A stretch of 64,000 nt of DNA. Source: a virus. Numbering within the stretch: position 1 is the stretch's first letter; every line of letters begins with the position of its first letter. Of this stretch, positions 1 through 64,000 are shown piece after piece. The stretch covers positions 1 through 64,000 of IMG/VR virus record IMGVR_UViG_3300042569_001270; one strand, given 5' to 3'. The position numbers and the translations under genes are program-made. The notes beneath the pieces are model-generated. The model was not told the origin of the DNA. It was given only the letters and a program-made list of their open reading frames with translations, and ran no database searches.

Positions 1-44
1 CGCGTCTACCGCTGCCCAGTGCATGCTTGGGTACGCGGGCTAAC

Positions 45-782
45 GTGGCACGCAAGAAACAGGACGGCGACGAAGACGACGGCATGACAATGGCGGAGTT
101 CAACCGTCGTCTTCAACGCTACCTTGATGAAAAAGAAGGCAAGGACACAAGGCAGGGCCAGCGTTTTAACGTAACCAAGAAAGTTGTTAAAAACCAAAAA
201 GCCTACCGTGAGTGGCTAAATCACACCAACGCTTTTGGTCCTCCAAGGAGACCAACGTATGTCCCTTCCGACGTCTCTTTCCCGTCACGTCCTGCTTCCA
301 ATCGAGCACATTCACCCGAACACTTGGAACCACAACAAAGTGTCGGCAGAGACGCTCGACAAGATTCGGCACGGACTGAAGGAGTACAAAAAGGAGACGG
401 GATCGTACCTTCCAATACTTGTGCGACCGCACCCCAGCCCGAAGCTGAAGGGCCAGTACGAGATTGTAGATGGGGAACACCGGTACCTCTTGTACCGGGA
501 CGAACTCCGCGAAAGCCAAGTTCCCGCCATCGTCCAGCCGATGAGCGACTCGTTGGCTCGCAAGATGACGGTGCGGACGAACTACCTGCACGGCGACCCC
601 GACCCACTCCGGTACGCAGACCTGCTGTCAGACCTGATTCGAGCGGGGGAGTCGATAAGCGACCTGTCAAACGGTCTCCCCGAAAGCTCGGAGGAACTTC
701 AGAAAATCCTGAACCAAAAGGAACTGGAGGACGATCTGGCGGAGGCTCTCGCGGAGGCCGAGGAAGAGTCCGCAAATCATAA
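45..782 (+). CDS. Hypothetical protein; only the first ~70 aa look genuine, and the ORF overlaps the next gene by >500 nt
   Basis: GTG at 45 directly follows a TAA at 41-43. The N-terminus is charged and helical-looking; the remainder is R/P-rich and off-frame-like. Confidence 0.3.
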   Translation: MARKKQDGDEDDGMTMAEFNRRLQRYLDEKEGKDTRQGQRFNVTKKVVKNQKAYREWLNHTNAFGPPRRPTYVPSDVSFPSRPASNRAHSPEHLEPQQSVGRDARQDSARTEGVQKGDGIVPSNTCATAPQPEAEGPVRDCRWGTPVPLVPGRTPRKPSSRHRPADERLVGSQDDGADELPARRPRPTPVRRPAVRPDSSGGVDKRPVKRSPRKLGGTSENPEPKGTGGRSGGGSRGGRGRVRKS

Positions 783-1020
783 ATCTACAAAGGGCAGCCA
801 GAGCGCTTTTGTTGATCTTAAATTCACAGTGTCAGTAGAAGCCGCTGAGATTATTGAACGAGAGGTCACGCGGCTCGCTGACCACATTGGCGGCAAAAAC
901 TCTCGCGGGCGGGCACTGGAGTACATGGCCGTCTCGTCGTCGCAGTCCCCTCTTCCGGGGGCTAAGACGAGCACTCGTACTCTCAAGACAACAACCTCGG
1001 GGCTTGAGAGGCGGAAGTGA
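259..1020 (+). CDS. ParB/Sulfiredoxin N-terminal domain protein
   Basis: IHPNTWNHN, PILVRP and YEIVDGEHRY motifs; AAGGAG Shine-Dalgarno before ATG 259. Confidence 0.88.
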   Translation: MSLPTSLSRHVLLPIEHIHPNTWNHNKVSAETLDKIRHGLKEYKKETGSYLPILVRPHPSPKLKGQYEIVDGEHRYLLYRDELRESQVPAIVQPMSDSLARKMTVRTNYLHGDPDPLRYADLLSDLIRAGESISDLSNGLPESSEELQKILNQKELEDDLAEALAEAEEESANHKSTKGSQSAFVDLKFTVSVEAAEIIEREVTRLADHIGGKNSRGRALEYMAVSSSQSPLPGAKTSTRTLKTTTSGLERRK

Positions 1021-2120
1021 AAGTCTCTCTGAAACTTTTTAACAATAAACAAGAAAAACTTGAAGGGTGTGGCACTGCTGAGTGGTGTGCCAAGTGCCGA
1101 CTGTTTAACAAAGTCTGCGCAGGTAACAACGGCGGCTGCACTACCAAGCAAGACGTTGCTCAACGTGAGTGCTACTCGGCCTGCAACACCTGTGGGGGCG
1201 GGCCAGCCAAGCCACACTCTGCTCCAGCGGTGTGCTGCAAATCACCGCTCAAGACCATCCTCCTTGAGCAGGCTCTCGGGGCAAAGAACGAAGAAGGAAA
1301 AGAGTTCTTCCTCGTCACGCCTCGCCCAAAAATTGTTGTTAAACACACAGGCATCGTCGTTACGCAGGGCAGCCCCGGTGCGGCGTTTGGATCGTCAGAC
1401 TCCCCTTTTCCTCCAGAGGTTGAAGCAGTCGCGGTGAACATTCGCCACGTCTGGTCAAAGTCTGCTGGCTGGTGGAGCGACGACCTTCGGGACTATCTTC
1501 GAGTTCCTGCAAACGTAAAGTTAATACTTTTGACTTCTGTATTTGATAATCGTCTTGAGGATGCTTGGGACGCAGGCCTTCACGAGGAAGACTTCTCTCA
1601 GCTTGGCTTTGACTACTGGCAGAACCTCAGCTTCTCTATTTACGCTGAAGACTCTCCAATGCAGTCGTACTGGTCCACCCTTCGCAGCCTTAGGTCGGTT
1701 CAGGGCAACAAGTCGTGGTTCGCCGAAGATGTGCGTGCTCCCCGCTTGATGCCGGAGTGGACCAAAGCGCGACTACTAGAACAGGTGAGTAAGCTTCCTC
1801 AGCTTGTCTTGAACTTCCAGTTTATCCGTGGGGACAAGGCAGAGCTGCTGGCTCACGGCGCAGACTTGAAGGCGTACCATGCACTACTGCCAGCGAACGT
1901 GGCCATCTGGATTCTTGGACCGGTTCAGCCTGCTGCTATTCGCTTTTTTAAGAAACTTGCACCCAATCGCAGTCTTTATTTTCTTTCTGCTTTGCCGTGG
2001 ATCGGCGCACACCGTGGCGCTCTTCTTAGTAGCAACGGCAAGTTGGTGCGCAGCAAGATCAACAAAAAAGACCTTGTCTGGGCAAACCAGAGAGCGTATT
2101 TAAAGATCACATCGGGGTAG
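1017..2120 (+). CDS. Cys-rich N-terminus plus DUF4417-like domain; candidate DNA-modification enzyme
   Basis: About 9 Cys in the first 75 aa. FDNRLEDAW and NLSFSIYAEDSPMQSYWSTLRS resemble the DUF4417 pattern (DDYxFExxW ... PDFSxYxDxP..QxWxxYRS). GTGA overlap with the ParB-N gene. Confidence 0.6.
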   Translation: MKVSLKLFNNKQEKLEGCGTAEWCAKCRLFNKVCAGNNGGCTTKQDVAQRECYSACNTCGGGPAKPHSAPAVCCKSPLKTILLEQALGAKNEEGKEFFLVTPRPKIVVKHTGIVVTQGSPGAAFGSSDSPFPPEVEAVAVNIRHVWSKSAGWWSDDLRDYLRVPANVKLILLTSVFDNRLEDAWDAGLHEEDFSQLGFDYWQNLSFSIYAEDSPMQSYWSTLRSLRSVQGNKSWFAEDVRAPRLMPEWTKARLLEQVSKLPQLVLNFQFIRGDKAELLAHGADLKAYHALLPANVAIWILGPVQPAAIRFFKKLAPNRSLYFLSALPWIGAHRGALLSSNGKLVRSKINKKDLVWANQRAYLKITSG

Positions 2121-2123
2121 CAC

Positions 2124-2249
2124 ATGGCCATCAAAAACCGGACGTCTAAGAAGCGGGTGCCCAAGGGGGCTACTGGACGAACTTCTACAAAAGGCGTAGC
2201 TTCACGCGCAGCTACTGCTGGGAAGAAAGTTAAGCCCCCCAAGGAGTAG
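2124..2249 (+). CDS. 41-aa highly basic peptide (MAIKNRTSKKRVPKGATGRTSTKGVASRAATAGKKVKPPKE)
   Basis: ATG 3 nt after the previous stop and TAG 3 nt before the next start; fills the gap exactly. Too short for the supplied ORF track. Confidence 0.6.
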   Translation: MAIKNRTSKKRVPKGATGRTSTKGVASRAATAGKKVKPPKE

Positions 2250-2252
2250 ATC

Positions 2253-2522
2253 GTGTTTGCCGATCTTATTTTTCAGTCCGTCATGCAGGCAGACTTGGAC
2301 CGTGAGAAGAAGCGGCTTGAGTCTCACGCTGCTGCGGAGAAGGCTCTTCAGGAAGCTCGCAAGCAGCAGGGCCTGTTGAACATGTCCGACTACCTGACAT
2401 GGGTTGACGGGTCCGCCGAGCGTGAAACTGAGAAGCAGCGCCCCGCTGCTAAGGAGAGTTCCGATGTCGATGTTCCCAAGCCGAGTGGCTCGCGATTCCC
2501 TCCGCCGCCCCGCAGGTCGTGA
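2253..2522 (+). CDS. Hypothetical protein
   Basis: AAGGAG upstream of GTG; helical, charged sequence. Confidence 0.6.
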   Translation: MFADLIFQSVMQADLDREKKRLESHAAAEKALQEARKQQGLLNMSDYLTWVDGSAERETEKQRPAAKESSDVDVPKPSGSRFPPPPRRS

Positions 2523-2667
2523 CGCTCTGTGCGAGAGTTGCGGCTACAAGGGCATCGCCCAGCCGCCTGCCCGTTGTCCCAAGTGCGAGGAGCACCTGAG
2601 CTTCAGCAAGGGCAGCGACGAGATTGTTACTAAGACGCTGGACGGTGACAATGACCTCTTCAAGTGA
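2464..2667 (+). CDS. Small zinc-ribbon protein
   Basis: CESCG...CPKCE; AAGGAG upstream of ATG 2464. Confidence 0.6.
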   Translation: MSMFPSRVARDSLRRPAGRDALCESCGYKGIAQPPARCPKCEEHLSFSKGSDEIVTKTLDGDNDLFK

Positions 2668-3310
2668 CACGTTTGGTCGCCCGAAGGTGGCAGCCATCAC
2701 CAGTGCAGCGGACGAAACGCCCACTGCAAAGCTGATGCACGCACTGCTGCTGGAGTTCAAGCGGGCGAACGCCGAAGTGCGGGAGCATAACTTGACCAAG
2801 GTCAAGTTGAACGCCTGCGACGGCTGCTACGCCTCCGGCGGGCGAACGTGCTTGATGCCTTGCGACTACAACGACATTGAGGAGGAGATTTACGATCCTT
2901 CAGACAAGGGCGTTGTTATTCACGAGTCAATCACCTCCGCCGACATCCTGCTTCTTGTCGCAGAGGCCAGATGCTCTGGTCTGGACTCCCTGTCGCAGCG
3001 GCTTCTTGAGCGGATGATCCCCTACGAGAACATCGCTCGTGTGCAGGGACGGCGTGTGCTTGAAGGCAAGGTTGCGATCATCGCTGTTGTTGGCGATGGT
3101 GCCGAAGCTGCGCTTGGACAGGCAGCGTCCCGACTCTCGTCTCTTGGCTTTGCGCTTCCTTCGTTTGGGTCTATCTCTGTGGAGGTTCCCGCGCAGGGCC
3201 ACAGGGACCAAGGGTTGCGGCTGATCCAGAGTGACCGTGACGTCCAGCAGCGGCTGCAGTCGTGCGTTGCTTCTGCTATCAAGCAGGCCGCAGCGCTTCG
3301 TGGTCGTTGA
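2651..3310 (+). CDS. Flavodoxin-fold iron-sulfur flavoprotein / NADPH-dependent FMN reductase family protein
   Basis: CDGC...C...C cluster (ACDGCYASGGRTCLMPC), ADILLL, QRLLERM and LEGKVAIIAVVG are typical of the Isf/FMN_red family. Confidence 0.75.
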   Translation: MTSSSDTFGRPKVAAITSAADETPTAKLMHALLLEFKRANAEVREHNLTKVKLNACDGCYASGGRTCLMPCDYNDIEEEIYDPSDKGVVIHESITSADILLLVAEARCSGLDSLSQRLLERMIPYENIARVQGRRVLEGKVAIIAVVGDGAEAALGQAASRLSSLGFALPSFGSISVEVPAQGHRDQGLRLIQSDRDVQQRLQSCVASAIKQAAALRGR

Positions 3311-3355
3311 TCTTTCGTCCTCGGGCTGGTTTACTGGCTCTGCTCAGGAGGTCTC

Positions 3356-3673
3356 ATGTCTTCGTTCAAGATGCTTCGGTCACCCACTCCGCTCCACCTT
3401 GCTGGAAGCGTGGGGACCGATCCCTACAACTTTGAGGTTCGCGGCAAGCTTGCTGACGGGAGCATCGTCTCCGGTCTGGCTGAGACGCTGTCGCTGAAGA
3501 ACACTCACGGCTCGCAGACCTTCTCGGTGTCGTTCAACGGCTCTGACTGGGTCGAGCTTGCGGCAGGTGCCTCGAAGGACTTCGAGTACGCTTGTCGTAA
3601 TTTCTGGATCAAAGGCTCTGGCGCTGGCACGACTTTCACCGGCATCGCCGGGATTCGCGCTCGTTACCTGTAG
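3356..3673 (+). CDS. Small beta-rich hypothetical protein (possible virion protein)
   Basis: AGGAGG SD; strong codon bias; alternating beta-strand pattern. Confidence 0.7.
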   Translation: MSSFKMLRSPTPLHLAGSVGTDPYNFEVRGKLADGSIVSGLAETLSLKNTHGSQTFSVSFNGSDWVELAAGASKDFEYACRNFWIKGSGAGTTFTGIAGIRARYL

Positions 3674-3682
3674 GAGATCAAA

Positions 3683-5113
3683 ATGCCTAGCTTCTCTCCT
3701 CCTGCCTCGGTGCGAGCCGCCGCTCGTCGTGGTCTGGAGATGCGCCGTGCGAACAACGGCAAGGGTGGCCTAGACGCCTCCGAAGCCGCAGCACAGGGCA
3801 TCGGATCGGGCGTGGTTCGAGCGCAGACGCTGGCTTCCGGCAAGAGCATCCCTCTTGAGACCGTGAAGCGCATGCGCTCGTTCTTTGCTCGCCACGAGAA
3901 GAACAAGCACGGCCCCAACGGTAAGGTCGCATGGGCCTTGTGGGGCGGAGACGCAGGCAAACGCTGGGCTGACAGCATCGTCGCCCAGCACACGGAGAAG
4001 TCGATGGAAAAGGCCATGAACGCTCACCAGAAGCAGGTCGCTCGTGAGGTTCACGGCGACGAAGTCTCGTCCTCCGTCCCCGGACACTCCGAGGAAGAGA
4101 CGTCCAGCCCCGCGATCCCTGACCGGATGGTGCAGGCCAACCCGCGCGTGCTTGAGCAAGGGCACGACACGCCCATGCACGATCCCATCACCAAGCAGCA
4201 GGTAATGTCGCTAGGTGAGGAATCTGACGGTCTCGCCATCAGCCACCGTGGGGGCACGCACGGAGCCTCAACGATGGCCGATCAACAGTTTGCCGCCGGA
4301 TCGCCCGGCCCCGGTCGTCTTGAAGGTGAGTACGATCCCACGCAGCACATCGCTCTTGTTATTGCCCGCATTGGCTCTGGAGTGGACACCATGCTTCACA
4401 TGCACAAGTCTCAGTACGACATGTCCGAAGACCTCCTCAAGTCCGCGAAGGACGGCGACCTTGAGAAGGGCAAGTTTGGTCGCATGGCTGCTGGCGTGGC
4501 CGCTGCCGGTCTGATGGCCGGTGCCGGTGCTCGTCACTCTGCTGATGCCGAAAAGGTTGCTCCTCATGCACGCGCTGCGGAGGTGACCGGCAAGCAGAAG
4601 CGCAATCTGCTGAACCTCAAGCGTGAGCGCGGTCAGGCGGGCGTCAACATGCACGCCGCCGTGAACAGGGAAGCGCACCCTGCCTCCAAGGTTGGTACGG
4701 GCGAGTTGGTTGCTCCGAAGCCGCCGAAGGAGGCCAAGAAGGCCGAGGTCGTAGCCGAGGGCTTCGGTAAGTCCAAGAAGAGCCTTGCGAAGAGCCTTGC
4801 TGAGTTCCTTATTAACGACGCTATTGGCTCACGCCGTGGCAACATTCGCCGGAGCTACACCGAGAAGTTCCCGAACGCCGTCGCGGTTCTGGAGTACCAG
4901 CTCTCCAAGGCGATGAGCGGCGAGGTCAAGCTCCACGAGATCAACGTTACGCAGGCTGATCTTCTTGACGCGACCAAGGCGATCACCGGCAAGGACCTGA
5001 CCAAGTCTGTTGATCATGTTCTTCGTCGTCGCGCTGAGGACACGCTCGCGGCCCGTATGGACGCGCCGGAAGACCTGCTGTACGTTAGGCGCGTGATGAA
5101 GCACGGGATTTAA
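3683..5113 (+). CDS. Head-associated multidomain protein with N-terminal 'AARRGLE...RMRSFFARH...WALWGGDAG' domain
   Basis: The N-terminal ~95 aa motif is recurrent in phage head-morphogenesis regions; multiple K-[S/A/G] sites; directly upstream of portal. Confidence 0.7.
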   Translation: MPSFSPPASVRAAARRGLEMRRANNGKGGLDASEAAAQGIGSGVVRAQTLASGKSIPLETVKRMRSFFARHEKNKHGPNGKVAWALWGGDAGKRWADSIVAQHTEKSMEKAMNAHQKQVAREVHGDEVSSSVPGHSEEETSSPAIPDRMVQANPRVLEQGHDTPMHDPITKQQVMSLGEESDGLAISHRGGTHGASTMADQQFAAGSPGPGRLEGEYDPTQHIALVIARIGSGVDTMLHMHKSQYDMSEDLLKSAKDGDLEKGKFGRMAAGVAAAGLMAGAGARHSADAEKVAPHARAAEVTGKQKRNLLNLKRERGQAGVNMHAAVNREAHPASKVGTGELVAPKPPKEAKKAEVVAEGFGKSKKSLAKSLAEFLINDAIGSRRGNIRRSYTEKFPNAVAVLEYQLSKAMSGEVKLHEINVTQADLLDATKAITGKDLTKSVDHVLRRRAEDTLAARMDAPEDLLYVRRVMKHGI

Positions 5114-5150
5114 CAACTACCGGGGTTGATTCCCGAACCAGAGGTTATCA

Positions 5151-6770
5151 ATGGACGGCCCCGTGAGCGCGCTGGCTGAACTCTCGAAGAGCATGGGCGG
5201 GGGAGGCGAACCCTCCCCCAAGACGTGGTTCGTCAACCCGAACGAGATGCTCGACTCGATGGGGATGGGGTACCAGAAGACCCCGTCCACTGTGACGTAC
5301 GAGACGCTGCGCGTGATGTCGATGCGCAACAGCGTCATCGCGTCGATCATCCAGACCCGCGTCAATCAGGTTGCCTCGTTCTGTCAGACGCCTCGCAACC
5401 AGTACGAGGTGGGCTTCGAGATTCGTCACCGTGATCCGCACCACAAGATGACGACGTCCGACAAGGACTTCGCCAAGCGGCTCACTCGGTACATCCTGAA
5501 CTGCGGCGAAGACTACAACATTGATCGTGACGACTTTGAGTCGTTTACCCGTAAGGTCATCCGTGATCGCCTTACGTTTGATCAATTGAACTTTGAGAAG
5601 ATTCCAAGGTTTGATCGGTTGCCCAGCAGCTTCCATGCTGTGGACGCGAGCACCATCCGGCTGAAGCGTCGGCCCACCAGCCACGGTGAGCCTATTGCTC
5701 CTCACGACCATGAGGACGAGGTTCGCTACGTCCAGCTGATTGAAGGCGTCGAGATGGCGTCTTTCACGCCGCTGGAGCTTGCCTTCGGCGTCGCCAACCC
5801 CCGCACCGACATTCGGGTCAACGGTTACGGACTCAGCGAGCTTGAACTGCTGATGACGACCGTGACTTACCACCTCTTTGCGGAGCAGTGGAACCAGAAG
5901 GTCTTTTCGCAGGGCAGCACGGTGAAGGGCATCCTGAACATCACCGGCAACATTCCGCAGAACCAGCTGGAGAACTTCAAGCGGCAGTGGATAGCTCAGG
6001 TCTCGGGTGTCTCGAACGCGTGGCGCACGCCCATCTTGAACACTGAGAATCTGCAGTGGGTTCCGTTGCAGCCGAGCAACAACGACATGGGTTACCAGCA
6101 GTGGCTGGAGTACCTTATTAAGGTTGCGTGCGCCATCTACCTGATTGACCCCGCCGAGATTAACTTTGATCTTCGTGGTAGTCAGGGGATGCAGCCCGCC
6201 TTCATGTCGTCGAACGAGGCGCAGCAGAAGGTCTCAAAGGATCGCGGCCTCCAGCCGCTGATGCGGTTCTACTTCAACCAGCTGAACAAGCACCTCATCT
6301 GGCCGTTCAGCGACCAGTGGGAGATCAGCCCTGTCGGTCTTGACGCCAAGACCGAGCAGCAGGCGATCCAGCTTCGTCAGACCTCGCTGCAGTCGCACCG
6401 CACCCTCAACGAGATTCGCGCTGAGGAGGGTCGCCCGCCTGTCGAGAACGGTGACGTGGTGCTCAACCCTGTCTACATCGGCTACCTGCAGCAACAGCAG
6501 GCAGCCCAGCAGGCGCAGCAGCAGGCACAGGCAGCCCAGCAGGCCCCCCAAGGCCCGCAGGGCGCTCCTGAGGCCGGTCCTGCCCAGTCTCCGGGCATGC
6601 AGGAAGCTGCACAGCAGCAGCAGGCAACTGACCAGTTTGCAGGTGCACCTAGCGCGGATATGGAGAGCGAGACTGCCGCTGGCGGCAACGCTCTTGAGCG
6701 ATACGCTGGAACGCCTGAGCAGCAGGAACTTCTTCAGCGGTACTACGGCAGCTTCCTGACACCTCGGTAA
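5151..6770 (+). CDS. Portal protein
   Basis: IIQTRVNQV, RDRLTFDQLNFEK, NPRTDIRVNGYGLSELE, IDPAEINF and SKDRGLQPLMRF match SPO1/Twort-type portals; Gln-rich C-terminal tail. Confidence 0.93.
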   Translation: MDGPVSALAELSKSMGGGGEPSPKTWFVNPNEMLDSMGMGYQKTPSTVTYETLRVMSMRNSVIASIIQTRVNQVASFCQTPRNQYEVGFEIRHRDPHHKMTTSDKDFAKRLTRYILNCGEDYNIDRDDFESFTRKVIRDRLTFDQLNFEKIPRFDRLPSSFHAVDASTIRLKRRPTSHGEPIAPHDHEDEVRYVQLIEGVEMASFTPLELAFGVANPRTDIRVNGYGLSELELLMTTVTYHLFAEQWNQKVFSQGSTVKGILNITGNIPQNQLENFKRQWIAQVSGVSNAWRTPILNTENLQWVPLQPSNNDMGYQQWLEYLIKVACAIYLIDPAEINFDLRGSQGMQPAFMSSNEAQQKVSKDRGLQPLMRFYFNQLNKHLIWPFSDQWEISPVGLDAKTEQQAIQLRQTSLQSHRTLNEIRAEEGRPPVENGDVVLNPVYIGYLQQQQAAQQAQQQAQAAQQAPQGPQGAPEAGPAQSPGMQEAAQQQQATDQFAGAPSADMESETAAGGNALERYAGTPEQQELLQRYYGSFLTPR

Positions 6771-6780
6771 GGACACCCAC

Positions 6781-11525
<4,745 letters not shown>

Positions 11526-11526
<1 letters not shown>

Positions 11527-11543
11527 GGGGGTGTCGACCCCCT
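11526..11543 (+). other. Hairpin AGGGGGT-GTCG-ACCCCCT at the stop of the 1581-aa gene
   Basis: Perfect 7-bp stem with no U-tract; possible mRNA stability or processing element. Confidence 0.45.
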
Positions 11544-11593
11544 AAGTAGATCGTGCTACTGAACAGCGAAAAGCATCACCCACGGAGGCTCCT

Positions 11594-14500
11594 GTGGCTA
11601 AGAAGACTGCACCTGCTCCTACTCCTACTCCTACGCTCACCGCCGACACTGCGGTTCTTGATAAAAAGGCTGCGGAAGACGCCGCACGCAAGAAGTACCT
11701 TGAGGTCACTCTTCCTCAGAAGAAGGCGGCACACGCCAACTCTGCTCTTGAGCGTCACAAGGTCTGGGCCGGTAAGGACTTTATGAGTAGGCCCGAGCCG
11801 CACGGCTCTGCCCGCTCGTTTCTTACCTACAACACCGTCCCCTTTCACTACCCTGTTTCTCACGGCCACACCGAGCACGAGGACCCTGAACAGGTGCGGT
11901 ACAGCACTGTGATGGGTAGCCCACAGACGGGCGGCTACCGTATCACTCACGCGGGAAAGCACTCTTTGGTTGAGTCCTTCCCTATGGCGATGAACGCCGA
12001 GCGTGATGAGAACGGGGAGTTTGTTGATCCCAAAGCAGCTGAACGCGAGTCCTTTGGACCCGGAGGCCCCAAGCCGATCCCAAACGGGCTTCTGACAAAT
12101 CCCGGCATGGGCGACATCTACCGCGCACTTCAGCAGCATGTGGCGGGTCACCGCGCCAAGCTGTTCTCGCCCGAGGGCAAGGCCTTCCTTGAATCAGGTA
12201 AGGGCAAGGATGCTTACGATCATGTGACAAGTGACAAAGGCTTTACAGGCGGAGATCGAGACTTCCAGCGCTATGTTCTTGAGGCCATCTCTCCCAAGTC
12301 TGAGCGGGTGCTTGGTTCCAAGGGAAAGCCCGTTGATCATCCTCACGCCGCTCCGGGTGCTCATGGTCTTCGCGTGAACGACAACGGAGAGATCGCAGAG
12401 TCTCCCGACGCGTTCAACGGTTCGGCAGAGGAAGCCGCTCTCGCCTACCCTCACAGCGCCGACGAGTTCAGTGCCGTCGATAAGGCCGCTACGGCCAAGG
12501 AAAAGGCCGCTGCCAAGGAGGCCAAGGCCAAGGAGGCGGCTGCGGCAAAGGAAGCCAAGGCTGCTGGCAAAGGTGGCAAGGGTAAGAAGGGCGAGGCCCC
12601 TACTGCTGCTCCTCCTGCCGCTCCTGCCGCTCCTCCTGACGCCCCCGCGACGAAGGGGACCTTTGCCCGCAAGAAGCTTGATCCTGCTCTTGAGGAGGGC
12701 ATTGCTGCAGCACAGGCCGAGCAGTCGAAGACCACCTCGAAGACCTCAAAGACCTCAAAGACCGCCCCCGCTGCGGGTACGCAGAAGAAGGGTCGCGGGG
12801 GTCGCAAGGCCGCAGTTGCTGCTCCGTCTGCTCCGTCTGCTCCGGCTGCTACGGAGACTGCGGGTGCAATGCGGGACGCCGGTTTCCAGTCCAGCACTTC
12901 TGGGCGGCCCACCACGAGGACCGGTCAGCCGCTGAATCTGACGGCCAATATTGAGGAACTTCGTCGTCGTGTTTCGAGCGCCGTTGGCGACGAAGCGGCG
13001 GAAAAGATCACTCAGCCCGCTCCTCCTGTCACTACGACTCAGCCCCCTGCTGCTCCAACGGCTCAGCCTGCTGCCTCAACTTTTGATCCTCACAAGTTGT
13101 CCCTCGACGACTACACAAAGCTCCATGACAACCCCGCAGCACTGCACGGTGTCCTCAGTCATCTGAAGGACAACTTTCCTAATGTGTACGACGCCAGCCC
13201 TGATGTGCAGGCCGCGAAGAACATGGTTGAGCAGTTCCGCGACGCTGCAAAGAAGTCGGGCATCCGCTTCAACGGCACCAAGGTGGATGGGCGTGCGCAG
13301 ACCCCCGAGCAAGAGAACACGCTTGAGCAGCTTGATCAGGCTGTGAAGATGCTCCGTAGTGAGCGTATTAAGGCGGGGCACCGGGCGTACATTGACGCTG
13401 CTCTTGATCAAGGCAAAGACGACGAGATTCACAAAGACAACTTTGCTGCCCACAACATGCAGTTGCCCCAGTTCAAGCACCGTAGCTTTGACACTGAGGA
13501 CGAATTTGATCGGATGTTTACGTCGAAGCCGCAGCAGATGGAGCTTCCGCTTGCGGCTCCGAAGCCCAAGCCTGAAGCAGCAGCGCCTGAGGCGGCTCCT
13601 GCCGCTGCCGCTGCTACGGGCGGCCCCACTCCGGTGAAGGGCGACCTGCTCACCTCGCTCTCCGGCGGTGACACGGCTCCTCGTGGAATGGCCGGTAGCA
13701 TCGTCCCGACGCCTGTCCCGACGCTGCCCGAGGGCACGTCTCCTCAGGCCCGCTCGTACCACTTGATCGGCGCTGACGGGAGCATGAAGCACACGCTCAA
13801 CGCCAAGGTTATCGGCCAGCATGAGGGTACACACGGCGTCTACTCGACGCACGTTCAGGACGTAAATAATCCTGACGGTACGCACAGCCACCAGAACATG
13901 CTGCTCGTGCACCACGAGAAGGAGCCGAATAACCCCACGCCGACACCCAAGGTGCTCGACTCGCACAAGATCGTCGGTTCGGAAAACAAGGCAACCCTGA
14001 CGCCTCTTGCGCAGCAGACGAATCAGGCAGCCTCTGTTGACCACCTTCTTAACAACGTTGCCAAGCCGCATGCTGTTCAGGCAGCTTCAGCAAAAGCTGC
14101 TGCAGCCCCGACGCCCACTCCTGCACCCACTCCTGCGCCTCCTCCGTCCACCGGTATCAACCCTTCCGCTGATGCGCCTGCTCCCAAGCCCGCTAAGACC
14201 GGGGGGATGATGGCTCGACTGAAGGGCATGTTTGGTTTTGGTAAGGGTGGACTTGTTGTTGATCTTCGTAAGGCCAACAACATTTACAATCTGACCAAGG
14301 GTGTCGCGGCGGACCAGCCAAAGAAGTACACGAACAAGCAGGTAACCAAGACAGGCGGTATCAAGCACGTCTACAAGCTGCCTGCTGGTTCGTTCCAGAG
14401 TCCTGCTGGTGGCGGTGCGCCTAAGGTTGATAACGAGGTCAACCCGCAGGCCTTGTCCACCAAGCTGCGCACCACGAGTGGCACGCTGCTCCAGATTGCC

Positions 14501-14734
14501 AAGCGGTCTGGCGGGCCTCAGCAGTTTGCTCAGATCGTTCGTGAGCAGGCCCCCGCGTTTGTTCGCAAGCACGGAGTCACCGACGAGTACCTGATGTCCA
14601 TCTACCGCGCCCTTCACAATCGGGCGGCGGTACAGAAGGCGGAAAAAGATGATCCTTGTTGGGACGGCTACGAGATGGTTGGCATGAAGCGCAAGAACGG
14701 TCGGCGCGTCCCCAAGTGTGTTCCCGAGACCTAA
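11594..14734 (+). CDS. 1046-aa low-complexity probable internal head protein with C-terminal CWxGY...VPxCVP motif
   Basis: GGAGG SD; PAPT linkers; ends in PCWDGYEMVGMKRKNGRRVPKCVP, a small motif seen in phage head-packaged proteins; LRKA/LTKG/VQKA sites. Confidence 0.8.
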   Translation: MAKKTAPAPTPTPTLTADTAVLDKKAAEDAARKKYLEVTLPQKKAAHANSALERHKVWAGKDFMSRPEPHGSARSFLTYNTVPFHYPVSHGHTEHEDPEQVRYSTVMGSPQTGGYRITHAGKHSLVESFPMAMNAERDENGEFVDPKAAERESFGPGGPKPIPNGLLTNPGMGDIYRALQQHVAGHRAKLFSPEGKAFLESGKGKDAYDHVTSDKGFTGGDRDFQRYVLEAISPKSERVLGSKGKPVDHPHAAPGAHGLRVNDNGEIAESPDAFNGSAEEAALAYPHSADEFSAVDKAATAKEKAAAKEAKAKEAAAAKEAKAAGKGGKGKKGEAPTAAPPAAPAAPPDAPATKGTFARKKLDPALEEGIAAAQAEQSKTTSKTSKTSKTAPAAGTQKKGRGGRKAAVAAPSAPSAPAATETAGAMRDAGFQSSTSGRPTTRTGQPLNLTANIEELRRRVSSAVGDEAAEKITQPAPPVTTTQPPAAPTAQPAASTFDPHKLSLDDYTKLHDNPAALHGVLSHLKDNFPNVYDASPDVQAAKNMVEQFRDAAKKSGIRFNGTKVDGRAQTPEQENTLEQLDQAVKMLRSERIKAGHRAYIDAALDQGKDDEIHKDNFAAHNMQLPQFKHRSFDTEDEFDRMFTSKPQQMELPLAAPKPKPEAAAPEAAPAAAAATGGPTPVKGDLLTSLSGGDTAPRGMAGSIVPTPVPTLPEGTSPQARSYHLIGADGSMKHTLNAKVIGQHEGTHGVYSTHVQDVNNPDGTHSHQNMLLVHHEKEPNNPTPTPKVLDSHKIVGSENKATLTPLAQQTNQAASVDHLLNNVAKPHAVQAASAKAAAAPTPTPAPTPAPPPSTGINPSADAPAPKPAKTGGMMARLKGMFGFGKGGLVVDLRKANNIYNLTKGVAADQPKKYTNKQVTKTGGIKHVYKLPAGSFQSPAGGGAPKVDNEVNPQALSTKLRTTSGTLLQIAKRSGGPQQFAQIVREQAPAFVRKHGVTDEYLMSIYRALHNRAAVQKAEKDDPCWDGYEMVGMKRKNGRRVPKCVPET
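12728..12763 (+). repeat. Imperfect 9-bp tandem repeat (AAGACCTCR) encoding KTTSKTSKTSKT
   Basis: Direct reading of the sequence. Confidence 0.75.
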
Positions 14735-14744
14735 GGAGATTTCC

Positions 14745-15413
14745 ATGACGATGTGCAAGGGCTGTGGGCAGATGTACAAGGGTGCGACGTGCAAGGGTTG
14801 CCACGCTATGGAGCGGCCCACTTTGATGAAGAAGGGGGAGCACACCTCTTCGGAGTCCGCCTCCGAGACGACCTCCGAGCACGGTGAGCAGGAAGTGCGT
14901 ATGAGTCTCCAGCAGCTGCACTCGGTCTGTGAGGCAGCCACCAAGCTCAAGGGTCACGTCAAGAAGGAGACGCTGGTCCCTGCGTGGGTTCAGAGCCTCC
15001 TGACGGTCGCCCACGAGAACCTTGAGCACATCGAGGGCTACTTTGAGGGCAAGCACATGAAGAAGGGCGGCGACTTTGTTATGCCGACGTCCGAGTCCCA
15101 CAAGCCACGGATGCCCGTCCCCACCCGTGGAATGAAGAAGCCTCCGGCACCGTCCAAGGGCGGCACCGCTGCACGCAACATCGCGCTGTCGGAAACGGCG
15201 CAGGAGACCGACGTGGAGAAGGTTAATAAGAGTGACGCCCCTGTTCTGCCGCAGTTTCCCCGCGTGACGGGCGACTCGCGCGTTCTGCTGCAGCACGTCG
15301 CTCCAGACCAGACGGTGATTCAGCAGATCACTGGTCGGGATACCCACCAGCCGCACAGCTACAATCTGGCCCCCTCGAACTGGGAAGACGGCTTCGGTCT
15401 TCGTCGTCGATAA
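14745..15413 (+). CDS. Head-associated protein: CxxC...CxxC N-terminus plus helical 'MSLQQL...PAWVQSLLTVA' domain
   Basis: AAGGAG SD before ATG 14745; the helical motif recurs in phage head proteins; MKKG x2 and VNKS sites. Confidence 0.7.
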   Translation: MTMCKGCGQMYKGATCKGCHAMERPTLMKKGEHTSSESASETTSEHGEQEVRMSLQQLHSVCEAATKLKGHVKKETLVPAWVQSLLTVAHENLEHIEGYFEGKHMKKGGDFVMPTSESHKPRMPVPTRGMKKPPAPSKGGTAARNIALSETAQETDVEKVNKSDAPVLPQFPRVTGDSRVLLQHVAPDQTVIQQITGRDTHQPHSYNLAPSNWEDGFGLRRR

Positions 15414-15434
15414 CAATCTCCAGCAGTAGCACTG

Positions 15435-15467
15435 GACGCCCGTCGGCTGTATGCTGGCGGGCGTCTT
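15435..15467 (+). terminator. GC-rich hairpin, possible weak terminator
   Basis: GACGCCCGTCGGC-TGTAT-GCTGGCGGGCGTC followed by TT, in the intergenic gap. Confidence 0.45.
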
Positions 15468-15482
15468 GCTGTTGAGGGATCA

Positions 15483-18400
15483 ATGACCAAACTTCTCAAA
15501 AAGTCTGACGGTAACCCTGCAGAACCCTCAAAGATGGGCCGCCCTCCTGAGGGCAAGCCGAAGGATGCACAGGGTCACGCCGTAACCGGCGACGGTCACC
15601 GCATCGTAGAGAACCCCGGTATCTATGGAGGCAAGTGGTACCGCGACAAGCGTGGCTTCGTTCAGTACGGCGTCCTACAGCCCCGTGGTGCGCCTCTGCA
15701 GGGGCCACGCTTCGCCCCGCTCGGAGGTGCCAAGCCTCTGGCTACTCGTGCAGGAGGCAAGGCCGCACGAGGGGCCACTGCCTCGGCTGTCGAAACGCTC
15801 ACCGGCATCAGGAACATCTATGCGACTGCCAATGCCACAGGGTTTGGTCTGTCGAGTGTCAGCCCGCTCACGGCTCTTCTATCCGGCGAGATTCGTAACG
15901 AACTGAACCTTGGAAACGTAGACGTCAAAGACGTCAAAAAGATGATTAACACCGGTACCCTTCCAAGTGGTGCCGGTGTGCTGAGTGGGCTGATCGCCTC
16001 AAAACTTGGGCTTCCGCTGGACAGCCTCGAAGAGTTTGCTGGGCTGGTGCGAGCCGCAGAGCGGGGAGGCTTTGACGTTGAAGATGCGCTCGGGCGAATG
16101 ATTGACGAGCGGATGCGCCTGCCTGACGGCAGCATGCCCGATAACTACGAGGAGACCCGCGAACTCCTCATCGCGTCGGTTTTTGAAGCCTTTGACAGTC
16201 TTCAAGACGACCACGACGTGCAGACCGCCGTCTCGCAGGCGGTCAGTGCTGCACAGGCAAACGATTTTATTATTGAACAGGCTATTAACACGGTCAACAC
16301 TCACAGAGACAAGCTCGGCTCTATTTTTGATCACTCTGTTCCTGTAGAGACTCGTTTCGTCCGTTTCTTGGCCGTTTCGCGGGAGCTTGGGTTGCTGAGT
16401 TTCGTGCGCGACCTTGAGATGGTTCGCCAGCACTTCAGGCCAGACGGATCACCGGTACCTATTGGTGAGCAGCTGAAGCAGCTTGGCGCAGTTCGCATCA
16501 ACACAGCGGGCGTCAGCTGGATGATCCGCCGTCTTAACAACCTTGCTGGGACGGATCAGGCACACACAACGCTCGCGCAGATTTTGCCCGTCCTTCTTCG
16601 TTACGACGCGTGGCAGCGGGCAAAGGCTCTTGGCTCAGACGCCGATCAACAAGTTGCGTCGTTTACCACTCCTGATGGTGAAGCTCGTGGGGACTTTGTT
16701 CACAAGTTTGCACCGGGTACTGACCAGTTTGAGCGCTTCAACGCTGACCCATCGGCGTTCTTTGAAGACCCGCAGTGGCAGAGGGAAGGCAACCTCCCAA
16801 CGCAGGACGATGGCCTTGAGGTTGCGCTCGTCAACCAGCTAATCGCCGAGAGTCCTCCCGAGTTGCTTACTCGCAATAATGTACTTAACTTTATTAAACA
16901 TACAAACGCTGAAGGGGAGCGCTTTGCCTCGATGCTGGAAGACTACGCCTCAGGAAACATGGGGGCGTACGGCTACCACCTCACCAAAGCGTTCGCCGCA
17001 AACGCTGTGACCCTCAAGGACGCGTTTGACGACCGAGCAGTTGAGGGCATCCTCACCAAGCTCGCTGGGCGTGCTGACCGGATCGTGAAGGCTATGCAGG
17101 CTCGTGTAGCCCACCCAGAGGCAATCAAGGCCACGTTGCCCCCTGACACGCTCAAGCACCTTGAGACCGCTGGCTTCGGCGGGGTACCCATCACTGTTCT
17201 GCCCACCCAGCTTCGTGCTGTGGCGCACGCACTGGCAGCGGAGCGCTCCATCTGCGGGCTGGACGTCGGCCTCGGGAAGACACTGGTCGCCGCGCTCTTT
17301 GCGGCCTCCCTGCTTCACCAAAAAAAGTCGCAGATCGTCTTTCACGTTTTGCCAAAGATGACGATTGATCAGTACCCTGAGCAGCTCAGGACTTTCCTTG
17401 GTCCCAGCTTCCAGTACCGCAGCATCGCCACGCAGGACATCTCCACCCGAGGCGTGGACTACCCAGAGGCTCTTGCCACGCTAGAAGCCATCTTGGCGGG
17501 CAAGAAGCAGTTTGCTCCCAACGTGATCATCTCAAACTCTTGGCTGGACGGTGGCCGGGAGTTGGAGGACTTGAAGCGTGCTGAGGGGTTGAACGTCTAC
17601 GACAGCAAGACAAACCAGTTCATCCCAAACCCCGCACTTTCTGAGCAGGAGTACGAGGACCGTCTGGACAAGCTGATTCCCCAGCTTCGCTTCGTGCAGC
17701 TTATTAAAGCTATTCAAGAGAAGTACGGCGCGGCGTTTATTATTGACGAAGCTCACTCACCGGGCGCGGGTCTTCGTAACGAGAAGAACATCGCCTACAA
17801 AGTTTTCCGTCACATGACGGAAGGTGCTGACCACGTTCTGGGTATGACGGCAAACGCTGCGTCGAACGGTGTCAAAGACATCGTGACGATGATGGGAGCG
17901 ATCAACCCAGAGGCTGTCACCGAAGACGTGCGCAGACTGCAGGAGCAGTATGCCTCCGTTTCGATAGTCCCTAAGCTGGATGCTGACGGAAACCCGACTG
18001 GACAGCGGGTTCGTCAGTACAGCAACCTCGACAGCTTCATGCGCGGCTCAAAAGACTTGATGCCGTTCTTTTATCAAAAAGTAAAAAGCGATCCTGACGT
18101 GCGGGCGGAGCTTGAGTCTGCAGGCTTTACAGTCCCGCAGATGCGCATCCGTCGGCGCAACCACCCAGTGAGTCCCCTTCTGTCACAGTACCTCTCGATG
18201 GCCGAGAACGGGCACGACGACTACGTTCGGCTTGAGAAGGCTCGCATCCGTAACGAACGCAATATCAATCGTTATCGCAATTTTCTTGCAGGCCACAATC
18301 CTTATTACGCAGACAAGAACCTCTACCCAGACGAGGCTCTTTGGTCTCTTCGTACTGTGACTCGTGCGCAGAAGGACGACGATGGTAATTTTTATCGTGA

Positions 18401-20693
18401 TCCCGTCACGGGTGAGTACGCACTCTACGAACAGCCTGTCGCACAGGACTACAAGTTCAAGCCTCCGCGTAAAGACGTTCCCCTTCGCTGGGACGATGTG
18501 AAGGACGACAACACCAAAGCTGCCTTGTACAAGTACAATCTTGCTAAAAAGATTCGTCTTGACCCCGCTATGGTCTGGGGCAACGCCATGCCCGAGGCCC
18601 ATCGTGGGGCCGCGTTTGGCAAGGTTGAAGCTGCTGTCGAGGCAGTGCTTGAGCACATGAACAGCCCCGTCACGAACGACGGCTGCATCATCTTGGCCGT
18701 CGAAAGCGTGCAGGCGATGAAGGTGATTCGCGACCGGCTTCGCGAGGAGGGCGTTGACAGCCCGCTGATCGCTGAGTTCCGTGGTGACGGAGACAGCACC
18801 GTCGTTGACAAGCGCTTGGCTTCAGACCGTGACGCTGCTGCTAAGCTTATTAACAAGAAGCAGATAAAAGTCGCGCTGATGTCCATCCGACTGGCCGTCG
18901 GTCTGAACCTTCAGCACGCCTCCAAGATGGTGATGATTGAAGAGCCGAGCACCGTGCACCACATGGATCAAACTTTGGGGCGCATCAGCCGCATCGGCGG
19001 TAACTCACTGGCAGAGATTGAAATCCTGAACCTGAACACAGACGTGGACTTTAAGGCTCTCCGCAACCGTTATGAGAAAGCCTTGCAGGTCCTTCCGCTG
19101 TTCCAGCACGACGAGTTGCTGGCCACTTCCGACGCGCTACCCGCCCTCATCAACCACATCGAGGCGGGGCTTGAGCGGCTGGGCCTGCCGACGGGTCCTG
19201 ACTACCACGACGAGATGAAGCCGGTGGCCGACCGCGTAGCCCTTGCAGAGCAGCAGGACCGTCTCGGGCTGGGGGGTATCCCTCACGATCTTTCGCGCTT
19301 CAAACAGGTTATTAACGGTCCTGCCTCAAAGTTCTTGCGTATTCCTGCTTCAGCCACCGAGCAGGTCATCCGCTACGCTAAGAACGGCCTCAGCATGATT
19401 AACCAAAAAGCTGAAGCAAACGAAATTCTTTATCAAGAAAAAAAGCGCAGCAAGGACGACTACGAAAAGGTTAAAGAGGCTGTTGATCGCGACCGTGACT
19501 TGTTTATGATGACAACGTCTTTGTTTGGGCAGCAGAACATCGTTGTACCGGGCAAGTACAGTGCCGTCGTTCCTCAGTACGCGAGCTTCGAGTCCACGAG
19601 CGACATCAACCCGTTTGCGGTTCTGGTTTCACAGGCCCAGACACCGGATGCTCGACTCAAGCGCAAGGTCGTCACGAGCTTGATTGATACGCCTAATTCT
19701 GTGATCTCAGACTCAGACGTTCCGGGCGGCAACGACATTTACATTCACTACTACGCGTGGGAGCTTATTCATAAGTACGGTCTGAAGTCTGTTGCGGAGC
19801 TTGTTGAAGGACACGAGCGACAGATCGCAGAAGCTATGGGGCTTTGGAACGACACCTATCGACTGACTCGGTATGTGAAGTACACCAACATGCTGCGAGA
19901 CTGGGCGAAGCAGGGCTACATTCGCTGGACGGGTACTGAGCCTGCACAGCTGCCGTTGAAGACCCCAGAGCTTGGCGAGGTTCGTGGGATTCGGCCCGCA
20001 AGGCCTCCGCCTTACCTGACTGCGGAAGAGGCCCTCCTCCGCTTCATGCTGGCCACGTCCAAGGACCCAAACATGCTTGAGGCCATGCGGCAGTCGCCGG
20101 GCATCCAGCAGGAACTGAAGCACCTTGGACTTGAGCACAAGGACCCCGAGAAGACAGTGCTGACGCCGGGGGCCGCTGCTCACACCCCTACATTTGATCC
20201 TGTTTCTGTGTGGGACGGACGGCAGCACCTCACGGTGACGCCTGCGGAGTTGGGTCAGTTCTGGAGCAACGTGAAGGCGTACCTCGATGGCGGAGGCTCA
20301 ATCAGTAGCGTGGACGAGGCGCATCGTGCGTTGACGGGCAGCACTGGTCCTGTAGGGGAAAGTGCTCAAGCAACGCGCATTATTATGTACGAGTTCGAGA
20401 AGCGTGGACTGACTCGCTCGACGTACACGCCAAGCGTTCCTCAGATTCGCGTCTCTCGTATCGGCAAGCACAACCTTCCCAACTTTGAAGACCTTCCTGC
20501 AGAGGGCAAAGTTATTAAAGGCGACGACCTTGAACACTACTGGGAGACGCTCTACAACTACTTGGACGCAGGCAACAGTCTGACGAGCCACGAAGGCCTC
20601 GCATCCGTTCTCGGGCTGAAACCAGAAGACCAATCACTGACACGCCACATCATGGACGAGTTCATCCGCCAGCGACTCGTCGTGAGGAGCTAA
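15483..20693 (+). CDS. 1736-aa protein with a SNF2/SWI2-like superfamily 2 ATPase core
   Basis: Q-motif LPTQ, Walker A LDVGLGKT, IIDEAH, motif III GMTAN, motifs V/VI AVGLNLQ...DQTLGRISRIG; long N- and C-terminal extensions. Confidence 0.88.
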   Translation: MTKLLKKSDGNPAEPSKMGRPPEGKPKDAQGHAVTGDGHRIVENPGIYGGKWYRDKRGFVQYGVLQPRGAPLQGPRFAPLGGAKPLATRAGGKAARGATASAVETLTGIRNIYATANATGFGLSSVSPLTALLSGEIRNELNLGNVDVKDVKKMINTGTLPSGAGVLSGLIASKLGLPLDSLEEFAGLVRAAERGGFDVEDALGRMIDERMRLPDGSMPDNYEETRELLIASVFEAFDSLQDDHDVQTAVSQAVSAAQANDFIIEQAINTVNTHRDKLGSIFDHSVPVETRFVRFLAVSRELGLLSFVRDLEMVRQHFRPDGSPVPIGEQLKQLGAVRINTAGVSWMIRRLNNLAGTDQAHTTLAQILPVLLRYDAWQRAKALGSDADQQVASFTTPDGEARGDFVHKFAPGTDQFERFNADPSAFFEDPQWQREGNLPTQDDGLEVALVNQLIAESPPELLTRNNVLNFIKHTNAEGERFASMLEDYASGNMGAYGYHLTKAFAANAVTLKDAFDDRAVEGILTKLAGRADRIVKAMQARVAHPEAIKATLPPDTLKHLETAGFGGVPITVLPTQLRAVAHALAAERSICGLDVGLGKTLVAALFAASLLHQKKSQIVFHVLPKMTIDQYPEQLRTFLGPSFQYRSIATQDISTRGVDYPEALATLEAILAGKKQFAPNVIISNSWLDGGRELEDLKRAEGLNVYDSKTNQFIPNPALSEQEYEDRLDKLIPQLRFVQLIKAIQEKYGAAFIIDEAHSPGAGLRNEKNIAYKVFRHMTEGADHVLGMTANAASNGVKDIVTMMGAINPEAVTEDVRRLQEQYASVSIVPKLDADGNPTGQRVRQYSNLDSFMRGSKDLMPFFYQKVKSDPDVRAELESAGFTVPQMRIRRRNHPVSPLLSQYLSMAENGHDDYVRLEKARIRNERNINRYRNFLAGHNPYYADKNLYPDEALWSLRTVTRAQKDDDGNFYRDPVTGEYALYEQPVAQDYKFKPPRKDVPLRWDDVKDDNTKAALYKYNLAKKIRLDPAMVWGNAMPEAHRGAAFGKVEAAVEAVLEHMNSPVTNDGCIILAVESVQAMKVIRDRLREEGVDSPLIAEFRGDGDSTVVDKRLASDRDAAAKLINKKQIKVALMSIRLAVGLNLQHASKMVMIEEPSTVHHMDQTLGRISRIGGNSLAEIEILNLNTDVDFKALRNRYEKALQVLPLFQHDELLATSDALPALINHIEAGLERLGLPTGPDYHDEMKPVADRVALAEQQDRLGLGGIPHDLSRFKQVINGPASKFLRIPASATEQVIRYAKNGLSMINQKAEANEILYQEKKRSKDDYEKVKEAVDRDRDLFMMTTSLFGQQNIVVPGKYSAVVPQYASFESTSDINPFAVLVSQAQTPDARLKRKVVTSLIDTPNSVISDSDVPGGNDIYIHYYAWELIHKYGLKSVAELVEGHERQIAEAMGLWNDTYRLTRYVKYTNMLRDWAKQGYIRWTGTEPAQLPLKTPELGEVRGIRPARPPPYLTAEEALLRFMLATSKDPNMLEAMRQSPGIQQELKHLGLEHKDPEKTVLTPGAAAHTPTFDPVSVWDGRQHLTVTPAELGQFWSNVKAYLDGGGSISSVDEAHRALTGSTGPVGESAQATRIIMYEFEKRGLTRSTYTPSVPQIRVSRIGKHNLPNFEDLPAEGKVIKGDDLEHYWETLYNYLDAGNSLTSHEGLASVLGLKPEDQSLTRHIMDEFIRQRLVVRS

Positions 20694-20694
20694 C

Positions 20695-21105
20695 ATGGGC
20701 AAGGCCAAAGACCCGTCGATACTCAACGAGCCTGCCTACGCTGTTGAGATCATACTTAAAGGAGAGAAACCATCTGTGCGGCTCCTCAGCGTAGAGAAGG
20801 TTCTTGGCGGACGTGTGCACGACAAGGAAAGCCTGCTGTACGAACTGGTCAAGCGTCAGCACAACTCGCTGAACTTCCACCACTCGGACATCACGTCTCG
20901 ACGGTGGCACCTTGAGTACGAACGACCTGCCCTCCGTTTTTATTGTAAACACTACGGGGTGCCGGTTCCGGGGTGGCTTGAAGGCTGCGGAGGCTACGAA
21001 GACTGCAGTGAGGAGACTTTCACGCGTCTGTTTGGTACTCGTCCCCTACACCCCGTCGAGTTCAAGACGTGGGGCGGTCTGTTTCCCGAGTTGAAGCCTC
21101 AATGA
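20695..21105 (+). CDS. Hypothetical protein
   Basis: ATG 1 nt after the previous stop; fills the gap. Confidence 0.7.
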   Translation: MGKAKDPSILNEPAYAVEIILKGEKPSVRLLSVEKVLGGRVHDKESLLYELVKRQHNSLNFHHSDITSRRWHLEYERPALRFYCKHYGVPVPGWLEGCGGYEDCSEETFTRLFGTRPLHPVEFKTWGGLFPELKPQ

Positions 21106-21136
21106 TCTTCCAGTACTTTCACGTTTGGAGCCACCC

Positions 21137-22006
21137 GTGACCCAGTTTGCTGAGGGCGTAAAGTCTGGCGAGGTTCAGCTGGAGCACCCGACTGAACACG
21201 GGCGCAACGGCGCGAAGATCGTCACGTTCGTGAACGGCGCAAAGGCCGTGGTGAAGGAGCGCTTCTTCGGGGACAAGGTCTTTCGCGGTGTACCGAAGCG
21301 TTTTGATCACCTAAATGAGGTGGCGGCTTACCAGCTTGACCAGCGGTTGTTCCGCTTCAACCTCGTGCCTGAGACGCTGCTCACCAAGCACAACGGCACC
21401 ACTGCCAGCGCACAGGAGTTTCACAAGGGTGCCACCGCCCCGGACATCTCCCCCGGCGTGTTCAACTCCGACGACCCGAACTGGAAGTCCAAGATTGCCA
21501 AGTTTTTCTGTCAGGTTGATCCTGACCGTCTTGCTCAGGTGGTGGTGTTTGACCTCGTGCTCAACAACACCGACCGGCACGGACGCAACCTGCTCTTCAC
21601 GAAGGGCAAGGATGGGCTGGTCAGCGGTGGCAGGGTCTGGGCCATCGACAACGGCGGTATCTTCGGTCAGGACTTGAAGTACTACCGGAACGTGTACCAC
21701 AAGTATTTGTTTCGTAATAACTTTCCGTTTCACTCTTCTTTGTTTGATCTGCTTCACAGTTTCAAGCTGGAAGACTTTGAGGCCATCCTGAAGCCTCTGT
21801 ACGGCGACAGCCGGTTCGCAGAGGACTGCATGGCTCGTACTCGGTGGATTATTCGGCACCGACGTCACTTGGCCTTCAAGATCGTCTCAGAGGGTCACTT
21901 TGACAAAAACGACTTTCCTTCGCACAAGGAAGAACTGGACGCGCTTCGCCACACTCGCGGCCTCGTAGCAGACGAAGGCGTCTTTGGAGCGTCAGATGCA
22001 GCTTGA
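21137..22006 (+). CDS. PI3/PI4-kinase-like (atypical kinase fold) protein
   Basis: AVVKE (ATP-binding Lys), EVAAYQLD, LVPET, SAQEF, catalytic DLVLNNTDRHGRNLL, AIDNG; GGAG SD before GTG 21137. Confidence 0.85.
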   Translation: MTQFAEGVKSGEVQLEHPTEHGRNGAKIVTFVNGAKAVVKERFFGDKVFRGVPKRFDHLNEVAAYQLDQRLFRFNLVPETLLTKHNGTTASAQEFHKGATAPDISPGVFNSDDPNWKSKIAKFFCQVDPDRLAQVVVFDLVLNNTDRHGRNLLFTKGKDGLVSGGRVWAIDNGGIFGQDLKYYRNVYHKYLFRNNFPFHSSLFDLLHSFKLEDFEAILKPLYGDSRFAEDCMARTRWIIRHRRHLAFKIVSEGHFDKNDFPSHKEELDALRHTRGLVADEGVFGASDAA

Positions 22007-22823
22007 TGACATCGTCAAAGCAGATGGGTCCTTCACAGCTTGGCAGCCCGTGGATGGCACGCTGTTGAAGGCAGAGCCGAAAGGCTCTCCGTACCTCGCC
22101 AAGATTCAGGGCTACTGCTCCACGGAGAAGAAGGATCGTCAAGACGAGGTCCTGCTTCAGCGCGGCCTCGACTTCGACGACTTCGTCAGGTACGGCTTCT
22201 TCAACGATAACCACGCACAGGAGACCGGTGCGCAGGTGGGTGTTCCGCTGATGGCCGAGTACCACCCCGGACGAGGCTGGTACACGGAGGGCTACCTCCT
22301 GAAGTCTCCGAGATCAGAACGCATTTATGATCTTGCAAAAGCCTTGGTCGGTACCAACCGGAAGCTGGGCTTTTCGGTCGAGGGCAAGGTCGAGGGCCGC
22401 GAAGGCAAGACCATCGTTAAGGCAAAGATTCGTCACGTCGCAATCACCCACTGCCCTGTAAACCCTGAGTGCACATGGGAGATCGTGGCAAAGGCACTCA
22501 GCGCCGGAGGCACTGCCGGAGGTAGCGCCAACGGTGCTACGATCTACAGCAACGGTGATACTGATCTCGAACGCGACAGCCCTCTTCCCGGCGAGGATGG
22601 CAAGCACCGTTGTCATCACAAAGGCTGTCGCACTGTTAAGAAGTCTCAGAAGGCCCTTGATCTTCACCTCAAGGAAGTGCATGGTCAGGCCCACGGCTTG
22701 AAAGTGAAACGTGACAGTGACATTGTGAAGGGCTACAGTCGGGAAGAGGCGCTAGAGTTTATCCGTCGAGTGCGACCAAACTGGCCCGAAGGATTGATTA
22801 TTAACGCGTTGTCGAGGCGCTAA
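21996..22823 (+). CDS. Prohead protease
   Basis: IQGYCSTEKKDRQDE, GFFNDNH, LGFSVEGKV, VAITHCPVN; located before scaffold and capsid. Confidence 0.92.
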   Translation: MQLDDIVKADGSFTAWQPVDGTLLKAEPKGSPYLAKIQGYCSTEKKDRQDEVLLQRGLDFDDFVRYGFFNDNHAQETGAQVGVPLMAEYHPGRGWYTEGYLLKSPRSERIYDLAKALVGTNRKLGFSVEGKVEGREGKTIVKAKIRHVAITHCPVNPECTWEIVAKALSAGGTAGGSANGATIYSNGDTDLERDSPLPGEDGKHRCHHKGCRTVKKSQKALDLHLKEVHGQAHGLKVKRDSDIVKGYSREEALEFIRRVRPNWPEGLIINALSRR

Positions 22824-22841
22824 CTCGACGAGGAGAAGCAG

Positions 22842-23132
22842 ATGGCTGATTTCGCTCGCTCTAAGCATGATCCGGTTCTTGCGTCTGGCACGGTTGTGAC
22901 CAGCGCCTCGACCGGTTCGGTCCAGTTCGCCAGCCCCTTTCCGGGGCAGGACATCAGCGTGGGTCTGACCCAGAAGGGTGCTTCGGCCCCCGCTGACGCG
23001 CTCTCCTACGAACTCGACGCGTCCAAGTCGTTGATCACGGTCTACGCGTGGAAGTCCACTGCGGCGGACAACACTGCGCTGATCGCTGCCTCGACTGCCG
23101 TCACGGTGGACGTGCAGGTCATTCGGCAGTAA
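22842..23132 (+). CDS. Small beta-rich virion protein (possible head decoration)
   Basis: AGGAG SD; strong codon bias; lies between protease and scaffold. Confidence 0.65.
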   Translation: MADFARSKHDPVLASGTVVTSASTGSVQFASPFPGQDISVGLTQKGASAPADALSYELDASKSLITVYAWKSTAADNTALIAASTAVTVDVQVIRQ

Positions 23133-23170
23133 CAACACCCACGGGCCACGCCCAAGAAAGGATGTCTCAC

Positions 23171-24169
23171 ATGTCTGACGTGATTGATGATTTCTTCTCC
23201 GACGAGGAGCTTCTGAAGTCGATCTCAGAGCTTGACAACGAACTGGTCAAGGGCGTGAAGGGCTACGGCGGCGACGACGACTCCGGTACGCCGGAAGGCG
23301 ACAGCGAGTCTGATGACTCGTCGGACGAGTCGGACGAGTCGGACTCGTCGATGACTGCCGACGGCGACAGCGAGACTGCCTCGCCTCCCCCCTTCGCCAA
23401 GAAGTCGGTCAAGAAGGGCCTGCTCGGCGGCAAGGTCGTGAATCAGTCGAAGGACGGTCACGGTCCCGTTGACGAGGACGCCCCGAAGAACGAGATCACC
23501 CACGGTGGCCACAAGGGCAACAACATGGGCAAGGCGAGCCTGCCTGCCCAGAACGCTGCTCCGGGGATGGTCGCTCCGGGTTCCAAGAAGAAGGAACTCT
23601 TCCGCTCGCAGGACGAGGCTACCTCGGACGACGAGTCCTCGACCGGTCACGGCAAGGGCGGCCTCGCCAAGTCGTTCAGCGACGTGGCTTCGCCGGAAGC
23701 CGAGCGCACGCTCGACGTCACCCCGTTCCTCGCCGCGCAGGCTGAGACCCTCGACAGCATCGCGGAGGGGATCAATGCCCTCGCGAAGTCGCTCGACGGC
23801 TTCGGTCAGCAGGACGCCCTCGCGAAGTCGGTCGTTGACCTTGGTCGCGGGATGATCGACACTCGCAACCAGATCAAGGAGCTGTTTGAGTCGATCAACG
23901 ACATCCGCAAGGGTCTTCGCCTGCCGGTTCGTCAGGCCCCGAAGGCTTCGCTCTCGAAGAGCGTGAGCGCGGAGCAGGTCGAGCGGTTTGAGCAGAGCGC
24001 TCCGTCGCTCAGCAAGTCGCAGACGGCGGCCATCATCAGCGACCTCGTCATCAAGGGTGATGTTGATCCGATGGCGGTTTCGGCTTACGAGGCCACCGGC
24101 TGGATGGATCGGGCCACGGAGCAGGCGGTTCAGGCGGCAATTTCGGCGCGGTTTGCGCGCAGGGCGTAA
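23171..24169 (+). CDS. Probable capsid scaffold protein
   Basis: Acidic and disordered, then helical; many LxKS/KG sites; immediately upstream of the capsid gene. Start could be 23162 instead. Confidence 0.75.
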   Translation: MSDVIDDFFSDEELLKSISELDNELVKGVKGYGGDDDSGTPEGDSESDDSSDESDESDSSMTADGDSETASPPPFAKKSVKKGLLGGKVVNQSKDGHGPVDEDAPKNEITHGGHKGNNMGKASLPAQNAAPGMVAPGSKKKELFRSQDEATSDDESSTGHGKGGLAKSFSDVASPEAERTLDVTPFLAAQAETLDSIAEGINALAKSLDGFGQQDALAKSVVDLGRGMIDTRNQIKELFESINDIRKGLRLPVRQAPKASLSKSVSAEQVERFEQSAPSLSKSQTAAIISDLVIKGDVDPMAVSAYEATGWMDRATEQAVQAAISARFARRA

Positions 24170-24228
24170 GGGTCAGAGGCAACTTTCACAAAGGTGGTCT
24201 CTGACCACCAGACAGACAGGAGAGATCG

Positions 24229-25725
24229 ATGGACAACATGGTTTCGATGAATGACTACGCCGATCTGCTCGGCGGAGCCGTCGCTGGTGGCGCTGCCTCC
24301 CCGGAGCAGGTCGATCAGCTGAACAAGGCCCTCTCGGCTGGTACCGCCCGTGGCGGTAACGAAGGAAGCGCGAACGCTGGCGACGGCTCGTCGCTCCGCA
24401 TGGAGTCCCTTGAGGAGACCCTCAAGGTGATCACCTACCGCGAGGAGATGATCAAGCTCTGGCGGCGAGTGAAGAAGAAGGCCGCGTACAACACGGTCGA
24501 GGAGTACAACCTTCTCAAGGAGTACGGCGGCGACGCTGGCGTGTTCACCCTTGAGGGTGAGCTTCCTGAGACGGTGGACTCCACGCTGGAGCGCAAGACC
24601 GCTCTGGTGAAGTTCCTCGGCGTCGTGGGCGAGGTCACCCACCCGATGATGCTCGTGCGTTCGGCGCACGGCAACGTCGTGGCGCTTGAGATTCAGAACA
24701 AGACGCGCCACCTCCTCCGCCAGATCGAGGTCTCGCTCTTCAACGGGCGTCAGGACAACGTCTCGGTCGAGTGGGACGGCTACTTCAAGCAGATTTTCGA
24801 CGGCATTGGGATCACTGATCTCAACACCGGTCTGTACTCGGCCACCGACGTCATCGGTGGTGACTCGACCTACGGCAAGACGGTCGTGATCGACTGCCGT
24901 GGTGGCAAGATTGACGAGGAGAAGATCGAAGCCGCGTCGAACTTCGGTCTCCAGAACTACGGTCAGCTGAACACCCTGTGGCTCGCGCCGCAGGCCAAGT
25001 CGGACCTCGTGAAGGAGTTCTACCCCCGTCAGCGCGTTCAGCTGCCCCCGCCGGTCAACGGCAAGGTCGGCATGAGCGTCAGCGAGGTCGAGACCTCGGC
25101 TGGCCTGATCTCGCTTGAGGCCGACATCTTCCTCCGCTCGGGAGCGAAGCACGGCGTCAAGACGGCCCCGGTGGCGGCGACGTCGTCCAAGGCCCCGAAC
25201 GCCCCGTCGAACGCGATCTGGGCGGCTGCCGCGACGAACACGAAGTCGATGTTCAAGGCGGCGGACGCTGGCCTCTACAACTACTCGGTCACGGCTGTGA
25301 ACCGCTACGGCGAGTCGCTTCCGTTCTCGGTGGTGTCCTCGGTTGCGCACGAGGCCGGTAAGGCCGCTGTGCTCACGATCACGGACGGTGGCTACGGCTC
25401 GGGCGCTGCTGCCGCGACCTGCTACAAGATTTACCGGTCGGCAGTCGGCGGCGCGGGTGATCGCCAGCTGCTCACCACGGTGAAGCGCGATGCGGCCACG
25501 ACGGCGTTCACGGACTACAACTGGTTCCTCCCCGGCACGTCGATGGCGTGGATGAGCGAGGAGGATGACGCGGAGCACCACAGCTTCCGTCAGCTCGCCC
25601 CGCTGATGCGCATCCCGCTCGCGACGGTTGCGGCCAGCATGCGCTGGATGCAGCTGCTCTACGGCACGCCGCTGCTCTACAAGCCGCGCCAGAACGTGGT
25701 GTTCGTAAACGTGAAGGACAGCTAA
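24229..25725 (+). CDS. Major capsid protein (SPO1/Twort-type, N-terminal propeptide ending near LNKA)
   Basis: SLRMESLEETLKVIT, AYNTVEEY, Ig-like insertion (YSVTAVNRYGES), C-terminal QLAPLMRIPLA...LYGTPLL; strongest codon bias in the window. Confidence 0.93.
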   Translation: MDNMVSMNDYADLLGGAVAGGAASPEQVDQLNKALSAGTARGGNEGSANAGDGSSLRMESLEETLKVITYREEMIKLWRRVKKKAAYNTVEEYNLLKEYGGDAGVFTLEGELPETVDSTLERKTALVKFLGVVGEVTHPMMLVRSAHGNVVALEIQNKTRHLLRQIEVSLFNGRQDNVSVEWDGYFKQIFDGIGITDLNTGLYSATDVIGGDSTYGKTVVIDCRGGKIDEEKIEAASNFGLQNYGQLNTLWLAPQAKSDLVKEFYPRQRVQLPPPVNGKVGMSVSEVETSAGLISLEADIFLRSGAKHGVKTAPVAATSSKAPNAPSNAIWAAAATNTKSMFKAADAGLYNYSVTAVNRYGESLPFSVVSSVAHEAGKAAVLTITDGGYGSGAAAATCYKIYRSAVGGAGDRQLLTTVKRDAATTAFTDYNWFLPGTSMAWMSEEDDAEHHSFRQLAPLMRIPLATVAASMRWMQLLYGTPLLYKPRQNVVFVNVKDS

Positions 25726-25754
25726 GCCTCGGCTGCTGATCCCTAATGCGAGCG

Positions 25755-25788
25755 GGCCGGTAGCTGGGAGACTGGCTACCGGCCTTCT
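25755..25788 (+). terminator. Probable terminator/attenuator hairpin after the capsid gene
   Basis: GGCCGGTAGCTGG-GAGA-CTGGCTACCGGCC followed by TTCT. Confidence 0.65.
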
Positions 25789-25808
25789 CGCTTGATAAGG
25801 AGTCTGAG

Positions 25809-26036
25809 ATGGGTGTGAAGATCAAGTTTGTGCCTCACGCGTTCTCTGGCAGTGTCGTCACCTCTGCCGGTGAAGTCGTCGTCGTGGACAACGAGGCCGA
25901 GGTGTCGTCGGAGCAGGCAGCTGCTCTCGTTGGCACGGGTCTCTGGGTGAAGGCGAACTCGACCGCTGGCCTCCCGAAGGTCAACGACCAGATCACCGAC
26001 GCCGTGACGGCTGCACCGTCGAAGAAGAAGCAGTAA
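25809..26036 (+). CDS. Small hypothetical virion/assembly protein
   Basis: AAGGAG SD; position right after the capsid gene. Confidence 0.7.
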   Translation: MGVKIKFVPHAFSGSVVTSAGEVVVVDNEAEVSSEQAAALVGTGLWVKANSTAGLPKVNDQITDAVTAAPSKKKQ

Positions 26037-26057
26037 GCTCGTCGCGAGGAGAGGCCA

Positions 26058-26870
26058 ATGGCGATCCATTCTCTGTTCGGTAAGCTCAGCGATCTCACGC
26101 CCGCCTACGTCAAGGGGCGGTACCTTATTGATCTCGCTGATAGGCTTGTCCTGCAGGATGGGTCGCCTTGGCCCGACCTTGCTTACGATCACGCCATCGA
26201 GACGGCCATCGTGCGGTTTCAGGAGGCGACACAGGTCAACATCCTGTCGACTCCCATTGAGCGTGATCCCTACGATTTTGATCTTCGCGACTACAACAAC
26301 TTCGCGTACTTCAGCCTCAATCAGCGACCCGTAAAGCATCTCACCAAGTTCGAGGTGAAATGGCCCTCGTCCGACATCTACACGGAATGGCCTCTGGCGT
26401 GGGTGAAGCTGCAGCCCATGAGCGGGCAGCTTCGCCTCGTGCCCACGGGCGGTACCATCGCGCAGGTGCTGCTTGGGCAGGGATCGCAGTATCTCCCGCT
26501 TCTGGCGGGCAACTACTCGCTGGTCCCTCAGCTGTTCTACATCAGCTACGTTCCCGGCTTCCCCAACGACGACATTCCGAAGACGATCCTCGACTGCATC
26601 TGCAAGATGGCGGTCATCGAGCTTCTGACGGTCGCCAGCGACACGATCTACAAGCCCGGCGTGACGAGCTACAGCATCGGTAAGGACGGCGTCACTGAGA
26701 GCATCGGTATTATGAATAACGGTCGCCTGCCCGCAGTCTTCGGCAGCCGGATCGGGTTCTACATGCGCCAGTTGTATGGGAACGTCGATTCGTCGATGTG
26801 GGACGGCAACGGCGGCGACCTCGGGCACATCAGGAAGACGTACCGCACGATGTCGATGTCCGTGGCGTAG
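26058..26870 (+). CDS. Head-tail connector (neck) protein
   Basis: Position; YDFD...Y, ISYVPGF, PGVTSYSIGKDGVTES motif. Confidence 0.75.
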   Translation: MAIHSLFGKLSDLTPAYVKGRYLIDLADRLVLQDGSPWPDLAYDHAIETAIVRFQEATQVNILSTPIERDPYDFDLRDYNNFAYFSLNQRPVKHLTKFEVKWPSSDIYTEWPLAWVKLQPMSGQLRLVPTGGTIAQVLLGQGSQYLPLLAGNYSLVPQLFYISYVPGFPNDDIPKTILDCICKMAVIELLTVASDTIYKPGVTSYSIGKDGVTESIGIMNNGRLPAVFGSRIGFYMRQLYGNVDSSMWDGNGGDLGHIRKTYRTMSMSVA

Positions 26871-26878
26871 GAGGCAGC

Positions 26879-27631
26879 ATGGCTCTTCTCTCCAAGAACC
26901 CCTTCAGCCCGTTCGGCGGCCCTCGTCTGTCTCAAAAGGACTTCGAGTCGCTTGGGCGTGAGCAGGGCTATCGGGTTAAGTGGGAGAAGGCGATGTACTG
27001 CCCTCGCCGCATCAACAACGACTTTGATAAGCACGACATGAACTGCCCTGTGTGCGAGTCGCGCTTTGGTATTATTTATTTTGACCCTAAAGTGACTGAC
27101 CCTTACGGACAGGACCTTCGGGCCATCGTGACCGGTATTCCGCAGGAACAGCAGTACCGAGCAGAGGGCTACACCGACGCAGGTTCTGCCTATGTCAGCC
27201 TGCCGCCCAAGATGACGCCCAACTACGGCGACCGCATCTGGCTCCTTGAGTCCCGTATGCGCGTGTCACAGGTCCTGAAGCGCGGTCCTACGGACATCGA
27301 CAAGCTCAAGTACAAGGCCATCCCTGCGAGCCAGAACGGCGGCATCCTGTACGTTGTGGACGGCAACGGCGTGAACCACACGGGCAACGTGGTCCTGACA
27401 CCGGGGAGCGGACAACAGGACGGCTGTGATCTGCAGTGGGTGCAGAACGCTCCGCCCGAGGGTGCCACCTTCTCTGTGATGTACTACCGTACGCCCGCAT
27501 ACATTATTGTTGATCTTCCTCACATCATCCGCGACAACCTGCGCGAGGGAGACGACGTTAACGAGGACCTCGGTACGCAGGCGCTTTGCAAGCTCGACTT
27601 CCTCATCAGGGACGAGTCTCTCGGAGGCTGA
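26879..27631 (+). CDS. Neck / head-closure protein
   Basis: AGGAGG SD; WEKAMYCP...CPVC zinc motif typical of this position in SPO1/Twort-like phages. Confidence 0.72.
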   Translation: MALLSKNPFSPFGGPRLSQKDFESLGREQGYRVKWEKAMYCPRRINNDFDKHDMNCPVCESRFGIIYFDPKVTDPYGQDLRAIVTGIPQEQQYRAEGYTDAGSAYVSLPPKMTPNYGDRIWLLESRMRVSQVLKRGPTDIDKLKYKAIPASQNGGILYVVDGNGVNHTGNVVLTPGSGQQDGCDLQWVQNAPPEGATFSVMYYRTPAYIIVDLPHIIRDNLREGDDVNEDLGTQALCKLDFLIRDESLGG

Positions 27632-27632
27632 C

Positions 27633-28439
27633 ATGGCTTCGCGCGACGTTGACGACATTGTTAAGATGGTCGAAGACTTCGCTACCGAGCGGGCGCTAGA
27701 GGCTGTTCGTAACTTTATCAACGAACAGCTTGCTGCTTCTCATGTTGGGGAATGGCGTCGCAAGAAGTACCTCGACGGTCTGCAGCTTCGGTACGACACG
27801 CAGAGCAGGGCACTCGACTTTCACTTTACAGACTCGAAGGCTGAAGAGGTCGAGAAGGGCGTTCCCCCTATTGATCTTAAAAAGCACTTTGCTAAGTCCC
27901 CCAAGCTCAAGAAGACGATTTCGACCGAGGCCGGTGAAACGAAGAACGGCTGGTACGTCGATGTGCCTTTCTACTTCGCCTCCTCGTCAGAGATGGCCGC
28001 TTTCAAGTCAGGCTCTCTGGACGTTGGTAGGAATCTTTTTTATCAAGCACGCGAAGACACTGAAGCAGCCATGCTGAAGCTCCCTGATGCACTGAAGGAG
28101 CGACTGCGGGCTGACAAGGCAACCAAGAAGGGTCCCGCAACCGAGGGCACTGAGGTGAAGCTTCGACCAGAGCACCGCGTCGGGCTGCTCGCGGACGTGA
28201 TGCTTCAGCCCAAGGCAGCGACTGTTATGGGTGGTCTGTCCATCGACAACCACAAGGGCAACCGCTCGGTTGGTCGTGATCTTGGCCCGATGCACTTCAA
28301 CACGATCCGCCGCATCGGTAGCGAGTCTCCCGCAGAGTCTTGGTGGGTCCCGGCTCAACCCGGCCTGAACTTGGAAGACGCAGCACAACGATTATTCTAC
28401 GACGTCGCCAGCGGGATCATCGACGGCGTAATGACCTGA
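27633..28439 (+). CDS. Neck/tail-completion region protein
   Basis: GGAGG SD; WYVDVPF and RRIGSESPAESW motifs; synteny. Confidence 0.65.
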   Translation: MASRDVDDIVKMVEDFATERALEAVRNFINEQLAASHVGEWRRKKYLDGLQLRYDTQSRALDFHFTDSKAEEVEKGVPPIDLKKHFAKSPKLKKTISTEAGETKNGWYVDVPFYFASSSEMAAFKSGSLDVGRNLFYQAREDTEAAMLKLPDALKERLRADKATKKGPATEGTEVKLRPEHRVGLLADVMLQPKAATVMGGLSIDNHKGNRSVGRDLGPMHFNTIRRIGSESPAESWWVPAQPGLNLEDAAQRLFYDVASGIIDGVMT

Positions 28440-28447
28440 GGTTAATA

Positions 28448-29092
28448 ATGGCTGCTGTCGCACCAGAAATACTGCTGAGCAACCTGCTCAACGGCGGGTT
28501 CGCTGCTCTGAAGGCCGACTACGACCTCGTGTCCGACGTCTTCTCAACCCTCTCGTCGGGCGAACGCGCAGAGTTGCGGGAGTTCTTTAGTAAAGAGATC
28601 ATCACCGTCCGCATCGGAAAGCCTCCGCGCGGCCCTGACTACCGAGTTCCGCTGGTCGTGATTGAGGCCATCAGCGACGAGGAAGTTGCTGAGCAGGACT
28701 TGCTTGGCGATCAACTGTACGACTTTGAAGACAGCATGGAGTACGGGGCCGCCGAAGGGGTCCGTCTCAGGAGTACCTACAACCTCGTCATGGTCGGTAA
28801 GGACAACCGGCAGGCCCGTATCCTCTACAGGACGACAGTTGCACTGTTGATCCTTTACAGGTACGACCTAGAGAACGCTGGCTTCCAAAACCGGCGAATG
28901 AGTGGTAACAGGGACGTTGTCGTTGATCTAGGTGCTGACCCGCTTGAAGGCAAAGTGATGAGCATCACGGGCGAGCACTGGTTTTCAGTCAGAAGGTCAG
29001 AGAGGCTTTCCCCGTTGGTTATTAACGTTGCAATCACCAGCGAGGTCCCCGACATCGGCGGGGTCAGTTCGGACGTCAACCCGACTGTGTAG
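28448..29092 (+). CDS. Probable tail terminator/completion protein
   Basis: Immediately upstream of the sheath gene; GAGG SD. Confidence 0.62.
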   Translation: MAAVAPEILLSNLLNGGFAALKADYDLVSDVFSTLSSGERAELREFFSKEIITVRIGKPPRGPDYRVPLVVIEAISDEEVAEQDLLGDQLYDFEDSMEYGAAEGVRLRSTYNLVMVGKDNRQARILYRTTVALLILYRYDLENAGFQNRRMSGNRDVVVDLGADPLEGKVMSITGEHWFSVRRSERLSPLVINVAITSEVPDIGGVSSDVNPTV

Positions 29093-29136
29093 ACAGTCAC
29101 GCTTGGTAGCGGTAGCCTTTAACAGAGGAGAGTCCC

Positions 29137-30975
29137 ATGTCGCAGATCGTCTATTTCAACGGCACTAGGTTGGTTCGCCCCGGCGGTGCCTCGAAGCTCG
29201 ACGCTTCATCCTTCGAGGGCGTGACTGTCGAGGGCATCGGCAGCATCGGGATCATCGGTGAGGCCGACAACGGTGAAGATGGTGTCGCCATCGCCTTCAC
29301 CAACGCCTCCGCGATGGAGCAGTACTTCGGCAGCGGCGCTCTCGCCAACGCCGCGCGTGTGGCCTTCAGGCCGCTGAGCGACGCTCGCGTGGGCGACGCC
29401 AAGGCCCAGACGGTCTACGCCTACAAGACCAACGCGGGTACGGCGGCTTCGCTGAACCTCGCTGACGGTACCTCCGTGGTGAAGCTGACGGCTGCCAAGA
29501 AGGGCACCATCGGCAACACCTACACGGCGCTGGTCTCGTACGACGGCACCACCAAGCGGCGGACGTACACGATCACCCCCAACAGCAGCTCCGGCCTCAG
29601 GCAGGAGAGGATCGTTGTTAACGAGGGTGCCAAGCTCAAGATTTGGTACAAGGGCGCGGGTACGGTTCCCAAGGTCTTTACGACTGCCGACTCGACGAAC
29701 ATCGGCTGGCTGCAGAAGATCACCCTGAACGCGACGACCACGCCTGCGGATCAGGACAAGCTGGAGATCGCGTTTGACGACGGGACGATCTCGTCCATTC
29801 AGGACCTTGCCACCCGCATCAACGGGTCGCTGAACACCGCTGGCACCCCTGTGAACGTCTGGGGTGCCACGGTCGTCAGCACGTCGGACGCCCTTCGCTT
29901 CCACCCGCGCACGCTCGACACCATCGCTTCCCCCGGCCCCACCGTGGGTACGGCGGAGGTCAGCGCGACGGACATCTCGGGTCTGCTGCAGGACTCGCTG
30001 GATGCGATCAACAACAGCCTGACGCTGGTGACGGCGGCCCTGCCTGCTTCGTTCACGAAGCGCTCTGTGCCGGTGGCGTTCACCGAGCCGCTGCAGCTGA
30101 CCGGCGGCGCACTCGGTACGACTGCTGTGGGTGCTCTCCAGACCGCTCTGGACAGATTCAAGGCCATCGACGTTCCGGGCCTTGTGATCACCAGCACGGA
30201 CGCTGCGAGCATCAAGCTCCTTGCGAATCACTGCACGGAGATGTCGAGCACCGGATCAAGCAAGAAGGAGCGCACGGGCTACGCGGGCGTCACTGGCTCC
30301 AAGGCGGAGATTCTTGCGTGCGCTGGGCAGAACGCTGGGTGCGCCGACCTCGTTCTGACCTGTCAGAAGTGGCACACGGTTGATCGCTTTGCGAACAACG
30401 TGGTCTACCCTGAGTGGGCTTCCGCTCTTGCTCTTTGCTCCGCTCGCGCGGGCCTTGAGCCGGGCGAGCCGCTGACGTGGAAGTTCTTCTCGGCCACCGA
30501 CATCTCGTCGGCCAACACCGCTTGGACTCCGCAGGGCGACGCTGAGGACCTCATCCTCGGTGGTGTGTGCGTGTTCGAGCGCAACCGCTCGGGCGTCAAG
30601 CTGCTGAAGGGCATCACGACCTACACGCAGTTTGATAACGACGTGTTTGTCGAGGAGTCCATCATCACGAACGTGAAGGCCATGTCGAAGGAGTTCCGTG
30701 AGCTTCTGGAGCTTCGCTACACGGGCCGCAAGGCCACTCCGGCGATCCTCGGAGATATGCGGGCCACTGCCGTGGAGTTCTGGGGTCAGAAGCGTGCGCA
30801 GGGCCGGATCGTGGACTCCGTCGTCAACGGGCAGACGACGAAGTTTGCCTACCGGAACCTCTTGATCTCAGCCAACCGTGATCAGGTGTTCGTGGACGTC
30901 GAGATCAGCCCGGTCTCCGGCATCAACTTCCAGCTTGAGACGATCCGTCTCGTCCCGGCGACGCTGAGCGTCTAA
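29137..30975 (+). CDS. Tail sheath protein
   Basis: N-terminal FNG...RPG, IIGEADNG, HCTEMS, GEPLTWK, KGITTY, C-terminal ISPVSGINF. Confidence 0.93.
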   Translation: MSQIVYFNGTRLVRPGGASKLDASSFEGVTVEGIGSIGIIGEADNGEDGVAIAFTNASAMEQYFGSGALANAARVAFRPLSDARVGDAKAQTVYAYKTNAGTAASLNLADGTSVVKLTAAKKGTIGNTYTALVSYDGTTKRRTYTITPNSSSGLRQERIVVNEGAKLKIWYKGAGTVPKVFTTADSTNIGWLQKITLNATTTPADQDKLEIAFDDGTISSIQDLATRINGSLNTAGTPVNVWGATVVSTSDALRFHPRTLDTIASPGPTVGTAEVSATDISGLLQDSLDAINNSLTLVTAALPASFTKRSVPVAFTEPLQLTGGALGTTAVGALQTALDRFKAIDVPGLVITSTDAASIKLLANHCTEMSSTGSSKKERTGYAGVTGSKAEILACAGQNAGCADLVLTCQKWHTVDRFANNVVYPEWASALALCSARAGLEPGEPLTWKFFSATDISSANTAWTPQGDAEDLILGGVCVFERNRSGVKLLKGITTYTQFDNDVFVEESIITNVKAMSKEFRELLELRYTGRKATPAILGDMRATAVEFWGQKRAQGRIVDSVVNGQTTKFAYRNLLISANRDQVFVDVEISPVSGINFQLETIRLVPATLSV

Positions 30976-31002
30976 GCCCTTCACACGAGAGAGAGGTGAC
31001 AC

Positions 31003-31512
31003 ATGGCTGTCCTTACTGGTTCACGAGCGTTGTTCAAGATGAACGTTGCTGGAGGTGCTGAGGCCAAGGTTGGCTACGCCTTCGGCGTAGACATCGACGA
31101 AGAGATCATGCACGAGGAGGTCCAGACGCTGGACTCCCTCTCGGTCACGGAGCACGTTCCCGTTGCCTACCGCGTGAACATGTCCGCCGAGTTGTTCCGC
31201 ACCATCCCCACGGGCGGTAAGACCGTCGTCGGTGAGGACGGCGTGTCGAAGGACTCGACAGCGCTCGCGCAGGGCATGAAGGAAGCGGGCCTGATGGCGA
31301 GGATCGGTAACGGTGACTCTGCCGCCCTCACGCAGGCGCTTCTCGTGGCCAAGCTGTACGATGCGGGCGCGAACAACGCTGCCATCGGAGAGGTCTCTGG
31401 CGTGCGCGTGGTCAGCAATCGCTTCTCGGTGCGTGCCCGCCAGATCGTTGCTGACAACGTCCGCTTCGTCGCTCGGCGCTTCAAGGACTACTCGGAGTTG
31501 TTCCCGACGTAG
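31003..31512 (+). CDS. Tail tube protein
   Basis: Follows the sheath; VLTGSRA, KVGYA, EHVPVAY and C-terminal NVRFVA. Confidence 0.85.
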   Translation: MAVLTGSRALFKMNVAGGAEAKVGYAFGVDIDEEIMHEEVQTLDSLSVTEHVPVAYRVNMSAELFRTIPTGGKTVVGEDGVSKDSTALAQGMKEAGLMARIGNGDSAALTQALLVAKLYDAGANNAAIGEVSGVRVVSNRFSVRARQIVADNVRFVARRFKDYSELFPT

Positions 31513-31542
31513 TGGCGTTATCAAGACGGTTCTGGTAGAAGG

Positions 31543-31571
31543 AGCCTGCGGAGAAATCCGCAGGCTTTTTT
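31543..31571 (+). terminator. Rho-independent terminator
   Basis: AGCCTGCGGA-GAAA-TCCGCAGGCT followed by TTTTT. Confidence 0.9.
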
Positions 31572-31589
31572 CTTAACAAGGGAGCAACC

Positions 31590-32030
31590 ATGACGACCGA
31601 GAACGACATCGAGCTGAAGGAAGAGATCGCAGAATACGCCGAGATCGGTGAGGACCTGAAGCCGGGGCAGACTCGTGTGCAGGCCATCGAGGCCGACGCG
31701 AAGGTCAAGCGCTTCAAGAACAGTCACACGTTCCTGTTCGAGCACAACTCCGCTCTTGATAAGCGCGTGTTCTCTGGGACGATCACAATCAAGCGCCTCA
31801 ACATCGGTGAGCTGGCTCGGGCCGAGACGGAGATCGCTCGCCGCAACACTGGCCTCAACCCTAGCGATCCGATTTCGTTCTTCAACGAGCGGCTCATCAC
31901 TGTGACCTCGCGCGTCGTCGATGGACCGGACTGGGCGAAGAACGTCGAGAACAGCGACGAGCTTCACGATCCTCTTGTCGTCCAGCGCTTGTGGGAAGAG
32001 GTGCAGAAGTACGAAAACTCGTTTCGTTGA
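31590..32030 (+). CDS. Tail assembly chaperone (short form)
   Basis: Between tube and tape measure; ends TCG TTT CGT TGA. Confidence 0.78.
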   Translation: MTTENDIELKEEIAEYAEIGEDLKPGQTRVQAIEADAKVKRFKNSHTFLFEHNSALDKRVFSGTITIKRLNIGELARAETEIARRNTGLNPSDPISFFNERLITVTSRVVDGPDWAKNVENSDELHDPLVVQRLWEEVQKYENSFR

Positions 32031-32412
32031 GTTTTATCAACAACGACTCAAGGGTCTTCGTAAGATCGCTGAAGAGAATCTGAAGAGCGAGTTCCTCCGT
32101 CGGTACATCTGCAAGAAGTACATGATGCCACCGACGGACCCTCGCTACCTCGCCTACACGCCAGAAGCCCTCTGGATCGAGTGGTTCGAGGACATGCTGG
32201 AGAAGGACCCTGACAAGCTCAAGGAAGCCTTCGTCACCAAGGAAGAGGCGAACGGAGCGGTCTTCACTGGGAACAAGGCCTTCGACGAGGCTGAGGCTCT
32301 GGCCGTGAGCGGCGACTACGCTGCTCTGGACAGGCTTACGTCGTCTTGGGACACTGGATCGTCACCCGTCGAAGAGCCTCCAGAAGAAGGGTTTGTCGAC
32401 GTCTACAAGTAG
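32023..32412 (+). CDS. Tail assembly chaperone C-terminal extension, likely reached by +1 frameshift
   Basis: Open +1 frame (FVEFYQQRLKGLRK...PPTDPRYLAYT) with no convincing start of its own. Confidence 0.68.
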   Translation, partial: FVEFYQQRLKGLRKIAEENLKSEFLRRYICKKYMMPPTDPRYLAYTPEALWIEWFEDMLEKDPDKLKEAFVTKEEANGAVFTGNKAFDEAEALAVSGDYAALDRLTSSWDTGSSPVEEPPEEGFVDVYK

Positions 32413-32421
32413 GGAGCTTCG

Positions 32422-34779
32422 ATGGCAGCGCCTTCTCGTCCTCTTAATAAAAGGCATGACACCCTTATTCAAGAGGCTCTCAAGCAGCAGAACACCATCT
32501 ACACTGAAGAGCAGCAGGCTCATGTAGATTACAAAGCTGCGCTGAAGAACCGCGACAAGGACATCGGGACGTTCCGCGATGCACGGCATAAGCTCAAGCG
32601 TGCGGAGGCCGCGTCTAACAAGTACAGCTCTGCCCTGATCGACTCTATTAAGACAAACGCCGCTGCGTTTGAGGGCATCTACGATACTTGGGAAGACCTT
32701 ATTAAAGCCAACCGCCGCTTTGAAGCAAACATGAAGCAGGCGGGAGGCGACCTCCGCAGGTCACAGCGGAAGAACTCCCAGCAAGGCTTCCAGCGGCAGA
32801 TGATGCTCCAAGCCGGAGCGCAGGGCGTCAACGCTATCGCGGAACTGAGCACCGTCAATAGGCTCCCTGTCATCGGTGGTGCCATTCAGAGCGGTGTCGG
32901 TACTGCCGTCAACGCGGGCCTCATGGGAGCGGGGGCGACAACAGCAGCGGCGATGGGCGGTTTGGCGTTCTTAGGTGCTGGGATCGCTGGAGGCGTTGCT
33001 AACGCCTACAACCAGTTCGAGAGCGAGGAGGCTCTTGAGCGTCAGCTTGGGCAGCGTATGGGCGTCGGCGCAGGCCGAGGCTTCATTCGCGACATGCGCA
33101 AGCAGGGTCTCACCCGCGAGCAGATCGGTGGGCTTGGTAGCGGGCTGTCCCAGACTGTTGGATCAACCAGCGAGGCTGTAGGCGTCTATCAGATGCAGAC
33201 GGCTTTTGGGATCAATCCAATGGGGGCGATGGGGGCGATGGCCTCCACTGGTCAGGGTAGCCAGCTCCGCATGGTTCAAAACGCGATCAGCGTAGGCATG
33301 GCGCAAGGCCTTGCTCGTGGTCGCTTTGGCGAGATGGTGGACGGACTGCAGCACCTCGTTCGTCAGCAGGGGATTGGCGTCGGTGTTGGCGGTGAGGAGC
33401 TTGGCGGGACACTCGGCTACATGGGTGCGCTGGGCAGCCGCATGGGTATCAAGGGTTCACAGTTTATGGGCGTGATGGGGCAGCTGGACGCCTCTGCTCG
33501 CGGCAAGACTGGTGGCCTGTCTGAGAGCATTAGCTTCCTCTCGGCCTACAACTACTTGCAGGCTGGGGGTCGAGGTGCGCTGGAGGGTCTCGGCTCTTCC
33601 GGTTCTGGTGGTCGGGTTACACCCTTTGACGTTCAGGAGATGATGGAGCGGGGATCAACCGGCAAGGGGGGTATGGGTCGTATTCAAATTACTAACATGC
33701 TGGAACAGTACCGGCGCATCGCTGGTACGTCCGCTGCTGATATGGAGATGTCAGCACGCAGGGCGAAAACTCCTGAGGAGCAGGCGCAGATTGACGCTGC
33801 CAAGGGGCGCTACCAGATGATGCAGCAGGGTCTGGTGACCGGTGGCGCTGCTGCCAACCTGACAGTTGCTCGCCAGTTGACCGACGCTTTCCTCACAACC
33901 GGAAACATTAGTGATAAAGACATCAAGACTGCGCAGGACGCTGGTAAGTCTCAACAAGAAAAGTCGTTCGACGAGATTCACGAGCAGACCGGTCTACAGC
34001 AGCGCATTGCCTACGGTATCGAGGCCCTTGGGCGCAGCATGCCGGGCACAGGCGGCACGTTTAATCGCACGTTTGAGGGCCTTTTGGCAGGGCTTAACGG
34101 TGAAGCCGCTACTAGGTTTATCACTCCGGGCGAGCGGGCAGCAGGGTACTTTAACAATGACGACTCATCATACGGTGAGGCTCGCTTTTCTGAAGGGCGT
34201 GTAAAGCTTTATCAAGAAGCTCAAGCTCGCCGTCGTGCAGAGTTTAAGAAGCAAGGGTGGGATTACTGGGAAGACCCAAGTGACTTTAACCTTGTTTACG
34301 AGCCTTCTAAAGAAGGTCGCGCACTACAAGATTTTAACAAAAACGGTGTAACCGAGGATTTTAAGTCTCTGCTCTCGACGTTTACTGAGACCATTACTAA
34401 CGACCCTGCCGTAAGTGAGGAAATGAAGGCCGCCGCTCAGGCGGCACAAGGTATGCTGCTTCGTGAGATTGCTGACCCCGCAACGGAGCTTCGTAACTTT
34501 AAGGGTATGGGCGGCGGCGTAGTCCCCCTCAAGGACTCTGCAGGCGGACAGTTTACGCCCGAGCAACTGGCAAATATCGCTAACGTTGGCGGCGGACTTG
34601 CCGACGTCTTTGTTGGTGGTGTGGGTAGTAGGAGTATTGAGGACTTGCGGGCTTTGACCTCTCAGTTGGCGAGGGGTGAACTTTCCCTCCCCAGTATTCA
34701 GCGGTCAGAAGATGTGATCCAATTTTACGTTAAAAGGCTCCAAGAGCTTCAGCCCCTCCCCGGTCAAGCCACGAGGTAG
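32422..34779 (+). CDS. Tape measure protein
   Basis: Helical, Gly/Ala/Met-rich, 785 aa, directly after the chaperone genes. Confidence 0.8.
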   Translation: MAAPSRPLNKRHDTLIQEALKQQNTIYTEEQQAHVDYKAALKNRDKDIGTFRDARHKLKRAEAASNKYSSALIDSIKTNAAAFEGIYDTWEDLIKANRRFEANMKQAGGDLRRSQRKNSQQGFQRQMMLQAGAQGVNAIAELSTVNRLPVIGGAIQSGVGTAVNAGLMGAGATTAAAMGGLAFLGAGIAGGVANAYNQFESEEALERQLGQRMGVGAGRGFIRDMRKQGLTREQIGGLGSGLSQTVGSTSEAVGVYQMQTAFGINPMGAMGAMASTGQGSQLRMVQNAISVGMAQGLARGRFGEMVDGLQHLVRQQGIGVGVGGEELGGTLGYMGALGSRMGIKGSQFMGVMGQLDASARGKTGGLSESISFLSAYNYLQAGGRGALEGLGSSGSGGRVTPFDVQEMMERGSTGKGGMGRIQITNMLEQYRRIAGTSAADMEMSARRAKTPEEQAQIDAAKGRYQMMQQGLVTGGAAANLTVARQLTDAFLTTGNISDKDIKTAQDAGKSQQEKSFDEIHEQTGLQQRIAYGIEALGRSMPGTGGTFNRTFEGLLAGLNGEAATRFITPGERAAGYFNNDDSSYGEARFSEGRVKLYQEAQARRRAEFKKQGWDYWEDPSDFNLVYEPSKEGRALQDFNKNGVTEDFKSLLSTFTETITNDPAVSEEMKAAAQAAQGMLLREIADPATELRNFKGMGGGVVPLKDSAGGQFTPEQLANIANVGGGLADVFVGGVGSRSIEDLRALTSQLARGELSLPSIQRSEDVIQFYVKRLQELQPLPGQATR

Positions 34780-34782
34780 CCC

Positions 34783-36534
34783 GTGACCGTCTACGCACAA
34801 TCTTCGTCCGTCATTGTTAACTTTTTTGGCGGCAGGTCCACTGATACCGGCGCTACCAAGAGCAGGCTCGGTGATGTGTCTGCTGACGTCGTAGGGGCGC
34901 AGGTACGGCTTACTCGTGCTCCCGCAGAGACTGGCGGTAACGGCTTCTCTCTGACCCTCGTCCCTCGCAACCACGACTACCTTGAAGAGGTCTCCGTAGG
35001 TGACTGGGTCAGCATCAGCATGTCCAACGGTGAGGTGACCGAGTGCCTTATGCTTGGGGTTGTTGATCTTGTAAATAGCAGCGTTAAGACGGCCTCTACC
35101 GGCGCTGTCGAGAGCGTCGTCACAATCGCAGGCCGGGACTGGTCCAAGGTCCTTGCTGCGACCGAGATGGTCTACGACACCTTCATCGGCTCAGGGATTG
35201 AGAAGCAGTACCTCATGCTCGAAGCCGCAAAGTGGATGAATTCCCAGAAGGGCGTGAAGTTCTCTCCCTCTGAGTTTGTTGAGTTCCTTCTGCCTTTGTA
35301 CTTGGGTGGCTCGCTGCCAAAAGCAGGCGGTACTTCTTTGATCCGACAGTTCTTGGTGCCCACCAATGGCGAGAACGTCATGTCCGCTAAGGGAGAGACC
35401 GCCGCTATGGCGGGTACTCTGCTTAACCTCAAACTTTCGCCCACAAGGGGCAAGGCCCCGCTTATTGTTCAAAACACCTCGCAGAACCTGCTGAGCATGC
35501 TCAGGGAAGTCTCGCACCCTATTCTTAATGAGCTTTGGTACGAGACTGATCCGAAAGGCCTCAGCGCTGCAAAGCCTTTCGTCGCTACTATGCGCGAGTA
35601 CCCTTACGCGCGAGACGCTTTCTCTAAACTTGATAATTTTTCTCTCTCCGACGCTGAGTGTATGTCGGTGTCTCTGGGTGCGCAGAGCGCAGATACTTAC
35701 AACTGGTTTCGTCTCAGGGCGACGGGTGGTATCGGTGACGACTCTGATCTTCTTCAGGGCGCACGACCGGGCGTTTATGTTAAAAACTCTATTCAGAAGT
35801 TTGGCCTTAGGCGCTACGAGGCTGCCACCCCTTTTGCCGTGTTCGCGGACTCGCCTTCAGCCGCTCCAAGCTCAAGCAGCAGCCGAGCTACGGTTGTGCA
35901 AGTGGTCGAGCAGTGGGTTGATCTTATTACTTCTTGGTACGCTCTCGCCTACACTTACCGGTCTGGTCAGTTCATCTGCCGCTTCCGCCCAGACATTCGG
36001 CCGGGACGCAGGCTGGACTACAGCAGCCCGTTCGAGCCGCATCAGGCAGGCAAGTATTACATCGACGCGGTCACACACAACTTCACCTATCCGGGCGCGG
36101 CCACAACTTCAGTGATCGTTTCTCGCGGCGTAGCGTCTGAAGCACAACTTGATCGCAGTAACGTAGACAGCCTCAGGAAGTGGGCTGGCTACGTTAGGAT
36201 CAACACTACTGCGCTGACGACAACCGCTGGTGTGGCGACTGGTGGAGCCGGTGCACCTACTGAAGGTCGTGTTGATCGCACCCCTGACATGGCCGTCACG
36301 TTCACAAACGCCTCTCACGACTGGGTCATTCCGGGTCTTAACGGTGCTGCCGGTGGGAGCTACCCGAGCAACGCGAACATCCCTCTTGCCAGCAGTCAGA
36401 AGGTCAACGTTCAGCGTTGGACCACAGGGCCTTCCGGTACGGTGTACGAGGAGGCGTTCTTCACAACAACTGCTGCAGGCTCTAACCAGACTGTTGACTG
36501 GAATACTCTGACTTGGAAGCCCACCGGAGGGTAG
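34783..36534 (+). CDS. Baseplate hub-like tail protein with C-terminal extension
   Basis: FSLTLVP, VTIAGRDWSK, RPDIRPGRRL, YYIDAVTHNF, T.VIVSRG pattern of gp27/gpD-like hubs. Confidence 0.75.
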   Translation: MTVYAQSSSVIVNFFGGRSTDTGATKSRLGDVSADVVGAQVRLTRAPAETGGNGFSLTLVPRNHDYLEEVSVGDWVSISMSNGEVTECLMLGVVDLVNSSVKTASTGAVESVVTIAGRDWSKVLAATEMVYDTFIGSGIEKQYLMLEAAKWMNSQKGVKFSPSEFVEFLLPLYLGGSLPKAGGTSLIRQFLVPTNGENVMSAKGETAAMAGTLLNLKLSPTRGKAPLIVQNTSQNLLSMLREVSHPILNELWYETDPKGLSAAKPFVATMREYPYARDAFSKLDNFSLSDAECMSVSLGAQSADTYNWFRLRATGGIGDDSDLLQGARPGVYVKNSIQKFGLRRYEAATPFAVFADSPSAAPSSSSSRATVVQVVEQWVDLITSWYALAYTYRSGQFICRFRPDIRPGRRLDYSSPFEPHQAGKYYIDAVTHNFTYPGAATTSVIVSRGVASEAQLDRSNVDSLRKWAGYVRINTTALTTTAGVATGGAGAPTEGRVDRTPDMAVTFTNASHDWVIPGLNGAAGGSYPSNANIPLASSQKVNVQRWTTGPSGTVYEEAFFTTTAAGSNQTVDWNTLTWKPTGG

Positions 36535-36535
36535 C

Positions 36536-37273
36536 ATGCCCCAGATACCTATCGGACCCTTCGCAGGCTGGCTTGTCGAGGGCGTTGTTGTTAACTTTCG
36601 CCCTGCAGGCCACCCGCAGAACATCTACCGAGGTGAGGACGAGTACGTCGTTCGCGTGCTCTCCCATGCGAACTTCTTGGACCTCAACCACTGCCGTCTG
36701 GCCCAGCGGGTCGGGTACGACAACGGGCAGCAAGAGCACCTGCGCGTCGGCACCATTCGTGTAGACCAAAACTCAAACCAGTACGCCTCCAAGGTCCCTG
36801 AGACCTCGATGGACGGTGATCGAGTTCTGGTTCAGTTCATCGAAGGCGACGTCAACCGTTCGGTGATCACCCACGTTTTGACCCACAGCTTGAATAGGTG
36901 GGGAGACACTCACGACTCCTTCCGGGGGGCCGTGGTGCGCCGCAGGCACGCAGGCACCGAGGTGCTCTACGACGCCAACGGCAACATCGTGGTGACCTTG
37001 GGCGACAGCACCGTCCCCGACGTGAAGGGGGCCTCCAAGACTGCTACAGTCTTCATGGACGGCACGCAGGCGGCCAAGCTGGAGAAGGACAAGCTCTCGA
37101 TCTTCAACGGGGACAAGGCCGTGGCTCGCAAGGATGACGAGGTTACGATCACCGTCAGTGCCGCTGACATCACCGCTCTGGGGTTGGTCAGTCCGAGCGG
37201 GAGTGTCACAGGTTCGGGTGGCACCTTGAAGGGTACAGTCACCGCTGGGTCAGCCAAGTTCTTCACGGAGTAG
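36536..37273 (+). CDS. Baseplate central spike (gpV/gp5-like)
   Basis: OB-fold-like GDRVLVQFIEGD followed by beta repeats, VARKDD and GTVTAGS. Confidence 0.75.
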   Translation: MPQIPIGPFAGWLVEGVVVNFRPAGHPQNIYRGEDEYVVRVLSHANFLDLNHCRLAQRVGYDNGQQEHLRVGTIRVDQNSNQYASKVPETSMDGDRVLVQFIEGDVNRSVITHVLTHSLNRWGDTHDSFRGAVVRRRHAGTEVLYDANGNIVVTLGDSTVPDVKGASKTATVFMDGTQAAKLEKDKLSIFNGDKAVARKDDEVTITVSAADITALGLVSPSGSVTGSGGTLKGTVTAGSAKFFTE

Positions 37274-37276
37274 ACG

Positions 37277-39565
37277 ATGAGCATTATTGCTAAAGCCACA
37301 GGTCTTGTCGCTCAGACGGCTCCTTCCGCCCAGCAGGCCTTCTCGGGAGGACTGAACTACGGCTTCTCTGTCTACAACGGGTCTACTGATGCAGGCTCCT
37401 TCACACTGCCCGTACCTCCGCAGGAGATCATCGTAGACGAGCCTCTTGCTACGTCTCTCGTCCCTACGATTGGGGCGTCGAAGTTCGTCGAGCGTCGGGG
37501 CAGCATCTTCAAGACTCTGTCAGTCTCCGGCACTTTTGGTAGTCAGCTTGGTCTGTTTCCTGAGAACTTGGACGAGAACAACACTCGCGTCAGCTCTTAT
37601 GATAAAGACGGCAACTTTGTACTTGTTCCTCCTTCTGGTGTAAAGGACGACGTTAGCCTTCGCGCTGATGACGCGGATTCAAACAGGCGCACTATCACCA
37701 CGTTCAACTCTGCCCGCGCTATCGTCGTTGACTACGGTAAGACCGCTTACGCAAAGTTTATGGAACTGCGTAACTTCTTCCGTTCTTACGGCTCTCATTT
37801 TAACAAAGCAGGTTCGCACACTGGGTACTACATGGTGTGGACCAACAACAAAGACGGAGACAGCTTTGTAGTTGAGCCTCTCAGCTTCAAGGTGTCCCGC
37901 GTCAAGGCTCACCTGTACAGGTATCAGGTTGATCTTCGTGTTATTGGTAACTACGACGCTATTAATTATCCAGCTGACACGACAGAGAAGACCGTTATTA
38001 CTAAAGCCAAGGAGGTTCTGACCTCCGTCACTGCGCTACAGGCTCTCGCCGCCCCCAAGAAGCCGGGCGACTACTCCCCACCGACAGCCAGTCCATTTCA
38101 GCAGGCGCTGGCCTTGGCTACAGGTCCTGCGACCAAGATGGCGAACGGTGCGACACAGGTGCAGGCCAACGTCCAGAGCTACGCAGGCAACGCTGTGCTG
38201 GTCGCTGGCGTCGTAAACGCGTACCTCAACTCGGTAGCCCGACTGATGTCAGCTGTGTTTGGTTCTTTTGATAACCTTGCTAACACCGGACAGGCGTTTG
38301 TCGGGTTGCTTAGGACCACGGGTTCACTGGCCCAGTCGGCGGTCAATCAGGCCACGCTTCTCAACAGCAACATTCTGGCGTTCAAGGACACTGGAAAGCA
38401 GATTAAAGACGCTTTCAACATCGACACTTCGGCACTGAAGGGCTTTTGGGGAGACGAGCCTTCCTACAGCAACGCTTCGAGCGAGACGAATAACGAGACG
38501 GTGAGCCAAGGAGCAGCCCTCACCGGCACCTCCACCGTGTCGACGAGCTACGACTCTGCTGGTAACCCCACGAGGCCCGCCACCGCAGGGGGCAACGAGA
38601 TCGTTGAAACAGGTATCGACTCTTCCGCCGTGACGAGCGTCAGTACCGTCAGCGTCCTGCCCGACGAAACGGGGGACCGTTTTGCCGCCCGCACTGTCGG
38701 CAACCCTGCACTGTGGCCGTTCCTTGCCGCGTTTAACAACCTCAAGCCGCCGTACTTTAGCAACGGGCTGGACCGTCTTCCCAACACCGTTCGTCCCGGT
38801 GACACACTTTTGATCCCTGTGTTTGGCGGAGCGCCCTCTCCGACAAACACGATCTCGGCAGGCGACATTCCGAACTTCTCGGAGTTCTCTGTCACCGTGG
38901 GCAGGTACACGGTGCAGGGCGGCAAGGGTTACATCTTCGTGGACGACTATCCGTCGTGGCGGCCTAACCGATGGCTCGGATTCGTTGCAGAGTCCCCCTC
39001 CGGCGAGCGCCGACTCGTGGTTGGCAACACGGAGACGTCTATCATCGTTGCGTCCCCGTTCTCGACGGCTCTTACGCCTCAGGACACCATCGTCATTCGC
39101 TCGTACACGGCTGTCGCGCGGCAGGCACAGGCTTTCCAGAAGTCCTCGGCCATTCGGTCCCTTGGGCGTGATCTGCAGATTCAGTCCGTGGGTGCGGGCG
39201 TCAGCAGTCGCGAAGAGCGCACGTTTGATCTTGTTGTTGGCTCGGGCGATGTCTCCACCGTTCAGGCGGAAGCAAACTTCGTGCAGGCAATAGGGATCAA
39301 ACTTAGGACACAGATGGGCGATCTTCCTGCACACATGGCTGGGGATGCCGTGTTTGGTCTTCCGTCACTCATCGGTTTGCCAGTCGATGCCAACTTGCTG
39401 TTCGCCTACACGACGCGCCTCAGGACCCAGTTCCTGCGTGACCCACGGGTTGTCGCTGTTCGGAACGTCAGCGTGGTGGTAGATCGTGACGTTGCGAAGG
39501 TCGGTTTGGACGTCTTGCCTCGTGGTGGAACTGAGTACCAGAGCTACACGGGCAACATCCTTTAA
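37277..39565 (+). CDS. Fused baseplate protein: tube-initiator-like N-terminus, LysM/gpX-like middle, gp25/gpW-like C-terminus
   Basis: FTLPVPPQEI...LSVSGTFG; AARTVGNPALWPFLAAFNNL; QAIGIKLRTQMGDL..H...FG...DPRVVAV. Confidence 0.7.
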   Translation: MSIIAKATGLVAQTAPSAQQAFSGGLNYGFSVYNGSTDAGSFTLPVPPQEIIVDEPLATSLVPTIGASKFVERRGSIFKTLSVSGTFGSQLGLFPENLDENNTRVSSYDKDGNFVLVPPSGVKDDVSLRADDADSNRRTITTFNSARAIVVDYGKTAYAKFMELRNFFRSYGSHFNKAGSHTGYYMVWTNNKDGDSFVVEPLSFKVSRVKAHLYRYQVDLRVIGNYDAINYPADTTEKTVITKAKEVLTSVTALQALAAPKKPGDYSPPTASPFQQALALATGPATKMANGATQVQANVQSYAGNAVLVAGVVNAYLNSVARLMSAVFGSFDNLANTGQAFVGLLRTTGSLAQSAVNQATLLNSNILAFKDTGKQIKDAFNIDTSALKGFWGDEPSYSNASSETNNETVSQGAALTGTSTVSTSYDSAGNPTRPATAGGNEIVETGIDSSAVTSVSTVSVLPDETGDRFAARTVGNPALWPFLAAFNNLKPPYFSNGLDRLPNTVRPGDTLLIPVFGGAPSPTNTISAGDIPNFSEFSVTVGRYTVQGGKGYIFVDDYPSWRPNRWLGFVAESPSGERRLVVGNTETSIIVASPFSTALTPQDTIVIRSYTAVARQAQAFQKSSAIRSLGRDLQIQSVGAGVSSREERTFDLVVGSGDVSTVQAEANFVQAIGIKLRTQMGDLPAHMAGDAVFGLPSLIGLPVDANLLFAYTTRLRTQFLRDPRVVAVRNVSVVVDRDVAKVGLDVLPRGGTEYQSYTGNIL

Positions 39566-39576
39566 CGGAGAAAACG

Positions 39577-41508
39577 ATGCTCACCATCAAGGCTTTTGAT
39601 CAACTTTACGCGGAGATGAAGGACCGGGTGACCTACGCCTCCGGTGGAAAGATCACTGACTTCAACGTGGGCAGTGTGATTCGGTCGCTCCTTGAGGCTG
39701 CAGCCCTCAACGACTTCGAGCTTTACCTCGGCCTCGCACAGCTGAAGCAGTTTAACAACATCAACGCTGTCTTTGGTGACGATCTGGACGAGCGGGCCGT
39801 AGAGTTCAACCTGACTCGACTGCCTCCGACGCCGAGCATCGCTTCTGTCGTGTTCAGCCTGCCCAACACCATCACGGCTGCCTCCACCGTTCTCAGCACG
39901 GCAGTTACGGCTGGAAGCACACCCACGTCACTCGTTGTCGCTTCCACCAGCGGCTTCCCCTCATCGGGCTTCCTCGTGATTGATCGCGGCTATTCCATGC
40001 GTGAGCGCGTTCGCTACACGGGGAAGGCTGCAACCAGCTTCACTCTGGCGACGGATGCCTTCGCTTGGAACGGGAACTCCCCCTCTCCGACGTTCAACCA
40101 CAGCGTAGGTGCAGTCATCAGGAGGAGCACGCTCGACAACGGGGTTGATCTCGTCATCCCCGCTGGTGCCTCTCTCACCGCGCCTCCGACGCTCGCAGAG
40201 CCTGCTGAGGTGCGGTTCTCCACCAACGCCGTTGTCACGATCCTCGACGGTGACACTGCGTCCTCCGCTGTGGCGTGCACTTCGCAAGCTTCGGGTCTGT
40301 CGCAGAACGTGTCTGCAGGCCGCATCAACGTCATCGACTCCACGCCCCTCAACGGCTTGCTTGTTACCAACCCGACTGGGAGCGTCGGTGGTGATGAGGT
40401 TGAGAGCGACATCAAGTTCAAGAGCCGTCTGGCCCTGTTTGCTCAGAGTCGGTACGGCGGCACCGCTTACGCTATTGAGCAAGCGGTTAATAATCTCACC
40501 TACACCGATCCGCTGACCGGCTCTGTCGCCACTTGCAGGCTTGCGCAGCTCGTGGAGTCGTTCAGCCCCGAGTTGTACCCCTCGTATCTGTACGTTCACG
40601 ACGGATCAGACAGCCTCACCTACAAGACCACTGGCTCTGTCACTACCCCTGAAGCGTTGATCTCTAACGCAGCGTCCGGGCAGCGCCGGGGACGGACCAA
40701 GAACCGGCCTTTGCTGTCAGGCTCTCTCGCATCGCCCTCGCTCCGTTTGATGCTTGCTGTGGACCGCACCGAGCCTGCGTCGAAGCGAGGCTTTGGTAGC
40801 GGTGTCGTCAGCGGGCGTGTTCTCACCGACGGGTCGAAAAGCTGGACGACTAGCTTCGTGGGCTACAAGCTTGTTGATCGGAGCAACAACTTCTTCGACA
40901 TCGTGGCAAGCAACAGCAACTCCGTGACGGTGGACAGTTCGACCGTGCTGACGCCTTCCAGCGGGCCGTATGCGCTTATTAATCCGGCTGGTGCTCCTGT
41001 GGCGTTTGGCGACTACGTTGCAAACTACTCAAGCGGTGAGATTGAACTCGTCTCCTCACTGGCGCTGCAGGCTGGTGAGTGGCTTGTGGCAATCGCTGAT
41101 CCCGCTGTGAGCGGAAGCGCGTCCTACACCTACTACACGGGATTGATCGCTGAAGTTCAGGCAGTTCTGAATGGGAAGAGCGACGATCCTGAGAACTACC
41201 CCGGTGTGAAGTCCTTCGGGTGCGCTGTGTACGCCAGAGAGCCAACCCTCTCGTTCGTAAACGTCGTGGTCTCGACGACCACGGGGGAGGGCGTGCTTGA
41301 GACACAGGAGCAGCAGAACCGAGTTGCCGCCGCCGTTCGCCAGTATTTTGGGGAGTTGGCCATCGGTGGAAGTTTGATCTACGCTGAGCTTCTGGCTCGT
41401 TGTCAGCAGGTCTCAGGGGTCTACGACACGCAGGTTGTCAGCCCGTCGGCAAACGTGCAGGCTCTTCCGGGCCAGCTGCTTCGGCTTGGAACCCTCACGA
41501 TCCAGTAA
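39577..41508 (+). CDS. Baseplate J-like wedge protein with inserted beta domains
   Basis: ITDFNVGSVIRSLLEA, LDERA, GGDEVESD..FKSR, C-terminal LAIGGSLIYAEL...VSGVYD. Confidence 0.9.
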   Translation: MLTIKAFDQLYAEMKDRVTYASGGKITDFNVGSVIRSLLEAAALNDFELYLGLAQLKQFNNINAVFGDDLDERAVEFNLTRLPPTPSIASVVFSLPNTITAASTVLSTAVTAGSTPTSLVVASTSGFPSSGFLVIDRGYSMRERVRYTGKAATSFTLATDAFAWNGNSPSPTFNHSVGAVIRRSTLDNGVDLVIPAGASLTAPPTLAEPAEVRFSTNAVVTILDGDTASSAVACTSQASGLSQNVSAGRINVIDSTPLNGLLVTNPTGSVGGDEVESDIKFKSRLALFAQSRYGGTAYAIEQAVNNLTYTDPLTGSVATCRLAQLVESFSPELYPSYLYVHDGSDSLTYKTTGSVTTPEALISNAASGQRRGRTKNRPLLSGSLASPSLRLMLAVDRTEPASKRGFGSGVVSGRVLTDGSKSWTTSFVGYKLVDRSNNFFDIVASNSNSVTVDSSTVLTPSSGPYALINPAGAPVAFGDYVANYSSGEIELVSSLALQAGEWLVAIADPAVSGSASYTYYTGLIAEVQAVLNGKSDDPENYPGVKSFGCAVYAREPTLSFVNVVVSTTTGEGVLETQEQQNRVAAAVRQYFGELAIGGSLIYAELLARCQQVSGVYDTQVVSPSANVQALPGQLLRLGTLTIQ

Positions 41509-41517
41509 GGAGCGTCC

Positions 41518-42183
41518 ATGCGGTCGCGCTACGGGAAAGTCCCCTACGGTCTTGGTCCCTACGGAAGAGAGGTGGTCATCGCCTCCATCTCTTCCGTCGT
41601 GCCCGTGTCGCCTCCGAGCGGCGGGACCGGCGTTCCCCGTCGCCCCCGCTTCGTCGTTGTCGTGCTGCCTCCAGACGGTGCTGCCTTTGACCTGACGCGA
41701 TTCTCCCTGTCTGCCGGAGGCTTGAGCCTCGTGGTCGCGGGTGTGCCCGCTGTGGGTTGGACGATTCGTGTTATTAAGGTCGGTACCGCCTATCGCGTGA
41801 TCGTGGAAGTTTCAGACTACGCGACAGCCGCCTACCTGCCCGCTTCTGCTCTGGTCTCGGCGCAGGCGGCCTACAACGGTGTTACGGCAAACTGGGCGTT
41901 CACAACCGTAGCACCGTTCTTGTTTACTAAGATTGAAGCCATCGCAGACTCGCTGGTCCGGGTCTGGTTCAACCGGCCTCCTGCGGACAACAACGTCACT
42001 CGTAATCCGAGCAGTCACAGCTTCGTGGCTCGCGGTAACGCCTCACCGGTCAGCGCCCGAGCGGTACGCTACAACGCTGGTGATCTTTTTATTCTCCTCC
42101 CTCTGGCACGCTCGATCCAGAAGACCGGCCTCTACACGTTCAAGACAGCACTCACGGACGTCAACGGCGAGAGCGTGGAGTAG
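41518..42183 (+). CDS. Ig-like domain virion protein
   Basis: YG..PYG..PYG N-terminus; SPPSGGTGVP; VRVWFNRP; AAGGAG SD. Confidence 0.6.
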   Translation: MRSRYGKVPYGLGPYGREVVIASISSVVPVSPPSGGTGVPRRPRFVVVVLPPDGAAFDLTRFSLSAGGLSLVVAGVPAVGWTIRVIKVGTAYRVIVEVSDYATAAYLPASALVSAQAAYNGVTANWAFTTVAPFLFTKIEAIADSLVRVWFNRPPADNNVTRNPSSHSFVARGNASPVSARAVRYNAGDLFILLPLARSIQKTGLYTFKTALTDVNGESVE

Positions 42184-42186
42184 CCA

Positions 42187-43170
42187 ATGCCCGATACCCT
42201 TCCACTCGTAGCCCAGTTCGGTACGCACTATCAGACAGAAAAAATTATCAACAACTGTCCCAGCTGGTGGGACACCACCCCCGGCGGCGGAGAGGATTCC
42301 CCCGGATCAAACTTTTACGCTCTTCTCTCTGCGGTAGGTGAGTCTGACTGGGGCGTAGGAGGCTTCGAGCCGAGGGCCATCGTCGACACGGGTCTGGCGA
42401 CCTCTGTGGCAGCCAACACGCTGAACGACACCAGCAAGTCGTGGGACGGCAACAAGTTCGTCGGCATGTGGCTGGAGGACATGTACACGCTGGGTCACAC
42501 GAAGCGCGTGAAGTACCGCATCACTGCCAACACCGCGACGTCCCTGACCATCCAGACAACGACAGCCGCCGACGGCACGGTCATCACGACGCCCCTCAAG
42601 GGCGCATACCGGATCATCACTGACAACTCCGCGATGTCCGACTTGCGGGCCGACATCTTCTTGCGGACGGCTGAGTATCTTGATCTCGACAACAAGGGGT
42701 TCAACGTCGCTGTGACCCGGCCCTCGACGGGTATGAGCGACACGTTGTACCGAAAGTTGATCCCTCTGCTGTCTTGGGGCCAGAAGCTTCTCAGACCCAG
42801 CATCGAGAACGTCCTCGCCGTGCTCTTCGGTACCGCTAAGGGTGATGGGTGGGACTGCTTTGAGATTCGCAACCGTGAGATTGTTATCGACATTTACACG
42901 ACAAGTGTCGGCCTTCCGAACGGTCTCGCGTTCTACATGCGAAGCTCAGTGTCTGTCGCAGGTACCACCAATCCGGTGACCAGCTACCTCGTGTCCGACG
43001 TGTACCAGCGGACGGTTCCAGATGGGCTTACTGCTCGCGGGGCGTTCTTGGCTGGAAAGCTCGTTCTTAATAACGGTGACGTCATTGACGAACGACTGAT
43101 CCAACTGATACTCAGGCGGTACTGCCGCGCAGCCGGAGTGGCCGTTAAGGTCAACTTCTTGGGAGCCTAA
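42187..43170 (+). CDS. Baseplate wedge (gpI-like) protein
   Basis: IFLRTAEYLDLD..G...V.RP...SD..YR and C-terminal AAGVAV. Confidence 0.72.
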   Translation: MPDTLPLVAQFGTHYQTEKIINNCPSWWDTTPGGGEDSPGSNFYALLSAVGESDWGVGGFEPRAIVDTGLATSVAANTLNDTSKSWDGNKFVGMWLEDMYTLGHTKRVKYRITANTATSLTIQTTTAADGTVITTPLKGAYRIITDNSAMSDLRADIFLRTAEYLDLDNKGFNVAVTRPSTGMSDTLYRKLIPLLSWGQKLLRPSIENVLAVLFGTAKGDGWDCFEIRNREIVIDIYTTSVGLPNGLAFYMRSSVSVAGTTNPVTSYLVSDVYQRTVPDGLTARGAFLAGKLVLNNGDVIDERLIQLILRRYCRAAGVAVKVNFLGA

Positions 43171-44766
43171 ATGTCCACCTCACAGCTCAAGTTCCCCTTC
43201 GTCTCGGTGAATCTCCAGCGCTGGGATGCCGCAGATCAGGCTCTCCTGACCGACTACACCTCCGCACTGGTGCGTGAGTGCTTGAAGGACGTGGTCGTCG
43301 GGGACGCTCTCGGGAGGGTCTTCAAGGGCTTTCAGCCGGTGGTGAACGTTCCGAACAAGACGGTCACGTTCTCGGGCGAAGGCGTGGCCGTGGACAAGGA
43401 CGGCAACCTGCTGGTTGCCATCTCGTCGTTCAACACCGTGCTGTCCCTCACTGGGCTGGCTGCCACGAAGCAGTTTTACGTCTTCGCGTACGCCAAGCCC
43501 GTGATCGACACTGTGAACAAGGCTGACCGAAAGATTTGGAACACGAGCACTACTTCTGAGAGTCAGGCGTCTGTTCCTGTCTTCAAGGACTCTGTTATTA
43601 ACGTTGTTGTAAGCGACGCCTACACAATCGCCCCCAACAACGTCAGTGGTTGCCCTGTCAGCTACGTTGATCCGCTCGACGGCAACACCTACACGACGCT
43701 GCCGCTGGCTTCCTTCAACACGGACGGCTCCGCAGGGATCGTTGACTTTAGGGACATTCGCAAGATGTACGCCGTGGACGGCAACGTCGAGGCGGGCGTC
43801 ACTGGGTTGCTGACTGAGCTTCCCCATGATTTTACTAATACCGACAAGACGCTTGGCATCAGGACGGTGCGGGACTTCTTCAAGGCCATCGTCAGCCGAG
43901 TGAAGGACATCGTCGGCAAGCCGAACTGGTACGACGCCCCTGATCCCATCAGCCTGTCTTCTATCTACGGACAGATTGGACCCTTTGGGTCAGGCGTCAA
44001 CCGAGTCCCTTTTGTCAGCAGCACTGCCAGCCTTCCTGCTACTCCCAACAACCGTGATATTGTCTGGTACACGACCTACAGAAGCCTGTACGTCTATGAC
44101 TCGTCCTCCACTCAGGGGCCTGATACGGGGGGCTGGTCACAGACCCGACGAGTCCTCAAGCGCGATGCCCTCTTGGACACCGATCCGGGTAGGTGGTTCC
44201 TGCTGGGATCGGGGTACGGTCTGCTCAAGGCTGTTAATGGCGTTGCCACGCTTGACGCCAACGCTCTGCTTGAGCAGGACGTTAGGCCCAACTCGATAGG
44301 GTCAAACAAGCTTATTAAAGGTGCGTACTTCGTTACTGGAGTAGTTAGGATCACTCGAACCGGTATTTCTTCCTACACCGCTGAGGTTATTTATAACACT
44401 GACCATCCTAGCAATATGGCTGCTACCGTAACTGTTTCTGGGCAGGGCTTTAGTAAGGTGGCCGTAACTTGGGACGACACCTCTACAGAAGCGAAGTACG
44501 GTCGCATTTTGCGTAATCTTCAAGTATCGGACATGTACTTAGAGACCGACGCTGCAAACCACCTGTTTGAGGGGGCCAGAAGGCTCGTTCCTTACGCTGA
44601 TACTGGTGATGCAGCCTCTAAACTCGGCCAGTTCTCAGACTTTAGTAAGGGTTTTTCCGTTCAGCTTTATGACTACCCTAACGGTGTCCCCACTGCTCTT
44701 GTCACTGGCACCCCTTACGGTCCTCAGGCGTGGTTTACATTCAGCGTTTTCTCGATGTCAGCCTAG
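43171..44766 (+). CDS. Baseplate/tail-fibre attachment protein
   Basis: Follows the wedge genes; beta-rich; IVGKPNWY motif. Confidence 0.6.
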   Translation: MSTSQLKFPFVSVNLQRWDAADQALLTDYTSALVRECLKDVVVGDALGRVFKGFQPVVNVPNKTVTFSGEGVAVDKDGNLLVAISSFNTVLSLTGLAATKQFYVFAYAKPVIDTVNKADRKIWNTSTTSESQASVPVFKDSVINVVVSDAYTIAPNNVSGCPVSYVDPLDGNTYTTLPLASFNTDGSAGIVDFRDIRKMYAVDGNVEAGVTGLLTELPHDFTNTDKTLGIRTVRDFFKAIVSRVKDIVGKPNWYDAPDPISLSSIYGQIGPFGSGVNRVPFVSSTASLPATPNNRDIVWYTTYRSLYVYDSSSTQGPDTGGWSQTRRVLKRDALLDTDPGRWFLLGSGYGLLKAVNGVATLDANALLEQDVRPNSIGSNKLIKGAYFVTGVVRITRTGISSYTAEVIYNTDHPSNMAATVTVSGQGFSKVAVTWDDTSTEAKYGRILRNLQVSDMYLETDAANHLFEGARRLVPYADTGDAASKLGQFSDFSKGFSVQLYDYPNGVPTALVTGTPYGPQAWFTFSVFSMSA

Positions 44767-44784
44767 CAGTCGAAGAGGTGATCA

Positions 44785-45927
44785 ATGTCCGCTAACACCG
44801 TGACCGTGAACCAGAACGACGTCTCGCAGGTGCCCCTCGGTGCCAGTGTGCAGATGGTGCACAACCAGTCTGCCACCACCCGCGAGTGGATGATCCTCTC
44901 TGTTCCCGTGGACGCGCCTCAGCCCACGCTGACGGTCTCCACGACGACGCAGCAGGACGACACGGCGACGTTCGTGGCCGCACGAGAGGGCAGTTACCTG
45001 CTCAAGCTGACCGTGGACTTCGGTCTTTCGACCCAGTTCATCGGTACGCTCGCAGTGAGCGTTCGTGAGGCTGAGACGGGCGACCGGCTGCCTGCTGTCG
45101 GTGAGACGCTTGAGAACGCCGACTGGGCGCACAGCGCCGTTGATCGCGTTCTTCGTCGGGTCACCCGTCACTCGGACAACGGGACTGTCTTTGGTGTTGT
45201 GCCACCCGACCTTGAGCTTGGCTCTGTGGTCTACGCCTACAGCACGACCACGATTGGTGATGACAACCGTGTCGTGCCGTTCTTCCTGCAGGCGTTCCCT
45301 ACCAGCCTCTTCAACATGGCCTACGTCTCTGGCTTCCTCGGGGTCTACGAATCCGCCTCCGGTGTGGGCGCACGCATCCGTCACACGGGGCTTGTTCGTG
45401 GCGTCGTGGACAGCAGCCAGCCTGCACGACAGACGAAGGTTTACCTCGGCAACGATGGCAAGCCCTCGCTGACCGCCGGTACCATCGAGAGGATCATCGG
45501 CTACGTCGTGGGGAGCACCTCGACGACCTTCGACTTCATGCTGGCGACATCCACCGCCCAGAGGCCTGCGTCGAGCGGTAACGCCTACGACGTTATGAGC
45601 TTTCACAACGGCTTCGTGGGTGCTGGTCAGATTATCATGGATTTCAAGGCCGTCAGGGCGTTCACGCTCTCTGACGTTATGAGCGAGCACAAGATGTACG
45701 CGCTCACCAACGCGCAGCAGGAGGCGGTGTTTACGCTGACGCGCAACGGTAACGTCATCTTGATTATGACTTTTGCAGCAAGCTCTGGCATCCCGACTTT
45801 CAGCCGCCCATCAGGCAACCCTTCTCTTACGATCAATGCAAACGACCTCGTGCGACTGACCGGTCCAGCTGTCGCAGACGTCGGTCTGAGCTTCCTGCGC
45901 TGGTCCTTCAAGGGCGCTACCGTATGA
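44785..45927 (+). CDS. Virion fibre/adaptor protein with C-terminal 'YD...KG' beta-sandwich domain
   Basis: PKD-like N-terminus (EGSYLLKLTVD), capsid-fibre-like VYLGNDG; C-terminal domain paralogous to two domains in 49154-52537. Confidence 0.65.
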   Translation: MSANTVTVNQNDVSQVPLGASVQMVHNQSATTREWMILSVPVDAPQPTLTVSTTTQQDDTATFVAAREGSYLLKLTVDFGLSTQFIGTLAVSVREAETGDRLPAVGETLENADWAHSAVDRVLRRVTRHSDNGTVFGVVPPDLELGSVVYAYSTTTIGDDNRVVPFFLQAFPTSLFNMAYVSGFLGVYESASGVGARIRHTGLVRGVVDSSQPARQTKVYLGNDGKPSLTAGTIERIIGYVVGSTSTTFDFMLATSTAQRPASSGNAYDVMSFHNGFVGAGQIIMDFKAVRAFTLSDVMSEHKMYALTNAQQEAVFTLTRNGNVILIMTFAASSGIPTFSRPSGNPSLTINANDLVRLTGPAVADVGLSFLRWSFKGATV

Positions 45928-46196
45928 GTACGCTCATCTTCATAACCCCAAGCGAAAGCGAGGGGCCTGCGTCTCCCGCGTACTTGATCATGCACGGGAG
46001 TGTAGACTTCCTCGGAAGCTCTCTCGACCTACGCAACAACCCCGAGTTCTTCTTACCGGGTACCTACGCGCTGTTCGACGTTGCTGACTGCACCAGCGTT
46101 ACTAACGAAGCGTCACTGGTTGTCACGCCTCACCCACCGCGTACGGCAGGGGTGCCGTTCCGCGTTGGTAATCTTATTTGTGTGACGCTGACTTGA
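45924..46196 (+). CDS. Small beta protein, paralog of 52538-52819
   Basis: GSVDFLGSSLDL...GTYALF...CT..NE...ICV; ATGA overlap with the previous gene. Confidence 0.7.
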   Translation: MSTLIFITPSESEGPASPAYLIMHGSVDFLGSSLDLRNNPEFFLPGTYALFDVADCTSVTNEASLVVTPHPPRTAGVPFRVGNLICVTLT

Positions 46197-46204
46197 GGTG
46201 ATCC

Positions 46205-47311
46205 ATGACTGCCTTCTTGTGGAACGGTCCAAATCCCGACATCTTTTGGCCCGGAACACTCAACTGGAACGAGCCTCGCAACTGGAACCGCCAAGACCCG
46301 TTGAATCCTCCGAGCGGAGGGTTGCGTTTCCCAACCAACGGTGACGACGCAGCGTTCGAGTTTGCACCTCCCGGCACCGTCACCGGCAGCATCGCTTTTC
46401 AGAATCTCAACGCGGGCGTACCGTCGGGCGGCAGTGGCTTTGAGGTAAAGCTGTCGGGGGTTAACTGCATTGACGGCTACATCGGTCCTAGTGTTGGTAC
46501 CGAGATTGATATTGTAGATGGTCGAGGTCAACTCACCGCCTTTATGCAGGGCGGCAGCGTTGGATCATCGGGACTGATTCAGGGTTGTATTCTTACAGTT
46601 AAAAACGCTCCTCCTCTTGATACAGGGCTAGGGGGCAACATCTTTCAAAATTTTGATGACGTAGTTTTTAAGCTTATTAATCCAGGTGGGTTTGTCGAGA
46701 TTTTTGGTAACGTTACTGGGTTCTCCCCCCTGCAAGTTGGCCTACGAACATCAGCCTTCAGCAACGGCAGGAACGCAGAGCTTGACGTGTGGGGCGGCGG
46801 ATCATTTACGGGAGGAGTCACTTCCGAGTTTTATTACGGTCTTGTTGATGATCTGCCGTCACTCAACCTCAAGAGCAACGCTGCAGCGGGTGCTGCCGGT
46901 CAACCAATTAAACTTCGTGGCGGTAAAGTCACCTTCGCTGCCAACGGCGGCTACACCACTGCGTGGGCGGGTCACCCGTTAGTCCTCGACGTTGGGGGGT
47001 ACATTGGTCCCGGCCCCACTGCTGGTCAGTACGGCGTCCCTCTGGCTGCCTACCTGCCCGACATCAGGTTTACTAACGTCCGCAACTCAGGGGCGACGTG
47101 GCACTTGAACTGTTTTGCTGCTGTTGAGCAGCTGTGCGGTACGGGCAACTTGACCAACGGGTTCGTGGGGCGTAACGACCAGATCAGCGTGAAGCCAACG
47201 GGGGCACTGGTTGCCCTCAAGCGAGGGCAGCACTTCCACGGAACGCTGTCGTTCGACGGCACTGGAGGCAAGTTCATCTTCCCCAACCCCGCGCTTCCGT
47301 ACATGCCGTAG
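46205..47311 (+). CDS. Gly-rich beta-helix-like protein (autotransporter passenger-like), candidate receptor-binding protein
   Basis: W.G......W....NW...P..GD...F N-terminus; G/N/T-rich beta strands. Confidence 0.6.
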   Translation: MTAFLWNGPNPDIFWPGTLNWNEPRNWNRQDPLNPPSGGLRFPTNGDDAAFEFAPPGTVTGSIAFQNLNAGVPSGGSGFEVKLSGVNCIDGYIGPSVGTEIDIVDGRGQLTAFMQGGSVGSSGLIQGCILTVKNAPPLDTGLGGNIFQNFDDVVFKLINPGGFVEIFGNVTGFSPLQVGLRTSAFSNGRNAELDVWGGGSFTGGVTSEFYYGLVDDLPSLNLKSNAAAGAAGQPIKLRGGKVTFAANGGYTTAWAGHPLVLDVGGYIGPGPTAGQYGVPLAAYLPDIRFTNVRNSGATWHLNCFAAVEQLCGTGNLTNGFVGRNDQISVKPTGALVALKRGQHFHGTLSFDGTGGKFIFPNPALPYMP

Positions 47312-47341
47312 TGCAGGCGTCCCGCCTGCTTGGAGGTCCGT

Positions 47342-48013
47342 ATGAGTCTGAGTCTCGCGAAGCCGCTCCCCAAGGGAGCCGAGTACCTTGCCGATGTCGC
47401 CGCCAAGGCTGGCGCTGACAACGGGATCAGTCCGTACCTGCTGCTGGGCATCTGCTACGCCGAGAGCAACTTCGGCGCGGCCCTGAAGCCCCCCGGACCC
47501 ACTGGGACGGGTGACTTCATCCCTCGCGTGGCCGACAAGGACACGAACGAGAAGATGGCCAAGAACCCCCTGCCCGGCGTCGAGAAGAAAGTCCTGCCCG
47601 ACGGGATCAAGGCTCGCAAGGTTGCTGGTCCTGTCGAGGCTTGGGTGCCGACGCACACCGGCTGGGGCTGCGGTCTGCTCCAGTTTGATTACGAAGCGCA
47701 CTACGAGTTCTGCAAGAGCGGCGCGTGGAAGGAGCCTGCCAAGGTGTTTGATCAGGCGTGCAAGCTCCTCAAGGGCAACCGCTCGTTCCTCGCCAAGAAG
47801 CACCCCGAACTGACGGGCATCGCTCTCGACCGTGCGATGATCGCTTCGTACAACGCTGGGGCTGGTCGGGTGAGCAAGTTCCTCACCGACAAGAAGAGCC
47901 TTGACGAGTGCACGTTCCATCCGGGCTACATTGATAAGATTTGCAAGAAGGCCGATGAGTTTGCCGGTGCCTCCGGCGCGTTCGCCACCCCCTCCACCGC
48001 TCCGGTGGCCTAA
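47342..48013 (+). CDS. Endolysin, lytic transglycosylase (SLT/lysozyme-like)
   Basis: LLLGICYAESNFG (catalytic ES), GLLQFD, ASYNAGAGRV, YIDKI. Confidence 0.85.
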   Translation: MSLSLAKPLPKGAEYLADVAAKAGADNGISPYLLLGICYAESNFGAALKPPGPTGTGDFIPRVADKDTNEKMAKNPLPGVEKKVLPDGIKARKVAGPVEAWVPTHTGWGCGLLQFDYEAHYEFCKSGAWKEPAKVFDQACKLLKGNRSFLAKKHPELTGIALDRAMIASYNAGAGRVSKFLTDKKSLDECTFHPGYIDKICKKADEFAGASGAFATPSTAPVA

Positions 48014-48015
48014 CC

Positions 48016-48360
48016 GTGGGCGAGCAGCTTCTGCAACTCCTGATGACGGTCATCGGTGTGCTTGGCAGCACAACGGCTTTCCGTTTTTATGATCGAAGGG
48101 CTGCTCGCAGGGTGAAAGAGGAAGCGGATATGCGGAAAGGCGAGCGCGACGATCATAACGCGGTCAGAGATGACCTGCGTGAGCGCGTCGCGTCCCTTGA
48201 GAGCAAGCTTGAGGCCGAATATCGGGAAAAGTTCGACCTCCTCAAGGCGATAGCCGACTTGAAGGCTGAAGTCGCCTCTCTGCGTACAAAGCTGGAGTTG
48301 CTGTCTATTCCTCAACCTGCGAAGAAAGGAGCAGCGCCGAAGCGCAAGAAAGAGAGGTAG
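48016..48360 (+). CDS. Holin-like membrane protein
   Basis: N-terminal TM helix, coiled coil and basic C-terminus; next to the endolysin. Confidence 0.6.
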   Translation: MGEQLLQLLMTVIGVLGSTTAFRFYDRRAARRVKEEADMRKGERDDHNAVRDDLRERVASLESKLEAEYREKFDLLKAIADLKAEVASLRTKLELLSIPQPAKKGAAPKRKKER

Positions 48361-48363
48361 CGC

Positions 48364-49131
48364 ATGGCTGTCTGCAACTGGAAGCTGGACAAGGAGGGCC
48401 TCGCGCCCGGCAACAGTCTTTCCCCCGGCGAGGTGTGTGATCCTCCTGAGGGCTTCAAAGGCTTCGTTATCGGTTCCGAGATCGTAGACGAGCATGGTCA
48501 CAAGCTCGACGGCGACTGGGACCCGAAAGGGCGAAACGGGTGTCAGCACACGGACACCCCAGAGTGGAAGGCGGCCCACAACCAGCACCTCAAGGTGCGT
48601 CGCAAGGAGAAGGTCATGGCTGACCATGCTGAAGTCCCCGTTCCCGTTTCAGTTCCCGTTCCCACCCCCGCGCCCGAGGCCCCTGCCACGGTAGCGAGCG
48701 TCGGTGCGCCTGATCTCGTCGGTCAGGTCCAGCAGCTGATGCCGAAGGACGGCAACGCCACTGCGGTCACTGCCGTCATGGCGGCTCTCGTGGTCGTCGG
48801 TGGCCTGCTCTACAAGCTGGGTCCCAACCTTCTGAAGGCCCGCAACGAGCGGGAGATGAAGAAGCTGGAGCTTGAAGAGAAGAAGCTGGAGAAGCAGGAC
48901 GATCAGCACCAGCAGTGCAACGCGGCCCGGCTGCAGCTGGACGCGAAGATCACCGAGCTTTCGGGTAAGGTGGAGGCTCTGGCTGCGAAGGCCGAGAAGC
49001 TGTCTTCGTCCTCCTCGACCCTCGCGTTCGGTGAGGACTTCGACGCCGAGGAGTTCGTTGACTGGCGCGAGCAGGTCGATAAGGCTCTGAAGCTGAAGAC
49101 TGCGAAGAAGGGCAAGAAGCTCGAAGACTAA
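48364..49131 (+). CDS. Membrane protein with one TM helix and coiled coil (lysis-associated?); possible internal start at 48616
   Basis: AVTAVMAALVVVGGLLY TM segment; AAGGAG upstream of in-frame ATG 48616. Confidence 0.6.
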   Translation: MAVCNWKLDKEGLAPGNSLSPGEVCDPPEGFKGFVIGSEIVDEHGHKLDGDWDPKGRNGCQHTDTPEWKAAHNQHLKVRRKEKVMADHAEVPVPVSVPVPTPAPEAPATVASVGAPDLVGQVQQLMPKDGNATAVTAVMAALVVVGGLLYKLGPNLLKARNEREMKKLELEEKKLEKQDDQHQQCNAARLQLDAKITELSGKVEALAAKAEKLSSSSSTLAFGEDFDAEEFVDWREQVDKALKLKTAKKGKKLED

Positions 49132-49153
49132 GTTGATCTAAAGGAGACACCGC

Positions 49154-52100
49154 ATGTCCTCAATTGTCACTCTGATCCCTGTTCCCACTGATGGCAGTGG
49201 TCCGGGTACCGGCGGTGTCTCCGTAGTCAACACGGGCGCAGGCCTCGTTGGCGGCCCCATTACCGACGTCGGCACCATCGCGATGCCGAACGTCGGTACT
49301 CCCCGCACGGGCTACGGCTCTCCGTCCAAGACTGTGACTGCCAGCACGGACGCGCAGGGCCGTGTCGTCGCTCTTGACGAGAACCCGATCCAGCTTCCGC
49401 AGTCGCAGGTTGATAATCTTTCAACCGACCTTTCGACGCTGACCTCAGCAGTGGCCACGAAGGCTGCAGACTCTGCTGTTGTTCATAACACTGGCGATGA
49501 GACGATTGCTGGCGTCAAGACGTTCACTGTTGCCCCTGTCGTCCCTGCGTCGTCGTTCCCGATTTCGGCTACCGGTGGTCTGCAGGACGCCCTCGACGCG
49601 ACCGTCCACCTCGCTGGGGCAGAGACGATCACGGGACTCAAGACGTTCTCAGTGGCCCCTGTTGTCCCCGACAACTCGTTCGCTATCGCCAAGACTGCGG
49701 GCCTGCAGACCGCTCTTGACGGCAAGGTGGGCACGAGTGATCCCCGCCTGACCGACTCCCGCACTCCGAGCGGTACGGCTGCTGGCGATCTCTCCGGTAG
49801 CTACCCCAGCCCTACTGTCGCGAAGATTCGTAACATTCCCGTGACAGACGTTATGCCCACCGTCGGTCAGCAGATGACCTACGACGGGGACAGCATCGTT
49901 TGGGGTTCCCCTGCTGCAGGTGGTTCTGGCGGCGGCGGAGCCACGGTGTACTTCAATGGCGGCACCGCTGGTGCTGCCCCGATTACTAACCTTCCCACGA
50001 ACGCCAACACCAAGACCCTGAGCACTGCCCCTGAGGCGACTCAGTCTACGATCACCTCTGGCACGCTTCCGCAGGGAGGGACCTACGCCGACGTTGCAGG
50101 CTTCGTGTCCGCCGTGGGCTATCCGGGGGTCACTTCCCTCCCTGCTGGCCTCTGGGACATCAACTTCTGGGCGCTGTCCGCCACGTCCACGGTGCCCAAC
50201 CAGATTCTGGTCCGTGCGCGTCTGTACAAGTACGACGGTGTGAACGCACCGACACCGATCACCGAGTTCTCCGACTCGAGTGCGCTCACCTCGCCGACCG
50301 TTTCCACGCTGTCAACGGTTGATCTCCTTGTGCCTGCGGGCGTGACCCTTCTGCCTACTGATCGTCTTTTCGTTCTGTTCAGTGCGACGGCCACGGCGAA
50401 CAACAAGACCGTCAGCCTGCAGTTCGGTGACGGGACGCCCTCGCACGCCCACACGACTCTCCCGCTGGTGCGCGGTACCGGCTTCCAGCGTGTGGTCGGC
50501 GGGGTGCTTCAGGACAACGCGGCTGCTGTTGATCTCGCTGGTGGCAGCACCAACGTCACGGGCGTTCTGCCTGTTGCCAACGGTGGCACGGGGCGGACCA
50601 CCGACACGGCTGGTGGTGATCTCACGGGGACCTACCCCAACCCGACCATCGCCGCTGGCGCGGTGACGGACACGAAGGTCGCTACTGCGAACAAGGACGG
50701 CCTCCCAGCCACGCCCTCGATGCGTACTCTGGGCACAGGGGCGCAGCAGGCCGCTGCAGGCAACGACAGCCGCCTCTCCAACGCTCGTACGCCCACTGCT
50801 CACGCCTCGACGCACCTCCCCGGTGGCACGGATGCACTGACGACTGCCGCCGCCGTTGAGCTTACCGACAGCACCAACTCGGAAGGCGCAGCCGCCAGCT
50901 ACGCTCGCTCGAACCACACGCACGCCCACGGCAACCGTGGCGGTGGATCACTGCACGCTGCGGCAACCCAGTCTGTGGCGGGCTTCCTGTCCGCTGCTGA
51001 CAAGGTCAAGGTCGATACGGCTCTCCAGCCGAGCACGACGCCCACTGGAGTTCTCGCCTACCCCGGCAGCACCTACTCTGATCTGAAGGGGCTTGCTCCA
51101 GTCAGCAACAGAGTTCCGATCAAATCTTCGGGTGCGGGCACCACGACCACGGTCGCGCCGGATGACGAAGCCTCTGGCACTGGTGTCGCGATGGACTATC
51201 GCGGCGGCAAAGGAGCCATCGGCGGCAACATCACCGTCAAGGGCGGTCAGGGCACTGCGGGCAAGGGCGGTGACGCTGTAGTTGATGCAGGTACTGGATC
51301 AACTACAAACGGTGTTGTTTCTATTGGCGAAAACGACGCCACGGCTGTCAACGTCGGGCGTACCGGCACGCAGACCAACCTGCGTGCACGAGTTGCCTTC
51401 CGCCCGAGTGACACCATACAGGACATCACCGGCAGCAACACCGTCACCCCCGCGTCGTCTACCGTCAAGCTCAGGTCGGCCAGTGATGTAATCTTTAATG
51501 GGGTGCTCTCCTCCACCAACTTTAATGAAGGAGCGCTGGTTCACCTTGTTAACATTGGCGCGTTCAACATCACGCTTCTGAGCCACGCAACAGGCCAGAC
51601 CACCAACATCGTTCTTGCTGAGGGCCGTCCGCTGGTCCTCGGCCCCAACGAGATGGTGACGTTGATGGTTATTAGGAACAACGCCAACGTCACAAGGTGG
51701 TGGCAGGTCGATGCGCCTCACGCTGATCTGCCGGGCGGTAACCTGCACGAGGTCGCCACTCAGTCCGTCGCAGGCTTCCTCTCGGCTGCGGACAAGACCA
51801 AGCTCGACAGCGTTGATCCTCTTCTGGCGTACGACTTTCAGGGCAGTGCTCCTGCCCCGCTTGCTAACGAGGTGCTGTCGCGTTGGCAGGCGACGCGGGA
51901 CTTCTACCTCGACAACCCCTCTACATGGCGAGCGTACGCCTCGACGGCTCCCAGCTTCACGACGCAGGTTGCCGTCCTCGTGGACGGTGTGGGTGTCGGT
52001 CTCTTCACTTGGGCGGCGGGCGCTACCACGCCGACGATCACTCCGTACTTCGGTCAGACGTTCCCGAAGCTTGTGACCGAGGGCCAGCGCGTCACGGTGC

Positions 52101-52537
52101 AGGTCTCCGGCGGTAGCAACGGAATTGGATCAATATCGTGGTCGGTCAAGGGGTACATGACGGGCTACACGTCCGTCGCTAAGCCTTATGATCTCTACGG
52201 CTACGCTCCGGGCCTCGTTGGCATCGGGCAGGTCCTGCACAGGGACATCTTGGTTCGAGCCGCTTCTTTGGTCTCTCCGGCGGCCTTTGGTAAGGCCTAC
52301 GCTATGGGCGGACCCAGCGGCGGCGACGTGCGGTTCGACCTCAAGCTCAACGACTCTACGATCCTCGCCTACTTTACGATCACCAACACCTCAGGCTCTC
52401 CGAGCGGTGGTGTCTGGACGAACGTCGCGACGTTCCCCTACGCCTTGGCCGCAGGAGACCGGTTGTCTGTGGTGCAGGACGGCGGCTCTGTGTACGGTAT
52501 CTCCGAGGTCTTTTTCGGTACGCGAGGGGAGGCCTAA
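49154..52537 (+). CDS. Long tail fibre protein
   Basis: Internal repeats: GxETIxGxKTFxVAPVVP x2, GDLxGxYPxPT x2, ATQSVAGFLSAADK x2; two C-terminal 'YD...[K/R]G' domains. Confidence 0.88.
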   Translation: MSSIVTLIPVPTDGSGPGTGGVSVVNTGAGLVGGPITDVGTIAMPNVGTPRTGYGSPSKTVTASTDAQGRVVALDENPIQLPQSQVDNLSTDLSTLTSAVATKAADSAVVHNTGDETIAGVKTFTVAPVVPASSFPISATGGLQDALDATVHLAGAETITGLKTFSVAPVVPDNSFAIAKTAGLQTALDGKVGTSDPRLTDSRTPSGTAAGDLSGSYPSPTVAKIRNIPVTDVMPTVGQQMTYDGDSIVWGSPAAGGSGGGGATVYFNGGTAGAAPITNLPTNANTKTLSTAPEATQSTITSGTLPQGGTYADVAGFVSAVGYPGVTSLPAGLWDINFWALSATSTVPNQILVRARLYKYDGVNAPTPITEFSDSSALTSPTVSTLSTVDLLVPAGVTLLPTDRLFVLFSATATANNKTVSLQFGDGTPSHAHTTLPLVRGTGFQRVVGGVLQDNAAAVDLAGGSTNVTGVLPVANGGTGRTTDTAGGDLTGTYPNPTIAAGAVTDTKVATANKDGLPATPSMRTLGTGAQQAAAGNDSRLSNARTPTAHASTHLPGGTDALTTAAAVELTDSTNSEGAAASYARSNHTHAHGNRGGGSLHAAATQSVAGFLSAADKVKVDTALQPSTTPTGVLAYPGSTYSDLKGLAPVSNRVPIKSSGAGTTTTVAPDDEASGTGVAMDYRGGKGAIGGNITVKGGQGTAGKGGDAVVDAGTGSTTNGVVSIGENDATAVNVGRTGTQTNLRARVAFRPSDTIQDITGSNTVTPASSTVKLRSASDVIFNGVLSSTNFNEGALVHLVNIGAFNITLLSHATGQTTNIVLAEGRPLVLGPNEMVTLMVIRNNANVTRWWQVDAPHADLPGGNLHEVATQSVAGFLSAADKTKLDSVDPLLAYDFQGSAPAPLANEVLSRWQATRDFYLDNPSTWRAYASTAPSFTTQVAVLVDGVGVGLFTWAAGATTPTITPYFGQTFPKLVTEGQRVTVQVSGGSNGIGSISWSVKGYMTGYTSVAKPYDLYGYAPGLVGIGQVLHRDILVRAASLVSPAAFGKAYAMGGPSGGDVRFDLKLNDSTILAYFTITNTSGSPSGGVWTNVATFPYALAAGDRLSVVQDGGSVYGISEVFFGTRGEA

Positions 52538-52819
52538 ATGCCGGTTTCTACAGTTCAGAGATCGCTGTCCAATGCTGAGCGTGACATCGGCAGCATGCTG
52601 ACCCTCACGGGCACAGTGGACTTCACCAGCTCGTTTGTCGATCTCACGTCTGTCGCGGGTCTTAGTGAGGGCGTCTACCGGATTATCAACGTGTCGCTCT
52701 GCACCTACAGCAACGAGTCGTTGATCTCAATCTTTCTGCCCGTAGGCTTCCTTGCAACCGGTCCTGCCTTTGCGAGCGGTGGCTTCATCTGCGTGGCGAT
52801 TCGCCGGAGGCTGACATGA
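52538..52819 (+). CDS. Small beta protein, paralog of 45924-46196
   Basis: GTVDFTSSFVDL...GVYRII...CT.SNE...ICV. Confidence 0.7.
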   Translation: MPVSTVQRSLSNAERDIGSMLTLTGTVDFTSSFVDLTSVAGLSEGVYRIINVSLCTYSNESLISIFLPVGFLATGPAFASGGFICVAIRRRLT

Positions 52820-53775
52820 GCATCTACAAGTGGGCCAACCCTTACGGCGGGGAGTGGGAGAACACTTACAACTGGCGCGACGCAGACGGTAACACTGTCT
52901 ACCAGTACCCCGGCCAGTACAGTGGGCAGGGGGACATTGTTTACTTTGACTATGGTTCTAACTTTTTTGTCTACAGTAACAACCCGTTTTCTGATCTGCA
53001 TCTTCAGGCTGTGTACTTTAGTAACTCCGTCACCAACGTGGACTTCCGACAGATTCGGTTTGCTGTTGATACTGCCGCAGGTCTTTCGTCGCTGATTTTT
53101 GGTAAAGACCCGTCAGTAGGCGACACCTCTGTTTGCTCCGCCACGTTCGGTGACGGCACCAACACCGGCTACAACTGCAAGCTGATTGGTCCTGCGCATG
53201 TGTTTCAGGGGGAGGGCTTCTCCGCGACGATCAGCTCCAACTACGGCGAGGTGGATCAAGACGTAGGAGCGATTCGCGCCGTGAACATGGCGACACTCGT
53301 TATCCAGTGTGCGCTTAGCGGTACATCGTCACTGACTGTCGAGGCGCAGGACAACGGTACGAACCTGACGGTGGCAGGCACGGTGACTCGCCCGAGCATG
53401 ACGTACAGAACTGCCGTCAGTGCTGTGCTTCACTTCGCCACCGTGTTCCTTGGTACCGGCGGGGTAATGCAGCATGCTGGCGGCACCTTTGACTTTATGG
53501 GTCAGTCAGGCATCCCGTGGACGGCGTTCACTCAGATGATCATGGGAGGCATCAGCCTGCAGGGTATCGCCAGCGGCGAGGAGCCTGTGGGCAAAGGCGT
53601 CAGCTGGCAGCTGTTGTTTGATCTTGCCCCTTACGTTCTGTCTCCCTACATGATCGCAGGTGACTCTTTGCTCGTGCGGCAGGGTGGCCGATTGAACATG
53701 GTGCAGGATGACACGCTGGCCTGTAACTTGGCGTTTACAGCCGGTGAGCAGGGCATCATCAAGTACTTCAGCTAA
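52816..53775 (+). CDS. Beta-helix-like protein, paralogous architecture to 46205-47311
   Basis: YKWANPYGGEWENTYNW...PG...GDIVYF N-terminus; ATGA overlap. Confidence 0.62.
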   Translation: MSIYKWANPYGGEWENTYNWRDADGNTVYQYPGQYSGQGDIVYFDYGSNFFVYSNNPFSDLHLQAVYFSNSVTNVDFRQIRFAVDTAAGLSSLIFGKDPSVGDTSVCSATFGDGTNTGYNCKLIGPAHVFQGEGFSATISSNYGEVDQDVGAIRAVNMATLVIQCALSGTSSLTVEAQDNGTNLTVAGTVTRPSMTYRTAVSAVLHFATVFLGTGGVMQHAGGTFDFMGQSGIPWTAFTQMIMGGISLQGIASGEEPVGKGVSWQLLFDLAPYVLSPYMIAGDSLLVRQGGRLNMVQDDTLACNLAFTAGEQGIIKYFS

Positions 53776-53788
53776 CTGGGAGGTTGTC

Positions 53789-54091
53789 ATGGATAAGCTG
53801 GGTTCGCTTCTCGCAGTTGTTCTGAACGCCCTGAAGGGGCTTGGCAATCTGGTGGGCAGTCTGCTCGGGAGCTTCCTGCGAAAGACCGACGCGCAGGCGG
53901 CCTCTGAGAAGATCAACGAAGCAGTGAAGAACGCCGAGGCTGCTGCCAACCTCCGTGCGAAGATCGCGGAAGTGAAGCACGCCAAGGTCGAGGCCAAGCT
54001 GGCCGAGGAGAAGAGCCGTGATGCAGTCGAAGGTGCGAATGATCTGCTTGGTCGTCTCCGTGCTGGTGCTGGCGAGGACAGCAAGGGCTGA
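53789..54091 (+). CDS. i-spanin-like protein
   Basis: GGAGG SD; hydrophobic N-terminus followed by coiled coil; overlaps the next gene. Confidence 0.5.
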   Translation: MDKLGSLLAVVLNALKGLGNLVGSLLGSFLRKTDAQAASEKINEAVKNAEAAANLRAKIAEVKHAKVEAKLAEEKSRDAVEGANDLLGRLRAGAGEDSKG

Positions 54092-54446
54092 TTGCCGGGA
54101 GCCGACGCCGGGGCAGGTCGTGTGCGACAAGGAGTCGTTCACTCTGCTCTACAAGGCGGCCCTCGACGGTGAGGCGGCCCCCAAGAAGGCCAAGATCGAG
54201 GCCGAGAAGACCTCTGCGGACCTCGCAGACGCGCGCAAGGTCACTGAGCAGTGTCAGAAGGCTCTGGCTGCTGTTCCGGTGCCTCCCAGCCCGAGGCGAC
54301 TCGCTCTGGGTTACGGGCTTGGCGTCCTGAGCGCGGTCACCCTGACGGTCTCTCCCCTTCCCGATTCTACGGACCTGCGCGTTGGACTTGCAGCGGCAGG
54401 ATTGGCTGGACTGATTAGCGGGTATCTGCTTACTACGCATTATTAA
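54039..54446 (+). CDS. Exported/membrane protein, spanin-partner-like
   Basis: Signal-peptide-like N-terminus (ARA-DC), coiled coil and C-terminal hydrophobic helices; starts inside the previous gene. Confidence 0.5.
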   Translation: MICLVVSVLVLARTARADCREPTPGQVVCDKESFTLLYKAALDGEAAPKKAKIEAEKTSADLADARKVTEQCQKALAAVPVPPSPRRLALGYGLGVLSAVTLTVSPLPDSTDLRVGLAAAGLAGLISGYLLTTHY

Positions 54447-54459
54447 GCACCCGTTCTTA

Positions 54460-54489
54460 TTGCTTTCCACCTTGTGCCCGTGCTACCGT
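54460..54489 (+). promoter_or_regulatory. Candidate sigma70-type promoter for the replication module (possibly leaderless)
   Basis: TTGCTT-18 bp-TACCGT with TG extension; ATG 54497 lies 7 nt after the -10 and has no clear SD. Confidence 0.35.
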
Positions 54490-54496
54490 TGGTGGC

Positions 54497-55981
54497 ATGG
54501 GCACAACCGTTACTATCGTTAACAACACTCGCGCACTCCTTGAAACTGATCACGAACTCGTCCGAGACGTAGTGGACGACGCTTTGTCGATCACAATACC
54601 CAACGCTTGGAGGTCACCTCAGTACAGGTCTGGACTCTGGGACGGGAAGAAGCACCTGCTGACCCCGAGCGGCAGCTTCCCTCTGGGTCTGCTGCCTACG
54701 GTCGAAGAGGCTCTGACAGCCCAGAAGACCGCCTACGACGTGAAGGACGACCGAGACGAGATGCTGCGGTTCCGTGTTCACACGGTGCCGGATCAACTGC
54801 TTCAGGCCTCGCCTGCAGACGCCAAGCGCGGTGCGTGGCAGGACGCCTCTGGGACTTGGTGGCTCAAGCTCGAACTCCACCAGAAGCAGGCCATCGCTGC
54901 GGCTCTGAACGAGGGCAGCGGGATCATCTTCTCTGCGACGGGTACAGGGAAGACCGAGGTCGCCTGCGGCATCGCTGCGCTGTCTAAGCGGCTGACGAAG
55001 GACAGGGTGTCGATCCTGTTCTTCACCCATCGCAGGAAACTGGCTCGTGACACCCGGAAGCGCTTCGCCACCCGTCTGGGCATGCCTCTGGAGGACATCG
55101 GCCTCATCGCCCACGGCAAGTGGGAAGAGGGCCGGTCGGGCGTCTACGTTGCGCTGCTCGACACCCTCAAGCAGCCCAAGTACGCCAAGCAGCGGAAGCA
55201 GCTATTCAAGGACGTGGACATTCTGATCATCGACGAGTGCCACCACGCCTCTGCGACCACTTGGTATCAGCTGATCCAAAAGTGCGATGCGCCTCTGCGT
55301 CTTGGGTTGTCTGGCACCCCGCTGCATCGGAGCGACCAGAAGGACGCCATGCTGATTGGGGCCACTGGGAGAGTCATCTTCCAGATGGACATGAAGCAAG
55401 CGCAGGCGGCTGGAGTCATTACCCCTGTTGAGATCACCACCGTTCCCGTGCGTGACACCACCGTCCCCATGAGTTTCAAGGACGAATGGCGAGACATCTA
55501 CGTTAAGGGTGTCGTTGATAACTTTGCGTTCCACGAAACCGTGGCAGAGAACGTTGAGAAAGACGTTGCGTCAAAGAGGACTACTCTTGTTCTCGTGCAA
55601 GAGATCAAACACGCCGAGAACCTGCTCACCGTCTTCGACGACTGGGGCATCCGGGCGGAGCTTGTCCACGGGCAGCTTCACGAGACAGAGCAGGACGACG
55701 TGGTCTCGAAGTTCGGCAAGGGAGTCTTTCCTGTGTTGATCGCAACCACGTTCCTTGGGGAAGGCGTCGACATCCCAGCCGTCGACTCGGTCCACCTGTG
55801 CAACTCCGAAAAGGCTGTTATTCCGGTTATTCAGAAGATAGGCCGAGGCGTTCGCAAGGGTGTGACCGGCAAGGTCTGCCGTGTGACGGACTACCTGCAC
55901 ATGACCCACAAGACGCTGGCGAAGCACTCGCTTGAGCGCTTGAAGATTTACAAAGAATGGGGCCTGCTGGGCGAGGAGTAG
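54497..55981 (+). CDS. Superfamily 2 DNA helicase (UvsW/ResIII-like)
   Basis: SATGTGKT, IIDECHH, GLSGTP, GEGVDIP, QKIGRGVR. Confidence 0.92.
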   Translation: MGTTVTIVNNTRALLETDHELVRDVVDDALSITIPNAWRSPQYRSGLWDGKKHLLTPSGSFPLGLLPTVEEALTAQKTAYDVKDDRDEMLRFRVHTVPDQLLQASPADAKRGAWQDASGTWWLKLELHQKQAIAAALNEGSGIIFSATGTGKTEVACGIAALSKRLTKDRVSILFFTHRRKLARDTRKRFATRLGMPLEDIGLIAHGKWEEGRSGVYVALLDTLKQPKYAKQRKQLFKDVDILIIDECHHASATTWYQLIQKCDAPLRLGLSGTPLHRSDQKDAMLIGATGRVIFQMDMKQAQAAGVITPVEITTVPVRDTTVPMSFKDEWRDIYVKGVVDNFAFHETVAENVEKDVASKRTTLVLVQEIKHAENLLTVFDDWGIRAELVHGQLHETEQDDVVSKFGKGVFPVLIATTFLGEGVDIPAVDSVHLCNSEKAVIPVIQKIGRGVRKGVTGKVCRVTDYLHMTHKTLAKHSLERLKIYKEWGLLGEE

Positions 55982-56092
55982 AAACCCTTTGCCTTCAGGG
56001 CTTTGCGACTCGTGCGTTCTTCGCTTGCGGAATGAGGCCGACCTCTGTACTGTGGCGTTGCGTCAACCCACCTACCGAGAGGCATACCCCGC

Positions 56093-56668
56093 ATGCGACC
56101 GTCATGGGCCAAGAACTACAAGCGCAAGACAGCAGTGACCGTGACGCCCGAGATTGAGAGGACCGCAAACAGCGTAGCGGCTGCGTACCGCACCTTCCTC
56201 AAAACCAATCAGCCTTTCGCACAGCCGTGGCACCCCTCGACGCCCCCCAAGGACACTCAGTTCTGGGGGGCTTTCGTTAAGGCCGCTGAGATCATCATCG
56301 AGCTGGGTGCCACTCCTCACGACTACGTTCAGGCTCAGTGGGAGGGGATCAAAAAGATTGCCAAGCACCGCTCAGACCGGATGCTGTTCCCTCAGATGCT
56401 CATCACCGACAACGCTCGCCTCCGCTACCTCAGCTTCGCGGACACGCAGACGAACAAGGCGAAGCGTACCGTCACCAAGAAGCAGCTGGTCAACGCGGAC
56501 CCGTTCATGCGGGACAACCGCCGCCTCAAGAAGCTGATGAAGGACTACGACGGTGTTGAGGAGTGCGAGGTGATCAAGCTCCACTGCCTCGACTTCTCGC
56601 GTGGCTTCCTCAAGAGCAAGGGCGTCTGGTCAGACGTTGCCTCCGAATACGAATCCTCCCTGTCCTAA
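56093..56668 (+). CDS. Hypothetical replication-module protein
   Basis: GAGG SD; lies between the two helicases; typical codon usage. Confidence 0.7.
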   Translation: MRPSWAKNYKRKTAVTVTPEIERTANSVAAAYRTFLKTNQPFAQPWHPSTPPKDTQFWGAFVKAAEIIIELGATPHDYVQAQWEGIKKIAKHRSDRMLFPQMLITDNARLRYLSFADTQTNKAKRTVTKKQLVNADPFMRDNRRLKKLMKDYDGVEECEVIKLHCLDFSRGFLKSKGVWSDVASEYESSLS

Positions 56669-56680
56669 GGTTCACAACTA

Positions 56681-58126
56681 ATGTTCACAACTGCCACGCT
56701 TCAGAAGCGTAGGAAGGGTCTTCCCTTCGACGCTGACTTCCAAAGGCGTCTTGTCCGCACCCTCTATCAGGACGCTGCCTTCGCAGCCTCGCTTGTCGGT
56801 CTCCTCGACGCAGAGGCTTTCGAGTCGCGTGTTCTTCGATGGGTGATTGATAAGATTTTCTGGTACCACGATCAGTACAAGACTCACCCCACCAAGATGG
56901 TGCTGGAGCGGGAGGCCAAGAAGGCCGTCCGCTTCGGTGCCGTTCAAGGTGCCGACATTACGGCTCTCGCCCGTACGCTGGACACGCTCGACAACCCGAC
57001 CCCTGACCGCTCGTACCTTGAGGACGAGGTCTACAAGTTTATCAAACGGTCTGAGACTGCGAAGGCTCTGCACGCTATCGAGAAGGCGATACGCACCAAC
57101 GACTTTGACGCCGTTGATGCGGAGATGACGAAGGCCTCCTCGTTCAAGCCTGCGAGGACCAATGAGTTCGGTAAGACCGCTGCGCACAACGTGAAGGAGC
57201 GCGTGAAGCGCCGCCTCCGGCAGCAGGAGTTCGGCATCACGAGCGGTACGCCCATTGATCGCGTAATGAAGTCTGAGGGCATCCAGCGCAAGCAGGTCGG
57301 CATCGTCATCGGTCCCACGGGTCGCGGTAAGACCGCCACGCTGGTTCACAACGCCTGCGCCGCTGCGGAGGACGGGAGCAAGGTTCTCTACATTTCGCTG
57401 GAGCTTGACGAGGACGACATTCTTGATCGTATCGACGCTCGCCTCTGCAGCATCGACATGAACAATCTCAAGAAGAAGCCCAAGACGATTCAGGAAATGT
57501 ACATGAACAAGCTTGCCACCGTGGGCGAGCGCATCCACACGAAGTACTACCCACCGGGATCACTGTCTGTGGGTGGCCTCCGCGCCTACATCAAGAAGCT
57601 GGAGACCATCGGCTTCTACCCTGACCTGATCGTCTGCGACTACGTTGACCTTATGAAACCGACGCTGCGCTTCGAGGCCGGTGACGACTACGCCGCCCAA
57701 GGCTCCGTCGTCCGTGAGATGCGCGGTCTCATGGGTGAGCTGAACATGGCTTGCTGGACCGCCTCACAGGCCAACCGTGGCGCTCTGGACGTTGAGGTTG
57801 TTGATAAACAGCACGTCGCTGACTCGTTCCAGAAGATGTTTATCGCAGACGTGGTCGTGACCCTCTGTCAGACCTTGGAAGAGAAGAACCGTGGGATCAC
57901 CCGACTCTTCCTCGCCAAGAACCGAAACGGCTACGACGGCATGGAGTTCTACGTTAAGCTCAACACCGCGCAGTGCCGCATCATCGAGATGCCCACGCCG
58001 GTCAAGCAGCAGGTCAAGCCGAACCAGCCCAAGGCCGCCCAGAAGATTGGTCAGGCTCTGCGGTCAGGCCCTGTCATCACCCCGACGATTCGACGCAAGA
58101 AGACAACCCCTTCCTTGGTGGCGTAA
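56681..58126 (+). CDS. dnaB: Replicative DnaB-like helicase
   Basis: GPTGRGKT, VLYISLE, IVCDYVDL, WTASQANR, KNRNG. Confidence 0.93.
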   Translation: MFTTATLQKRRKGLPFDADFQRRLVRTLYQDAAFAASLVGLLDAEAFESRVLRWVIDKIFWYHDQYKTHPTKMVLEREAKKAVRFGAVQGADITALARTLDTLDNPTPDRSYLEDEVYKFIKRSETAKALHAIEKAIRTNDFDAVDAEMTKASSFKPARTNEFGKTAAHNVKERVKRRLRQQEFGITSGTPIDRVMKSEGIQRKQVGIVIGPTGRGKTATLVHNACAAAEDGSKVLYISLELDEDDILDRIDARLCSIDMNNLKKKPKTIQEMYMNKLATVGERIHTKYYPPGSLSVGGLRAYIKKLETIGFYPDLIVCDYVDLMKPTLRFEAGDDYAAQGSVVREMRGLMGELNMACWTASQANRGALDVEVVDKQHVADSFQKMFIADVVVTLCQTLEEKNRGITRLFLAKNRNGYDGMEFYVKLNTAQCRIIEMPTPVKQQVKPNQPKAAQKIGQALRSGPVITPTIRRKKTTPSLVA

Positions 58127-58995
58127 TGTTCACAACTTCCTCGCTCACTCGTAAGCTGACCAGCACGCTGAAGCGCAAGTCTTCAGTCGTCCTCGAAGGA
58201 GACGCCTTCGAGTTGATGTCTAAGATCAAAGACAACTCTGCCGCTGCTTGGATTTTCGACCCTCCGTTCCCGAAGGTTGAAGAGCACAGGGCCACGGGCA
58301 CGACCACGCGCCTCAAGATCAGCAAGTCCAGCCACAACCCGTGGTTCGACGCTGCCAAGTTCGCCTACGAGAAGCTGCCTGCCCTCCTGCGACACGCCGA
58401 CCGAACGCTGGTTGCCGGTGGGCACTTCCTGATGAAGTGTGACTTTGATCTTCTGCAGGAGGTACTGAAGCTCTACCCTGCCGCCGGAGGTGCTCTGCCG
58501 TCGGTGGGTAGCGAGACCAGCCTCGTCCCTCAGAAGCTGTTGCTCTGGGACAAGCAGGCTCTGGGCACCGGCTACGTCTTTCGATCCCGTCACGAGTACT
58601 GGCTTTGGATGGTGAAGGGTTCCAAGCGTCGTCGTGTGCCGAACGAGAACATGTCCCTCTCGGACGTGTTCCGTTACAAGCGGCTCAAGGGGAAGAAGTA
58701 CAGCCCTGCTCAGATGCCTCTGGCGATGGCCTACGACTTGGTCAGTCAGGTCACTCAGGTAGGGGACCTCGTTGTTGATCCGTTCTGCGGTGGCGGCGGG
58801 ACGGTGCCGGTGGTCACCTCCGTCCTCGGTCGTCGCATCTGGGCCTGTGAGTTGGACCCCAGCTTCGCCAAGCTTGCCAACGAGAGGGTCGCTCGCGCCC
58901 TGTCGAAGAAGGACGACCTCCGGTCAGAGCTTCGTGGCCTGTCACTTGCTCACCAGCAAGGAGCAGTCCCCGAACACTCAACGATCATGGAGTAA
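58126..58995 (+). CDS. Beta-class N6-adenine/N4-cytosine DNA methyltransferase
   Basis: Motif IV FDPPF precedes motif I VVDPFCGGG; WDKQALGTGY..R..HE; TAATG coupling to dnaB. Confidence 0.88.
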   Translation: MFTTSSLTRKLTSTLKRKSSVVLEGDAFELMSKIKDNSAAAWIFDPPFPKVEEHRATGTTTRLKISKSSHNPWFDAAKFAYEKLPALLRHADRTLVAGGHFLMKCDFDLLQEVLKLYPAAGGALPSVGSETSLVPQKLLLWDKQALGTGYVFRSRHEYWLWMVKGSKRRRVPNENMSLSDVFRYKRLKGKKYSPAQMPLAMAYDLVSQVTQVGDLVVDPFCGGGGTVPVVTSVLGRRIWACELDPSFAKLANERVARALSKKDDLRSELRGLSLAHQQGAVPEHSTIME

Positions 58996-58997
58996 CA

Positions 58998-60032
58998 GTG
59001 CGAGCACCGATCACCAGTCAGCTGCGGGACGCCATCAAGGCCTTCGACATCGAGAAGTTCCTCAGTGAGCATGCCTCTCTCAAGCCTGCGGGTGACGAGA
59101 GGATCATGGACTGTCCTGTCTGTGGAGAGGACGGGCACAGCGACAAGCTTTGGTTCAATGTTAAGAAGAAAACGGGGTGGTGTTATGTGTGCGAGGAGTC
59201 GTGGTCGCTCGTCAAGGTCGTCGGACACTTTCTCAACCTCGACCTGCGAAAGCCCTCGCAGTACATCAAGATTTGCCAGTTCCTTTATGACGCGACGGGT
59301 GTCACGAACACGTCCACATTACGAAGGACGCTCGAAGCTTCCCAAGCCGCCCTCGCTCCTGAAGAGGTTGAGGTTGAGACTCCGCGTTATGTCGCGCCGC
59401 CTGCTCTTGATCTACCTGCGGAATTTGTGACTCTGCCGAAGAAGCTCCCCGCGTACTTCGCCACACGCAACATCACGAAGGAGCAGGTCAAGCGTCACGG
59501 AATCGGCTGGTGTGAGCGCGGGTACTTTAAGAACCGTATGATTATTCCAGTCGTTATGAACAAGAAGGTCGTCAGCTACATCGCTCGCTACATGGGCAAG
59601 CCGCCCGAAGGCGTGAAGAAGTACCTGTACCCAAAAGGGAACCCGACCGGTAAGACGTTCTTCAACTTTGATAACGCCAAGAAGTTCAAGACCGTCGTGC
59701 TGACGGAGGGCTACCTCGACGCTGTTGCAGTCGGTCTCGACGCGATGGGGCTGGGCGGCAAGAGCCTTTCAGACCAGCAAGCCCTGCTGCTGGCGAGTCT
59801 CGACTTGGACGAGGTCATCGTCATGCTGGACGGCGATTCTGCGGGGCGGGAGGGGGCCACGAAGGTGGCTCGCAAGCTGTCGTCGTTCGTGCCATCTGTG
59901 CGCATCGCCTCGCTGCCGGATGGCAAGGACCCCGACGAGTTGACCGAGGAGGAACTGGCCGCTATCCGAGAGGACGCTTTGCCTCTGAACAGCACGGTTC
60001 CTAAGATCAAAATTGACCTAGAAGATTTTTGA
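58998..60032 (+). CDS. dnaG: DNA primase
   Basis: CPVC...CYVC zinc finger, RMIIP, KYLYP, TOPRIM EGYLDA and LDGDSAG, GKDPD. Confidence 0.92.
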   Translation: MRAPITSQLRDAIKAFDIEKFLSEHASLKPAGDERIMDCPVCGEDGHSDKLWFNVKKKTGWCYVCEESWSLVKVVGHFLNLDLRKPSQYIKICQFLYDATGVTNTSTLRRTLEASQAALAPEEVEVETPRYVAPPALDLPAEFVTLPKKLPAYFATRNITKEQVKRHGIGWCERGYFKNRMIIPVVMNKKVVSYIARYMGKPPEGVKKYLYPKGNPTGKTFFNFDNAKKFKTVVLTEGYLDAVAVGLDAMGLGGKSLSDQQALLLASLDLDEVIVMLDGDSAGREGATKVARKLSSFVPSVRIASLPDGKDPDELTEEELAAIREDALPLNSTVPKIKIDLEDF

Positions 60033-60107
60033 CCTCTACAGGTTGTGGTGCTGAGGAGCACCTACACAAGGGGCAGCGGACCCTTATTTCCGCGCAGGAG
60101 TGATCCC

Positions 60108-62069
60108 ATGCAGCCTTCTCAGCAGTTCGTCTACGTCCGCACCTACGCCCGCTGGCTCCCCGATCTGGAGCGTCGGGAACTCTCGTGGGAGGAAACGGTT
60201 GATCGCTACCTCAGCTTCATGCGTGGCACCTACGGCGACAAGGTCCCTGCGAAGGTTTGGGACAAGATCGCCAAGCACATGAAGGAGCTTGGGTCTGTCG
60301 GCTCGATGCGGGCGACGTGGACTGCTGGGTCGGCCCTGAGCGAGAACCACATCTCGGCGTACAACTGTGCCTACCTGCCCTACATTGATCTCAAAGCAGT
60401 GGCCGAGCACCTCTACATTCTCATGCATGGGACAGGCGTCGGCTTCAGCACCGAGAAGGAATACATCGATCAGATGCCTGAGGTCCCGATGCAGTCTTCT
60501 GCGGGGGCTGGTGTTCATGTCGTGGCCGACTCCAAGGAGGGCTGGGCTGAGGCCCTGCATTTCGGTCTCTCGGCTTGGTTTCTTGGGCTGGACGCCGAGT
60601 TCGACTACTCACAGGTCCGCCCCCGTGGTGCACGGCTCAAGAAGTTTGGGGGCCGCGCCTCTGGACCGGACCCGCTGAAGAAGCTGCTGGAGTTCGTGCG
60701 CGCCACGATCATGGGTGCACAGGGTCGTAAGCTCACTTCGCTGGAGTGGCTCGACATCGGCAACATGATCGGTGAGGTCGTCGTCGTTGGCGGCGTTCGT
60801 CGCTCTGCGGAGATCAACTTCAGCGATCTCAACGACCAGCTCATTCGGGACGCCAAGAAGCACCCGTTCCCAGTGCACCGCTACATGAGCAACAACAGCG
60901 TGGCCTACAAGGTCAAGCCCTCCGTCGTGGAGTTTATGAAGGAGTGGACGGCTCTGGCCGAGAGCGGCTCCGGTGAGCGCGGCATCTTCAACCTGCACGC
61001 CATCGAGAACCATCTCGCCAAGCATGCCAAGCGGCGTAAGTTTGATGCCGACTTCCGCTCGAACCCGTGCGGAGAGATCATTCTTCGCCCGTTCCAGTTC
61101 TGTAACCTCTCGGAGATTATCGTTCGCTCTGACGACGACTTCGACAACTTGATCGAGAAGGTCGAGGTGGCGACGTGGCTGGGCACCATGCAGGCCGGTC
61201 TGACGGACTTCAAGTGGTTGCGTCCTGAGTGGAAGAAGAACTGCGAGGAGGAAGCCCTCCTCGGCGTCAGTCTCACCGGTCAGATGGACAACATGGAGCT
61301 GATGACCCCAGAGAAGCTCGCCATTCTCAAGGCCTATGCAGTCAAAGTGAACGCCAAGGCCGCTGCGGCTATCGGGATCAACGCTTCTGCGGCCATTACC
61401 ACCGGCAAGCCCTCGGGCACGGTCTCCCAGCTGGCTCTCTGCGGCTCGGGGGCGCACCCGTGGTACGACCAGTACTTCATCCGTCGGTACCGGATCAGCG
61501 CTACTGATCCCGTCTTCCGCATGCTGCGCGATCAGGGCTTCAAGTTCGTCCCTGAGAACGGGCAGGGGCCGCTGGACGTTGAACGCCGACGGCACGCCCT
61601 CATGGGAGAAGGCTGGTCTCCGTCGCAGATTGAAGCCCTTGCCCCAGCGTGGACCGAAGAGCAGGTCAATACTTGGGTGGTCGAGTTCCCCACGGAGGCC
61701 CCTCAGGGCGCAGTCACCCGTCACGAGGTCTCCTGCATCGACCAGCTGGAATGGTACCTGCGGATTATGAAGCACTGGTGCGAGCACAACCAGTCGATCA
61801 CCGTTTATGTGAAGGACGACGAGTGGTTGAAGGTCGGTGCTTGGGTTTACGATCACTTTGAGGAGCTAGTCGGTGTGAGCTTCCTCCCGTACGACGGCGG
61901 CAACTACACGCTGGCTCCATACGAGACGATCACGAAGGCGGAGTACTTCCTTCTGAAGGGCCGTCAGCCCGAGATCGACTGGTCGCAGCTTCCCGTCTAC
62001 GAGAAGATGGACATGACCGAGGGGGCCAAGACGCTCGCCTGTACTGGAAACACTTGCGAGATGACTTGA
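60108..62069 (+). CDS. nrdJ: Class II (adenosylcobalamin-dependent) monomeric ribonucleotide reductase
   Basis: RTYARW, YNC, GGRASGP, VGGVRRSA, NPCGEI, FCNLSE, KPSGTVSQL, C-terminal CTGNTC; no NrdB partner nearby. Confidence 0.92.
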   Translation: MQPSQQFVYVRTYARWLPDLERRELSWEETVDRYLSFMRGTYGDKVPAKVWDKIAKHMKELGSVGSMRATWTAGSALSENHISAYNCAYLPYIDLKAVAEHLYILMHGTGVGFSTEKEYIDQMPEVPMQSSAGAGVHVVADSKEGWAEALHFGLSAWFLGLDAEFDYSQVRPRGARLKKFGGRASGPDPLKKLLEFVRATIMGAQGRKLTSLEWLDIGNMIGEVVVVGGVRRSAEINFSDLNDQLIRDAKKHPFPVHRYMSNNSVAYKVKPSVVEFMKEWTALAESGSGERGIFNLHAIENHLAKHAKRRKFDADFRSNPCGEIILRPFQFCNLSEIIVRSDDDFDNLIEKVEVATWLGTMQAGLTDFKWLRPEWKKNCEEEALLGVSLTGQMDNMELMTPEKLAILKAYAVKVNAKAAAAIGINASAAITTGKPSGTVSQLALCGSGAHPWYDQYFIRRYRISATDPVFRMLRDQGFKFVPENGQGPLDVERRRHALMGEGWSPSQIEALAPAWTEEQVNTWVVEFPTEAPQGAVTRHEVSCIDQLEWYLRIMKHWCEHNQSITVYVKDDEWLKVGAWVYDHFEELVGVSFLPYDGGNYTLAPYETITKAEYFLLKGRQPEIDWSQLPVYEKMDMTEGAKTLACTGNTCEMT

Positions 62070-62127
62070 TAACTGGCATGGTTATCGACGCGGGCATTGA
62101 GGCCTACGTCGCCTAACCGCACTTTCT

Positions 62128-62159
62128 GGGCCGCCTCCGGTTGTGGGGCGGCCCTTTTT
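62128..62159 (+). terminator. Rho-independent terminator between nrdJ and thyX
   Basis: GGGCCGCCTC...GGGGCGGCCC followed by TTTTT. Confidence 0.8.
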
Positions 62160-62179
62160 CAATCACAGAGGATCACATA

Positions 62180-63043
62180 ATGAGTTTCATGCACGCCAAG
62201 ATTGTTAAGGATTCTATCAGCGAGGCTGGCCGGAGGATCACAACCTTCGAGTTGAAGTACCCTCGGATCATTCATGCTGAGCTGAAGACCCACCGCATCC
62301 TCAGCACCAACTCGGCTTCGTCGAGGGCCATCCCCGTGAAGAGGATGATCCAAGGTGTCATCGAGGAGACGTTCATCCCTTGGCACTGGGGTGCCAACCA
62401 GCCGGGGATGCAGGCGCGGCAGGAGATCGGTGAGTCCGCTAAGTCCCTCGCCAAGTCCATCTGGGTCGCTTCTGCGAACGACGCCATCCACACGGCACGG
62501 AAGCTGGCTGACCTTGGGCTTCACAAGCAGATCGTGAACCGTGTGCTGGAGCCGTACCAGTACATCACGACCCTCGTCACCGGCACTGAGTTCAACCACT
62601 TCCTCGCTCTGCGGAACGACGAGGAGGCAGAGGACCATTTCCATGATCTCGCGTTCATGGTGAAGGGCGAACTGGACCGGAGCACTCCGACCCTCTTGCC
62701 GGTGGGCGGTTGGCACCTTCCGTACATTGACGAGGACGACCGCGACTTCGTCTGGATGCACAAGGGCGACGTGAACGGTGACCTCACGGAGATGCAGGCC
62801 CTGCTGGTGAAGCTGTGCGTGGCCCGCTGCGCCCGTGTCAGCTACCTGACCCACGACAAGAAGCGGCCCTCTCTGGAGGAGGATTTGGCCCTCTACGAGC
62901 GATTGACGAGCCACTGGCCCATCCACGCCTCCCCGCTTGAGCACGCTGCCTACGCCCTGCCGGATGCGAACGAGCAGAGCGGTAACTTCAAGGGCTGGTT
63001 CCAGCACCGGAAGCAGCTTCAGAAGGAGTTCGTACCGGGCTGA
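62180..63043 (+). CDS. thyX: Flavin-dependent thymidylate synthase
   Basis: ELKTHRILSTNSASSRAIP (ThyX motif), HKQIVNRVLEP, ARCARVSY, HASPLEH. Confidence 0.9.
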   Translation: MSFMHAKIVKDSISEAGRRITTFELKYPRIIHAELKTHRILSTNSASSRAIPVKRMIQGVIEETFIPWHWGANQPGMQARQEIGESAKSLAKSIWVASANDAIHTARKLADLGLHKQIVNRVLEPYQYITTLVTGTEFNHFLALRNDEEAEDHFHDLAFMVKGELDRSTPTLLPVGGWHLPYIDEDDRDFVWMHKGDVNGDLTEMQALLVKLCVARCARVSYLTHDKKRPSLEEDLALYERLTSHWPIHASPLEHAAYALPDANEQSGNFKGWFQHRKQLQKEFVPG

Positions 63044-63059
63044 GAAGCGGAGAAATAGA

Positions 63060-63103
63060 AAAAAGCCCCCCGCCTACGATGTTCCGTAGGCGGGGGGCTT
63101 TTT
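63060..63103. terminator. Bidirectional rho-independent terminator between convergent genes
   Basis: AAAAAGCCCCCCGCCTACG-ATGTTC-CGTAGGCGGGGGGCTTTTT perfect inverted repeat. Confidence 0.93.
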
Positions 63104-63104
63104 A

Positions 63105-63491
63105 TTACTTGATGTTGACGATACGACCGACCGGATGCTTCGAGTCACCGCAGGACTTCACGGTGGACTTGGTGTCACTTGCGATCAAGCAACCGCACTT
63201 CAGCTTGAGCTTCTTCGCCGGAGGAGCGGATACCGTGAGTCCCTGAGCAGCGGCACGGGCTGCGTAGTCCTTGCCAAGTACCTCTTCAGCGGTCTTCCAG
63301 CCCCGCATCTTGTACTTGTTCTCGTACCACTCCTTGGCTTGGTTGTAGGCCTTGATCGAGTGAAGGTTCTCTTGGAGCCCCTTCTCCGTGTCGATGCGAG
63401 AGATCGTCAAGCTGCAGGAGTTGAACAGCTCTTTGATCGCATGAGAGTCTTGGCTGGTCTCAATCGCCAGTCGCATCTTCTCAACGTCCAT
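63105..63491 (-). CDS. Hypothetical protein with C-terminal CxC...C...H motif
   Basis: ATG at 63491 overlaps the upstream TGA; GAGG SD; ends at the terminator. Confidence 0.7.
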   Translation of the reverse strand: MDVEKMRLAIETSQDSHAIKELFNSCSLTISRIDTEKGLQENLHSIKAYNQAKEWYENKYKMRGWKTAEEVLGKDYAARAAAQGLTVSAPPAKKLKLKCGCLIASDTKSTVKSCGDSKHPVGRIVNIK

Positions 63492-64000
63492 CAGTCGGCC
63501 TCTTCCCAGTCCGTAGAGAGCATGTCGGTCTGCGAGGCGAGCCAAGGAACGTAGTCACCCTGCGCCGTGTGCATGAAGATGTACGGGAGGGTCATCTTGC
63601 TGAGATCAGTCGGGCGCTGCAGTCCGATGAACATACCCTTGCCGTTCCAGCCCTTACGACGGAACACCCACCTGTTGTCGTTGAGGTTGTTGAGGCACCG
63701 CAGCACCCAGCCAAAGGAGCCGTGGTCCCGCTCCTTGAGGTAGTTGATCTCATCCCTCTGTCGCCGGATGGTCTCGGTGAGGTTGGTAGCCTGCAGGGCC
63801 ATCGCCTCCTCACCCATCTTGAGGTTCGCACGGAGCATCTCGATGGTACTCGTGTGGCTGATGATCTCGGCGCGGAGCTTGGCGGACGCTGCTCCGAACT
63901 CCGCCTTCGCGGCGTACCAGTCTTTCTTGTAGGTCTCTGCCTTGGCTTCTGCTGCAAGGCACTGTTCCTCGGCTGAGGCCCGCTCTCGCTCTGCGTCGAG
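63491..64000 (-). CDS. tad2: Coiled-coil protein with C-terminal DUF2829/Tad2-like domain (5' truncated by window edge)
   Basis: FGWVL...[12 protein letters not shown]...[24 protein letters not shown] is the DUF2829 signature; the frame is open to position 64000. Confidence 0.82.

Follow-up and report, generated by a model that had tools for sequence, protein, structure and literature searches.

A short AT-rich word, TTRNTAA, most developed in the form TTANTAA and commonly with an A after it, is in specific excess in a myophage from lake water (genome 81,339 bp, 59% GC), where it is written by coupled choices at two or three synonymous positions and, in its non-palindromic forms, follows the sense strand. 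We put at about an even chance the reading that this word is actively kept, most likely by selection, and read on one strand by a factor, with single-strand recognition by a putative reader as the favoured arrangement. The window, meaning the whole stretch analyzed, is the leading 64 kb of the genome. Genes run in a single direction within each arm, and no tRNA genes were found.

Definition and excess of the word

Expected counts were taken mainly from a shuffle preserving the proteins and per-gene codon usage (500 shuffles for TTAWYAA). Further nulls were a dinucleotide shuffle, a shuffle keeping protein, codon usage and dinucleotides together, and one keeping T|AA junctions, which mixes poorly. 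Block-wise local shuffles and a trinucleotide-preserving null, the latter altering just 4% of third positions, were uninformative because the sites were retained almost by construction.

The original prediction had described a motif TTAWYAA, tallied by eye at about 70 sites. Counted with its reverse complement, this motif occurs at 73 sites against 30.3 expected from the codon- and protein-preserving shuffle (sd 4.0, z 10.6; 0/500 shuffles reach 73), and the words named for eight example coordinates were present at all eight. The predicted excess stood, but the definition had to be changed: the core is TTANTAA, with a sense-strand extension to TT[A>G>C]NTAA and then A. Under the same null, and again with reverse complements, the broader TTANNAA gave 152 vs 86.0, TTATTAA 24 vs 5.9, TTGATAA 27 vs 10.2 and TTGTTAA a weak excess (22 vs 14.2); among the related words also said to be common, TTACTAA was confirmed (14 vs 3.7), TTCGTAA was weakly in excess (15 vs 8.8) and TTGGTAA was not in excess (8 vs 7.9).

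TTANTAA itself is found at 38 sites in the window, against 9.8 under the codon- and protein-preserving null (3.9-fold), 1.6 under the dinucleotide shuffle (24-fold) and 25.4 (z 7.1) under the poorly mixing null in which T|AA junctions are retained, while the in-frame expectation is 9.3 when protein, codon usage and dinucleotides are all kept. The excess is robust to four nulls, in support of the original claim of a selected or mutationally driven motif written by synonymous codons, and stays 3.2-3.9-fold in all four GC3 gene classes. Each of the four central bases is enriched, and of the 832 inverted dyads tested TTA-N1-TAA alone stands out strongly, at z 9.8 (the runner-up has 4.4). No one-base variant is enriched except TTGNTAA and, more weakly, TTCNTAA, and the AT-only words ATANTAA, TTTNTAA and TTANTAT show no enrichment. 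Synonymous one-step neighbours are depleted on the sense strand (TCANTAA 0 vs 9.4; TGANTAA 4 vs 7.5). The core sites (given without strand), the weaker form and the genes for two candidate readers are as follows.

2627..2633, TTACTAA, two very rare codons, the only listed site to be read as TTA CTA A
4809..4815, TTATTAA, xTT ATT AAx
6115..6121, TTATTAA, portal gene
7058..7064, TTAATAA
7187..7193, TTATTAA
7874..7880, TTAGTAA
8810..8816, TTAATAA
15223..15229, TTAATAA
16891..16897, TTATTAA, F-I-K
17701..17707, TTATTAA, L-I-K
18847..18853, TTATTAA, L-I-N
19309..19315, TTATTAA, V-I-N
20512..20518, TTATTAA, V-I-K
22798..22804, TTATTAA
28442..28448, TTAATAA, gene junction, outside any single gene
28587..28593, TTAGTAA
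29019..29025, TTATTAA
32444..32450, TTAATAA
32699..32705, TTATTAA
33689..33695, TTACTAA
34394..34400, TTACTAA
37998..38004, TTACTAA
40487..40493, TTAATAA
40976..40982, TTATTAA
41771..41777, TTATTAA
41924..41930, TTACTAA
43067..43073, TTAATAA
43595..43601, TTATTAA, V-I-N
43832..43838, TTACTAA, F-T-N (P third in both homologues)
44312..44318, TTATTAA, L-I-K
44450..44456, TTAGTAA, F-S-K
44642..44648, TTAGTAA, F-S-K
46099..46105, TTACTAA
46674..46680, TTATTAA
47070..47076, TTACTAA
49983..49989, TTACTAA
53018..53024, TTAGTAA
54440..54446, TTATTAA, ends in the stop codon of gene 54018-54446
184..62208, plus strand, TTGNTAA, weaker form, 38 sense-strand sites with first bases 184, 1336, 1543, 6788, 9374, 11658, 14238, 14427, 18541, 25792, 27024, 27658, 27889, 29615, 30632, 31756, 32996, 34814, 35630, 36588, 37287, 37944, 38268, 38277, 46165, 46704, 47931, 49410, 51546, 51861, 52287, 53099, 55515, 56847, 57801, 59668, 62066, 62202
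58126..58995, plus strand, N6/N4 DNA methylase gene, candidate reader or modifier of the word
58998..60032, plus strand, primase gene with CxxC...CxxC zinc ribbon and Toprim domain, candidate strand-specific reader

Codon choice, frame and placement of the sites

Of the 38 TTANTAA sites, 35 are read as xTT ANT AAx, and each of these, as predicted, requires two adjacent unpreferred T-ending codons. The wider form xTT RNT AAx occurs on the sense strand at 79 sites against 21.7, filling 79 of 344 possible amino-acid triples (23% of the places that the proteins allow). Among the 161 triples [LFIV][ITNS][NK], both T's are present in 38, the first alone in 22, the second alone in 6 and neither in 95. 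In-frame T|AA junctions are depleted overall (312 vs 513) but enriched (101 vs 36.7) where TT stands four bases upstream. For xTT codons followed by ANT, the enrichment is confined to the AAx column: xTT ANT before other codons is at or below the null, as is NNT AAx after an xCT, xAT or xGT codon, and general clustering of T-ending or rare codons was rejected on these grounds. The second open frame, TTR NTA A, is also enriched (4 vs 0.7). The Lys codon AAA is used in 21 of 42 motif sites, compared with 23 of 110 other T|AA junctions.

The amino acids may take part as well, the triple [LFIV][ITN][NK] itself being in excess (117 vs 85.9). In a comparison that covered amino acids at five sites per homologue set, 4/5 motif triples were kept at 90% identity and 1/5 at 64%. 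The word is absent from the capsid gene, as originally remarked, but this is uninformative because that gene offers just 4 possible places. Wherever a protein carries [L/F/I/V]-[I/T/N/S or V/A/D/G]-[N/K], the phage tends to use xTT, RNT and AAx, completing the word, with AAA taken more often than usual for the third codon and half-completed versions avoided.

Several other origins were tried and rejected: a promoter or terminator element (the sites are even along genes, unrelated to gene starts, and lack stems or conserved flanks); an anticodon-loop-like hairpin (mean consecutive closing pairs 0.65 at sites, 0.67 at controls); AT-rich islands (flanking codons have a near-normal T-ending share, and the other AT-only words are not enriched); selection for off-frame stops, or 'ambush' selection (TAA/TTA are depleted overall, 696 vs 1026); and inflation of the counts by repeated DNA (flanking sequences are unrelated to one another).

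Strand bias and candidate readers

The degenerate forms are sense-biased, whereas the core is palindromic. Over all genes of the genome, xTT GNT AAx occurs 41 times against 12.9 under the codon null or 16.9 with dinucleotides also kept, and under the latter null its reverse complement in the same frame gives 22 vs 17.5. The same null gives, in one frame, TTANTGA 12 vs 7.2 and TCANTAA 4 vs 10.2. In minus-strand genes, where numbers are small, TT[CG]NTAA is found in the sense orientation 7 times against 2.9 and in antisense 7 times against 8.3, and the preference for an outer A has no mirror on the left side. This skew appears only relative to the null, since raw TTRNTAA matches in the window are nearly equal (76 on the plus strand, 64 on the minus strand), and a strong raw skew of the Chi or KOPS kind was not seen. 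Counted against a one-strand signal are the enrichment of the reverse-complement word TTANCAA in one frame (6 vs 1.0, or 6 vs 3.1 with dinucleotides kept) and the spacing of the sites; regular spacing, raised with the original prediction, was not found (CV 0.92 against 1.02 for random placement, not significant).

The strand read would be the mRNA, or the lagging-strand template if replication is co-directional with the genes; with one gene direction per arm, mRNA, non-template strand and lagging-strand template are indistinguishable. For the lagging-strand case our best guess, in itself improbable, is that the words may be priming sites for the phage zinc-ribbon/Toprim primase, and a reader acting at the mRNA level is given the same low probability. 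Eight specified bases are long for a primase site; such sites span 3-5 nt, as in the 5'-GTC-3' site of the T7 primase.

That the best form is a perfect palindrome points to double-stranded recognition and counts against one-strand reading. TTA-N-TAA could be an iterated palindrome of the HIP1 type, bound or modified by a dimeric protein such as the phage N6/N4 methylase, a reading that we hold to be unlikely. It would account for the single outstanding dyad, for the enrichment of all four central bases and for the TTANCAA excess in the frame where C is fixed. Nearest solved relatives of the phage methylase include CcrM, whose target GANTC has the same ANT centre. Highly iterated palindromes (HIPs) of cyanobacteria are described as occurring together with methylases (PMC4390886). 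A dimeric reader fits poorly with the unlike behaviour of TTGNTAA and TTANTGA and of their reverse complements in the same frame, and with the one-sided outer A. No nucleoid-like protein was identified in the phage. We retain one-strand reading as the favoured form. Its fuller version, in which the word is a highly iterated signal of the phage itself, produced through synonymous codons and in part through the amino acids chosen, and read strand-specifically about a hundred times per genome by a putative phage or host factor, is put forward tentatively, at somewhat less than even chances.

Site avoidance, possible biased repair and known iterated words

Both TA and about 25 palindromes of six bases are avoided in the genome. 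CCWGG occurs once against 235 expected, GCCGGC, GGCGCC, CCGCGG, GAGCTC, CTTAAG, GGATCC, AGATCT and others are at 0 occurrences, and so is CGATCG, the HIP1 core (0 vs 20 here). Such restriction-site avoidance is a source of many other codon-context distortions in the genome; these, together with the small minus-arm numbers, were counted against a selected signal. By concentrating the few T- and A-ending codons in a few permitted contexts, it could have left the word as a passive by-product without any reader, which we consider rather unlikely. Avoidance visibly creates other excesses (CTTGAG 106 vs 60; TGATC 299 vs 148), and that of TTGATC (69 sites) shrinks when dinucleotides are preserved as well, the expected count rising from 9.5 to 27.6. 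The TTANTAA excess, however, persists under the dinucleotide-preserving null, the default encodings, xTC RNC AAx, show no avoidance (41 vs 39.4; 56 vs 44.0), the alternatives are overlapped by no avoided site, and the word also appears in the second frame, using the rarest codons.

Mutation or biased repair pushing near-matches to the full word, as proposed for HIP1, is quite improbable: the depleted one-step neighbours, the excess of amino-acid triples and site 43832, where the phage has N at the third residue and both homologues have P, are in its favour, but Vsr-, MutH- and HNH-like genes were not found (40 proteins by Pfam, 3 of them among 30 by PHROGs), neither TCRNCAA nor TTANCAA, the possible precursors, is depleted, and the short-patch repair that is known restores C, not T. 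A route by deamination (C to T) from TTGNCAA or TCANTGA was rejected, as precursors and intermediates do not fit.

Beyond this phage, the pattern was looked for in 158 loci of distantly related phages and seen in none. The same pipeline, run on 17 further phage loci of at least 0.50 GC, gave TTANTAA 8 vs 27.3; in L036, with 4 TTANTAA among 6 TANTA, nothing further was seen. Among phage records, IMG/VR, JGI metagenomes and GTDB genomes, no MCP relative exceeded 42% identity, and the sole relative from an alignment-based scan is 22% identical. Contigs of closer relatives encode P0002 (on an 88-kb contig; MCP 80% identical), P0001, P0124 (90% identical) and P0121. Fragments of the phage are present in four lake metagenome runs, all 100% identical and thus offering no variation to compare; the phage is nearly unchanged across several lake metagenomes. 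A literature search for 'TTANTAA' matched one paper, which was unrelated.

The suggested analogy with HIP1 (GCGATCGC) and alternate HIPs held for the phenomenon, a short word written within genes about once per kb, and failed in its details. For cyanobacterial HIPs function is likewise debated, with both selection and biased repair proposed (PMC5861425, PMC4390886). HIP1 is GC-rich, strictly palindromic, chromosomal, tied to known methylases and over-represented 15-300-fold (PMC5861425), whereas that of the phage is an AT-rich word in a GC-rich genome, exceeds the codon null about 4-fold, is degenerate at its third position and favours the sense strand. Like Chi and primase sites, it is a strand-specific short word, few-fold enriched, and would lie on the lagging-strand template if genes and forks are co-directional; unlike them, its raw counts are nearly equal on the two strands. 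Known Chi sites are also G-rich. With codon-pair (codon-context) bias it shares a non-random neighbouring of synonymous codons, but it spans three codons with six or seven fixed bases, is absent from xCT/xAT/xGT and recurs in a second frame.

If no reader exists, the word is a warning that heavy restriction avoidance and codon context can mimic a functional motif. If one exists, a pull-down with a probe of 7-8 nt (TTATTAAA) could find it. Chi, HIP1 and uptake sequences are iterated words that selection maintains; each has exposed a part of the machinery that handles DNA, and phages have few known examples. A signal claiming so large a share of the places open to it may even bend protein sequences. 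Were the fuller version true, the word would count as a phage equivalent of HIP1, Chi or DNA-uptake sequences, and its factor could act in lagging-strand priming or late mRNA handling.

Excess and definition of the word

In the original prediction, TTAWYAA was claimed to be in excess, and counting bears this out: together with its reverse complement it occurs 73 times, against 30.3 expected (sd 4.0) when synonymous codons are shuffled inside each of the 73 called genes that make up 96.5% of the genome. When all 7-mers were ranked, TTATTAA/TTAATAA, TTATCAA and TTAGTAA came out among the top words beside a separate TTGATC family, and position masking and substitution gave TTANTAA as the core (38 vs 9.8 expected). 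Several one-base variants were flat (observed/expected: ATANTAA 5/4.5, CTANTAA 5/6.8, GTANTAA 9/9.4, TAANTAA 4/2.1, TCANTAA 11/15.9, TGANTAA 8/11.3, TTTNTAA 11/10.4), as were the half sites TTANT and ANTAA (173 vs 163), and across 64 half-sites and 13 spacings TTANTAA was the sole strong outlier. A dinucleotide shuffle of the window predicts 1.6 copies. The genome as a whole has 42 vs 11.8 under a null in which the protein, each gene's codon usage and the dinucleotides are all preserved. With junctions of T followed by AA preserved too, the null mixes poorly, and the 38 sites still stand against 25.4 (z 7.1). The TTANTAA excess is real.

Codons that write the word

The frame xTT ANT AAx (x, any base) accounts for 35 of the 38 TTANTAA sites. 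Among 161 residue triples [LFIV][ITNS][NK], both T's are present in 38, the first only in 22, the second only in 6 and neither in 95. General clustering of T-ending codons, the alternative raised with the original prediction, does not account for the excess, because xTT ANT is over-represented only before AAx (38 vs 8.7), with no excess for xCT, xAT or xGT in place of xTT in the same context test. As a group, in-frame T-AA junctions fall short of expectation (312 vs 513), but the subset that has TT upstream exceeds it (101 vs 36.7).

Position 3 also accepts G (xTT GNT AAx, 41 vs 12.9) and, weakly, C (17 vs 10.0), but not T (5 vs 5.2). The combined form xTT RNT AAx occurs 79 times vs 21.7, using 79 of 344 possible places; this share reaches 41% in the lowest-GC3 genes, and the excess is steady at 3.2-3.9-fold over GC3 classes. 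Of the 42 lysines that follow the word, 21 are encoded by AAA, compared with 23 of 110 at other T-AA junctions, and a second frame made of the rarest codons, TTR NTA A, is also used (4 vs 0.7). The amino-acid triple [LFIV][ITN][NK] is itself enriched (117 vs 85.9), although [LFIV].[NK] is generally raised as well.

A homologue at 90% identity keeps four of five motif triples (the residues encoded by one site), about the chance expectation for that identity, and a tail-protein homologue at 64% keeps one of five. At one site (window 43832-43838) both homologues have Pro and the phage Asn (AAT), possibly an amino-acid change completing the word.

Gene layout, strand and candidate factors

The source of the window is a tailed phage, a single contig of 81,339 bp and 59% GC of which the window is bases 1-64000. 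Its genes and two further domain matches are as follows.

2.6-54.4 kb, plus strand: portal, major capsid, sheath and baseplate genes
21125-22006 of the window: PI3/PI4-kinase-like domain protein among the head genes (E 2.5e-8)
54.5-63 kb: replication block with UvsW-like helicase, DnaB-like helicase, N6/N4 methylase, primase, RNR and ThyX
63.1-79.7 kb, minus-strand arm: RecA, SSB, PolA and CobT/AAA genes
63491-64153 (1491-2153 of L081, a further stretch of the genome), minus strand: protein of 220 aa carrying a Tad2-like anti-Thoeris domain (Pfam PF11195, E 5e-19)

A terminase large subunit was not recognised in the part of the gene set scanned (40 proteins by Pfam, 30 by PHROGs, three in both).

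In its best form the word is palindromic, and this points to a dimeric reader of duplex DNA. Against reading on both strands stands a sense-strand bias: TTGNTAA occurs 41 times vs 16.9 and its reverse complement TTANCAA, in the same frame, 22 vs 17.5; likewise TTANTGA occurs 12 times vs 7.2 and TCANTAA 4 vs 10.2. In minus-strand genes the excess swaps strand, with small numbers. A contrary sign is the higher count of TTANCAA in the frame that fixes its C (6, vs 1.0 or 3.1 expected under two nulls). On balance, a strand-specific reading seems more probable than one of both strands. Since every gene runs in the direction of its arm, mRNA, non-template strand and lagging-strand template are inseparable.

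The primase is a candidate factor for the word; it combines a zinc ribbon (CxxC...CxxC) with a Toprim domain, the layout of sequence-specific T7-type primases. The methylase, with only distant likeness to CcrM and N4C enzymes, is another candidate. No Vsr, MutH, HNH or sigma-like genes were found among the 40 Pfam-scanned proteins. Word sites show no conserved flanks, stems or regular spacing, and are spread evenly along genes without relation to gene starts. Escape from a forbidden site was rejected, as the default encodings of the motif triples are not avoided.

Separately, restriction-type palindromes are avoided to an extreme degree across the whole genome. CCWGG occurs once vs 235, TATA 3 times vs 29, and GCCGGC, GGCGCC, CCGCGG, GAGCTC, CTTAAG, CGATCG, CCCGGG, TCCGGA, GGGCCC, TTCGAA, AGATCT, GGATCC, GATATC, CCATGG, GCTAGC and CACGTG are absent vs 10-41 expected; CTGCAG, GGTACC, CAGCTG, GACGTC and others have normal frequency. 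TTGATC is strongly over-used on the sense strand, mainly as xTT GAT Cxx (69 vs 9.5, or 27.6 with dinucleotides kept), and GATCAA is raised in two frames, in part because avoidance of AGATCT, CGATCG and GGATCC favours T before GATC.

Relatives and parallels

At least four metagenome runs from lake water contain fragments identical to the phage. Only such fragments aligned outside window 47400-47800; that segment, within a gene that weakly matches SLT transglycosylase, aligns to lake metagenome contigs from other organisms at less than 90% likeness. The capsid protein has at most 42% identity to its best match in phage records, IMG/VR, JGI metagenomes and GTDB genomes, and closer proteins (82%, 80% and 90%) came from Logan assemblies only. 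Run on 17 further phage loci whose GC was at least 0.50, the same pipeline found no TTANTAA excess (8 vs 27.3); among 158 phage loci p = 8e-4 is reached by a single short contig, with nothing further there. HIP1 is the closest parallel, though it and the phage word are unlike in composition, strength and strand behaviour. The excess word is genuine, specific and peculiar to this phage, and is kept up through coordinated codon choice.
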